Assembly: GCA_009103225.1 (NCBI GenBank)
Contig: RHPI01001616.1
Span: 61,444 to 125,443 of the forward strand
Source: Chlorokybus atmophyticus
Lineage: Eukaryota > Plantae > Mesostigma and Chlorokybus algae
Direction: 5' to 3'
DNA length: 64,000 nt
Each line of letters opens with the position of its first letter. Positions within the stretch are counted from its first letter, which is position 1. The notes below the pieces were generated by a model. That model had not been told where the DNA came from. It did no database searches and saw only the letters and a program-made list of their open reading frames with translations. Shown piece after piece: positions 1 to 64,000 of this stretch. Both the position numbers and the translations under genes were made by a program.

Positions 1-3000
1 GCATGTCATCTTCCGTGCCAACTTCTACAGCAGGCTCCAGCAATGAAGCATCTGACTCGTAGGGCACAGTCTGTTGTATGCTAACAAGTTCTGCAGGAAG
101 TGCTAATTGTTGGAGTTGCGGTGCCTGGTCATGGCCTTCAAGCTCAGTGCCATCTGACTCATTGACAGCAACAGAAGAAGTATGCGCTGGTAGGGCAGCA
201 TCAGATGATGGGGATACCTCTTGCTCGGTCTCAGGCGCTTCGTATAGAGGTTGCAAAGGTGGTAGTGCAGTTGCGTCCTCAGCAACAACAGTGTCGTGCG
301 TGTCATTGACGTGGGCTTGATCGGATAATGACGCCTCAGGTGCTGTCTCCTGTGCCATAGCCGCCTGCTCGGGTGCACCCACTCGGCGCGCGTCCTCAAT
401 CAGCGCGTTAAGCACTTCATCGGCAGCAGCTGCATCATCAAGCGATGGCTCCTCATCTCTTGCATCTTCCGGCCTCATGTCCTCAGGTGCTGGCTCAGAG
501 GCTTCTTCTTCAGTTGCAGGTCTGCTTGCATCTCCAGATGCGCCCTCGTGCTTGGAACCGGTGACTTTCCGAGCCAAGTGTTGTGGCACCTCAGGGAAGG
601 AAGCCTCCGATGGCAGTGTCTCAGCCTCGATGGCACTATCAGACTCCACCTCCGGTGCTGGCGTCTCAGTTTCAACCTTGGGTTCTGCGGTTGGTTCAGA
701 ATGGGTCTGACCAAGCTGAGACATGGTCTCAGCTTCAACCACAGGCGCAAGATCGGCTACTGGCTCAGCCATGGCCTCAGAAGCTGGCTGTGATTGGGTT
801 GCAGGCTCAGCCTCAGGGTTTTCGGCCCCATCCTCAAGGGCTAGTGCGGGCCGGGACTCTACCACAACCTCTTCGGCTGCCACATCAGGCGCGGGCGCAG
901 ACAGGCTCTCAAACTCAGGTAGGGTCTCATGCTCCCGCTTGTTATCATCAGCTTGAGCAATGTCAGCCTTGGGCGTCTGGTATACAGTCTTGCGCGCATC
1001 CTTGAGCTCTGCATCCAATTCTGATGGGAACTGAGTTTCTTGCACAGGCTCCGTCTCAGCGCCCACCTCTGGGTCTGACACTGGATCGCGCTCAGACTCA
1101 GGCGGGTCAACAGCAGTTTCAAACGTAGGCCCCGTCTCCATGCCACCATCCGCATGCATTTCAACCTCAATGTCAAGATCATCCTCGTGCTCACTTTCCG
1201 GCTGTGGTTCCGCCTCAGATTGGGACTCAACCTGGTGCACAACTGTGACCTCTGAATGCGCATCCACCTTGGTCACCTGCTCACCAGCCTCAGCCGCAAC
1301 GCTGGGCTGATCCTCCAACTCGGGTGTGCCATCGCCCTCAGGGTTGCGCGTGAGCTCCTCCTCACCCTCCACCTCTGCCTCCACCTCCACCTCTCTCTCT
1401 CCCTCGGCCTCAGCCTCTGTTTGGGACTCGCTTGCAAGCTTGGGTGACGCATCCTCCAGCAGGTTACGCTCGGGTTCCTTTGCACCGGCAGCCTCATCAG
1501 GCTCCGCCTCTACCCCAGGTTCAACTTCTGCTTCTGCTTCTGCCTGTGGATGAAGCTTTGAGTTGCTCAGAGGGTCCGGTGTCATGTCAACCTCAAGGTC
1601 AGCGTTAAGCTCCTTCCTTGCCGCGGGCTCCTCAGTCTCAAGCTCCCCATCGTCGTGCGCATTGGGCTCGGGCTCCTCAGCCTCCGCTGGGAATCCCGGC
1701 ACAAGTTCTGGCGTGACCTCAGCGTTGGCAAACTCATCTGCTGGCCGAGTGTGCAAGTCCACCTCCCCCTCCACTTCAACCTGTGCTTCAACCTCTGCAT
1801 CAAGCTGAACCTCGGGTTCCATCTCAACCGCATGCTCCGCCTCCACCATTGTCTCCATGTCGACCTCGCCAAGGTGATCCACCTCAGTCTCAGGCTGATG
1901 CTTCGGGTCCACCTCAGCCTCCATCTCTGCCTCTGCCTCGGGCGCAAGATTAAACTCAGGAGTGAATTGGGCTTCAAGGTGCTGTTCCTGCTCAAGCTCT
2001 ACTTGCCCATCCCTGAGCTCAATTGGAGACTCAACCTCAGGCTTGAGCTCAGCCTCAGGCTCAACCTCTGGCTCTTGCTCAAACTCAGGCTCTGGCTCGG
2101 ACTCCACATCGTCAACAGCCTCAGCCTGGAGATTGATAACAGCCTCGTGCTCGAGTTGTGGCTTTGCCTCGGCCTCAGTGTCTGCAAACTCCGCATCCGC
2201 CATGTCGGGCTCGGGCGTTGTTGCCTCCGCCTGCTCCTCGGATGCGGGCTCAGCTTGTAGAACAGGGTCATAACCTGCATCAACCTCGGCCTCGGACTCA
2301 AGTTCTGTCTCAGGCTCAGGCTCCAGTTCCAAGTCCGCCAACATGGACTCTGGTTCGGACCCTGCCTCGGTCTCGGGCTCGGGCTCCACCTCAACCTCGG
2401 TTGTGACATCGGCCCCGCCCTCGAGTTGTGGCTGCACCTCGGCCTTAGCATTGAACTCAGCCTCTAAGTCCGCCTCAAACTCAGGCTCAGGCTGTGTTTG
2501 TAGCTCAGTCTCAGGCTCAGTCTCAGACTCAGCCTCATGCTGCTCCTCGAGCTCGGGTTCAAGCTGGGGATCAAGTGCCTCAACCTCAAGGTCGAGTGGT
2601 GTTTTTGATGCTGATGGTGACGGTGTCTGCTCCCTGTCTCGTTCAGAGTGCTCTGGCAGGTCCTCCTCATTGTCTTCTGCGTTCGTGTTTGCAGCCAAGT
2701 GAGCTTCAGGTGAGTCCACATCGCCTTCAACAGCTTTGGCAGGCAACTCACTCGCTGTCACAGGATGTGTTGGCGACGATGCTTCCAAGCCTGAGGTCAG
2801 GTGTTGAGACCTGTCATTCTCATCTTCTTCCTGCAGCTCGGAGTTAGGTTCCCCTTCCTCGGCCGCATCCGCATCCGCATCCGCATCCGCATCCGCATCC
2901 GCATCCGCATCCGCATCCGCATCCGCATCCGCTTGCGCTTGCGCTTCAGTGGCTAAAATAGAATTGGCTTTCTGTCGAGTGGCCTCTGCTTTGTAGCCCA

Positions 3001-5919
3001 AGTCTTCACCTTCCTCTTCCTCTTCCGCCCCTTCTTCTGCTTCACCTTCATCTTCTTCGTCTTCTGCCCATTCTTTTTCACCCTGTTCTCTCTCCGATTC
3101 AGCTTGCGCATCCGACTCTGCTATGTGCGGGTCCGCCAATACCGACATATCCTGCGAAGGGGCAAAGCCCTCGCTTTCCCTTCCATCATTCAAGTCTGTG
3201 GCTTCAATGCTCCCTGCAATGTCAGCTTCAAGCTGACTGTCCCCAAAGTCTTCCCCTTGTCTTTCTGATTTACTTCCAGCTTGTTCTGCGTCACCACCTT
3301 GATCTACGGCTTCAACAGGTGCTTCGGCTTCGGCTTCGGCTTCGGCTTCGGCTTCGGCTTCGGCTTCGGCTTCGGCTTCGGCTTTGGCCTTTGCTTCGGC
3401 TTCTATGCTTCCGCTGAGTGAAACTCTGTGTGTGTCTGTTTCCAGCTGAGCCGTTAAGATAGTGAAAGAGCCACCTTTGCTGCTGCTCGATCTACGCTGC
3501 TGCACATGTTGCATGCCGTTATTGGCATCACCAGCATCCTCATAGTCACGCGCAATATGGCCTGAGCCCTCGACCACATGTTGCGCAACAGCCAACAAGT
3601 GCTCGTCATGTTGGGACTGAACTGACAATGAGTTCCTTGCCTCCACAACCGTGCGCATGTGAACATCCTCCTCTCCCTCCTCCTTCTCCATGTTACGCTC
3701 AAAGGGTGTCGGCACTCTGTTGGCAACCTCGCAATGCGAGTCAAAGTTAGGGTCTGGTCCTGGTTGAGTCCCGAGCTCCCGCTCTCGAGTGGGTTCGGGA
3801 CGCTGCTTGCGTCTGGTCCTGGGACTAGGGTCGCCTGCAATCCTGACCCTGCGGGAGTCCTGGGGAGCATCCGGGACCGCGACGGGGATGGGATCAGAGG
3901 GGTGCTCCTGCACGACATGATACAGCCAAGTGTCAGCCAGCATAAACATAAGTACCTATGTATGTATCAGAGGTGTGCATCAGTACGTAGCACACGTGGA
4001 CGTATGCGTGCGTGCACGCGCGCATGTGTGTACGCGTGTGCACACAAGCGCGTGCGTGTGTGCTTGTGCACGGTAATCTGTCCTACGATGCAGTAAGTGG
4101 TAATATGGACCCGATTGCGTACATTCTTGGCAGTAAGGTCGATTCGTGTTGGGGCCTTCAGAACCCTACACACAAAGACATGCGTAAGTACATGTAAATA
4201 CCCCAGCCACTTTGCAAAACTATGCAACTTTACACAACAACAACCCAACATACTTGTTCTCTGTGCCCTTCCCCTCGCGTTCCAGTGTCCTTTTAGCCGC
4301 TCTGACTCTCAGCGCATCAGCAGGTCCCAGCTGCAGCCCTGGCGCGAGACTCTGCTGTCCCAGCAACAGGTCCTGGGACCGGCCGAGGCCCCGCGTGTGG
4401 GACCAAAGCTGGGACTGAGAGTGGAGATGGGACTGTGGTTGGGTGAGGAGGGATGATGTGGTTGGGACTGAAGGCGTGAAGAAAGGGTCGAAAGGAGGTG
4501 TTGAGTTGAGGGCGAAAGCCGCCACTATTGCAGTGTTCTGTGAAGACAACAGGAGTTAACACGTCAGCAACAGCCAGCGGGTGCAACAGTGTGATGTGCG
4601 TGCGTGCGCGTGCGTGCATGCGTGTGTGTGTAAGTGCGCGCTCGCGTGTATCTGCGTGTACATGTCTAAAATGATCATGTATCGTACCTCGTAGATGAAG
4701 GCAATATCGTTGCCCATCCGTAGCAGACAGTTCTCGCCGTCATAAACAAACTCCCGCTGGCGTCCCATCTGTTTCTGCTCACACAGCAACAAGCAGTCAG
4801 TCAATTGCGTCACTCATACCACAATATATATGCAACTGTTTGTTGGATTCACCCTTACCCTCCAACCCGTGACGGCTTCCACCACTTGCAAGGTGGCCTC
4901 CACCGCTGTCAGCAACAACGCCTTGGTCTCTGCTTTGACACTAGGATCCCTACAAGGCAGTTCGGGTAAATGTAAATGTGCATGCATGCGTGCACCCATG
5001 TGCGTACACGCGTACATGCACACGCACACGCACGCACACTGATGTGCATGCATGCACACGCAGGTGTGGGTAGGTGCGTGCAGGCGCGCGCACATACACA
5101 CACACACAACTGCATATCAATTAACATCGCACCAGCTTACATGTCATCTGAGGGTGGAATCGAGCTCGCGTGCAACCGTAGCTTGTCCACCACGGCATCA
5201 CGCATCCTTACGGCCTTCACCACCTGCATCTCCCTGTCGACGTCCTTCACAACAGGCCCCACGGGCACTTTACGTCTGCAAACACACATGAGTTGGTTCA
5301 ATTCCACAGTAATGATAATACTCGAGCACAAAAAACAATGTAGTGTGCTTACGTGCGAGTGACAACTTCGGCCTTTTTATCCTCTTCTTGTGTGTGCTTC
5401 TCACTGCTCCTCTCTACACTGGTCCTGGACCCAGCCCTAAAGCTGCCACTCATGTCCCTGGGTGAGCTCTCGCTCAGCGGGTCCCTCTCAGCCTCATGAT
5501 TCCGGTCCCGAACCCGCTCCTGCTCCAGATCCCTACTGACCCTTTTCTCATATTTCTTCATCAGCCTCTCTGCCTTCTCTATCACGGCCTTCGGGTCCTT
5601 TACACTTGAGTCTCGAATCCCTCTCATGTCCTTCAAGTCCTTTGAGTCTTTTATTCTAATCCTTTGCTCCTGCTGATTGTAATGAGCCCTAAGGTCCTCT
5701 TTGCTAGGAGGGTCCCGGGTTACTTTTCTAATGTCCAGCTGGAGAGTTGGACTCAGGCTGGGTTCGGGATAGGAATGGTCCCGGGCTGAATCGAGGGGAG
5801 GGGGAGAGGGTAAGGACCCGATCGGGACCAGCCGGGTCGGGATGGGAACGGGACTGAGGGACTGTATGAGGGACTCCGCTGCACCTGGTTGGGCCTGAGA
5901 CAAAACACATGTGGGGACA

Positions 5920-5970
<51 letters not shown>

Positions 5971-8900
5971 ACCTTCTCCTTACCATAATGTTGGCGAAGC
6001 TGGACTCGAGGGCAGCCACGGTGCTTTTGAGGACCTCCGCCTTGAGGCGCTTTACCTGCTCTGCCACCGCATCACCTCCATACCTGATACATCCAACGTT
6101 GTGTCATTACTTTGTTATTGGGTACCATACCATCAGCACTGTCTATATGTATCTTGCATTGGTGTCATGATGTGTCTGCGTATGGAACTCACCTGCGCTG
6201 TGTTGCAAACACATCTGGGCCGCTATGTCCATTGTCCACGCTGTCGTTGTTGTTGCTTATTGCGGCGGCGGCAGTGGCGTTGGGTATGGCTGGGAGAGCT
6301 TTGCTTCTGTCAATAAGACACATGGGTGAAAGCTGTCAGCATTCAAACGTTGTCATTTGCATCAGAGGATTATTACAAGCAGTTGTGTACTCACTCGGCT
6401 GCGGCCTGCTTGGCTCGCTCGCTCTCAGGCAGTATGCCGAACCTACAATTCAGGCAGTGTGTCAACATGACGAGTATGTGGCATGCTGACACAACACTTA
6501 ATCAGTAGATGAGACAGTTGAGTATATGCCTGCGGTAAAGGAAGAGCTCGCGCTGCCGGCGGCGCTTCTCCTGCCACTCTTTCAGAGCTTTGCTTGCATC
6601 CTACACGAGACAAGAAACATTCTCACCATTCGTGAAAATGTACACACGCACATATATGCACATCTGTGTGTGCGAGGGCGTGCGCGTGCAGGTTGATATG
6701 TGTGCACGCACACGCGTGCGCGCACATGCGCACACGTCCCAGTATCTACCAACCACAGATGCAGGCACACACATGCAAACATACCGCGTCCAACGATCGA
6801 CTGTTGTTCACTTACTCTGTTCTCCAGTCGAGTCTTTATCTCATTCAACATCGCGCGTTGTTTCGCCTCCTACCAAACATAGCAAGCCACTTATCACAGT
6901 CCAGAAAAGTTCAAACCACTTGGCCATCATTCTGACTTCAGCACGTGAAGCCTCACCTTTTCTTCTGCTGTGGGCTCCCTCGGCTTCACTTTCCTCTGCA
7001 CAGAAAAACAATGCATCAACTTCCGACTTCAATTTGCGTCAAGAGCACTGTGCTACACTGTACATGCATACAAGTACAGAAAAATAAGACATCACAGCCA
7101 ACATCAACCACTTACCCTTTTCTTGCGCTTCTTCTTGACTGGCAACCGCTCTTCGTCAAAGAAGCCTTGCGGCTGAAAGGCGTATATACAAGAATCACTT
7201 ATGCGTGCGTGCGTGCGTGCGCGTGAATGTGCGCATGCGCCTATGTGCACAAGTGTAGATGTGCGTAGATGTACATGTGCGTTGCTGTGTGCATGCGCGC
7301 GCATACATGCGCTTACTTGTGTGTCTGTGTGTGTCTGAGTGCGTGGCTGCGTATGTTTGCATGTGTGCACATATGTGCATGTGTGCACATATGTGTTTGC
7401 ATGCACATGCGTTCGTGCTTGCATACGTGTGTGTTTCTACGTGTGTGTGTGCGTGCGCGCGCGCACGCACTTAGAAGCACACACTGGTGGCGCGTGCGTA
7501 ATGAGAGTGCTCTGTCCACCATCTCACTGATTGTCCCTTACCTCAGGTTTTAAAAAGGCTTTGCTTCTGTCAACAACATTCCTGTCGTCGGCCCGCGCAG
7601 GAAGCGCCAGCCTATCCGGCTTCACCTCCGGTCGCCGCAACTGATCAACAAAGCAATGGATGTGCTGCGTTATATTTGTTGTTGTTGTTGTTGTGCCAAT
7701 GTTTTGCCACACACCTTTGGGAGTGAGATCGCACTGTTGCTGTTGTTGTGGTTGTTGGTGCGTGGTGTGGCGTGCGGATGGCTGCGGGCACTCGCGACGC
7801 TGCCGTTGTTGCTGCTGCTAGCTGGTGCAACCTGCGTTGTATATGACATGGGTGTCATAAGAGCAGGATGAATTAGCAACAAGCTTCTTCTCAACAACCA
7901 CGCCAAGCCAACACCCATACCCGCACCCCTTCTCACCCCCCCCCACCCCCCCACCCCACCACACACACACACACACCCCATACCACACAACAACAACAAC
8001 AACAACAACATTGACCCCGATGAGCATCACCACCACCACCACAACAACAACGACAGCGTCAGCCTCACCTTACTCCTACTCCTCTCCTTGACCCCACCCT
8101 TCCCCTTCTCCTCCCTCCTCCCCTCCTTCTCCCTCTCCCTCTCCCTCTCCCTCTCCTCCTTCTCCTTCTCCCCCTCCTCCCCCCAACCCCCGACCGCCGC
8201 CGTCGGGGAGCGCGGGGACGAGGGGGCCGAGAGGGGCGGGGTGGACAGCGCGCGAAGACGGGCCTGGGAGGGGGAGGGAGAGTGAGTGGGAGTGTGTGTG
8301 TGTGTGGGTGGGTGGGTGAGTGGGGGAGGGGGGGGAGGATCGTGTGCTCATGGACGTGTGCTTGCAAGCTATTGTGCGTTTGCGTGCCAATGCACGCGTG
8401 CGTGTACATGAGCATGTGTGCGTGCGTGCTCACTTGTGTGGAAGTGTGTCTGCATGTGAATGTGGGTGTGCGCGCAGTGGTGAACAAGGATTCTGTGCGC
8501 ATATGCAAATGTGTTGTCTATGCGAGCGGGCTCCCTCCCTCGCGTATGTGTGTTCTTGTGCACGTGTGCTTATATGCACGTGTGCGTGTACGCATGCGTG
8601 TGTGTGCGGGTACCTTGTGTCAATGTGTGCGTGCGTGTGTGGGTGTCTGTTTGTGCGTGCGTACGTTTATGAAGGAGCACTCTGTGCCCGTGTGTGCATA
8701 TGTACTGTACAACACACACGCACACACGCGCGCATACGCGAGCGAGGGCACCTGTGCATGCACACGATGCTCGTCACAAAGTTACTGATACGTCAACAAC
8801 CTTTCATGTGTTTCCAGTCGACAACTACTGTAGTGCTTATCAGCAAGTTCCATTTAAACGTCTCTTCATCAGTTTCGTCACTGATAAATCCCTATCACTA

Positions 8901-9532
8901 GATTTATTCGCCAATCACCCACCATTGTTCTCATGTCAATCATCCGCTGTCTCGTTCAATTGGCAGCGAAAGTGAAGTTACGTCTTACTGAAAACTTCTT
9001 GCTAGACAGTTTCTAGTGCAGCTTAGGTTTTGCACAGCGGTTAAGAGGAAACGCAGTTCATGCTGTGAATGTGTGAGTCGCCTTGAGTCATTCTGATTGT
9101 GTACTTGTGCAATTCTCCAATTAAGCACCCATCACACCACCTCACCTTGATGGCTTCATCATCCTCGTCGGCATATTTGTTAGAATCCACAACAGCCTCG
9201 ACGTCGCCGCCAAATCCGTCAGCATCATCTCTCTTGTGTGGATTGTCCGCATCCCCCTCCACCCCCTCCCCTCTACCGCTCGTCTCCGCCGCCTCCTGCT
9301 CCTGCTCCTGCTCCCCATCTCCGCCGCCATCATCCCAGTCATCCTGGGAGTACACCTCCTCCTGCGCCTCATCCTGTCCCTCCTTGTCCTCCTCGTGGCC
9401 TGGTCCATCTCCGGCCTGGTCCGACGAGGCGGCTGCGGCGGCGACAGAGTGGTTTAACTCCTCCACGTCCTCCGCCCAGTCGTCATCTGCGGCGTAGCTC
9501 TCCTCCTCCTCGCCGTCGTCGCCGCCATCCAT
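1..9532 (-). CDS. Large multi-exon acidic, low-complexity/coiled-coil protein of unknown function; 3' end lies beyond the window start
   Basis: ATG at 9532 opens a D/E-rich exon (MDGGDDGEEEESYAADDDW...). Further GT-AG exons include KPDRLALPARADDR, EAKQRAMLNEIKTRLENR, LKEWQEKRRRQRELFLYRR, the 5349-5900 exon and GRQREFVYDGENCLLRMG. GKGTENK|VLKAPTRIDLTAKN|EHPSDP splice in consistent phase. The last visible exon starts at ~3907 and reads as one E/A/D/P-rich frame in the parts translated; it was not checked codon by codon to position 1. Confidence 0.75.
2865..2930. repeat. (GCATCC)11 coding microsatellite, poly-(Asp-Ala) on the minus strand
   Basis: Perfect hexamer tandem; minus frame GAT GCG repeats. 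Confidence 0.95.
3321..3380. repeat. (GCTTCG)10 coding microsatellite, poly-(Glu-Ala) on the minus strand
   Basis: Perfect hexamer tandem; minus frame GAA GCC repeats. Confidence 0.95.
5922..5969. repeat. (GT)24 intronic microsatellite
   Basis: Direct reading. Confidence 0.95.
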
Positions 9533-10109
9533 CGCAGTCGACGTTGATTTGGTAAGGGCGCTAGCTTGGCCTGGCCCGGCCTGGCGCCCTCCGGCCTGGC
9601 CTGGCGTGGCCTGGGTATGGTACGATCACGGCCTGGTCCGGCCTCAGTCTGGCATGGCCCTAACGCTCGCAGCAATAATTTTGAAACAGTGAACTAAAAC
9701 GCCAAAGTGAATCACAGCAACTGGACGTGATTGACGGTGAATCAGGGTCATCGACTGTGATTCATACGGAGGGCTAAGCGCGTATCTCCGCATCACGTGC
9801 GCACAACAACTTTGCATTTCAGCTGCCTTTAATAGCCCGCGTAGATATCAGGCAGCTCTCAGCTACATCAACAACACACCGATATGCATACAAGCAGGGA
9901 TATCAATACCGATAGCGTTTCTCGCCGCGGCGTACAACGTGATTCGTCGCTGTGCCTATCCAATTCAAAAGTGCTGAGCTCAGCTTTGGCGGGCAGGACA
10001 GATAAGCTTGAAGCGGCGGCGAGGAGGGCGGCGGCGGCGGCAGGAAGGTTGTTGTTGTCGCAGGCGGCAAGGGTGACATCCGGGAGGGGTTTTGGGTTGC
10101 TCAAGCAAA

Positions 10110-12021
10110 ATGGCGGGGCCGGTTGTCGACGCGGCGTACTTGAAGGTGAGCACCGCGCTGTGCCTGGGGCTGTTGTCGAATTTGCCATGCTTAGTAGGGT
10201 TCTGGAGGAAAGTGGCGTGGATTCGGGGTGGCGTGGTGTGCGGGACTGGTGTGAAGCGGTGATGTCTTGGCGAAATCTGTACTGAGTGTGATTATGGATG
10301 AGTGTCGTAGCACGCGTGCAGCCGCTGCTACGACAGTTCGCTGTTGACGGTGAAAGCATGTTGGGGCTACCCTATGCATGTGGCACAGACATCGCATAGC
10401 ACACACCTGGTGTTCAATTGTGATTGGATGAGATTCGCGCTCGTTCGGATTTGGACACCAGCTATGTCATGCTGCGGTCAACCTACCATGTGCGTTTTTG
10501 CTCTTGTCATCATTGTTACACACTTTGTAAGCCTTCAGCCGACGTCAGTTTACACTTGCCGCAATTGACCAAAGATTCAGTTATGTACCTTATTGTCTTA
10601 TCACACAGAGCATAGAAAATGCAAGGCGCGATATTCGTGCTCTCATCGTCAACAAGCAATGCGCTCCCATTCTCGTGCGGCTCGCTTGGCATGATGCCGG
10701 CACTTTTGATGTCCGATCCAAGACGGGCGGACCCAATGGCTCCATCCGTAACGAAAAGGTACGCCAAATGCATAGCGACAACATCTGACAGTCATGAAGC
10801 GCAAACAATCACTGTTGACAATTACAGCCCTGTTTTACACCAACATATTGCTTGGTACCTGAGACTCTCGTCTATGCACAAAGCAAACTTTCTGTGTACA
10901 AGTGTGTTTTGGCTTAACGCAAGCTTGAAGCAAGCATGTCTGTTGCAGGAGCTCGCGCACGCAGCAAACCGCGGCTTGCACATAGCTGTGCAGCTGCTGG
11001 AGCCGATCAAAGCAAAGTATCCCAACTTGACGTACGCGGATCTCTATCAGCTCGGGGGTGTAGTTGCAGTTGAGGCCACTGGCGGTCCCACTGTTGATTA
11101 CGTGCCAGGCCGTAGAGACTCCAAGGTTGATTGTTGGTACAAAACACTTATTGACAGGATGCAGTGCATGGAGTGTCGTCTAATTTCAGCTCTCTTTGCG
11201 GCTTGTCTTGGCAGGTGTCACCACCAGAGGGTCGACTTCCAGATGCGAAGAAGGGTCCAATGCACCTTCGGGATGTGTTTGGAACCATGGGCTTGTCCGA
11301 TAGGGATATCGTTGCACTTTCGGGTGCCCACACTTTGGTACGTGTGTGCTGTATGGTCATTTACGTGGCATTGCAGGCACGGTAGCTGACTTGAATTGTG
11401 GATCGATAGGGCCGAGCGCACAAGGATCGCTCTGATTTTGAAGGCCCTTGGACTCCGGAGCCCTTGAAGTTTGACAACTCTTACTTTAAGTGCGTGGGTG
11501 TCATTCTTGTCAGCCGGTTTTTGGTATGATGAACAGTGCGTGCAGTGTGTTGACTTGTTTCATGGCTGCATTGTTCAACAGGGAACTTCTGAGAGGCAAC
11601 CGAGCGGATTTGCTCAAGCTGCCATCGGATCTATGCTTGCTGGAAGACCCAATTTTCAGGCCGCTTGTGGAGCTTTATGCTGCGGTACCCTGCCAGTCTG
11701 TGCTGATTGCATATGTGTGATACTACCCTTGCTAATTGAGGATGTTTAATGAGCTTGTCGTGGCAGGATGAGGAGGCCTTCTTTAGGGATTATGCGGCAG
11801 CGCACAAGCGCTTATCAGAATTGGGCTGCACTCTGCCAAAGAACGTCCACACGACGCCAACCGGCACCTCTATGGACGGCTCTATGCTTTCTCTCAACAA
11901 TCCCGACACGGTGATCCTCGTCCAGGCCGGCTTTGGCATTGCCGTCGCTGTTGGCGTGGCCGTCCTCGCGTATACGTATGAGACAAGGCGGCGTTTGAAG
12001 AGTCTTGTCAAGAAAGCTTGA
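10110..12021 (+). CDS. APX3: Ascorbate peroxidase, peroxisomal membrane-anchored (APX3-type)
   Basis: Spliced: [12 protein letters not shown] (10110-10145) | [34 protein letters not shown]...[11 protein letters not shown] | [10 protein letters not shown]...[19 protein letters not shown]... | ...[16 protein letters not shown] | [15 protein letters not shown]...FDNSYF | ...[24 protein letters not shown] | [21 protein letters not shown]-terminal hydrophobic helix followed by a basic tail ([13 protein letters not shown]). Distal RLAWH and proximal GAHTLG motifs are intact. Confidence 0.95.
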
Positions 12022-12615
12022 CGAGCAAGTGAAAACTGGTGAAGTGCTTTGTCGTGTCAAACTTGGTTGTGATGAGACTTGTGCTGTAGCGAGACGACTC
12101 GCTGGCTTCGCTGTCTGTATGTAGCCCTTTCCCCATTGTATAGAGCCGTGTATGTACCAATAGCTGCGTGTATGAAGCGTGCATTGTGTCCTGTGGATGG
12201 GTTTTGCAAGTCTGCATTGCGCATGGTGCTGCCTGCATGCTTCACTGATCAGCCATAACCAGATTGAATGGTATCGCCAAGGACCATTCTGCTCGTTGTC
12301 CTGTTTAACCATCTTGTGCTGAGGTTGTGGTGTGATCTTGAGGGCACGGGCATGCGGTGGTGCCACACAGCTGCATGTGTAATACCTCTACTGGCATGAC
12401 AGTATAATATAAGTATGCATGCATATGGACAGTCCGTAGGCACATGCCACTGTACAGACCCGATGCATATCATGCAGGGACATGTTGCAAACATGAGCAC
12501 GCCCTCATGCACAATATGCATGTTGCATGTGCCATTGCACCCGTCGATGGCTGGCTGCAGCCTGAACAGTGATGCAACACAAGCCACAAGCACATTAAGA
12601 TCTGCTTGTGTGTGA

Positions 12616-12933
12616 TATTGTCCTGCTGAATTTAGGATACAGTTCCAGGGTATACTAAGCAGAAGGGCTCCACACCCTGCCAGCAGTATCTCCGAGACTG
12701 CCAAGCACGGGGTGGTGACCTCACAATGCATTCGTTTTGTGAGGCTGTCCACGTACAGGGCACACTTCTTGCAGGATATGGTGACTCTGTTGACAGAGAT
12801 GTGCCAGGAAGGGTACGATAAGATTGCACTACTCTCAGTGTTGTGCAGATGGTGTGCGAGGCAACATGGACTGGTGCTTGACGGAACATACAACCATCTA
12901 TTCCACTTGGTGAAGAGAAGGATGGACACGTAA
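12616..12933 (+). mobile_element. 5'-truncated Penelope-like RT thumb-domain fragment
   Basis: RRAPHPASSISETAKHGVVTSQCIRFVRLSTYRAHFLQDMVTLLTEMCQEGY aligns by eye with RAPLPESNAPRSVKLGVVESRYVRFIRVCTYRTHFINAITDMLTAMQSEGH of the RT element at 29.6-31.4 kb. Confidence 0.7.
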
Positions 12934-13757
12934 ACCACGAGCAACAGGTAAGTACAGGTGAGTGCGAGGTGAGCCTTTGCGGGGAGCAGGATTCCTGCCC
13001 GCATTCAAGTCATGGTCCACTCTATGCATGCTGGTGTGCTGGTGTGCTTGAGTGCTCGAGTGATGGCGTGCTTGTCATGCTGGTGCATAGTTGGCTAGAC
13101 TGTGACTTAGCTGACTCAGGTATCAATGGCTGCACTAACGGCTCTATCGTACTAACTGCATGGCCTGCAGCCATTCCTAAGTGTCGCGCAGGTTGAAGTC
13201 AAGCAAGCGCGGCATTCAGACTGCGGGGCCCAGTCAGTCAACGTCGTCGTCGTCGTCTTCTCCTGCCCAGCCAGCTCCTGACACCTACGCCTCTGCTGCG
13301 CAGGTGGTGATCACTATCAACCTTGCCCTGCTCTGCCCTGCCCTGCTGGTCGCTCTACTGATCAGTCTAGTGTCGTATTAGTGTAGCGCTGCTCTGGGCC
13401 CCTGTTAAGTGTTTGTCTTCTTGTGTTGTGAGTTGGCGTGGGCTTGGTGTGTGGCACATTGCATTGCACATTGCATCTTAAGCTTTATATACTTCCAGTT
13501 TGCTGTGGCTGGTCAAAGCAATTGTGAACTTGCACACAAATATACGTCCCAACAACAATCTTTGCACGCCCCCCACCCCCACCCCCCCCCCCACCCCCCC
13601 CCCCCACCCCCGCGCGCGCGCGCGAAACAAATGCGAAGGCGCTGAATGCGTCTGTACAAGTGCTGAACCAACCATTTGCTCTGTGGTCATGAACACTCAA
13701 GTGTAGCGTTCTTTGCTCCTGCAACACCCCCCTGTCTAGCAGCCTTGCCCTGGGATG

Positions 13758-14090
13758 CTACCCGGGATGCGCCTGCGTGATGCCACCTTGCCTCTGAAAG
13801 CCGCCTTGCTGCACACGCGCCTGCATAACAGGTCGCATGATGCAAGTTGAGTACCAACTGAATAAACGGTCCAACCTTTTCCCACCTTCTGTAGGAAGCG
13901 CTCTGAATGTATAAAGCTGTGTTTACTGACCTGTGCCTGCTGCATCTTCTGCCTCACGTACTCCGGGCCTTTCTCCGCCTCATCACAGATCAACTCCTCT
14001 CTGTGTAGCAAACTCACAACAGTCAGAGGCGTTGAGACTGCAACAGCGCTAGGTATTGATTGATTGACCAAGCCAACCATGCGGACACAT

Positions 14091-14124
<34 letters not shown>

Positions 14125-15168
14125 CATGCGTACGTGGATGTGTCTCGCGCAAGAGTGCTGCCCCTCACAATGACGATAACAACCATATACTCACAACACT
14201 CAACAAAACAACGCAACAAACACTCTAACTTACATGGCAACGAACTGCATGAACTTGGTCAGCAGCTCGCGGTCGTCTTTGTAGACTGTCGTGACACGCG
14301 CCAGACACGCCAACCCAAACCTCCCATCTGTCATGAGAGACACGAATGACCAATGTGTGACCTTTTTGACATCGTGTTTACGTTGGTCAACATATGATTA
14401 TGTGTCTGTCTTCGAAAACCGCACAGGCTTTCACCAAGAACCTTGATGTAGTTGCAGGAGAAGAGCTGCACTCACCAACTCCAATGGATTCAAAGAGCTT
14501 GGTTTGAAGCTTGTTGACCTGGTCTTCAACCACCTGGGAAACACACGCATGCACGCAAGCACGAAGACAGACACACACATTCAACACCTGGCTTGCTGTT
14601 TGTTGGACAACCATTGATCACCTCTCATTTCAACTAATTCTCAAAGTGACACAAAACAGACATCGAACTTGCAAGGCATTGACTCAACCCAAAGTCTACC
14701 AAGCAAGCTAATCCTGTGTCCAAGCCCACCTTGCCGGTTTTTGCAGCTTCAGCCAGCTTGCTTTTCACCTCTGTTGGTTGCAATTCACAAAAAGGTTGTT
14801 AACGCCTTGGTGTTGTGAGTACTGGTCTCCATGAAATCCACCAGCTTCCAAACAGTTGTGTGTAGTACATTACAACCTTGTATTTATAACAAAGCAGGGG
14901 GAGCATGCCACCAGAACTCCAAACGTGTAACGACGTGTTGTGAGCGAACGATACAGCCACTCTCTCACCTGGATTGGAGTACAACTTCACGCATGCCTCC
15001 ATGAACTCCATCAGCTTCTCTCTGACAGACACACATGTGATAAGGTTATAAGCAAGTACAGTCACACATGCTTACACTCTTCACACATAAGAATCGCACA
15101 CAAATTTAAACCACAAGGCAGTAAGTCGACACGCTGCACGCCATCACACTTACTCACTTGCTGAGCAT
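13758..15168 (-). CDS. Small (~130 aa) helical hypothetical protein, 6 exons
   Basis: Phase-consistent GT-AG splicing: MLSK|EKLMEFMEACVKLYSNP|EVKSKLAEAAKTGK|VVEDQVNKLQTKLFESIGV|DGRFGLACLARVTTVYKDDRELLTKFMQFVAI|EELICDEAEKGPEYVRQKMQQAQ|ARVQQGG...HPG* (7 segments including the short first exon). It resembles uncharacterised plant proteins from memory; family not assigned. Confidence 0.8.
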
Positions 15169-15413
15169 GCCATCTCGCTGAAGAGCAGGCGCGTCAGCCT
15201 GACCCTCTCCCGCACCTCCACCCAAACCCACCGCCTGCTGAAGCCAACCAAGCCAAGACGACTCTGCCGCCATCGCCGCCAACAATTACAACGACAACAA
15301 TAACATCCGCAACAACCAGAACAGCAACTAACACTTGGAGCAGAGCAGGCGAGTTGGGTTCTGGGTCTAAACTTAGGGCTCTAATTGAGGTTCGGGACCT
15401 TGGGTCCTGAACC

Positions 15414-15437
15414 CAACCCTAAAGCCGAACCCTAACG
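15414..15437. promoter_or_regulatory. Telo-box-like motifs (AACCCTAA x2) in a divergent promoter
   Basis: aaccctaaagccgaaccctaac lies between the head-to-head ATGs at 15168(-) and 15658(+). Telo-boxes are known plant promoter elements. Confidence 0.4.
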
Positions 15438-15657
15438 CAGAAAAAACGGGAAAAAGGGCAATTCAGCTGCTGACACCTCCGCCGCCTCCGCTGACAACAG
15501 CGAGCTGGGAGAGGAGGACAAGGAGAAGGAGGAGGAGGAGGAGTGGGCTTGTGCGTGCCTTCTACCTTTGTCAACCGTGCTTGCTGTGTTTCACCGTTGT
15601 GTGGTTTTGGGTGCTGTGTGAGTTCAAAAGTCAGGCAAGACGGAGGGCCTGGTGAAG

Positions 15658-17934
15658 ATGATGCGGCGGTCCTCCAGGAAGGCGCCGGCCACAAGCACCG
15701 CCGCCGCCCCCTCAGGTCACACACACCTTACCTCTGCATGCGTACGCGCATGTGACGGGACACACTGTTTGCTTACCCAACAGAAGTAGTGAGTGAGACA
15801 GCTTCTCTGTCTGTGCGCTTGCTATCTATGTGTGTGCGCAAAGTACAGCTGCTTGTGCTTGGGTCCTTTGTTGCGATGTGATACTAGTGCACATGTGCTG
15901 TGTTGGTAGAACTTGCAAGCTTGAAGTGCTGTCTCCTCAAGCCAGGCATGTATAGTTTGTTGATCCGTGTCTAGCAGGAGGGAGCAGGGCGGCGAAGGAG
16001 TTGGAGAAGATCGATGGTGTTTTCGCCAAGTATACTGACCCAAACGATCCCGAATCAATTGGGTAAGCAGCAGTAGTAGTAACCTATCAGATCAGCCAAG
16101 CAATCCACTAGGTAGAGATTGGGAGGCGTTAGCTGAAAGCAGTCAGCAGTAAGCACCAAATAGTAAGCACTGAAGCAAGCAGTAAGCACTATTCAGTTGG
16201 TGAGCAGTAAGCAACAGCTGTAAGCTCTATGCTGTACGCAGTTTGCAGTATGCAGAAAGGCGTAAGCAGCAGGAAGTTCGTGTTGTACGCACTGAATGTA
16301 AGCCGTCAGGAGTAAGCCGTGTCCAATGCTTACTTCAGTCAGCAGTAATCAACAGTCATGGCAGTAGTAAGCACTGCGCCAACCATGCAGTAAGAAGCAT
16401 TGTCATGCCATGGGCTTGCTGTCTCAACTGTTTTGGGGCCAGCACTGCAGTCTAGAACTACACATCACACAGAGCTTGTGGTGCGTAGTGAGTGATGAGA
16501 CCTTGACTGAATCTTATGTCCTGCGTGCATGCGTGTTACCATTGCAGGCCTGATGGGGTGGAGGCGCTGTGCAGCGATCTTGGGGTGTCGCCGGGGGACC
16601 TGTCGGTGCTGCTATTTGCATGGTGAGCATACGCAGCTTTGCATGTTCCGTTCTGTACATGCCAGCTACACTCCTGATATCACATGCAGTCAGCAGTTGC
16701 ATGTGCGTGATCAGGAGAGTAGATGGCATGCGCATGAGTATGATGGTGTCAGAAACAGAGTGCATTCCATGCACACGGTCACGTCTACTGTCAGCATTGT
16801 GCCTGCCCTGTGTTAACTCACTGCTTCAACTGTACTTTCTTTAACGTATTTTGCGAATCTGTTGCGCATCGATGTCTCCCTTTGATTTGGATTCATTGTG
16901 TACGTATGTTTGTGTGTCTCAGGAAATTGGGGGCAGAGCGCATGGGTTACTTCTCACTGGTACAGTGCAACCTCCCTCCCGTTGATGTTGGCAAGCCTGT
17001 TGTGCGGTGTCATTGTGCTCATGTGGTCAATCTCAGGAAGAGTGGAGGAGAGGTTTGAGGGCCATGCGAGTAGATAGTTTGGACAAGTTGAAAAAGGCGC
17101 TCCCGTCCTTAGAAAGCGAGGTGACAAGTTGTTCCAATTTGTTCTTAACACTATTCTCTTCACAGCCAGTTGCACTTACCCTATTATGCTGCCGCAGGTT
17201 CGATACTCCAGCGCATATCAAGACTTCTACACATTTGCTTTCCAGTACTGTTTGACAGGTACACTGTGCAAGTCGATTGTGGACATTAGCCTTTTCAGTG
17301 ACAGCTTTATGGCACTTCAATCTCACCTGTGAGGGAGAGTTTGTCCACAAAGCAAATGGGCCCAATGCACACGCGCGCCAGCGCTCACACTTACACACAT
17401 GCACGCATGCGCTCGCACCCAAAAGCAAAAGGACCCAAAGCGCGATTGTTTCAATGCACTGTTTTGCTGCAGAGCCGCGACAAAAGACGCTGGATCTGGA
17501 CACGGCGTCCCAGATGTTGTCGCTGGTCATGAAAGGCAGGCCGCATCTCGAGGACTTTGTTCAGTTCCTTCACACGCAGTCAGAGTACAAGGCCATGAAT
17601 CAGGACCAGTGGCTTGGGTTCCTACGGTTGTCTGATGAGGTAACCCTTTGTTGTGTTCTCTCTGCAGCTTGATATGTTGTGTGAGTTACTACACTGTGCT
17701 ATGTTTATATACAGTGGCATATAGCGACTATATATATGTAGTTACTACAGTATACCTGAGTGGTTATACTGGAAATACGATTATGGCTGATGAGGTATGA
17801 CAGTGTGTTGAGGTACCTTTGTTCATGCTGTGCAGGTGAAGACGGATTTTTCAAACTATGATGAGAACCAAGCATGGCCGTTGTTAATGGACAACTACGT
17901 TGACTGGGGAAGGGATCGGCGACAGCGCTCATAG
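15658..17934 (+). CDS. DCN1-like (defective in cullin neddylation, PONY domain) protein without an N-terminal UBA domain
   Basis: Spliced: MMRRSSRKAPATSTAAAPS | GGSRAAKELEKIDGVFAKYTDPNDPESIG | PDGVEALCSDLGVSPGDLSVLLFAW | KLGAERMGYFSL | EEWRRGLRAMRVDSLDKLK | ...YQDFYTFAFQYCLT | EPRQKTLDLDTA...NQDQWLGF | ...YDENQAWPLLMDNYVDW...RS*. Confidence 0.92.
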
Positions 17935-20900
17935 CCCGCGCTGTGTAGTTGTGCTTTACTTGTTGTAGGTGCGTAGATTAGGGCCAATTCTTTCTGTACT
18001 CTGCACGCGAACTGTCAGCAGCAACAAGCTTTTGTAAGTGTATGTCGTTGATCAATGTTGGCCATTCATCACACTGTAAAACTGCAATTGGGTTGTATGT
18101 ATCTTGGGGGGCGGGGGGGGCGGACACGTTGTCTTAATTTGGGCGGGGGCAAATTACATGTACAAAAGCTGCACCCACCCTCGTATGATACATAAACATG
18201 ATGTGCATTCGTGACAGCCGCAAGATGTATTTAATTGCTCATGTTGCACGGATACGATGTTGCATGTGTCACTTCACATCAACATTTTTTGCTAACATGC
18301 GCGTTTGTCTCAATGGATGCAGCTTGTTATGTGTTAGACTAGTAATGTGACATAACTATTTGACAACAATATGTGTGGTGGCGCCGACATCAAGCATATC
18401 ATTGTTGCACATTTATACATGTATATTGTATGTCATGCGGGTCTTTCATGGTACTCGCATTGTTCGCATACTGTAGACGAAGTCCTCAAAGACCAATATG
18501 TTTCATTACAATGCACACCATAAGCGCCTTTTTGATAAAGCATTTCTTTATATACACACCTGCATGGGTGCGTGTAGCGCGTGATGATATTCAACGTCGC
18601 GCACAGTTTCTGACATGCACGTCAACTGCCACGAATAGGCAGAAGGAGTGGCAATAATCATTGCTGATGTGTATGCAATCATTACTATTACAACATCCAG
18701 GATGTCGTAATGGATCAAAGAATGTACCATATAATAAGTAATTATATATATGATATATATGTGTGAGTTGTATTGTATGCAATATGTATGACCACAATGT
18801 TATGGACTATAACTTATGGTGTTATGCTTCATGCTTACACATACACGTATAGGTATGTCACTGCCATGGTCGTCAATGTTCAACAGTGATGTAGGTCTAA
18901 CTCTACATCCAGACGTGTTTTTAGGTTGGGTGAGGCAATTGCTACTGTCGATGCTTTGCATATAGGTTGAATAGTTGCAATCAGAAGTAATTACCAGTAC
19001 ATCGCCGAGGCCGTTGGCCATCTCCTGTAGATCTTGCGCGGGCCAACCGTCTCGTGCATGCGGCACGCCAACACGCCAATTGCTTCACTACACCTTCACT
19101 ATGATCAATGAGCTTGAGCTTACCTTTGGTGGATGCATGTTACCATACAACCGGAGAGCTCCTGCTTCAACGATGATAATAAGGTCGTCTCTATTGATCA
19201 AGCAAAAGGCTGCTTTAACTTGCGCCTGCATCATACTATAATGCAGGCAAGGTATGACCGTGCATGCGTGCATGCGTGCGTGCGTGTGTGTGTGTGTGTG
19301 TATGCCTTCCTTGTTGGGTTCCCAAACCACGTGTCATATGGTATGATATGTGTTGTTTGCTGTCACATAAATAAGCAATACATATAAACTTGCAAGATCG
19401 TTGTACACAATGTATCAAACATGTTGAAACACGCGCCATATGGTGTTTATGACGATATCTTTATAAACACATATGTGTACATATGTATTACACGATAATG
19501 TCATGTATTAATTTACACATACAAGCATCGTCACAGTTCAGCCCTTTCTGATGCATACGCAATTAACAAAATGGTATAATATTCGCCCGGGACAAATATG
19601 TGACCTACAGCATGCGACTTTTCAAGCAGTATGAGCAGAAACTGAGGGAAAATACTCGAGGCCATTAATTAAATGATGGTTTCATTAAGGAAACAAGACA
19701 TGTTATTGACATTAATATCCCACTGTTCATCTCAAGATTTTAAAGTTTGCAAAATACACTTTGATCCCTTATCTCGCACCCCAACTTTGAATGTTTTGGA
19801 ATAGCCTTTTTGTCTTCATGTGTTTGTCATAGTGAACATGCAAATGATACCATAATACCATAATATTGCTTTCATTCCTTTTGTCAACACGCACGCATGC
19901 GCGGTGCTGGCAAGCTAAAAATTCTCTGCCTTCGTTTATGCTTGCCCCTTCCCTCCTTAAGCATGCTCCCTTGCCGCACAAAGAGAGCGGCTCTCTAGGT
20001 GGTCTGGGCTGGTGCACTTAGCCTAGCATAATGGCCCCCCACCCATCTTGCTAGCTCGCTTGCCGTTTCATGCCAAATTATGTATCCACACCGTGTAGAT
20101 GTGACATGTGTGTGGCTCACACACATGTGTGGAGGCTCGGAGCCAGTGGCTCGGAGCCAGTGGCTCAGAGCCACTGTTAGATGGCTTGATTACCAACCAA
20201 GTAGTAGTACTGCAAAGAAAGTGGCTACCAGCCCTTTGTGGTTGACCATAGCGTCGGGCGATTGTGGGCATGTGTGCATGGTGTGAGCAATTGGTGTGCG
20301 TTTTCTACACCATGTGCCATTGTAATGCCATTTATGTGGTCTTGTATCTCTGCGAGGCCCGCGCTGTGCTACCGTAGCACAGCTGTGACAGCCATCCGTT
20401 GCACCGCTATGTCATAGGCAGTGCACACACACACACACACCGCTAGTGTGCTGACACTGCGTGCGGGAGTGACATAGGTGCTCGTTTTCACATCTAGCAT
20501 GCCAGTGCAATCAACCTCTTCTATACGCGCGTGCGCATGCACAAGTAACGACGCATTATTTGTTGTTAACAACTTATTACTGGTGCATACAATGTTTTAA
20601 ACATTACGCACATATGGGTACGTTGAAGTAGCAAAGTTACATATGAAGTGCAGTTGTACATGCAAATCATTAGGGTAAAAGCATTATATTGCAAGCAAAT
20701 GTGGTAAACAAGCAAAGATTAAAGCGGCAGGGGTAGTACTTGACATTCGCAAATCTTTTCAAATTGAAAAAGTATAGCTTAAGCTCACCATGTGCATAGG
20801 CAAGACCGACTGCTAGACCCAACTCAGACCAAAGCAATGCGTGCATGTGTGCATGCAATTCCTTGCATATCATAGCGAGGTACAGGTGGTAGAGCGAGTA

Positions 20901-21339
20901 AGGTATGACAAATAACCTGCAAAGAGGAAAGGCGAGTGGAACTTTCGCAGCAAATGACTTCAGCGCTTTGAGGGGGTGACGGCAGTGTCTTGGTGTGCAA
21001 TATGAACACATACGGTATATTCATAATCATCTATACTCTGTCAACGTGTCGTTCATAAATGTGAACACACATTGTAGTGAATGTAACCATGTATCATTAC
21101 ACCACATGTATAACGAGTCATAAAAAGTCATTCACATCACAATAATAAACATACAATGCACATGAGAATGCATACAAGCTACATATAATCACATTGTTTA
21201 TCAATAGTAATGTAATACCATGTTTGGTTCTATTCACAGTGTGAGGTTGTAGTGTAAATGTATCATAAACGTTTCTTCCGCTTGTATTGTGGCAATTGAT
21301 GCAGCAAAACCAACATCAGGATTTTTACATGCCAAATAG

Positions 21340-21480
21340 ACCGGTAGAAGGCGGCCAGTTGATTACCCTAACTTAATGTCATTGAAAAGACCGAGCGACT
21401 ACCGGTACTGCCGGATAATGCACCGGCATCATACCGGTGATATGTACCGGTAATCGGTGTTACCGGTTTACCCCGGGTTG
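21340..21480. repeat. Cluster of ACCGGT palindromes; possible DNA-transposon subterminal region
   Basis: Five ACCGGT plus related CCGG words in ~130 bp, at the edge of an AT-rich non-genic block. Confidence 0.35.
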
Positions 21481-22060
21481 CCGCAGGGAGTGACCCGCGG
21501 TACCTTTGCTTGCTTTAACTGCGATATCGCTTGAGATTCTTATAAATTGATAACTATAAGTTGAGATGGGGGGGGGGGGTGTTGCTTACATTAAGTATGG
21601 TTGAGCCACGCGGAACTTCCGTGGCGGAAGTCACGTTTTAGCTCAAACCTTTGAGCCACGACCATTAATTGTCGGTGTTTATATAAAGAAACGCAAATTA
21701 TAGGACCAAAGACGTTTGTCTGTCACCGGTTACCTCACCTACCACGGTTGAGCCCAACCGATAACTAATGCTGTATGTTGCATAGGTGTACAATCCCGCG
21801 AGCCAATCGGCTCGTCGTGCCTGCGACGATGCGCCGCGCCGACCGGCCAATCCGCAGCCGCGGAGGCTTGTGCGGCTTGTGCGGCACTTGGGCAGATAAG
21901 GGTTTTTGTGGGTGTCAATGTGGGTTTAGTGGGAGTTGTTGGCGTGGAGCAGGACGTGGGCGTGGTCGGCGGACGGTTGCTGTAGTGGGAAGGTGTCGTT
22001 GTCTTTGTGGGAGGTGTTGGATATTGGGGAGCGTCGTGCGGCTGTACTCTTAGGGCGGCC

Positions 22061-22870
22061 ATGGCTCTCTCCAGCAGCGCCGCACTGGCGTCCTTGCCGG
22101 CGGTCTTCCGGGCGCCACGCTCCGCCGCCACCTCCCAGAGGCGCAACCTGAGCGTGCGCGCCGAGGAGAACAAGGAGGCCCTTGCCCCCGGCAGCGGCTT
22201 GGCCAAGGAGGCGGCGGCGGCCAACGTGAAGGACACCGCCGCCGCCAACAAGGATAAGAAGCAAGACATCGGCCCCAAGCGTGGATCCAAGGTGGGTTGG
22301 CGGATCTTGAAATGTTGTGCTCTGTTGACCCAACATGCTCTGGTGATGTCCTTTTCGTGCTCCATTGAAATGGCGTGCTCTGTTGATGTAGCGTTTTCTG
22401 ATGAATGGGATTGGTCTCTTTAGCTGTTTGGGTTGACAACTTACAGTAGCAGTGGTGTTTAGTCAATGTTGCTTGCTGTTTGGCCGCCAGGCACGGTTTC
22501 CAGGAGATTCACTTTGTATTGCAGGTGAAGATCCTTCGACCAGAAAGCTATTGGTTCAATGACGTGGGCAAAGTTGTCTCCGTTGACCAGGTGACAAGTT
22601 GCACTTGCATTGCTTGACATTCATGTGCTTGGTGTTTGCCACAGTGATATATGTAACCACTGCTCACATGTTCATACGATAGCTTGCAATTCAGCAGCCA
22701 GCTGTCTGTAGCATGGCACATGATGCACACATAAATTGCAAAGCTGACACATGTATTTTGTTGGTATGCAGACCGGCATCCGTTACCCTGTTGTCGTCCG
22801 TTTTGAGAAGGTGAACTATGCCGGCGTGAACACGAACAACTACGCCCTCGATGAGGTGAAGGAGCAATGA
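22061..22870 (+). CDS. psaE: Photosystem I subunit IV (PsaE) with plastid transit peptide, 3 exons
   Basis: Exons 22061-22291, 22525-22590 and 22772-22870: [12 protein letters not shown]...IGPKRGSK | [22 protein letters not shown] | [32 protein letters not shown]. Confidence 0.97.
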
Positions 22871-23716
22871 GCCTACTCCCTTCCATTACTTACAGAGTTG
22901 TAGATATATTGGCCACTGCACTTTTTGAATGAACTCGGTTGCATTGGTTGTTGCAGTAATGTCTTTTATTACACTGTGTCACCCGCTGCTCTCTGAGCAT
23001 GCAGTTACTGTGATCTTGTCATACATGTGGTTTTCACACTGTACAGTCCCAACTTGTGCCCTAATTCTTGTCTTTGTAATGCATGCACAACATGGCAGAT
23101 GTTTGATGCTGTGCTCAAGCTTGTGATACTTCATACACAAGAAGTTATGGTGCAGCTTGGCTACTGTCACCGTTGGGCATTCAGTGGATTGTACACTCGT
23201 TTGCGAAGTAATGGTGCAGCTTGGCTACTGACCGCAGGGCACTCAGTGGCATACATACAGCAAGCATGTCATCGCGAAGGGGGGAACGTGTATGTGTATA
23301 TAAGGGGTATGGTACGGTGTGTGTATGTAAGTGTGCGCTTGTGCGTGTGCGTGTGCGTGCGAGCCAAACAAACCATTATGGCATTACATTGCAAGCTAGC
23401 TGACCTGTGACGCTGCAAAAAAAGCACAACACAATAATCCACTCACTGCTTAGGAACAGACAGGTGTCTCTGGCTGCCACATGTGCGGCAGGCAACATGT
23501 GGCACTCCCCTGGTGGGACGATGGCCGGCCCGCCGCCGTCCATCAATGTCTCTGTTGATCGATTGCTGCTGCTGCAACAACAACAAAAACACACGAGAGG
23601 ATCAGTGCAACGCCCCAACCAATGGGCGGTGTTTCTGCAACCACCACCACCACCACAGCAACAACATGGCAATGATCATGCAATCATTGCAGTGCAGACA
23701 CACACAGCGACAGCCC

Positions 23717-24715
23717 TGCCGTCCTAGCCAGCAACTGCTAACCGCAGCCTTGTGGGCAGGTACTGTTCTCTGCATGCTTGCCGTATGTCTAACGGGGTGG
23801 GCTAGTAATAGCATAGCATAGCGTAGTTAGCACTAGCCCGGTGGTGACTGTTATGTGAGTGGTAAAGGTTATTTTTCATGCATGTCACTCACATTGCCCG
23901 CACACCATGCATGTTGCCATAGTACCCTTTATATACACACCACTCCCTAGTTGGTCCGCTGGACCGTCCCATGCCAGAGGCAAGCCGGGTTAGCTTGACC
24001 CAATCGGGGAAGCGCCCGGCTCCCCTATGCTACTTTGCATAGGGATGTATTGTGGTGCATGCAAATGCAATGGTTGGAGTTTGCGTGCGATAGTGATAAA
24101 GGTGCTTGACCGGGAGCACCTTGCATGCTAGTTAGTGCCCACCCCGTTAGCCTTACAGGGCAGTGCATCGCCTACGCCAGCCACACACCGCACCAGCTGC
24201 GCGACAGGCATGCGGCGACCACTGCGACACATTGCGAGTACATGGGGAGCAGAGAAGTCTGCCCGTGTGGTTATGCTAGAACACACACAGCGACATCAGC
24301 AAGGGAGTGCTGCAGCACATGCATGACATGCGTGACTGTGCATCGTGCATGCTACCGTGCAACTGACGAAACCCTGAAGTACGGCAGTGGCGACAGCGGC
24401 TGCCATTGCTGAGCAAGGTTTGGGAAGGTGGCGGTGACGGGAGGCGGAAGGGAGGAGGGCGTGGGAGTCCGCGTCGCTGTTGTTGCTGCCGTTGCCGTCC
24501 TAGCCAGCAACTGCTAACCGCAGCCCTTGTGGGCAGGTACTGTTCTCTGCATGCTTGCTGTATGTCTAACGGGGTGGGCTAGTACTAGCATAGCATAGCG
24601 TTGGTAGCACTAGCCCGGTGGTGACTGTTATGTGAGTGGTGAAGGTTATTTTTCATGCATGTCACTCACATTGCCCGCACACCATGCATGTTGCCATAGT
24701 ACCGTTTATATACAC
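23717..24715 (+). mobile_element. Non-autonomous element with ~220-bp terminal direct repeats (partial-tandem/pseudo-LTR, PLE-type)
   Basis: 23717-23938 and 24493-24715 are near-identical direct repeats. They lack TG...CA ends and carry the same 3' module as the RT-bearing PLE. No coding capacity is evident in between. Confidence 0.7.
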
Positions 24716-25904
24716 TTCTACTATGCGGACGTCCACATGCGCAGTGCTCCTTTAGTAAGGAAGGACTCACTCTATGAGACATGCACATGCAGAGGAACAG
24801 GCTCCGTTGCATACTGGCACGGTGAGAGCATCATGGTGCAGCTTGTAGCAGCTCTTGGGAGCCTCCACAACGTAGGACACCTCACATGGCAGCTCCCAAT
24901 CAGCTCCCACACCTCTCTCACAAGTACCCACTCAACACAGAGCGGGGGAAGGCCCCTTGAATTGTAACACCAAGCACCCCACACTCAATGAGTGATAGAA
25001 CCACACTAGTACTCACCTACGGCGTGCACACCAGTGCCTCTGTCATCCCCAACTTGTGAACGTCCACAATAACATTTGTATCTGCCTTAAGCTTAATGCC
25101 AACGCCCTTAAGCTTGCCCCCTAGCAATTGGGCCGTTATCTAGCTTCTTCAAGCCCTTAACAATGCCTTCCCACTTGGTCACACGCTCTCTTCAAGGGGC
25201 ACTAGCCCTTGGGAACGTGTGCTGACTATACACATGACGTTCAGCACTGAACCGTGCAGTGCTTGAACGGCGTGGCCACGTGCCACACACACGTGTGAAG
25301 CTACATTGCCGTATGCAACAGCATATACAGCACAACACTTGATATTGTCTTATAAGTGAACATACACATGTTCAAACTAACCAGCTCTGTGCTAGCTAAT
25401 CATCAATGTCATTTTTTAGTTGATCTTGTTCAGGGCTCATGAGTGCAATTGCAATTGCAATGGCTGTATGAGCGAACCCGGCAGGGCCTACTAGGTGATG
25501 TACGCACTTAAGGGGTTGAACTCTCAAGGGGTCACCCCGATGAAAGTTGAAGTTGTTAATAGCATTGTATGGGAGTTTAACTTGAACTCCCATACAACAC
25601 TGTTAACACATGATGGCAACGTGAGAGTACAATAAGCCTTGCCTCATAATGTATGCTTGATCATATTGTAATGATCTGCGGGCCACGGCTTGTAGGATGA
25701 TAAGGCCGAGAGCGGTGCCCGCACCACGCTTGTACGGCGCCTTTTGCTACTGAACTGCTTCAACTTCGGAAGTTGGAACAATTAGCTTGTTCACTCTCGC
25801 CGCCGCCGCCGCCGCCACCATTATAATAGGTGGGCTCCGACCACTAGGCCCTAAATGCTTCATGTACATGTGTGCATGATGTGCATTAGCCATGTGCTGC
25901 ACAC

Positions 25905-27426
25905 ACGAGATGCTTGACAAGGATGCGAGCTCAACCTCACCAGGATGAGGACTGCTTCCAGCTCTGGGACCTCCACCAAAGAAGCAATGTTTGTTGAGTG
26001 AATAGCGCTTGCAAGTGTGAGGGCAACAACCCTCTTGTAATGTTGGAAGAACGGCAACATTGGATGCGTGACTTTCCAACATGGCATGTCGCCATCATGG
26101 TCACACAGCTTTATTTAACCATCCCGGTCGCAGGTGCCGGATGAAGTTGTCGAGCAGTGCACAGCATGCCATGCACCCTTTACCGCGTTTACGGCGCAAG
26201 GTGAGCAGAGTCCCTCGCCTGAGATATATTAATAATGTGACAAATTATATTGCAGATTGGATTGAAGGTCACTCATAAACTGTGCACTGCCTGTTGCATC
26301 CTACAGCATCATGCCAATTGCCATTGCTGTGAAGACAAGAAAAGGGCAAGTGGAAGTCTTCGCGGACAATGGGGTCAACACTTTTGTCCGTGTATGCAAC
26401 AATTGTCAAGTGAGTTCCCATTCCGAGTGGTCCTGCTCTGTTGATTTGTTTATCTCCGCCCTCAGCACATTCGGCCTTCCACATGCTAAGGGTTCACATA
26501 ATTGCAGCATAACTGCAGCCATCACTTTTAAACATGCCTACTGGCAACACATGTATTCAGTTGCTAAATGTTGCGCGCTGGTAATTGGCACAACATCCAC
26601 CTTGCCCCTATTACTGGGTGCTGTGCCGCAGCTGCTGTTGATGCTCATTGCATTGATGCTTAAAAAACGGTACATTGCTGTGCCGCGTGAACACAACAAG
26701 TAGTGCAAGCATATTGGAATAACACGAGTAGCGGTTATTGGTTTAATGCATGCAAAGATTGCAGCTGTTGGTTGAACACTCTGCAAATCCGTGGCCACGG
26801 CCACCAGCACGCCTCCAGCTTCCAACTGCCAAAAACTTTTATTGTTTCGACATAAAGACTTGATCAAGACGCTACAGGTTGGACCATTGTTCAGCTTCCG
26901 TTTTTGTGCCAGAAGCTGCTTGTCACGTCATGTCTTTTTGAAGCATCCTGCTGTAGCAAGTATGTTGTTATGCATCTTGCCCACAACAGCGTTATGGTAG
27001 ACTGAGCAAAAGCTGCTGCAGCTTCAGTAAGTAAGCCAGACAACTTTGTGAGTATCAACAGCTGCGGAGGGCATACAAGCCAGCTAGCAGGTGTCAGTCA
27101 CACGCGCACGAACTCTGCGCCAGTGTCTCACTCTAGTCCCCACACGGCGGGTCTCCGCATATGTAGCCTTCAGTCCCTCCCATGCAGTATACACCTTCTT
27201 TCGTCCCAGCTGCGCCCCGCATGCAGGAAGTGTTGTGCCCTACGTGCCATGTCCGTCTACAGGAGTTTGGTTACCAAGATCAAACTTCGTGATCAACGTG
27301 GCAGCATGTGAACACCTTTGTTAAGTTCTGCTTTGCATTATTCAAATACAAGTGCCACCTCCTTGGCAGGATTCTATTGTAGAGTGTGGTGTGTGCCACA
27401 ATCTGTTCTTTATTGTTGCTGGGTAG
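25905..27426 (+). pseudogene. FREE1/FYVE1 pseudogene (3' half, introns retained)
   Basis: Collinear with 47.9-49.37 kb (EGNNPL..EERQHW, PDEVVEQC, RVCNNCQ, EVLCPTC, VECGVCHN). TGG>TGA at FVE*I, and the IFCDAC coding segment is deleted. Confidence 0.88.
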
Positions 27427-29235
27427 GATGCCGGGCCCCGATCCAAAACTAGCTGAACATTGACACCATCTTTCCTGCAAGCCTTCAATGCAAGCACCAA
27501 TACGCGTTGGTTGGCATAATTACAACCGCACACGTGTACATAAATGAGTGCATTAGTGTAACGATACCACTCACTTACTTGCTGGGCGGCTTGGCAAACT
27601 TATGCACAAGCACAAGGACTTACTACTGGAAGCGCTACCAGCGTCACTGGTGCAGTACCTTGCAGAGGAAGTCACAGCACCGCACCAACGAAGGAGAGGA
27701 TGACACCAACCTCTCTACTCAGCTCCCACACACTCACACACTCAAGCACACCTCACACACATGTGCAAAGCTGCCACGGACATCACACCCCACATGGGAT
27801 GAGAGGGAGAGCCCCTTGAACAACTAAACTAGGTACCCCACACACAAAAGTCTAGTATGCACATGCTGAGCGGCCTCAACACATGTTGAGGCCGTTCATA
27901 TACCCTTTCTTTGCCGCTCTCCGACCTAGAACATCCAAGTCCAAGGCTACATGCCTTGTCATGGCTGCGTTGACCACAACTCATGTCTAGGGCTGCCACA
28001 TCAGCCCTTGGACCTCTTTCAACGCCCAAGACTGATCACACATCAGCCTCGGACATTGTAAACGTCCCTAGGCTGGTCACATCAGCCTAGGACATCACAC
28101 ACATCATCCTTGGACGTTGTGAACGTCCTTGGCTGGTCACATCAGCCTAGGACATCATACTCATGCATACATATGCATCCTTATGCATGCATATGCGCGC
28201 ATATGCACACATATGCGCATGAATGCATATACATGCATACATCTAGTACATACCTCTCATGCACGCATATGCACTCGTATGTGTACATGTGCACACATAT
28301 GCAAACACATGCATACACATGCGGACATATGCACACATATGTCTCGGTACATCACATGATGTCTCATCGGCTATGATCAGCCCTGTGCTTGCCATCATGC
28401 CTTGTGTAGTTCATCATGCTCAAGGCCGCACAGGCTCTAGAGCAGACCTACATGAGAGCACACCCACAAGCACTACACACGCTTGCGTAGTGTGGGTCCC
28501 CACTTGGTCTCATCTTACTTACCACATAAGTAAGGGACAGAGAATGACTTTTGCCTGCCCTGTGGGCGTGACAATAAGTGCATGACATGACTACATGCCA
28601 CAGTGATTGCATGCTCACGTGCGTATCAAGTGGTAACGGCCTTATGCCGAGGTCGCGTGGCTGACTAGATACAACTCACAACGGCTGCTCTATTCGCACT
28701 GGCTGCACTGCACCCCCCTGCATACGCAGCATCGGTCTTACCACAACTGCATGAGACCTGATACATGGGCCACGCCGCCATTGCAGGCTACCATTTGCAC
28801 AGCTCTGCAAGCATCCCCACCCTCCACCCCGCCTAGCCTGCGCTTGCTGCTGCTGCTACGCTTAGTCCATAAGCAAGTTGCCTTTCCCTACCTGCCAAGC
28901 CTTCTTTTAAGGTAAGTTACCAGTACCGCCTGTTGCACAGGTCCTTGCCCCTTTGTGCCCCACCCCTTGCCTGCCTGCCTGGTTGCTGCCTTACCTCCGC
29001 CCCATTGCATAGCACTTAGCTACCACACATAGTTAGTGGCATGCCCCCTTGTCATTGATGAGCCCTGCATGTGCACTGAGACTGTGACCGTGTGCATGTT
29101 GTGTGTGCATGTGTGTGCCACTTGCCTTGCTATCAGAAAGCCTTTACAAGTAGTAGTAACCGTGCCACACATGCATGCATCATCAAATGTTTGTACATTC
29201 ATTATCAGCATAGCGCGCTACACAGCCCGTTTGGG

Positions 29236-29420
29236 CAGGTAATGACGAACGTGTGCATGTACATGCATGTCTTAAGGGAAGGGCTAGAAGGTGTAGCTTA
29301 GTGCCGTAGATTAGCCCGGTGGTGACAACGGTGAGATGTATATCAGAGTGCAAGCGATGCTTGAGTAATGTGCATATGTATATAGAGCTATCACATATGT
29401 GCATATAGCATGCGTGTGCA
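29236..29420 (+). mobile_element. Solo PLE 3' module
   Basis: CAGGTA (29236) ... cttaagggaagggctag ... TAGCCCGGTGGTG (29312); right boundary approximate. Confidence 0.55.
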
Positions 29421-29610
29421 CAGAAGCACACAATATCATGTACACATTCATGTACATACATATATACAACCCAATATACACATATATGGTAGTGTAATGA
29501 AAGGGGCCACAAAGCACAGACATAGACACAGGCAAGGTAGCATAGTACATATGTAGATAGCGCTATCACTACCACCCACCACACACACTATATACCACGA
29601 TTCCACACCA

Positions 29611-31375
29611 AGATCTGTTGAATCGAATGACCGAGCTGGTGGAGGCGAGCTTCGACTACAAGCGGAGACAAGACAGGACCACGCACCTCCACCTCACAGT
29701 CCAACCGGACGGCACAGTACTGCATAGGCGGACAGCTGCAGCAACATACCGCGTGGATGATGATCGCATGTGGAGGACGTTCACGCCGCCGACGCTGTAC
29801 ACGATGCTGCAGTTCCTGTTGAACAATCTGTACCTGCACATTGCTAGTGACGAACTATACAGACAAACAGTAGGAATACCTATGGCAACAATGCCGGCGC
29901 ACATCTAGCCAATGGCTACTTGCTGTCGCACGAGAGACGGTTCGCACGCGGTTTGCGTGACATCATGTCACGCAAACCGCACATGTCTCCTATGATAGGA
30001 GACATGTCCCTGCTGACGGCCTGTGCAAGAGGAGTGCGCTACATAGACAACCTGTTTGTGGCGGACATGCCGGATTTTGCAGCGGAGCTGTACATGGGAA
30101 GTGACGTACCAGGGGGAGGCCTGTACCCAAGGCATGCACTCACAGTGACATGTACAGCTGCGGGCACATCGGTGCCATTTCTGGACTTGATGGTTTTCCA
30201 AACAGCGGACGGAATCTGCACCAAGTTGTACAGCAAGCAAGATTTGCCGGAGTACAACGACATCAGACGACATAGGGCGCCGCTACCGGAGTCCAATGCG
30301 CCTCGGAGTGTCAAGTTGGGAGTGGTGGAATCGCGGTACGTGCGGTTCATCCGCGTGTGCACGTATCGCACTCATTTCATCAACGCTATCACAGACATGC
30401 TCACAGCGATGCAGTCGGAGGGCCACTCTTTGAAACGGATGTTGGCGACGCTGCGGCAGCGCATGATGCGCAACAACACGTATGCGTACTGCAACCCCCC
30501 GGCATTGTTGTACAAGATGGTGTACCTCGCTTTGCAGAAACACCGGCGCGCAAAGGCGACCATCGCAAACACCACGTCAGCGGGACCAGACAACGAAGGC
30601 TGCTTGGTAACGCAGCCTGCCCGTGCAACGAACACAGCCGTCCAACCCCACCACCCAACCCCACCAGCACCACCTAACTGCCAGCGCTACACAGTGCAGT
30701 GCCCTAGTGCCACAGTGCAGCACTGCATGCCAGCCTGCAGAACGAGAGGCAGGGCAGAGGGGCGGGGCAGAGGGGCCTTGCCAGATCAGCGGCGACAAGG
30801 GTTTGCAGTCGAGGCGACGGCACAATGACAGCACGAGGAGGAGGGGGAGGCGGAGGAGAGAGAACAGGCGGAGCGGGGGACGAAGAAGTAGGGAAGCAGG
30901 GGGAGGGACAGACGGAGAGGGAGAGAGGGAGGGAGACTGTGGAAAAGGGGGGGAGAGGGAGTGTGCTGCATGCTGCCTGCTGCTGTTACGCTGCACCTGG
31001 ACTACCGTGGTTGACGCTGCTGCTCGTGTGTTGCACAGGTAATTAACCAACAATACGCATGTATGCATGCCTAACGGGGAGGTCTAGAGTAGGGTAGTGT
31101 GGTAGGTAAACAGGCAGTCAATATAGCCCGGTGGTGGTGTATGTGACTGTGTTTGCATGCTGGTTGGTATGCTATGCTGTTGTGACGTCATGCATGTCGC
31201 CAATTGTCTCGCGCATATCCTGTACACAATCACCCGCATCCACCATGCACATCTCACTGGCCATGCCGCACAGCACAGTGGTGGTGATGACGTGAATGTT
31301 GTGAATGCTGCTTGGTGCTATGCATGTGTTGTGCATGGCAAAATCCTCCATCGCATTTTTATATTTTAATACAGT
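29611..31375 (+). mobile_element. 5'-truncated Penelope-like retroelement (RT core, thumb, 3' UTR); inactivated
   Basis: LYTMLQFLLNNLYL...YRQTVGIPM, then a 1-nt frameshift into NNAGAHLANGYL...RYIDN...VPFLDL...TKLYSK...GVVESRYVRFIRVC. The GIPMG, YIDD-like, FLDL and thumb motifs are typical of PLE RTs. No C-terminal endonuclease is seen. Flanked by CACACCA at 29604-29610 and 31376-31382. Confidence 0.85.
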
Positions 31376-32090
31376 CACACCAGCGAGTCCAAGCCAAGCA
31401 TAATTGGGTGCTGGCTGCTTGAGTTGATTGAGCTATGTTGTGTTTGATGTGCCTTGTGTCGTGCAACAGTAATCCACCTCTGGCATTGAAGCATTCTCAT
31501 GTGTAGTCGGGTCGATCGTGTTTATAAAGAATGCCGTGCGGTGTTGTGATGATGAGGCAACGCATGTTTGCATGAATAATCTCGAACAGGCTGCGCTCGA
31601 TTGCACATTATTACCGTATTTGCTATTCTGCTTGTGCAACCACTAGCACTGGACTGTATGAGAAAAGTGTGCTTAAGTCCAGTTTCTCACAATGCTTGCT
31701 ACACCAATCCACGCCAATACACTTTCCAACGATACATTGGGACTGCTTACTCGGCGAGTAATACTTGCACACTTGCATTTCAGTTGGACAACATGTGCAC
31801 AAACATACAGTTATGAAGAGTAGGTTGCATACCTCGCACTATTCAGCTACTACTGCTGACAGAAACAGCCTGCTATGTCATGTCTGAAGCGCTGCTTTTG
31901 CTTGCCGGCCCGCTATGGGTTAAGGCAGACAGCATCGATGCTCCGGGTGCAGGCACATGAGATTGTATGCGTCACACATGACTGTGTAAGATCTGTTTGC
32001 ACTTATAGCGTGCAGGACTGGATTGTACAGCTGCTTCAGGTATAACAAAGCACAGGGGACTAACCATCCAAACCGTTCAAGCTGCATTTG

Positions 32091-35000
32091 TCACAAGCTG
32101 CGCACAAGAGCCCTAAACTCGTCTTTACACTGCACAAATGATGCATACCGCTTCGCCAGGTCGTCGCGCTCAGCCGTAAGCGCTTCCACAGCCGGTCCCG
32201 TCGAGTACATGTCCATGAAGTGCTCGTCGCTGCAAGCGAAAAGCTTCATCGCGACCGCTGAGTGCATGCGCGTGCGGCTGAGGAGCAGATGAGAAGCTTG
32301 TCAGTACACAGATTATACAAAATGCTGAGGTTCTTGACTGCAGACAAGTTCAAACTGTGTACAGCATGCACATATTGTGCACTAACCATTGCTCAAGGAA
32401 GCCTGCTTTGAGTGTGGCTGGCACTGCCCTCTGCACTACTGCCTCGCGGATCCTTGCAAACTGTTGCCCAGCACTATTGCACACCTGAAAGGAACAACAA
32501 CACGGCAACACGGTGTTAGCGAGACCTTTGTCGCATGTGGCAGGTTGCAACTATGCCATGCGGGCATATGCACCTCATGGTATCGCCCATGCTTTGCTGC
32601 CTTGTGGGGAATGTTGCGAGCGGTTAGATTAGAGTCCTTCATAGGCGATGGGATTCCCCTGTTGGCAGTCACATACTCTCTCCTGCGGCACATTATGCCG
32701 TTATGGCAAACATGTGCAAAAGTTCTCACTGGTGAAGGCACTGAAAAGTTGTAAGGGAGGCAAACAGCAACTACACAACACCGACAGCACTCAACCCAGT
32801 GTGGGGAGTGAGGCGATGCAACTATCACCTGCGAGCAATTGCGCTGTCCTGGTCGGCTTCTGGAGATGGAGTCTCAGGTACAGTCAGCTGACTTTCTCGC
32901 AGAGGCTGCCGCGGTGCTGCTGGACTTTGAGCAAGCCTGGAGCTGGCATGCATACCAATTGTAAGCGCAACACAACCTTGATGCATCAACTATGTTGTAC
33001 CGTTCCCGCTTATGCACTGCCTGCTATACTCACAAAAGCTTGATGCCATGGATGGCATGCATTCGTACTTGTGTTGTGCAGGGACGTCGTTTTCAAGGTC
33101 CTCCTGGTCGAGGGCTTGCCAGCCAGCCGAGTGTGCTGAGAATGGAGCAAACTCTTCATACGTGGGAGCAAAAGCGCTCGTGGCGGTGTCCAGATGATGG
33201 TGGGCCATGTCCTTGCATTGCGCAGCCAGCTCGGATACAAACTTTTCATAGGCACGCCTGAGCTCGGCCTTGAAAGCAATGGATAGCCCCAGTGCCGCCC
33301 CCTGCTCCTTGAGTAACATCCAACATGTTGATGTCTGGCACACGCAAGCACGCGCATGCGCGAGCACGCAGTCTGACAAGCACACGCACGCACGCTGAAT
33401 GTACCAGACTGCCGCCCTTCATAGCATACCCATACCTGAAATCTTTGCAACGCCAGGTCAAAGAGGCGACTGAGAATGTACGCGAGGCGATCGCAGGCAG
33501 TGCTGAGCATGGGTGCCAGCCAAGCACGCGCCGTTGACCTGGCAATCTCAGCACCAACGCCGGCTATACTGGACCCTCTGCCTGATTGCGCAAGGAGTAC
33601 GTTTGCAACCTGGCAGTATGCAGTGTTAATGAAGCATACATAACAAGCTACTTACACAGCTTATAGAGGACCTATGTTCTCGGAACAAACGTTGAGTCAA
33701 TATGGGTGCCGTATGCAAGCAATTGCTACCTTCTCTCTGGACAGAGATGGGAACTCCATTGAGCATGCAGCAACATGAAACTCCGCAATCAAGCGCTCAA
33801 ACGCAGCACCCCCATACAACCGCAGCTTTGCATTCGGCGGCCGCACAGCTGCCACAAAGCAGTAGTTAGAGGCAATGGCCATGACAATTAAACCAACAAA
33901 ACACCTTACATTACTTGAACATGGACACAGTTTCAAACTGGAAGACAAAGTGCTTTGCGATAGTGTACCTGTAGAGGTGCCAGGCCACTGTGCAGCTCCA
34001 CTCACTGCCCGTTCTTCATCCGTGCTTTGGCCATATTCACTTGGATCCGGGTCAGTTGCTCCATCCAACAGTGCGATGATGTGATGTGTCAAAGTTGTCG
34101 CATACTCCATGGCACTACGCCTGACTGATGCAACATCGCCGGCTGCGAGGAGTCGAGCTTCTAGTGAGGCCAGCTGGTCTCTGAGGCTCGCGCAGCGCTC
34201 TTCAAGTTTGGACAATGTTGCGGGTGCGGCCTCGCGATACCGCCGCTGCAACTCGGACTCCAGAAACGACTTGAGCGCGTGGAATCCAACACGCCCTTCA
34301 TACTTCTCCTCATCGAACCCACCCTCTATGTCTTGGCGCAGATGTCTCAGCACCTGTAATTGCACAAACTCCCTTCATGGTGCAAAGTAGTTTGACAACT
34401 GGTACTGATTATTGGCGTATTCAATGCTGTGGAATAGTGGTGAGATTGGGCGACGCAGGCTCAAGCAGCGACAATTGAGAGCGTTTACCTCATCATCCAC
34501 TGCAACAAGTTGCCGTCGAAACTCATCATTAGACGAGATGGTTTTGTCTTTGGGCAAAGCCACAAAGAAAGGTTTTGCGTTGTCTCCAAGGTAGCCGCTG
34601 GCGCTGAGGTACTTGTCAACCTCCCATCGAGCTGAAAACTCTTTGAGACGGTTGTCAAACTTAGATGCAACAACCACTGTCCGCTTAAAGCCCGGGTCAA
34701 TTTCCTGGCACACGCACGCAGCCACTTGTCACTACTTGCAGCAACAGTCAGACAACTGCATTGTTCATGCAGTGCAAACATGCAATGTGGTGACGTTGGA
34801 AGCTTCGCACAACAACAATACTTGCATGAAGATGGTTACCTGTACAACATGCAGCCATAGTGAAGAGCACCACTCCACTGATGACTGCTGCAGGAACAAG
34901 ATCAGCCGGTGCTGAGGGGCTGCCAGCTGTTTCACCATCTTCATAATGGCGTCGGGTGTGTCTTCGGCCTCCCCCTGCCTAGCCTTCAAGATGAAGCCGG

Positions 35001-35775
35001 GGGTATCAATGATAGTGAGGTTCGGGCTGTAGGCATACTCTGCCCGCATCACAATCGGCTTTGAGGACACTGCTGAGCCAACAATACGCAAATGCGCCTC
35101 CGTGCGCTCCTTGATGGCATCTGCTATGGCCGTAACGGGCTGTATAACAGGCCCATAATCCTCTGAGTCTTCATTCTGTAGGCGACACCGCGGATGGATG
35201 GCTGTTTCATCATGCGCCATCTGAAGTATAAGCGGCCGCCTTGTACCCATCTCGACCTCTCGCACATTGAATCTGAATGCAAGTGTGCTTATTGATAGAA
35301 GCTTAGACAACAAGATTGTTCAGGAAGGCAAGGAAGCTTCTACATGCAGCTCGGCTCTGTGCGTACGTGTGGGTGTGTACATGTGTGCATGTGTGCGCGA
35401 TGCACGATGATGACGATAATGATTGGGATGATGAGAAGATGAAGCGCTACCCCCTGACGAGCCTACCTGAAACCAAGCAACGCTTCAAGCAAGCTGGACT
35501 TGCCGTCGCTCTGGCCGCCAATGGCCACAATCTCAGGCATCTCAATGCCTTCCCCGAGCGCAACTGCTGAGGCCTGCACCCAGAGAGAAGAGCGCACACA
35601 CAAACTCAGCATAATCAACCTGCCGGTGCAGCAACAGGCGGAAACCCACAACACTGCTTGCTCTTCGTGCCTGCAGCCTCGCAAAAGCCTGGTACCGCCT
35701 GCAAGCAGCCTCATCGTCCGTCGCCAATGCACCCGAGGCAGCACCCGTCATCCCAAAGCCTCCGCCCCTGTCCAT
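32091..35775 (-). CDS. DRP5A: Dynamin-related protein 5A
   Basis: MDRGGGFG...RRYQAFARLQ | ASAVALGEGIEMPEIVAIGGQSDGKSSLLEALLGFR | FNVREVEMGTRRPLILQM...NLTIIDTPGFILK...LQQSSVEWCSSLWL | ...SKFDNRLKEF... | ...LYGGAAFER... | ...DEHFMDMYS...EFRALVRSL*. Confidence 0.95.
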
Positions 35776-36337
35776 GACCACAGCCACACCCACACCGCCG
35801 CCGCCAACACCGCCGCCGCTACTACGGGCTTTAGGGTTTGAATAAAAGGCGCGAAAACCACACAACGGGCACCTGTGCCTGTTCCACCGATTCTATGTTT
35901 TTGCTCCAGATCTTAAAGCTCGTCCAGTACGTCGCGGTGTCACGTTGGACTGGCCCTGCCGAAATCTCTGCCATGAGTCAGCCTGATGCGGCGCGGCATG
36001 CAGGCGACTTTGGTTTAGTGGGCGGCGGGGTAAACCAGGAGGTGGTGCTTAGCCTTGGCAGTGTGGTTTGGGTTGGTGGCGTTATTGCAGAGTTGGCATG
36101 TCGGTGGTCTAAGTGATTCACGTGGGATTTTGTTTGACTGTGGCTATTCTACGAGTTGCCAGTTTGCAAGGAGCGAGCAGCATGCTCTGTTAGGGTTTGT
36201 TCTGTTGGTGGTTGGTGATTGTGCAAACTGGCGTGCACAAAACTGGTGTGCACAGCTGAAGCTGTGAATGCGGTTGTGATGGTTTGGTAGTCGACAGCTG
36301 TTCTGGCTGCTGTTGGTCGGCAATTGCTGTGTTAATC

Positions 36338-38253
36338 ATGGCTGAGCAGACTGGTGAGCGTAACCTTGAGGAAGAGGTTGCCCGCCTCACGGCCGAGCTA
36401 GAAAAGGAGCGCAAGCGCAGTGCCAGCTATGCCGAAGAGCTCAAGCGTGCCAAAGCTGCTAACCTTGACATTGTGAGTTGCTTGACTGATCTGACTGTCT
36501 TGCTTTGTGCAAGTCTGGCACTTGTCCGAGGCACGGTAGCTGTTATTTGTGCAACCTTATGTACGACCGACGGTGCATGTTTTGGTGTGCATGCAACCGA
36601 CCCAAATGGCTACTACTCCTGGCGCAAGGCCAATGTTACACGTGCACTGCCGTAGACCTTATTTGCATGTAATCATCTCCGTGAAAGCTTGCATTGGTTT
36701 AAACACAGCCGTCTCGGTCCGAAGCTGTATAAGACTCAAACTTCATTTGTTGCAGCAAATGCAAGTCGAGCAAGAGGAGGAGTACATCACCAATAAGTTG
36801 ATGAAGCGTTTGGGCGAGCTGAAGCACGAGAAGCAGACCTTGGCGAATGAGGTCGAGCAGGAAGAAGAGTTTCTCACTAACACACTGCAGAAGCGCTTGC
36901 AAAAGGTAGCAAAGCTGGAGTGGATTGACTGCTCACATGCATGCCTTAATCCATCCAACCAACTTGTGGTCGCATTGCAGCTAAATCGCGAGAAGGTTGA
37001 TTTGGAGAACCAGCTGGAAGCGGAGCAAGAGTACATTGTCAACAAGCTGCAGAAGAGGCTGAGTGAACTTGAAGCTGAGAAGCAGAAGCTGCACCATGAA
37101 AAGGTGGACCTAGAAAACCAGCTTGAAAAGGAGCAGGAGTACATTGTCAACCGCCTGCAGAAGCAGGTAGGAACCTCGTTTGCCTGCTGTGCCATCTTCA
37201 TGCAGCATGTGGCGTCAGCAGTTCAACCATCTTCAACAGGTTGCAGAGCTTGCATCAGAGAAGGCTAAATTGTCACGGGAGAAAGCAGAGTTGCACAAGC
37301 ACGTGGAGCTGCTTGCACAGGAGCGTTCAAAGCTAAACCAAGAAAAGGTGTGCTCATTGTCATCCACGTTATTGTGCGCTGGATCCAATCTATCTATTAG
37401 CAGTAGAACACAGGTTGTGACTACAACCTGTGTTCTACTGCAGGTGGACTTGGAAAACTCTCTGGAGCAGGAGGAAGAGTACATTGTAAATAAGATGCAG
37501 AAACAGATCGATGATCTCGTTATGGAGAAAAGGTGCGCAGTTGTGTTGATGTGTGTTTAAACTGTCGATGATGCAATGCGATGTGAGTGCTGTGTCACTT
37601 GGCCGATGGTGGCAGCACTGCAGAAGTGCTAAGACGACACCGTTGCAGGGCCCTTGAGCGCAAGTTGGAGCTGCTGTCTACATCAGATGATGACAGTGAA
37701 GCTGAGAGGTAGATATGGCATTTTTCACCAATTCAGTGTGGAAGAGGTTGAGCTGCGTTGAGGTTAATGTTAGGGTTAGGGTTAGGGTTCATGATGTGAG
37801 CTTGTCATTGATCCATTGCACCGCAGGAGAGGGCAAGCCACTGCGCACTTAGCAGCACGCCTGAACCCAGCGGTAGATCTGTACTCGCGCGAGCGTAGAT
37901 ATAGTGACGGGGAGAGGCCGCAGGTAGGCGCTTGCAACCAGTGCTGGGCATCATCGCCTGGTGTACTACTTACACGTCTTACTAACTCCTCATGATGTAT
38001 GCAGTACATTCGCGCGCAACGCTCGTACTCTATAGACGGTGCCAGGGTGAGCCCAACAGCACATTTTTCAACTTGATTTTGGCATGTTGCCCTTTCCTGC
38101 CAATTGTGCGTACAGTACTTGCGCTGAGTCTATTGCCAACTAGTTGTGGCCTGTTGTATCTGGCAGGATAGCCGATCTACCAGCAGGAGTCCAGTCTATT
38201 CCTCCAGCACCAGCCCAATCCTGCCTTCTGCAGCAACTCCCCCAAGCCGGTAG
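36338..38253 (+). CDS. CCDC6/H4(D10S170)-like coiled-coil protein (DUF2046-type repeats)
   Basis: Repeated EQEEEYITNKLMKRL / EQEEEFLTNTLQKRL / EAEQEYIVNKLQKRL / EQEEEYIVNKMQKQ units. Phase-consistent later exons give a Ser/Pro-rich tail ending TAG 38251-53; the unspliced alternative stop is at 37712. Confidence 0.85.
37770..37787 (+). repeat. Interstitial (TTAGGG)3
   Basis: Direct reading; inside a predicted intron of the CCDC6-like gene. Confidence 0.7.
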
Positions 38254-39478
38254 CGCTGTGGGCACAGCTGTTCTAGAGGAGTTGAACTGGCCAGCACCAT
38301 CACAGGAAGCAGCCTGTGTGCAGTGTGCGTGCGTGCTCTGTTTTGCAGAATTGCAATGTGAGGCGGATACGTTGTAGTCCTTGTTGTCGCTCTGTGAATG
38401 TTGTGAATAGTACTTGTGAAGTTGCAACGAGCGATGTTGTGCTCAAGCCTGTTCAATGACTGTGCGCTGCCAACATTGTTGTTTGGTAACTCGTTGCTTC
38501 TTCAAGGGCGTTTGCAGCAGGTCTCCCTTGTAGTTGTACATACATGTGGTGTATGAAGGCATGCAAGAAGTGTGTGCAGGCAGTCCGCCGGTGCTGTAAA
38601 ATTTGTTACAATCTTGCGGTGTTCTTAGAGGAAGTTGAGACATCAGCGTTGCTCAAGTGCTCATGCGCCTGGCTGGCAGGTGACTAAGCTTGCCATGCAT
38701 GCCTGATTAACAGGGGCGCAGTAGTGGTAAAGCTAGGTGTAGCGAGTAGCCAGCAGGCAAGCGTGTGGCTTAGCGCAGTGGTCAAGTCGGTGAGTTGCCA
38801 TTGTCGTTGGCTGTTGGCATGCTCATGCCGATTCTGGTATGTTTGCACAGGCAAAGACAGTTGCATGTGTTCCATCTACTCTGGAATTTTGTACATGTCC
38901 ATGCCACAAGGCAGCCTCCTCAACTTGGATAGTAACTGGGCAACAAGGTCGTCTCATGGAACCAGCACCTGTTGGTAGTTGCTCGTTGACCATAAATTTG
39001 TCGGTGTCATGGTTGCTGCTGGCTGTGTATTATTTAAAGATAATGCGCAACAGTATGGTACATGCATGGCCCCTGCTATTTTCAACAGCCATCAGTTGTA
39101 ACTCTATGTGGCAAGCAGTCCGCAACATGCAGAGTGACATAGCGCACGCAATTCACACCATTGTAAGGTTGACCATCGGGTTCACTCACTAGCTAACACT
39201 ACACTATCTCTACTACTGTGCTCAAGATGCTTGCTGCATGCACAACACGTGGGCAGTTGCACTCCGCGTTTCGGTACACTGTGAGTGCGGCTTACCTGGA
39301 ACAATAGTGGATGAAGCAAATTGGACAACACAGAGCTTGAAGACACATTGAATGGGAACTATCCGTTGGAACTATCGATGGTAATCTTACAACAACGAAC
39401 GTACAAGCATCAGCAGGCAAATCTCTTAACGCACTGGCTTGCTATTCGGCTGCCAGAGGAGCTGAACCATGCTCACTC

Positions 39479-42400
39479 TTAAGGCGCCAAACTCTTTGAA
39501 ACAATCTCGTAGACATTGTCTGTCAGCCCTTGCTTGCCCATTATCCTCTGTAATTGCGCCTGAAAGCAAGCAAACAAGGATAAACAACTTATGTTAAAAC
39601 ACACACAGGCACTGACAACTGTTGAGGGAGCCAAGGCATGCTATAGGCAGCCTGCCCACCAAATCATGAACAAACACAAATGGCAGAGAATGCCCGGTAA
39701 GCAACACCCACCTTCATCTGCTCCTGGCGTTTTGGGCCGTACTTGCGCCAGCGCGTGAAAGCCGAAACCATCCGGGACGCCACCTGTAGCATACAGTTCT
39801 GGTCAGCCAACATGTTGCCAACCAGTACTAAATGCAGAAAACAGGTGCATATGGGCGACACCACCCAGCGCAGAAGCCGAGAGAAAGTGCGTACCTGGCC
39901 GTTTAGTGAGTCTAGCTGCAGAACCACATCCGCCAGGAACTCGTAGCCACTTCCGTCCTCTGCGTGGAAGTTGACAGGACTGGCACAGAACCCTCCAATC
40001 AACGAGTACACCTGCAGACAACAATACGACAATCAGTGCCGCGGCAACAAAGTAGTGAGACTGAGACTTGCACGCCAGTGACAAACCTTGTTTGGGTTGC
40101 GTATGTCAAAAGCAGGGTGATTCATCAGCGCCTTAACACGCATCACATTGCCAGGGATGTCGGATGATGCTTGCAAACCCAGCCTGCACGAATGCAAGTC
40201 AGCCCGATATGCAAGAGCAGTACCCGCCATATGCGCGAGAATCTGTTGAGAACCATTGCACCTCCACGTCAACACCATGCAACGACTTCCACAGTAATAG
40301 AGGGCGCCCTGTGTGCATCTGCAACTTGACAGCTCAAACAGAGTGCTCACCACTTGTTGACCACAAGCATGTCCTTCTGCCACTTCTGGTAAAACTCATC
40401 CAGCACTTGATCACGCTCAGGTGTATCGTTCATTGCAACAGAGGCAAGAGCCGCGATCTCGTCCGTCATGTTGGTTGCAGTCCTAAACGCCTTGCATGCC
40501 AGGTTGGTGATCTCCGGCTCATTCAGACTTGCAAGATACCCTGTAAAAGCCGGTGATAATCAAAAGGAGTTTGGGCATGAACACCCACTCTCCGTGTCTG
40601 GTGCAGAACTGATGCACCTTACAAGCAAGTCACGACTGCATACCAAATGCCGTGTTCTTGAGTGAACGCCGGGCTTTGCTTAGTGTATCAGGCTTGTATG
40701 CCTCATCACTTGAGTTTGCTTCCACCTGCCGGCGCCATTGTAAGGAAACACGAGTTGCAAAGATGCGTTGTACATCCCAACCATGGCTGCCATCGCCGCT
40801 AATACCGTTTGACGCAGTTCAGAGCGCAGCTCCTTGGCCAGCGTCTTGACCACGAACTTGCGGACTGAATGAATGGCTACAGGATCAGCGACAGGCAACA
40901 TCTCCGAAATTTCAGTAACAGAGGGAAGGACCATTGCTGTGGAAACAAAAGCCTGCACAGACGAAGAAGGTAATCCGCATGCTCAGGGACATGCTTGAAG
41001 AATTCTGGCCAAGTTAAGTAACCACCATGGATGTGTGCACAAACCTTGTCCAGCGACTGAATGCCCAGCAGCGAGCGGTAGGCATTAACAAATGAGGAGT
41101 CCAGCACCATCTGCTCGCCAGCGCTCTGCTTGTCGAGCAATGCCAGCATCACTTTCCTAGCCAAACGCTGGCCAGCCTCCCACCTAAATGTGCAGATTGT
41201 TGCTACACGCATGACTTGAGCAGCATACACATGCGCGCGTGTACACACACGCAGCAGCCAACCGGACATGATGGGTGCCAACGTGCCTGTTGAACTGGTC
41301 ACTGTCATTGGACGCCAGGAAAATCAACTCATCATCAGAAAGATCGACCTTCAGGTTGATCGGTGCGGAGAAGTTGCGGAGGAAAGAGGGAACAGGCTTG
41401 GACTGCACATCCGCAAATGTGAATGTCTGCTCAGCCTGCAATTCATGGGAACCAGGATCAGCCTGGAACCAGATTTGTTCAACCGAAGTCACTGTATGAG
41501 GCAAATGAGGACAAGAGCATGCTGCCAATGGTGTCACAATGACGAAATCACAAGCCACGCAACATGATGGCTGACTCTACCAAAACAGCAGTGTTGTAGC
41601 TTGCCAAGCCAGCTACTACCATGAAGAAAAAAAAGCTTGACGAAATGTTTTACGCATATGTTATCAGGCAATGAGACCATACCTTGTCAACGCGCAGCAC
41701 AGTGGTGGTGGGAGATGAACCATCCTTGCCTTGCAAGGAAACACGTTCGCCAGTCTGATTGTCCACAAGCGCCGTCAAGGGCATGTCGGCACCATCTGGC
41801 CCAAGCAGCCCCACAGCGAACGGAACCAGCATGGGCAACTTGCTTGGTTGGCCAGCAGTGGGAGGCACCGCTTGCCTGACAAAACCAAATACTAGTGCTG
41901 TTGATCAATGCTCATTCAACTTACAGTCAAGCAGCCTGCTAACATGTTCAGCTTGCCTGCAGAACAGGGTGTAGGTCTGTTTGTCCGCATCGTAAGAGGT
42001 GGTCACAGTAAGCTCTGGTGTCCCAGCCTGGCTGTACCAGAGCTTGAAGTGCTCGAGATCCACGCCATTGGCATCTGCCATGGCAGCGCGGAAGTCGTCA
42101 CAGGTGACTGCTTGCCCGTCGTGACGCTCAAAGTATAGGTCCATGCCCTGATAAAGGACAACTGTCTCCAATGTTCAAACCAAAGCTGCTGCATGGTTAG
42201 TCTAAATTAGATACGGCACAGCTGGCTCACCTTGCGGAAGCCGTCGGTTCCAAGCAGTGTTTGATACATCCTCACAACTTCAGCACCCTGCAAAGCATGA
42301 GTGCAACATGTTAGTGTACAACACTGCTGTACCACCAATGCGCAACACATGACTGGGACATGTCGCAGAAACACCAGCAAGAACCTTTTCATAGACAGTG

Positions 42401-45400
42401 ACTGTGTAAAAGTTGTCCATCTTGATATAAGACTCAGGGCGGACGGGATGCGCCATGGGGCCTGCATCCTGATGAGCGGCATTAGTTAACACAGTTGTGG
42501 AGAGCTGCGGTGGTGAGACAAGTACACACACACCAGTGACGAACCTGTGAGAACTGGCTAATGCGCAACCTGATCACATCAGCAATACGCTTCACAGCAC
42601 GGCTGTTCATGTCTGCAGAAAACTCCTGCACGCATACAAATGTTGTTCAGTACACATGCACAGGGATAGACATTGGAGCTGAGTACCAATGACATGTAAA
42701 GCGCAATTCTTGCCTGATCGCGGAAAACGGTAAGGCCCTCCTTCAAGCTGAGCTGGAACCAATCCCGGCATGTGACCCTACGAAAGAACTTGTACTCAAC
42801 CCAACGGCCAACACTGCTAAAGGACATGCAGTGACCACAGTGCATTTGCCCAGCCACACCTGTTCCCAGTCCAGTTATGGAAGTACTCGTGCGCAACGAC
42901 GCCTTCAATGTTTGAGTAGTCCATGTCTGTAGCCGTGTCGGGCGTTGCCAAGACCAGTTTCGAATTGAAGATCTGCACTTGTAAGTTGTTAGCATGGCAA
43001 ACTATGACAACATGCACGCAACACTGATTTGCAAACAAGCAGTGCAACAGTACACACTCACGTTCAAACTTTTGTTCTCCATAGCTCCCATGTTGAAGTC
43101 GTCGACAGCAACAATGTTGAACAAGTCCAAGTCATACTCACGCCCGAACACCTGCGTACAAGTATGCACATAAAGCACTCAAACCAAGCCATTCCAGACT
43201 GCCCACATAATGATAATGACACTGATGTAATGCACATGACCCCGTAACTCACGTCTTCATCCCACTTCATTGAATGCTTCAACGAGACCATAGCGTAGTC
43301 GCACTTCTTGATGTTATGTTCCTGTACATATATGCGCAGCACCACTTCTCGGCCTGACATAGTGACGAACTTGTCCTGGATATGCGATAGCTGCCCGGCA
43401 ACCAGCGCAAACAGGTATGATGGCTTCACAAAAGGATCCTGCAATACAGCAGATATGACTCATCAAACATGATACTAGTAATAGGATAAGAAGCTCCAGT
43501 TCTCAAGAGGCATGGATATTGGGAATACACGTACCTCCCAGACACAGAAATGCTTGCCATCCTGCATTGCATATACAACCGCACAACGTGAGTGTGCGCA
43601 GTGCTTGTGTTTCAGACACCATGACTTGCAACTGCCCAGGAATGATGTGTTGATTTTGCTAACACACTGTATAAGTCACCGCACCTCAAGATCTCCGCTA
43701 TCAACCAAGTTGCCATTGCTTAGCAGCACTGGGTACTTGCTTTTGTCTCCTACGATGCGAGTCGTGAACTTGGCCATGATATCTGGTCGATCCTATCACA
43801 AACACACCAGCCAGCTGGGAGACATGTCGACAGCGTATGTACGCTGTGCATCCACAGTACAGTTGTTTGGCAGAAGGCGACAGAGCAAGCATTATCTGCC
43901 AACCTGGAAGTATGTGATCTTTCTGAAGCCTTCAGCTTCACATTGAGTGCAAAAGTTGCCACTTGACTTGTACAGGCCCTGCATGCACTCAAGTCAGGCA
44001 CTGCGCGGCTCCACTCAACCACACCCTCCTACACGGACTGATAAGAAAGGCACCTGCCAAGTCCGTAACCTACCTCCAGTGATGTGTTAAGCTGCGGCTG
44101 TATCTGCGTGACCGTCTCAAGCACAAATGTCTCCTGAGGTGGTTGCAGCAACCTGAAGTGCTTCGGTGTAACTTCATAGTCGGAGGCTGCCAGTTGCTTC
44201 CCATTCACCATGGCCGACAGCAACTTCTGATCAACACCATCCAATACCAATGGCTCTGCTGCACCTGTTCAATAAACACCACATGTTACCACGGTTTGAG
44301 ACAGCAAAGTACTGTCCGTTCTGCAACCCAATGCTAGAGCATCAGACAAGCATGCTGCTTAGGTCACCAAGAAACCTGTCAAAGGAAGCTGCCCCCCCCC
44401 CCCCNNNNNNNNNNNNNNNNNNNNNNNNNNNNNNNNNNNNNNNNNNNNNNNNNNNNNNNNNNNNNNNNNNNNNNNNNNNNNNNNNNNNNNNNNNNNNNNN
44501 NNNNNNNNNNNNNNNNNNNNNNNNNNNNNNNNNNNNNNNNNNNNNCCCCCCCCCCCCCCCCCCCCCGTCCGTCAGCACAGCCTGAGGCTGCCTGACACAG
44601 TGTGCTGCGTCATGCAAAGAGCTACTGCAAAGCGTACCCTTGGAGCTAGGCTCAACAGTGAGGCGAGCGCGCACTGTAGTGAACTCCTCATCCAAGTTGA
44701 ATTCCAGGTCAACCTGGCGAGGGACAGAAAAATAGTGCTTGCCAACCTAATGCAGTCAGCTGGTGCTATCGCCTTTGGAAGGCAATGATGTCAAGCAGCC
44801 ACAGTGCATGCATTTGGCAGCAGAAACCGCAGAAGAAACAACAACACTTAATGCTGAACCACATGCGGCTTGGTATTTGACTACAGATACGAGTGACCAG
44901 GTCACATACCGCAGTAGTGTGATAAGGAGGGAACTTGTAGTCCTTGAGGAAAATTGGTTGTGGCTTCTCCTCAACCTTTACGGCCTCTGTTGCAGTGGCA
45001 GTGACGGGCATGCCATTGGCGTGCGGCACGGTCGCAGGTGCCATCTGTCAAGCAGCCACCAGATGTATAACTGCTACTTGAGACGCAACTAACATTGCAC
45101 GGCTCAACATGTCTGTGCGTGTTAGCTGCATGCATGTGGTAGCTTCAACTTCCACAACTCAATCCACAACTTCCAAAGCCCCTTCATTGGCAGCAAACGC
45201 AACGCAACACGCGAGAAAACAGACAATCATTATCTGGCTTATCAAAAAGTATCGTGATACCTTGTTGGGTGAGGTTACTCCCAAACTTCCGACGAAAGTG
45301 CTGCGCGCAGACTGTAACCAAGCTTGCTAAGTACCACAGCGAACAAACGCAGCGGCTATATTGCATAAATAAAAGAGGGCCACCACATTGCAAGTACACT

Positions 45401-46027
45401 CTCAGACTTACTGCCAACTCGTTAGATGAGGACCGCCCCAAGTGCGCGGAAGCAGCAGAGGCGCGCACTGGCGATGTTGCCTGGCGACCGGCAGAAGCAG
45501 CTGGCTCCTGAGGGCATAAGGAAAAGACTCACCCATTTGGCACAAGAAATGCCACAGCAAACATGTGTGGACACAACAGCACAGCACACAGTTTCAGAGA
45601 CCAAACGTCAGTCAAGACAGCAAGATATACTGTTGAAGAAACCACACGACTACATCAGCAACAAGCACAATTCAAGCGGACATGCAGCTGGGATAGCAGC
45701 GCAACACCAACAACAGCTCAGACACAGACGGGTATGTGACAGACTGAACCCAGCTGCAGGCAAACGTCACATATCAAAGCGACAGCAGCAGCAAATCCAG
45801 CTGTCAACCACCTTGCGGGCGACACCGCTCCGGGGCGAGACAATACCCGAAGTCAGTCCTGCGGTTGGGGCGGAGGCCATGTGCGACAGAGACGACCTCG
45901 AGCTCAAAGCCGGCAGCGTGCCACACGCCTCCGAGACGACTGACGACGCCAACAACCACACCCCGCCCTGACCCCGCCACACCCGCCGCCGCAACCCAGC
46001 GGACGCCGCAAACAACCTCGCCAACAT
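39479..46027 (-). CDS. pepN: M1-family alanyl aminopeptidase (PepN-type) with N-terminal organellar targeting extension
   Basis: [135 protein letters not shown]-terminal [16 protein letters not shown]. The 5' targeting exons (46027-45250) are less certain. An N-gap falls in an intron. Confidence 0.93.
44405..44545. other. Assembly gap (N-run) flanked by poly-C
   Basis: Direct reading. Confidence 0.99.
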
Positions 46028-46496
46028 GCTGGCTTACACGTAAGCTTCTTTCATGCTTACGTACACGCCAGGAGACTAACATTCCGTCGCACAATAACGT
46101 TATGTTACTCCTGCCACAAAGCCAATGTGAAACCAACCAATTTCATTTTTGCCCCGCGTGCCAGAGTCGAATGACCCGGTGATCGAGGTCGGCTGATTCA
46201 GGTGTGCACATCCATTGACTTGACTGCAATCAACCTGGCAGGCGGCTTTGTGCATATAAGCCAAGGTGGCGGTGGCGGTGGCGACGTGGGCGGTGGGGTG
46301 GTTGTCGTTGGGGTAGGCTACGAGGAGATCTTGGTGGCATCTTGTGGGTGGTGGCGTTGCGTGTGGGCGCCTTACCTGGCTGGCGGTTAAGGTGGTTTAA
46401 GCTGGGGTTGGGGTGTGCTGACCTGGTGTCGTGGCCTAGGATTTTCGTGGGTGTTGTCAAGGTTTGTGCTTGAGGGGAAGGCGGCAGTGCGTCGTC

Positions 46497-49367
46497 ATGC
46501 AGCCGTACGCTGCTCAGTACAATTATCCTGCCCCTCCTGCTCCCCCTCAGCAGCAGCAACAGCAACAGCAGGCGCCGCAGCACCAGACGTACTATGGGCA
46601 CAGTGCTGGAGATTTCGGTCAGGGTGGCAGTTACCCTTCTCAACAGCAGCAAGGCTTGTACCCGCAAGCTCCACCTCCAGGCCAGGGGCCTTATGACCAG
46701 GCTTTTAATACTCCGTCTTACTCCACATCATACATCCGGCCGCAATCCGGATCATACGACATGGCTTCCCAGTATGCCGGCAGTCCAGGGATTGTAGCTT
46801 ATGACGGTGGCACTGCAGGTGCGCTTACAGGGGTTGCCTGCTGCAATGTTTGCACAGAGTTTAGTACGCACCATTTGCCGCTGAGATTGTGACCGCTGTG
46901 TGTTGTTGCTGAAATTGTCTGTATTTTACCATCTCTCGTTGTTCGTCAGACAGGCATATTGATTTACTGAACGTGAGTTTGATTGTGACCTGTACGTGCG
47001 TCTGGTCTTAGTCATAACAACACGTGCAGTGTCATCAGCTAGCTACGAATTGCAAGTAGCGCACTATGAGTTGAGTATGCTTCCTTTTATACACACAAAC
47101 AGCACCAGAGATCGTTGTGACCCACCTGCCTACAATGGCTGGCTTGCTTTAGCTGATGTCTGTGTTGGTTGAGCAGCCCCGCTGGGTGCCTTTGGGACTG
47201 GACTTGATGGGCTGGACCGCAGCACGCGCAGCAGCACACCAAGCCGCAATGACACGGTTGGTGGAGTGGAGCGCGGTCCTGGAGGGGTGCAGCGCTTTCG
47301 TTGCCGGTTGCATGGCGACAGCGTGCAAACAGTGCTATGCCAGGTGCGATGCTGTTGCAGTTTGATCACTGCACAGTTTCATAACGCAGTTATGCTTGAA
47401 CCATTGGTGTGCTCTTTCAGATTGGGATGGATGGTGTTCGTTTTCTTGATACCTCTGGAGACAGGACGTTGAGAATATATCCCTTGCAAACCGTGACGCG
47501 CTGGGAGGTGATAACCACAAACAACGATTGTTCTCACTTGCACTAAAAAATTGACGTCTGTACTGCTGTAGTAAATTCTGTTGTGCACGTAATCCAATGT
47601 GAATTTTTACAGATGGTGGATGCCGGAATGTTTGCATTTTATGCCAAGAGCTCTGTCGATAGTGACGCTCGCCCTGTGAAACTTTCGTCTGACCGGTCTA
47701 CTCTCCATGAGCTGCAAGACACACTTGCTGCAAACTGCATTCAGGTCAGTTGCTCAACATGTGATTGTGGTGTCAGTCTCACAGTCACAAGCTTCTGTGC
47801 TCATCATTGTTGACTCTGTTGTCACTTCCGTGGTTGGTTAACATTGGCTGTTGAACTGACTTGCATCACTCTGCGACAGCTTTCGGAGATGCTCGGCAAG
47901 GATGCAAGCTCAACCTCGCATGGGACGAAGACTGCTTCCAGCAGCTCTGGGGCCTCCACCAAAGGAGCAATGTTTGTGGAGTGGATAGCGGCTCGCAAGC
48001 GTGAGGGCAACAACCCTCTTGCAATGTTGGAAGAAAGGCAACATTGGGTGCGTAACATCTCAACGTGCCATGTCATTGTCACAACCGGCCAACAGCCTCA
48101 TTCACCATCCCGGTTGCAGGTGCCAGATGAGGTCGTCAAGCAGTGCACAGCATGCCAGGCACCCTTCACTGCCTTGCGGCGCAAGGTGAGCAGGCTTAAT
48201 TGCCTGATCTTCATTAGCAGTATCATACACATGCTGCATGTCAAGGTTATTAACACTCATTGTGTATTGCCTGTTGCATCCTACAGCATCATTGCCGCAG
48301 CTGTGGAGACATTTTTTGTGATGCATGCACAAGAGGGCGAGTAGAAGTCTCTGCTGACAATGGGGTGAACACACTCGTCCGCATCTGCGACAGTTGTCAG
48401 GTGAGTGCCATTCCCGGTCTGTTCATCTTGATATTTCCGCCCTCAGCACACATGGCCCTCCAGATTTTAGAAGTTTGAATTAAGTGCACAACTGCATGTT
48501 AGCTCAGCATTGCGCTGGTTACCAGCACAGCAATAACCTTGTGCATGTTGCTAAGTTGCTGTGCCCAAGGCGCTGTTGGTGTACATTGCAACAACATTTG
48601 AGTAGAACATTCTTCACTAGAATACTACTGTGGCATGAACACAGCAAGTACTGCAAGCAGGTGATGAAGAAAGGTAGCGCTTACTGGTTGATTGCAGGCG
48701 GAAATTGCGGCTGTTGGTGGAATAGTCAGTGGCGGATCCGCGACCACGGCCACCAGCACGCCTCCAGCTTCTAGTGGCCCGGACCTGTCATCACTTCGGC
48801 ATGAAGACTTGGTCAAGAAGCTACAGGTGGGACTGATGTTCAGCGTTTCATTGTGCCAGCAGAGGCTTGTTGAGCTTTCGTAGCACCTGCTGTAGGGTTG
48901 TGTTGCTGTCAATCATGCCCACAACATGGCCCTTATAGGATGATTATGAGCGAAATGCTGCTGCTTCGAGGAGTAAGCCAGACAACTCTGTGAGTGTCAG
49001 CGGCTTCGGAGGGCATAGCAGCCAGCCGGCAGCTGCCAGTTACACGCGCACAAACTCTGCGCCAATGTCTCACTCCAGTCCCCACACATACCATGGGCCT
49101 CCGCATCTGTGGCCTTCAGTCCCTCCCATGCAGTATACACCTTCTCCTGTCCCAGCTGCGCCCCGCATGCAAGAAGTGTTGTGCCCTACGTGCCATGTCC
49201 GTCTACAGGTGTGTGGCTGAGATCGTATTTATGTTAGTGATTTGCCAGCATCCTTGCGTATACAATGTCTACTGTGCATGGCTCAGGTACAAGTGCCACC
49301 TCCTGGGCAGGACTCCACTGTAGAGTGTGGCGTATGCCACAATCCGTTCTTTGTTGCCGCTGGGTAG
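46497..49367 (+). CDS. FREE1: FYVE-domain protein FREE1/FYVE1 (plant ESCRT-associated)
   Basis: P/Q/Y-rich N-terminus; PH-like GVQRFRC...VLCQ | IGMDGVRFLD...RTLRIYPL; FYVE domain EERQHW | VPDEVVKQCTACQAPFTALRRK | HHCRSCGDIFCDACTRGR...RICDSCQ; RHEDLVKKLQ; C-terminal MQEVLCPTCHVRLQ | VQVPP...VECGVCHNPFFVAAG*. Confidence 0.95.
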
Positions 49368-49787
49368 GTTTTGGCCCCTGGCCTAGCAACCAGCTCTTAC
49401 AACCAGTATGACCACCGTATCAAGCATCCGGATGTGTGATTGGGTGGATGCGTGAGGCAGCATGCATCAGCTCAACAGCTTGGTTTGGTGCGCCTTCTCT
49501 CTGCATGTTGCCATTATCAATGTGACGCAAGCAGTAAGGTGTGGCATGAGTGGGGCTAGTGCGTGCGCTGCTTATGCTAGGAACTGTGAGTTTGCCTACC
49601 ATGGTTTTGTTGCAGCTTGTCAGTAAGATATGAGTCAGCCATTGTCCGTGCTATTACAATGTCACACATCAGCGAACAATGCGGATGCATCTGCACACCC
49701 AAACCAATCATGTATGATGGAACACCTCCAACAACTACTACTTAGCTGTTGACATGCGCATGCTGCTGCTGCATTTGCCATACACTA

Positions 49788-49914
49788 GAGTAGTGATGAA
49801 GTAAGTAGTAGGTAGTGTGCACCTAGCCCGGTGGTCGAGATAGAGGTGAGTGTGGTTAAGGTTAAGTGTCTATGCATGTGTCGTGCATGTTGCATACATC
49901 ACGTGCATATTTTG
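49788..49914 (+). mobile_element. 127-bp PLE 3'-end insertion with 7-bp TSD TACACTA
   Basis: TACACTA at 49781-87 and 49915-21. The paired arm has the empty site (tagtgta, 51387-93). Contains TAGCCCGGTGG at 49824. Confidence 0.85.
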
Positions 49915-50596
49915 TACACTACTGCATGTAGCCGTGCACACACATTCAGCTCCACACTACATTGACTTACGCCAGGCTATGTGCCTACTCTAACTTCACT
50001 ACCCAAAGCATTATGCCCAACATCATTAAACCAGTTGCTCTCTGGCCGCAAGATTTTGATCTGCAAAAGCGGGTCAATCAAGAGAGTTAGTTCTCAACGT
50101 CATGAAATCCCCAACCATGCACCTGCAAACCTCCAAACACACGACATTGCACAAAATGGCTGAGATTGATTGAGACAAAATGCAGTGTAACAGCAGCAGC
50201 ACGCGTGCAAGGGCTGAACAATGCTCAAGTAGTGGTTGAGATTGCGACAAAGTGCTTATGTGATGGCTAAGCTTGCTGCGACGGCGTGCTCCATGTAACA
50301 CAACGGAATAAGTACAGGCCGTTCTGTGAGAATGAGGACAGACGGTTACAAAATTTTGTGAGAATGAGTACAGGCCGTTCTGTTAAGAAGATGTTAGTCA
50401 GCGCCGAGAGTTATACAAGCTATGTAAGATCGGTCAATATTTTGTGCTTCAAGTGTTTTTTTGGTTTGGTAAGTATTTGGAATCACGGTGTCATTGTCGC
50501 TGAGGAGGGTGTGAGCGGCAGCGTGGTTGTGAGCATGGGCGTGGTCAGACGGTGGTTGCAATAGTGCGAGGGCGTTGGGGCACATACACACACGCC

Positions 50597-51293
50597 ATGG
50601 CTATCAAGCAGCGCCGCATTGGCGTCCTTGCTGGCAGTCTTCAGGGCGCCACGATCCGTCGCTACCTTCGAGAGGCGCAGCCTCAGCGAGCGTGCTGAGG
50701 AGACAACGGATAGCCACTAGGCGGACTTGCCCCCGCCATCGGCTTGGCTAAAAAGGCCGCCGCGGCTAATGCCAAGGACACTGCCGCCGACAACAAGGAC
50801 AAGAAGTCCCAGATCGGCCCCAAGCGCGGCTGAAGGTGAGCGGGCGTCGGGGGCCATTACTGCGGCGCGGTCAACCAGTCTAATTCTTGACGTGCAGTGT
50901 TCGGTTCATTCGCGTGAATGAACTGTTGTGTTGCAGGAAGTACCTTCATCTCAATCAGTTTCAGCCATTATGAGCACTGCTGAGCCAATTGCATGCGTGG
51001 TCCCGTTGTGTTACAAGAAGCACGCCGTCACGAGCAGTCTCAGCCATTATATGAGCACTTCATTGCAGCACAGCCATTACTTGAGCAATGTTCAGCCCTT
51101 GCACGCGTGCTGCTGCTGTTATAGTGATTTTGGCTCAGGCAGTCTTAGCCCTTTTGTGCAATGTCGTGTGTTTGGAGGTTTGCAGGTGCATAATTGGGGG
51201 TTTCATGACGTTGAGAATGAACTCTCTTGATTGACCCGCTTTTGCAGATCAAAATCTTGCGGCCAGAGAGCAACTGGTTTAATGATGTTGGGC
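50597..51293 (+). pseudogene. psaE pseudogene (5' region, exon 1, intron, part of exon 2)
   Basis: Nucleotide match to psaE exon 1 with frameshifts and a stop, then IKILRPESNWFNDVG; exon 3 absent. The exon-2 piece is also present inverted at ~50020-50065. Confidence 0.88.
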
Positions 51294-51502
51294 ATAATGC
51301 TTTGGGTAGTGAAGTTAGAGTAGGCACATAGCCTGGCGTAAGTCAATGTAGTGTGGAGCTGAATGTGTGTGCATGGCTACATGCAGTAGTGTATGGCAAT
51401 GCAGCAGCAGCATGTGCATGTCAACAGCTAAGTCGTAGTTGTTGGAGGTGTTCCATCATACATGATTAGTTTGGGTGCAGATGCATCCGCATTTGTAACA
51501 AA

Positions 51503-52054
51503 TGTAACAGCACCACCGTCGCCGGTGATGCCCCTTCAATCCTCTACCCCAACACCCACACCGCCTATGACAAGCCTTTCAACGGCGTGGCCGCCACTGA
51601 GCAGAGAACTGAAAATCCCCACATCAGTTTGATGTGACCTTTTATATCAAGAGTATATCAACTGTATACCTCTCGATAATAAACTCACAACTAGACATCG
51701 ACCCTACAGATAGGGTAGTTAGAAATTCAAGCGTGAGCCAATCACAGCTCAGATAAGGTACCTATCGAAAGAAACCTATATTAAGGTACTCAACAAGATA
51801 GTGATCACATTTTATCGAATGTGACACCGTGTGACGAAATAGTGACCAAATAGTGACTAAATAGTGACTAAATAGGCTTGAATAAGCGGTTCTACACCCA
51901 TTGGGACTTATTTAAGCTATGATAAAGCATCATAGCCTTTGATAAGCGAGGAACCGTAGAAAAGAGGTATAAATAAGCATATTTGGATACTTATTCATAC
52001 AAAATGTGTTGTTTAGGTAACAATAGTACCCCTATTATTATTGCTCCCGTTACA
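51503..52054 (-). repeat. 3' LTR (~552 bp) of the Gypsy element
   Basis: Starts TGTAAC right after the PPT and ends GTTACA (6-bp terminal inverted repeat). Confidence 0.85.
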
Positions 52055-55000
52055 TTCCCCCCAACTTAAGTTTTCAACGTTTTCGTTGAACTCAAGATGA
52101 TCAGGCTTGATTTTGAGTGATTGTAACCAGTGAGATAGCAGGAAATGACAGGGTGGTAACGAAACTGCAATGCCATTCTGTCATAAAATCAAGCCCACAC
52201 TTTATGGGACAGGACGTGAATCCCAATAAGCTCGAAGCAACTCGCGGCAGTGCGTAAGATGCCTGTCGGGCTCTCAACTGTTATGTTCTGGGCCATACCC
52301 TTTCTATTTCACCAAATAGCGAGTTGCGCGTCCTCGACTATTTGGCTTATGGTTTAATATAGCTTCCACCTCGTATTCGAGCTCGCTGTCTACCTCAACT
52401 GGCGGTGGTGGAGGCTGTGTTCTACCGTCTAAGCGGTAAGGTTTCAACAAGTTCACATGGAACACGTTGTGTATACGCACACTTGGGGGCAATTGCAGTT
52501 GATAAGCGTGCGTACCAACTTTATCAGAGATAGAGAAAGGACCTAACCATCGGGGCAGCAACTTGCGAGCACCCGTACCTTTGATGGTTATGATTTTTGC
52601 GTTAAGCAAAACTTCTTCGCCGACATCGAAAGTGGCCATTCTTCGATGTGTATCTGCATAAGCTTTTTGCCTGTCCTGTGCTCTTGACAGGCATAGCATG
52701 GCTCGAGCCAAATTTCTTGCATATCAGTGGCAAATTCCTTTGCCGCTGGTACAGTCAGGGCATTGCGAGGTACACGCAATGACACTGGTGTGTTCGGGCA
52801 AATCTCATAATTCAAGAATGAAAAATGGGGTTTCATCTACACTTTCCTGCCACGCGTTGTTCACAGCGAACTCTGCCATTGGAAAGTACCTGTCCTAATC
52901 AGCATGGTTAGAAGCCACATAGTGGCGAAGCATTTCTTCAAGTATTTGATTCGCTCGCTTAGTTTGTCCGTCCGTTTGCGGGTGGAAAGCAGAAGACATG
53001 CTTTGTTTTTACTTCCAACGATTCACAGACTTCTCTCTAAACTTGGAGACAAACCGAGGATCACGATCTGTGATAAGCTCACGCGATACACCGTAGACAC
53101 AAATAAATGTGCCAAGTCCCGTGCACTCACAGTTGTGCAACACGGGGCAAAATGCACTTTTTTGGTCAAACGGTCGACAAAAACCACATTAACATTGTAT
53201 TTGGCTGCTGTTTCAGGTAGGTCAGTAATTAAATCCATACTGACACTATCCCACTTTTGTTCTACATTTACCAATGGTTTAAGCAATCCCGTTTGTTTTT
53301 GTCGTAGTGGCTTATTATGTTGACACACGTCACATGTGCGAACATATTGATCCACATCAGCTGACATTGACGGCCACCAGCAGAAATGTTGCGCAGATTT
53401 GAGAGTTTTATGTTTCCCCTAATGCCCAGCATACGGCGGGTCATGCACTAAATGTAAGCATTGCTTACGCAAGTCGCCCGAGTTGGGAATTGCCAACTGC
53501 TCCCCTTTATACCACAGATTGCTAACAGCAGTAAGCTGTTGCAAGTTGGTTTGACTGCTAAACCAATCATCTGAGTTATACCCTGTGGACACTTTTTTCA
53601 GGAAAGGATCTTCAGGCTGTTGCACATTACGCGTACTTCGAGAGCGCGTAAGTGCCAAAAGAGCAGGGCTACGACTTGGTGGATCCGCCACATTGGTGCG
53701 ACCTGGACGGTATTGCCAAGTGAAAGTGAAACGAGAGTTGAATTCATTCCACCTAGCTTGCCGCCTCGACAGGTTCTGTTGCGTATGAAAGAATGTGAGC
53801 GGGTTGTGTGATCAGTAATCACTAAAAACTGCACACCTTCCAAGTAGCAACGCCATGTGCGAAGCGCGTGCACCACCCCAAGCAATGCCTGCTCAGTGGT
53901 TGTGTGATTATGTTCAGCAGGAATGAACTTTTTGCTTTCACATGCACATGGTCTGTCATCCTGTAGAAGGACTGCCCCACACCCAATGGTGGAAGCATCA
54001 CTGGTCACCACAAAAGGCTTGGTGTGGTCGGGGAAGGCTAACACAGGGGCTTGTGTTGATGCATCTTTAATGAGTGTAAAGCAACCTCGTGTGCCTCCGT
54101 CCACACAAATTTAACATCTTTTCTTAGTAAAGATGTTAAGGGATTTGCCATGCTAGAATATGCTCGTATGAACTTGCGGAAATAATTGGCTAGCTTCAAG
54201 AAAGCACGTAACTGATGTACATCCTTTGGTGGTGGCCAATCCTTCACCGCACACACCTTTTGAGAATCTGGTTTCAATCCTTCTTTGCCAATCACATGCC
54301 CTAAAAAGGGTAGTTCATCCTTTGCAAAGTTGCATTTGGACAGGTTGGCACAGAATTTGTGTTCACGTAACTTAGCTAGAACCAATTCCACATGCTTGTA
54401 GTGTTCCTCCCGGGTTTTGCTGAACACAATAATGTCGTCAAGATATACCAGTACAAACTTGTACAATTCATCAGCAAATATTGCGTTCATTGCTGCCTGG
54501 AATGTAGCTGGTGCATTTGTCATTGGGTTAACCCAAATGGTAACACTCTATACTCAAAGTGTCCTAGTGGGGTGAAAAATGCAATTTTTTGTATATCCGA
54601 CGGGTGGATTTTGATTTGATGATAACCACTGGTCAAATCCAGTGTGCTGAACACTGTTGCACCTGACAGCTTATTAAACAAATCATCAGTCTGAGGCAAA
54701 GGGTATCTGCTTTTCACAGTTACCTTGTTCAACGCACCGTAATCAATACACATGCGTAGCTTGCCATTCTTTTTGGGCACAAACAAAATTGGTGCACCAA
54801 AAGGAGATATGCTCTTTGTTATTAAACCTTTGTCCAATAACTCTTGGAGCTGTTTTTCCATTTCCGCGTGTTCAAAGGGACTTAGCCTATAAATAGGCCG
54901 CCAAGGTGGCTTTGCCCCCTCTTCCAACGGAATGGTATGATGTATGTTTCTATCAGGAGGCAACTCCGGGAGTTCATCCTGAAATACATCTGCGTATTGT

Positions 55001-55683
55001 TTCGTAAGTGATTGCACCACAGGGTCAGTTACGGCCTGTTCAATAGGTGTCTCTACCTGTCGTAAGTGCATTAAATATACTTCCTCACGTTTGCGCATGC
55101 AACGTTTCAGTTGCATAGCAGAGAGGAGCGGAACATTGTCGCGAGCAACACGTGCGAGTACAGGTGCGGTTAACGTCACCTTACGTTGACCCTTACGAAG
55201 GGTGCACGTATTTGCTCGAGAGTCCAATTGCAAACCTGTTTCGGTGTGCCACTGTTCACCCAAAACAACATCCACCCCGGGGACACCTATATCCACCACG
55301 ATGAAAGTTGGTCGAGTCTTGTGGCTGTTAATTAAAAAACGCCCCTTCACCTCCCCAAGTGCAGAAAGGGTGGAACCAGCAGCACGTACATACGACGTGA
55401 CTGGTGTGAAAGGTATGTTATTACGTTTCACCCAAGCATGTTCTACAAAGTTATGGTTTGCACCAGTATCAATCAATGCTGTACATGGTGTACCCATAAG
55501 TTGACTCTCAAATCTCCATTTGAGTGGCACTGAGTGACCATTGAATGTAGCTAATGTCGGAGGGCCGTGATTGGTAGCAGGCTTGACAAAGATCACTTGC
55601 AACGGTGAAGCTCCTGTATCTTTGCGTGAGAGTTGCATAATTACTTCTCCCCCTTTCAGCAATCGCGACCACAGAGAGACCAC
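51503..55683 (-). mobile_element. Ty3/Gypsy chromovirus-type LTR retrotransposon; decayed, lacking gag and the 5' LTR
   Basis: Protease ALIDTGA, RT ([18 protein letters not shown]), RNase H (VTSDAS), integrase (HDPPYAGH, CDVC, SMDLITDLP), chromodomain EYEVEAILNHK...YLVK. Multiple frameshifts and stops. PPT aagttggggggaa precedes the LTR. Confidence 0.95.
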
Positions 55684-55684
55684 A

Positions 55685-56380
55685 CAGAGAAGGCGCACCA
55701 AACCAAGCTGTTGAGCTGATGCATGCTGCTGCCTCACGCATCCAACCAATCACACATCGGGATGCTTAATACGTTGGTCATACTGGTTGTAAGAGCTGGT
55801 TGCTAGGCCAGGGACCAAAACCTACCCAGCGGCAGCAAAGAACGGATTGTGGCATACGCCACACTCTACAGTGGAGTCCTGCCCAGGAGGTGGCACTTGT
55901 ACCTGAGCCATGCACAGTAGACATTGTATACGCAAGGATGCTGGCAAATCACTAACATAAATACGATCTCAGCCACACACCTGTAGACGGACATGGCACG
56001 TAGGGCACAACACTTCTTGCATGCGGGGCGCAGCTGGGACTGGAGTAGGTGTATACTGCATGGGAGGGACTGAAGGCCACAGATGCGGAGGCCCATGATA
56101 TATGTGGGGACTGGAGTGAGACATTGGCGCAGAGTTTGTGCGCGTGTAATTGGCAGCTGCCGGCTGGCTGCTATGCCCTTCGAAGCCGCTGACACTCACA
56201 GAGTTGTCTGTCTTACTCCTCGAAGCAGCAGCATTTCGCTCATAATCATCCTATACGGGCCATGTTGCGGGCATAATTGACAGCAACACAACCCTACAGC
56301 AGGTGCTACGAATGCTCAACAAGCCCCTGCTGGCACAATGAGAAACGCTGAACATCAGTCCCACCTGTAGCTTCTTTACC
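55685..56380 (-). pseudogene. Inverted, nearly identical copy of the FREE1 3' exons and 3' flank
   Basis: Reverse complement of 48811-49500 with scattered substitutions; translates SVSGFEGHSSQPAAANYTR...MQEVLCPTCHVRLQ. Confidence 0.9.
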
Positions 56381-57900
56381 TGAATACATTTTTCTCATGT
56401 GTGATGAGTCATCACACATATACGACGACGTGCGTCATCACTGACATTGTCGTATTTAGCATGGCGGCGTAATCGGCCTGCCACAACCCAAGCGCACAAG
56501 GCACATGAGCGCATTGGCACAAGCTGCTGGAACAGAAAACATCAGCGACAGTGGTGGTGGCAGCGACGGTGGCGGTGGTGGTGACGGCGGAGGTGCTGGC
56601 GACAGAGGCAGGACTAGTGCAGTGTTCTAGTCGTTCAGGCTGATGCATTTGGTAAGCAACTGTGCAGTCTGCTCTGTAGCTACTGCCTGCTAGAGCGGTG
56701 CTGGTAGCAGGTTGTTGGCCAGGTGTGAGGCGCATTGATGCTGGCACAGTGTGGTTGTCGTTCTTGACGATAGGTGAAGAAGTATTGCTGCTATGGTGGG
56801 CGTTGCAGAAGAGCTTCAGGGCGGCGACTTGACGTTCATTGACGACAATGAGGCACAGCAGGTAGGCACTGAGCATAAGCAGGACCAGCGCAAACTGCTT
56901 GTTGCTGCCTGCGTCTATAGTAAAGTTTTGACTTCGTTTGTTTGTACTATGCCATTATTTCAGTCATGGTGTGCGCGCACCTATGCATTGTGATTTCTGC
57001 AACTTCGCATTACTTATAAGTTGCGTATCCACAAGGGCTGGTAATGGCGGGAAAGTGTGTTGAATGCGGAAAACCTCAAGCTCAAGAGGCGTGGAACTAG
57101 GAAGCTATTGCTTAGATGATTGGAATTTTTCACGGTCCAACAACCTATTGGAACTAGAGCACGCATGCATGCATGCGACAACCTTACCTGTATTGCATGC
57201 ATGCGGTTGGACTACCACAGATGCATGCATGTATGCATGGCTTCACATTGCATGCATGCAGTCCGACTAGAGCTTATGCATGCATGTACTGTTATGCATA
57301 CATGTGTGCATAGCTCCATGCACATTGTGTGGCTAGCCGTGAATACTTTCGTCCATGCAGGCACTTTGCACTAGAATATATAGCCTTCCTCGCCCAACAC
57401 GAACTGGGCCTGTAGCCCAGCATCAATCCACAAGAAGAGCGACAACAAACAACGCCACCAAGCAACCAAAGCGTTCTCCTACTCGCAGTGAGAACTTACT
57501 TGCATGGTGTGCACACACATAGACTCTACTCCATCTCATGCTGTGCACTTGTGTGCAAGCTACGCCCTTCATCATGTAACTCGTATGCACACATGTGATA
57601 CGCCAGCTGGCACGAGTTCTTTACTACCAGCTCCAGATCAAGCCGCTACAGCACCTCAAGACGTAGCTGTGGCGGGAGACTCTGCTACATGCACAGATCT
57701 GCCCACACAAACTGCTGCAGACACACAGCGCGATGATGCAGCCCGTTGCAAAGAGTTGTGCAACGAAATTGCAAAGCTGCAAACGCCGGAAAGCTGCATG
57801 CAGCTTCTCAATGTTGCTGCCGAACAGTAGCACCAACTTGCACATGCAGGTACGATGGTTGTGTGCAAGCGAGTGCTAGTCCTGCATGTCCCTCCCCCCC

Positions 57901-58074
57901 NNNNNNNNNNNNNNNNNNNNNNNNNNNNNNNNNNNNNNNNNNNNNNNNNNNNNNNNNNNNNNNNNNNNNNNNNNNNNNNNNNNNNNNNNNNNNNNNNNNN
58001 NNNNNNNNNNNNNNNNNNNNNNNNNNNNNNNNNNNNNNNNNNNNNNNNNNNNNNNNNNNNNNNNNNNNNNNNNN
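57901..58074. other. Assembly gap (N-run) preceded by a C-run
   Basis: Direct reading. Confidence 0.99.
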
Positions 58075-58149
58075 CGCCCGCGCTCTTCGTGTGGTGACGA
58101 CTACAAACCTCTGACATTGGTTGCTGCAGACTGCACGGCCAAATGAGGT

Positions 58150-61020
58150 AAGCCTTCTGAACAATGGGACGGTGAGATTGACAAAGCCTTAAACAAGCTA
58201 GGCTTCTCTGTCTGGCGTGCTGGCCAGAGAGAAGCCGTGCTGGCCGGGTTGCAAAAGGTCAACAGAATGATCAGATGGCCTACTGGCAGCGGTGCGTGCA
58301 TTGCATGCTTAGTGCTCTTCTCTTGATGATTGCCATGCACTCAGCTGTCAAGCTTCTCTCACATGTTCATGTCGGATGCTTGCGTCACAGGAAAGAGTGT
58401 GTGCTACCAGATTCCTGGCATGCTGCTGCCTGGATTGACTATTGTTGTCGTTCCCTTAAACGTCTTGAAGTGGGAGCAAGTGAGCATAGCAGTAATCAAT
58501 CCACATGCAGCCCTTTGCTCTGTTATGTATGCACTCAAGCCAAGATGGCTGCAGGCAGCTTCCTTGCGCAGGCGTTTGGGTGAGCAAAGCTGCCTTATTC
58601 TTGACAAGGTTGACGCACACAACCAACAAGAACAGGAACAGCGCTTGTTTGCGTTTGCACAGTTCGGACATTGCAACCAAGTTTGTTTTTATGACCCCTG
58701 AGAAAGTAAGAAACCGAGTATCTGTGCTGCTCCCCCCAGCCAGCTTCGAGCGAGTCTTAAGGGCATGGCTTGAATGTTGTTCAGATGGTTTGTTCACCAG
58801 CAGTCTCATGTCTGCTGCGCGATCTTTACGCACAAAACCAAATGGCAGGGGTAAGTTGCTATCATGAGTGATTGGCACACATGCAATCATTTCAAGGCCA
58901 ACACACACTAACCATTAATTGAGTACTCTGCATCTGTTCCATACTTCATCTCTGTGCGTTTAAATGGTGTTTGATAAATGTCACAATCTGCTGGATTTCG
59001 ACCAGCTGTTTCGCAAAGGCTACGCGATGAACACGCACTGCAGAATGCATTGCAAGCAATGATACTGCAGCAATCAAGTCGGTATGTTACCAGGACAATG
59101 TATGCAGCAAGCTGCGGAGTTTCTGTGAAAGAGCATTTGCCAGACGTTGCCAAGACGGTGATGACGGCTGTCATCTCAGACCAGGACATGGACAAAGTGT
59201 CTTGGGAGTTGAATGGATTTGTCAACCCCCAGCCATGGCATAGGTTTCTCCAACCCTTGCGTCGACCCAACATACGTATCGAGGTACTCATCACCTGTCG
59301 GTTGATGTGGTGGTCATGCGCATTGCTTGACGTTGTGTCCTCCACGCATGCACGCGCACACACAGGCAGCTGCATATTACTGTGTGTATACATGCACGCG
59401 CGTGCAACTGTATGATAGGGCGCGCGTGCACGAACCCACGCACGCACTCGCGTGCTCACACATACAGACGTGTTCGCGTGCGGGTGTGCATGCGTGCGGG
59501 TGTACAAAAGATGCAAGCTGCATCACGCGCATGCACAGCACACAGCATGCATAGCAAACACCCACATACTCACTCAGCACACCGCATTTATGTTTTCACT
59601 TCACACCACCGGGCTATCTACTCTCCTACGTACTTACTACTATTACCCCGTTAGACCACATGCAGTGCATGCATGGCAAATGACAATCACAGTTTTTACC
59701 TGCACGCATGTGCAGCTAGTTAGTCTTGCACGGTGTTGCAGTCAGCCAGCAGGACGAACAGCAGACGGACTGACTGACTCCCCCCGCCACTCTCCCTCTC
59801 CGTCGCTCTCCTGCCTCCCACAGCCACAGCCTCACTCCGGCTGCTGCCTGCCACTTGTGTTTCTCAAACCCTCGCGCAGGGACCCTCTGCCCTGCCCCTT
59901 CGGCAGCAGTGGTACTGGCGAGTCGCTGCGCAGTGTAGTTGGTAGTGTCAATGCTGCTGGTTAGGTGCTGCTGGTGGGGTTGGGTGGTGGGGTTAGATCC
60001 TTGTGCTCTTCGCACGTGCTCCCCGTGCAGTCGTTGCGGTTGTGCTGCACGGGCTGTACGTTGATGCCGCACCGCCACAAAGACCAGCTTGTACAGCAAT
60101 GGTGCTGGAGTGCAGTAAACGTAGTTGTTGTCACGCAACATCTTTTGTCTCAACGTGGCCAGCAACCTCTTGATGGGCTGTGCAGCCGACTACTGCCGTG
60201 CGTGTGTCTCTGTATCTGTGTGTGCGGTACATGCCCTTGTAACATCTCAACACACTGATGAGGCTGCTAACTTCACTGCCCATGGCACGCAGTGTTGGCG
60301 TAAGCAGTGCAAAAAAACTCAGTGAAGGACTGTCAAGCGCTTGTGGACTACATTCACAATGAGTATCCAAACCAAAGCGTCAATACCTACACGCTCACTG
60401 TCAAAAACTGCTATGTTGTTCAAAAAAACTTCAAGGTACGAGGAGTTTGTGTTCAACTTCTTCCTCCTCATTTTGCTTAAGCACGTGTGTGGAACACGTA
60501 TCCTAATAAGTCCTATGTTTAGAGCTGCGGGTTGGACTCCGTTGAGGTGTTTCATTCAAGTGACGGTTAGCGAGCGTTGAGCAAACCCTTTTTTTTTTTT
60601 TTTTTTTTTTTTTTNTTTTTTTTTTTTCGAAACAGGTGAGCATTGATGCCACTCACATGCTCGCTCTCTTGACAGTTACTTGAATTGAAGGCGTTGATAA
60701 GGCCGATGTCCGGCTAGTCGTCTTCTACTCCATACCTTTGGACCTGGTTCGCTGGACCGAGGTACGTGTCCATGATGTTTTCAATCAGGTGCGTGCAATC
60801 TGTGTGTCTGTGGCTGTGGCTGTGCGCATGCACATGCTCGTGGGTGTATGTGCATTTGTCATCGTCATCAACATCGTTACTGCTGTTGTTGTTGTTGTCG
60901 TGATAATGCTGCTGGGCAGGGCATTGGCAGAGCCGGCCGGGATGGTAAGCCTGCAACAGCCATCACTCTTTACAGCTTTGGTGACAAGAATGCAGCTGAG
61001 GGGTTGCTGTTGAGAAGGTA
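58150..61020 (+). pseudogene. RecQ-like SF2 helicase; degenerate, probably a pseudogene
   Basis: GFSVWRAGQREAV...WPTGSG | KSVCYQIPGMLLPGLTIVVVPLNVLKWEQ; KFVFMTPEK; VFDKCH...FRKGY (motif II E>K); VMTAV...LRRPNIRIE; DYIHNEYPNQSV..YTLT; GVDKADVRLVV; GIGRAGRDGKP. Apparent frameshift near 58640-60, TAA at 58961 and TGA at 60681. Confidence 0.8.
59500..60195 (-). mobile_element. Short 5'-truncated PLE copy inside a RecQ-like intron
   Basis: KRLLATLRQKMLRDNNYVYCTPAPLLYKLVFVAVR matches KRMLATLRQRMMRNNTYAYCNPPALLYKMVYLALQ of the 29.6-kb element. Purine-rich 3' UTR and the CAGGTA/CTAACGGGG/TAGCCCGGTGG module follow. Confidence 0.82.
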
Positions 61021-61790
61021 CTCTTCCTCTTCCTCCTCCTCCAGCGGCGGCGGCGGCGGCGAGCGCATTCTCCGGACGCGGGCGAACGCGAGCCCTTTGC
61101 GGGGCTGGTGGGGTCCGACAGCTTGCCCGCCAGGTCGTCCGTCAGCTGGAGGAGGCGCCTGACGGCAGTCAGCCCGCCTCCAACCCACTCGCTGCGGAGG
61201 AAACCCGCAACCAGGGCGACGGCGTCGCAGCCGACATACGCCACGCCGCATTTGACGTAGCGGCTGCAGCCGTAGGCGACGCGGCGTACGTCGTCTGCAG
61301 CACCATCGCCCTGGTTGCGGGCTTCCTCCGCAGCGACTGGGCCGGAGGCGGCCTGACTGCTGCCAGGTGCCTCATGCAAGTGGCGAAAGGGCTGACGGGG
61401 TCCTGACGCTGCCGGAACTGTCGGCGCTGGACTGGCTCGCGTCCGGAAGATGCGCACGACGCGCTGTCACTCTCAAACAAGCACACATGCACACACGCAC
61501 ACGCGCTCGCATGCGCTTACATGCCCCCGCCCCCCCTCTCTTTCTCTCCGTGTGTTCCAATATGCAACATGCTGACGAAGTCACCGACTATCTCTACTCC
61601 CTGAGCTGACTCACTGTTGCTGAAGGAGGAAGAACGAATCGGGCGTGACACACCCCAAGTGGGAAATGCTCGACGCGCGTCGGGGCCCACTCGCGCTGAC
61701 ACAGTCGTCGCAGCCTCGCAAGGGATGGACGGCTCCGTGCGTGGCGAAGAAGAAAGGGAGATCTGAGTAAGCAGTGGAGTTGACTTGCGG
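60963..61790 (-). CDS. Possible 3' exons of an unidentified minus-strand gene
   Basis: ...RLRRLCQREWAPTRVEHFPLGVCHARFVLPPSAT | (phase 0, GT-AG) RVVRIFRTRASP...DDVRRVAYGCSRYVKCGVAYVGCDAVALVAGFL.... GC-rich coding-like composition; no family recognised. Confidence 0.35.
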
Positions 61791-63938
61791 CATGCATCCA
61801 AATGCATGTGCATTGTGTAATCTGCATAAGGTTACAACCATGTGAATAATGTGCTTCATGCACGGACACACCAATAAAAGCACAACCACCAACCTTGCTG
61901 AGCTTTGCCAAAGACGTATTGGTATTGCCTCCCAGCCACAACCCAAGTTTTGGTCATGATTTGCGCAAGTCGATTTGCATTGTACTACAGAGGCCACACG
62001 CTGCGTTCACAGTGGATGCAGTCGCATTAGCAGTCGCTACGTAACCTGCAATGGGCGCAGCACCCTATCAATTCGTGCACACATGAGCGCATCAGCTGAT
62101 AATGTTGTGTGTAAAGCAGCGCGCGTAAAACAGTATGCATGTACAATACCTTTGGATCCGGATTCAAAAGGGGATTGCTTGAGTGACCCTAAGCTTCACT
62201 TGTGCTTGGGCTCGGCTGTAACCTGGGACTTGAGCCCGTCAATTGGCAATGGTTTTGTGTGTGCACGATAGGGTTGCGTACGTGAAAACCTGAAGGCAAA
62301 ACACAATTGCTGCTTGTAATGCAGTGTTCAGATGGGTTGCATGCAGCAGGGGAACATGGAACTAGACGTAAAAGAGGAGGAGGAGGAGGAGGAGGAAGCG
62401 CCGCTAAGCTGAAGCTTCCTGCTGGAAGTGTTTGTGACATATCATAGTTATTATTATCATTATTCATAACAGTCACAAAAATACATATGGGTGAAGTTAC
62501 AGAAGCTTATGATGATGCGTCATGACTACTTGTGCATGTACATTTTGCGAGAACACGCGCATATGGCTTGTTCCCCTAAACACGGTGTGGCAGTTAAACG
62601 CTCAGTGTCTCAAGACACTGAGCGTTTAACATTCCAAATATTGCTGTTCGAGCATAATAATGTCATACTGCCCACATGCATGCACAGAAATGAGCCTGTG
62701 CAGACACATATGCACTATCCAAGTTGACCCCGCACATCATGACGGCGATGATGCTGGTATGGTTTGCTGCCCCTGGACTCGCAGAATTTGCAAGTCGTTT
62801 GAGAGGTGAGCTGTTGCAAAATTTGTTTCGCATGCGCGCGCGTTTATATAATACAGTACAATCCTTGCATACTATACTATACAGAATGCAAGGATTGTGG
62901 CATGCATGAGAATATAGCAACATGCATGCAGTGTCACACGGTGTCTGGTTGTGCGCGTGCCATGGTCTGGCTCTCTATCTCAATGACTTGTCATAGATCA
63001 AACAGGGATACTCAGTCAGAATGGGGTGATCGGACAGTGGATTCAACATTGAAATTACTATTCATTGTCCCCCTCATCCCAGTCACAGCACCACGGACGG
63101 TTGCGATTGCAGAACAGCCAAGCGCAGGTGCGTACTTTATTATTTTTGACCAGTGCAATGACAAACCAATGCAAGCGGTGGAGACCCATACCACCATGAG
63201 ATGAGTGACTGCAGCGATCACTGCTTGCTCTGTACAATCCTGTCAACACAGCAAAGCGCATCAAGTGCACGCAGATGCCGTGAACCCACACGCCCACAAG
63301 CATACGCAACCCAACCCAAGGAGGACATCCTCCTCCTCCTTGTACGACAAATATTAGTTGGAGCGCAAGGGTCGCTATCAAGTGCAGCTGAGAGTAAGAA
63401 GGTGAGTGGGTGATTGTCGCAGCAGACGTGGAGGCGGCTTTGGACATCGGATGTAGACCAACAGCGAGGTGTGCTCTCTTGTAACCGATACTACAACTGT
63501 GCCTGTGCATGCCTGTGCACACATAGATGCACGCGTGCACATGCGTGCATGCATATGTGCGCGTGCATGTGTGTGTCTCTGTTTGTCTGCTCGTACCTGC
63601 CTGCCTGTGTGGGCGTGCGTGCACCTACACTTGCACCTACACGCGCAGAGTTCAATGCTCAAGTTGAGCAAGCTAACTCATACTCATAGTAAAACCTTGC
63701 TATAATGCCACACCAACCACGTGATACCCTACTTGCACCACACAGTAGTGCCATCTGCACTTGCATATTGTGCACCTTCGTGCGAAGCCTGCCTGCAGAA
63801 AGCACGGCAGTTGTATGGTCTATAGTGTCCGCGGCAAAATGCGCGCCCCGTTAGCGCTTTGCTTTTGGTCGCTGCAAAGGGCCAGATTGGAAACGCTGAT
63901 AGCTCCCTGCAGCAAAAGGGTTATGTCGGAAAGGCGCG

Positions 63939-64000
63939 CACGCGAGCGAGCGAGCGAGCGAGCGAGCGAGAGAGCGAGCGAGAGAGAGAGAGAGAGAGAG
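63939..64000. repeat. (GCGA)n/(GA)n compound microsatellite
   Basis: Direct reading. Confidence 0.9.

Follow-up and report, generated by a model that had tools for sequence, protein, structure and literature searches.

A conserved two-box module in the 3' tail of a Penelope-like retroelement family of Chlorokybus atmophyticus

Copies of the tail and their surroundings

We analyzed a 64-kb stretch of DNA from Chlorokybus atmophyticus (the window), in which seven copies, named c1 to c7, carry all or part of the same 3' tail (Table 1). The first two form a partial tandem, or pseudo-LTR, at positions 23717 to 24715. Copy c1, which ends in TATACAC, is 97% identical to the tail of c2, and this tail is all that the non-coding c2 unit has in common with the other copies. 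The body of c2 contains a 14-mer of box 1 in inverted orientation (24137-24150) and gave no match by tblastn with 145 proteins of Penelope-like elements (PLEs); the same search found no reverse transcriptase (RT) similarity upstream of c3.

Coding sequence is retained in c4, as two open reading frame (ORF) pieces (29618-29908 and 29920-30828) split by a frameshift near 29908, and in c6. The ORF ends lying directly before the motif at 31124 and before the one at 59616 on the reverse strand are related to each other (BLASTP, E value of 2e-16) and both correspond to the C-terminus of the RT, as the preliminary description of this DNA had proposed for two copies. The seventh copy is a diverged tail, detected with nhmmer (E value of 0.007, which became 3e-21 after c7 itself had joined the model) and read by eye. 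It shows, in order, CAGGTG, TTAACAGGGG, a 54-nt TAG-rich spacer, TAGCGCAGTGGTCA, GTGAGT, and TTTTGTACA.

The assembly has gaps at 44405-44545 and 57901-58074 and a single N at 60615. The gaps sit between dispersed copies and all lie more than 400 nt from the nearest one; whether the assembly is continuous there is therefore irrelevant to the finding.

Table 1. Positions of the tail copies and of their parts in the window
Feature	Position	Strand	Remarks
Copy c1	23717-23938	+	222-nt 5'-truncated tail with the full module; pseudo-LTR before the next unit
Donor-like block of c1, CAGGTA	23757-23762	+	
Box 1 of c1, CTAACGGGG	23789-23797	+	Branch-point-like
Spacer of c1	23798-23833	+	TAG-rich, C-poor
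Box 2 of c1, TAGCCCGGTGGTGA	23834-23847	+	The 11-mer and three more conserved bases
Second donor-like block of c1, GTGAGT	23855-23860	+	
Copy c2	23939-24715	+	777-nt non-coding unit: 554-nt body and 223-nt tail (24493-24715)
Copy c3	29213-29445	+	Tail only; box 1 variant CTTAAGGGA
Copy c4	29585-31227	+	RT-coding, 5'-truncated; module at 31036-31147; 3' end TGTACAC
Copy c5	49788-49919	+	127-nt insertion, 5'-truncated within the spacer, plus duplicated target
Empty site matching the c5 insertion	51387-51393		
Copy c6	59500-60180	-	5'-truncated; last ~45 codons of the RT ORF and tail
Copy c7	38677-38895	+	Seventh, diverged tail
Donor-like block elsewhere, CAGGTA	24534, 29236, 31036, 59702(-)		
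Donor-like block elsewhere, CAGGTG	38677		
11-mer TAGCCCGGTGG	23834, 24611, 29312, 31124, 49824	+	Exact matches
11-mer TAGCCCGGTGG	59606-59616	-	Exact match

Composition and spacing of the module

The tail has the same layout throughout. From 5' to 3', it consists of CAGGTR, 30 to 48 nt, box 1 (CTAACGGGG), a UAG-rich spacer of 29 to 54 nt, box 2 (TAGCCCGGTGGTG), 6 to 9 nt, GTGAGT, and about 75 to 100 nt leading to the element end, TGTACAC. All six copies that reach far enough upstream have CAGGTR, and in five of six lineages a fourth conserved block, GTGAG(T/A) or GTGACT, is found 19 to 22 nt downstream of the first base of the motif. All copies have TGTACA(C) or TATACAC as their end, 97 to 134 nt after box 2. 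The module lies about 100 nt from the 3' end in coding and non-coding members.

These blocks are far more frequent than expected in the window, the sample being seven copies from this one 64-kb stretch. The 11-mer has six exact matches, against 0.69 expected from shuffles (none of 100 reached six), and CAGGTA followed 65 to 85 nt on by the 11-mer has five, against 0.00 expected. The distance from the donor-like block to the motif in these five copies is 77, 77, 76, 88, and 86 nt, that to box 1 is 32 to 48 nt, and that from box 1 to the motif ranges from 38 to 53 nt. Box 1 has six matches (0.16 expected), four of them within modules. The other two are the inverted one inside the body of c2 (23939-24492) and one at 63846 on the reverse strand, which was rejected as unrelated to the module. 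In the copy at 29312, the variant CTTAAGGGA takes the place of CTAACGGGG. The C-poor spacer carries 4 to 6 TAG per copy, a total of 22 where 1.4 are expected (16-fold enrichment), and only 0.2% of 36-nt windows have at least 4. This enrichment is kept in every lineage despite the differing spacer sequence; the sequence between the blocks cannot be aligned across lineages, and the blocks themselves are invariant. The preliminary description had listed the 11-mer at these six positions, CAGGTA 76 to 88 nt upstream in five copies, the internal box with its variant, and intervening sequence that differs between subfamilies. All of this was recovered, the CAGGTA blocks at exactly the positions given.

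The 11-mer was found in no relevant paper. A metagenome scan for box 1 followed by 20 to 50 nt and box 2 gave one match, in a bacterial repeat-protein gene, which was set aside as a chance occurrence.

Family assignment and mobility

A word-based protein search with the 302-amino acid ORF gave no match, and an exhaustive search was therefore needed. This identified 131 relatives. In the long ones, the ORF aligns with the very end of the C-terminus, and a GIY-YIG domain is present at the N-terminus, as in P0019, P0050, P0111, and P0021; their alignment shows the motifs GIY..YVGQT, PCxC, DKA, RYIDDL, and PFLDL. Compared by hhalign with the alignment of PLE proteins with an N-terminal endonuclease, the two ORF pieces of c4 scored 99.6% (E value of 1e-23) and 97.3%, and the stronger match extends into the final ~30 alignment columns of the full-length relatives. 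Pfam gave no match on the RT remnant among ten ORFs around the copies, a sequence search of the PDB with a full-length relative gave no useful match, and the PLE protein alignment matched none of the viral contigs searched. The motif forms the core of a 3' tail conserved in a single family, Penelope-like as initially suspected and, judged from this homology, of the Naiad/Chlamys (endonuclease-first) type. The class assignment relies on the C-terminus of the RT, all copies in the window being 5'-truncated, and on GIY-YIG and CxC as read in the relatives.

The copies behave as retro-copies, with a filled and an empty site, 5' truncation (c4, c5, and c6), a partial tandem, and a common 3' end. 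Copy c5 is missing from the other arm of an inverted repeat whose arms (49678-50306 and 51003-51493) are 91 to 95% identical, and it has TACACTA on both sides, a target duplication. The targets contain TACAC and their flanks are CA-rich, without being clean microsatellites. The hammerhead ribozyme suggested as a check was not detected at the Rfam gathering score in the whole window or at an E value below 5 in 23600-24800 and 29100-31300.

A possible template-recognition signal

On balance, we lean toward the view that this is a conserved PLE 3' tail whose boxes and UAG-rich tract serve as a template-recognition cis-signal in the element RNA. The copies were made by target-primed reverse transcription starting at the 3' end, and the two boxes and the UAG-rich tract would form the signal by which the RT of the element, or a partner protein, selects and positions its own template. 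Such a role would account for the need of non-coding members to retain the tail, as SINEs keep the tail of a LINE. The tail is kept by RT-coding copies, by the 777-nt non-coding unit, and by very short 5'-truncated copies. Two parts of the initial proposal, a conserved cis-part of the 3' tail or pseudo-LTR and its sharing by autonomous and non-autonomous members, are supported by the c1-c2 partial tandem, the invariant blocks, and their presence in both kinds of members.

No consistent structure emerged across the few module copies available, whether from single-sequence folds, RNAalifold, or pair probabilities. The predicted folds of module segments were no more stable than those of shuffled sequences (z of -0.5 to +1.4). 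The CGGG/CCCG stem considered earlier was the only pairing that RNAalifold detected, with 4 bp extended by two outer pairs. Boxes 1 and 2 could pair at 7 of 8 positions (by eye), and this pairing is in the predicted ensemble of one of six copies. Since the boxes are invariant, there is no covariation, and the two substitutions in c7 are uncompensated.

Splicing and other readings

Both CAGGT and GTGAGT are good 5' splice sites, and their conservation is left unexplained by the recognition model.

Splicing might use sites other than those initially proposed, a reading that we regard as unlikely. It could run from CAG/GTR (the slash marking the cut) to the first AG past the branch point, giving a mini-intron of 42 to 60 nt, or use the GTGAGT that follows box 2 as donor of an intron reaching from the pseudo-LTR to the body of the element, on the model of Chlamys-3_cRei. 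In either case, both boxes and the UAG tract would be exonic parts or regulatory elements. The fixed spacing of the two conserved donor-like blocks, the AG lying 10 to 13 nt downstream of the branch A in all copies, and a well-formed intron-like segment of 51 nt (13120-13170) in the tail of a different PLE remnant are consistent with such splicing, as is a plausible acceptor, TTACAG, at about 24164 in the c1-c2 body. However, this acceptor can be checked in one unit only, and the shortest of the nine host introns in the window, our comparison set, has 73 nt.

The module had originally been read as a retained spliceosomal intron of 76 to 94 nt in the pseudo-LTR, with a CAG/GTA donor, a CTAAC branch point, and a TAG/CCCGG acceptor, which implies a junction between CAG and CCCGGTGG. 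The size and the donor stood up to comparison with the local introns, and the acceptor did not. The module has a host-like GT donor context, with the CAGGTR block in all six copies extending that far, CTAAC is an ideal branch site, and the length falls within the host range of 73 to 283 nt (four of nine host introns have 73 to 96 nt). In addition, the c1 pseudo-LTR begins 43 nt before CAG/GT, and the 75-bp intron of Penelope and the 5'-UTR intron of Chlamys-3_cRei are precedents (PMC2377424, PMC8557442). The 3' end, however, is not host-like, being purine-rich, with a short AG-free stretch and a TAG acceptor in place of CAG. All nine host introns end in CAG, against TAG in all module copies; the AG-free stretch before the acceptor is 13 to 58 nt in the host and 2 to 10 nt in the module; the last 40 nt hold 0 to 3 AG dinucleotides against 5 to 7; and the pyrimidine fraction is 0.40 to 0.65 against 0.25 to 0.50. 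Extra AGs between CTAAC and the proposed TAG, which number 5 to 7, had already been recognized as a weakness, and in every copy one of them, 10 to 13 nt past the branch A, would be met first. Moreover, the strongest conservation runs 10 nt beyond the proposed acceptor, and the segment is present in every copy. That the downstream half is unlike an intron end makes a signal required for copying of the element more likely, and this specific combination of donor, branch point, and acceptor is disfavoured and appears improbable. The donor-like blocks may still belong to a 5'-UTR intron of the pseudo-LTR of the Penelope or Chlamys-3 kind, but one whose acceptor is probably other than the TAG of box 2.

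A more speculative reading, and one to which we attach little probability, is that the module mimics splice signals and represents a cis-RNA signal of a novel kind in PLEs that lack the hammerhead. It would combine two 5' splice sites with, between them, a perfect branch-site box and UAG repeats that prevent the use of any acceptor. Engaging U1, SF1 or U2, or hnRNP-like proteins without being removed, it would mark the template RNA for the RT of the element or keep the RNA unspliced. If true, this would explain mechanistically the "intron retention" that has long been noted in PLEs.

We give still less credit to a signal at the DNA level, in which the boxes would form part of an internal promoter or of the region around the start site in the pseudo-LTR, borne by the tail for transcription of tandem copies. 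The pseudo-LTRs of Penelope and Chlamys-3_cRei contain a start site and an internal promoter, the module of c1 lies within the part that becomes the pseudo-LTR, and an RNA structure is unsupported; against this, no promoter motif was identified, and features such as strand specificity, resemblance to splice sites, and UAG richness are more usual in RNA signals. Finally, the suggestion that box 2 is a Pol III A box, in the head of a tRNA-derived SINE, is effectively refuted. Box 2 differs from TRGCNNAGTGG at a single position and the c7 variant TAGCGCAGTGG is a perfect match to it, but the best B-box matches have 3 to 5 mismatches of 9, no better than shuffles, neither a tRNA (ARAGORN) nor an Rfam match, tRNA-like or other, was found even at an Rfam E value below 5, and the motif occupies a 3' tail that follows the RT ORF rather than a 5' head.

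Significance

PLEs are the least understood class of retrotransposons, and we know of no explanation for how their RT chooses its template or why they keep introns. The hammerhead of other PLE clades is missing from the green-lineage Chlamys elements. As it stands, the module is well defined but ordinary, a tail conserved in elements of a known kind. With two short invariant boxes and a UAG-rich spacer, present in coding and non-coding members, it offers a concrete handle for experiments on binding, splicing, and mobilization, and a simple annotation tag for the tails of this PLE family.

Comparison with known systems

Chlamys elements have CA-rich flanks, pseudo-LTRs, and 5' truncation and lack hammerheads (Craig et al. 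2021, PMC8557442). Chlamys families have been curated from C. atmophyticus itself (PMC8557442). An insertion bias toward (CA)n or (C)n is a mark of the Naiad/Chlamys clade. The family described here resembles them in an RT C-terminus homologous to proteins with the order GIY-YIG, CxC, DK, RT, in an ORF that terminates directly after the RT thumb, and in its partial-tandem pseudo-LTR and frequent 5' truncation, and it may also resemble them in target preference, its flanks being CA-rich, and in lacking a canonical hammerhead. Chlamys is characterized by GIY-YIG and CxC without CCHH, whereas the family in the window is known from its RT C-terminus and tails. The two-box, UAG-rich tail motif is not described in the main text of PMC8557442.

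Penelope of Drosophila virilis has a 75-bp 5'-UTR intron located 46 bp past the start site, whose splice sites diverged elements have kept (PMC2377424), and Chlamys-3_cRei has a 398-bp 5'-UTR intron that begins in the pseudo-LTR (PMC8557442). As in these elements, a donor-like site lies a few tens of nucleotides into the pseudo-LTR, the size is similar (76 to 94 nt here), and the signals are conserved across diverged elements. Their splicing was shown by RT-PCR or Iso-Seq, whereas the module is known from sequence alone, and its 3' half breaks the AG-free, CAG-ending host pattern.

As with LINE/SINE tails and PLE-derived retrozymes, non-coding members keep the tail or pseudo-LTR of the coding element (bioRxiv 10.64898/2026.07.22.740005), and this retention presumably serves recognition in trans. 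LINE tails have defined stem-loops and retrozymes have hammerheads; in the module, no hammerhead was detected and no stem-loop gained support. In the animal PLE PAc, a specific RNA segment is required for insertion in vitro and reverse transcription begins at defined internal sites (PMC11167929). PAc belongs to another clade, with a C-terminal endonuclease and hammerheads, and the segment that it needs is situated downstream of the pseudo-LTR, within the initial 172 nt of the ORF (PMC11167929); such a requirement for an RNA segment is nevertheless the kind of role that we propose for the boxes.

Family assignment of the conserved module

A Chlamys-type Penelope-like element (PLE) family carries the motif as its conserved tail, or pseudo-LTR core. 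The 302-aa open reading frame (ORF) of copy c4 gave no match in Pfam or in a word-based protein search, and an exhaustive protein search returned 131 relatives. The long relatives matched this ORF at their extreme C terminus, and four of them carried an N-terminal GIY-YIG domain. Their alignment presented, in order, GIY..YVGQT, PCxC, DKA, the RT motifs (GIPMGT, RYIDDL, and PFLDL), and the thumb, and two ORF pieces of the window matched it at 99.6% and 97.3%. Judged from sequence, this architecture corresponds to the permuted Naiad/Chlamys type of Craig et al. 2021 (PMC8557442), where Chlamys families were curated from Chlorokybus atmophyticus. The Penelope-like assignment of the preliminary description is thereby supported and, by the RT match to GIY-YIG-first relatives, refined to Chlamys type. 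Chlamys elements are reported to form pseudo-LTRs, to be truncated at the 5' end, to target (CA)n/(C)n, and to lack canonical hammerheads (PMC8557442). A hammerhead ribozyme, which the preliminary description had proposed locating, was not found in our Rfam searches, in which no family of any kind matched.

A second, different PLE RT remnant was detected upstream by tblastn. Its tail, reaching to ~13560, abuts a poly-C tract, a known Chlamys target type (PMC8557442). This tail carries CAG/GTAAGT and CAG/GTGAGT (slash, splice junction) right after the stop, as well as a well-formed 51-nt intron-like segment.

Features of the window (strand and motif start where applicable)
Feature	Position	Strand	Description
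Peroxidase-domain ORF	10619-11389	+	Pfam E 3.5e-12
Second PLE RT remnant	12514-12930	+
Intron-like segment	13120-13170		CTAACGG, TACTAAC, 13 AG-free nt, CAG
Poly-C tract	13565-13612
c1	23717-23938	+	Truncated tail; motif 23834
c2	23939-24715	+	777-nt unit, tail 24493-24715; motif 24611
Inverted 14-mer	24137-24150	-	In c2 body
c3	29213-29445	+	Motif 29312
c4	29585-31227	+	Frameshifted RT remnant 29585-30828; motif 31124
Tail-like match	31271-31352	+	Directly after c4 end
Dynamin-like GTPase gene	33600-35520	-	Short introns (73-283 nt)
DUF2046 coiled-coil gene	36300-37600	+	Short introns (73-283 nt)
c7	38677-38895	+	CAGGTG, TTAACAGGGG, 54-nt TAG-rich spacer, TAGCGCAGTGGTCA, GTGAGT, TTTTGTACA
Assembly gaps	44405-44545, 57901-58074, single N 60615		Between dispersed copies, touching none
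Outer inverted repeat	48811-49503/55683-56380		96% identical
Inner inverted repeat	49678-50306/51003-51493		91-95% identical
c5	49788-49919	+	Motif 49824
Empty site of c5	51387-51393
Ty3/gypsy-type element, unrelated to module	54520-55749	-	409-aa ORF, aspartyl protease and RT start (RVT_1 5e-12)
c6	59500-60180	-	Motif 59616
A-rich run	60590-60640		Long, around the single N, 400 nt upstream of c6
Microsatellite	63940-64000	-	(CT)n/(CGCT)n, window end

Conserved blocks and spacing

All six exact matches of the 11-mer TAGCCCGGTGG in the window (0.69 expected; six were reached by no shuffle) were recovered where first described, as were five matches of CAGGTA followed by 65-85 nt and the 11-mer (0.00 expected). 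The internal box 1 (CTAACGGGG) had six matches against 0.16 expected: four within modules, one inverted in the body between the c1 and c2 tails, and one at 63846, unrelated to any module. Its described variant, CTTAAGGGA, replaces it in c3. The donor-like block lies 76-88 nt from the motif and 32-48 nt from box 1, and box 1 lies 38-53 nt from the motif; the stretches between conserved blocks are unalignable among lineages. In addition, GTGAG[T/A] or GTGACT forms a fourth conserved block, which follows the motif start by 19-22 nt in five of six lineages and by 43 nt in the sixth. TAG occurs in the spacer 16 times as often as expected (22 versus 1.4); this enrichment is kept across every lineage despite differing sequences, and just 0.2% of 36-nt windows contain at least four TAG. 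In every copy the 3' end reads TGTACA(C) or TATACAC and is reached 97-134 nt past the motif. A profile of the tails (nhmmer) revealed a seventh, diverged copy, c7, with the same block order. Since the assembly gaps touch no copy, continuity across them is irrelevant to these findings.

Outside the window, the two-box pattern gave a single match in a metagenome scan, in a bacterial gene and attributed to chance; viral contigs scanned with the PLE protein alignment gave none. The 11-mer was not found in the literature in any relevant context.

Copies as retroelement insertions

Copy c5 sits in one arm of the inner inverted repeat. Exactly 127 nt are missing from the other arm, and TACACTA is present on both sides of the insert, so that the two arms represent a filled and an empty site. 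The insert begins within the TAG-rich spacer; c5 is thus a 5'-truncated retro-copy, which fixes the 3' end of the element. As TACAC is also the end of the element, the length of the target duplication is ambiguous (2-7 bp), which suggests that priming relied on a short stretch in which the RNA end matches the target. Being in one arm only, c5 is younger than the inverted repeat. The two inverted repeats are nested, and parts of them also resemble 25907-27427.

Copy c1 and the c2 tail are direct repeats (97% identical) flanking a 554-nt body. This truncated tail plus 777-nt unit is the partial-tandem layout of PLEs, in agreement with the pseudo-LTRs from tandem copies initially noted for such elements. 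The c2 body showed no similarity to PLE proteins; therefore, the unit is non-autonomous. It also contains, in inverted orientation, an exact 14-mer match to box 1 and its flank (CTAACGGGGTGGGC), then a weak box-2-like CCCGGT. This may be a relic of an inverted truncated copy, common beside PLE pseudo-LTRs, and could pair with box 1 in RNA.

Two copies adjoin the ends of related RT ORFs, as had been claimed: c4 lies 3' of its RT remnant, and of the related ORF in front of c6 just the last ~45 codons remain. Directly after c4, nhmmer gives a weak match to the tail (E 8e-4) that contains CAGTGGTGGTGA and ends in TTTTTATAT; it may be a further 5'-truncated tandem fragment.

Splicing, RNA structure, and transcription

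The module may have a role in splicing through other sites, given its two conserved donor-like blocks and the AG found 10-13 nt past the branch A in every copy. There are also precedents: Penelope has a spliced 75-bp intron in its pseudo-LTR, 46 bp downstream of the start site (PMC2377424), and Chlamys-3_cRei has a 5'-UTR intron beginning in the pseudo-LTR (PMC8557442). Here, the c1 pseudo-LTR begins 43 nt before CAG/GT.

The specific retained intron of the preliminary description (CAG/GTA donor, CTAAC branch point, TAG acceptor) would remove 76-94 nt and join CAG to CCCGGTGG (CAG/CCCGG junction). We compared it with nine introns of two host genes in the window. The donor and length fit and the branch-site box is ideal, whereas the 3' half is unlike a host intron end, and the extra AGs already noted as a weakness are confirmed. 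A stretch without AG would be expected between branch point and acceptor, the reverse of this TAG-rich spacer, and conservation is strongest in the 10 nt downstream of the proposed acceptor. This reading is therefore unlikely as stated.

Comparison of the module, read as an intron, with host introns
Property	Nine host introns	Module
Length (nt)	73-283	76-94
Donor	AG/GTA or AG/GTG	CAG/GTR
Acceptor	CAG (9/9)	TAG (all copies)
AG-free stretch before acceptor (nt)	13-58	2-10
AG in last 40 nt	0-3	5-7
Pyrimidine fraction, last 20 nt	0.40-0.65	0.25-0.50

On visual inspection, seven of eight positions of box 1 (CUAACGGG) can pair with box 2 (CCCGGUGG). RNAalifold recovered just the CGGG/CCCG core plus two outer pairs, and in the ensemble the box 1:box 2 pairing is predicted for a single copy of six. 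In the predicted folds of c1 to c3, box 2 pairs instead with GGGCUAG immediately after box 1. Module folds were no more stable than shuffles (z -0.5 to +1.4). The boxes show no covariation because they are invariant, and both box substitutions of c7 are uncompensated. These results weaken the case for a structured RNA, which seven copies are too few to support or exclude. The suggested Pol III A-box fails, as searches here gave no B box, tRNA, or Rfam match and the motif lies in the 3' tail behind the RT ORF.

Possible function of the module

As first proposed, the module is common to autonomous and non-autonomous copies; truncated copies share it as well. Belonging to an element of a known kind, it is ordinary but clearly delimited, and the chance that it represents a novel class of PLE RNA signal is modest. 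We infer that the two boxes and the UAG-rich tract would form a cis-signal that the template RNA must carry to be recognized by the element's RT or a partner, possibly alongside 5'-UTR splice signals in the pseudo-LTR. Such a role would be analogous to that of LINE/SINE tails and to that of the RNA segment that an Anolis PLE requires in vitro (PMC11167929).
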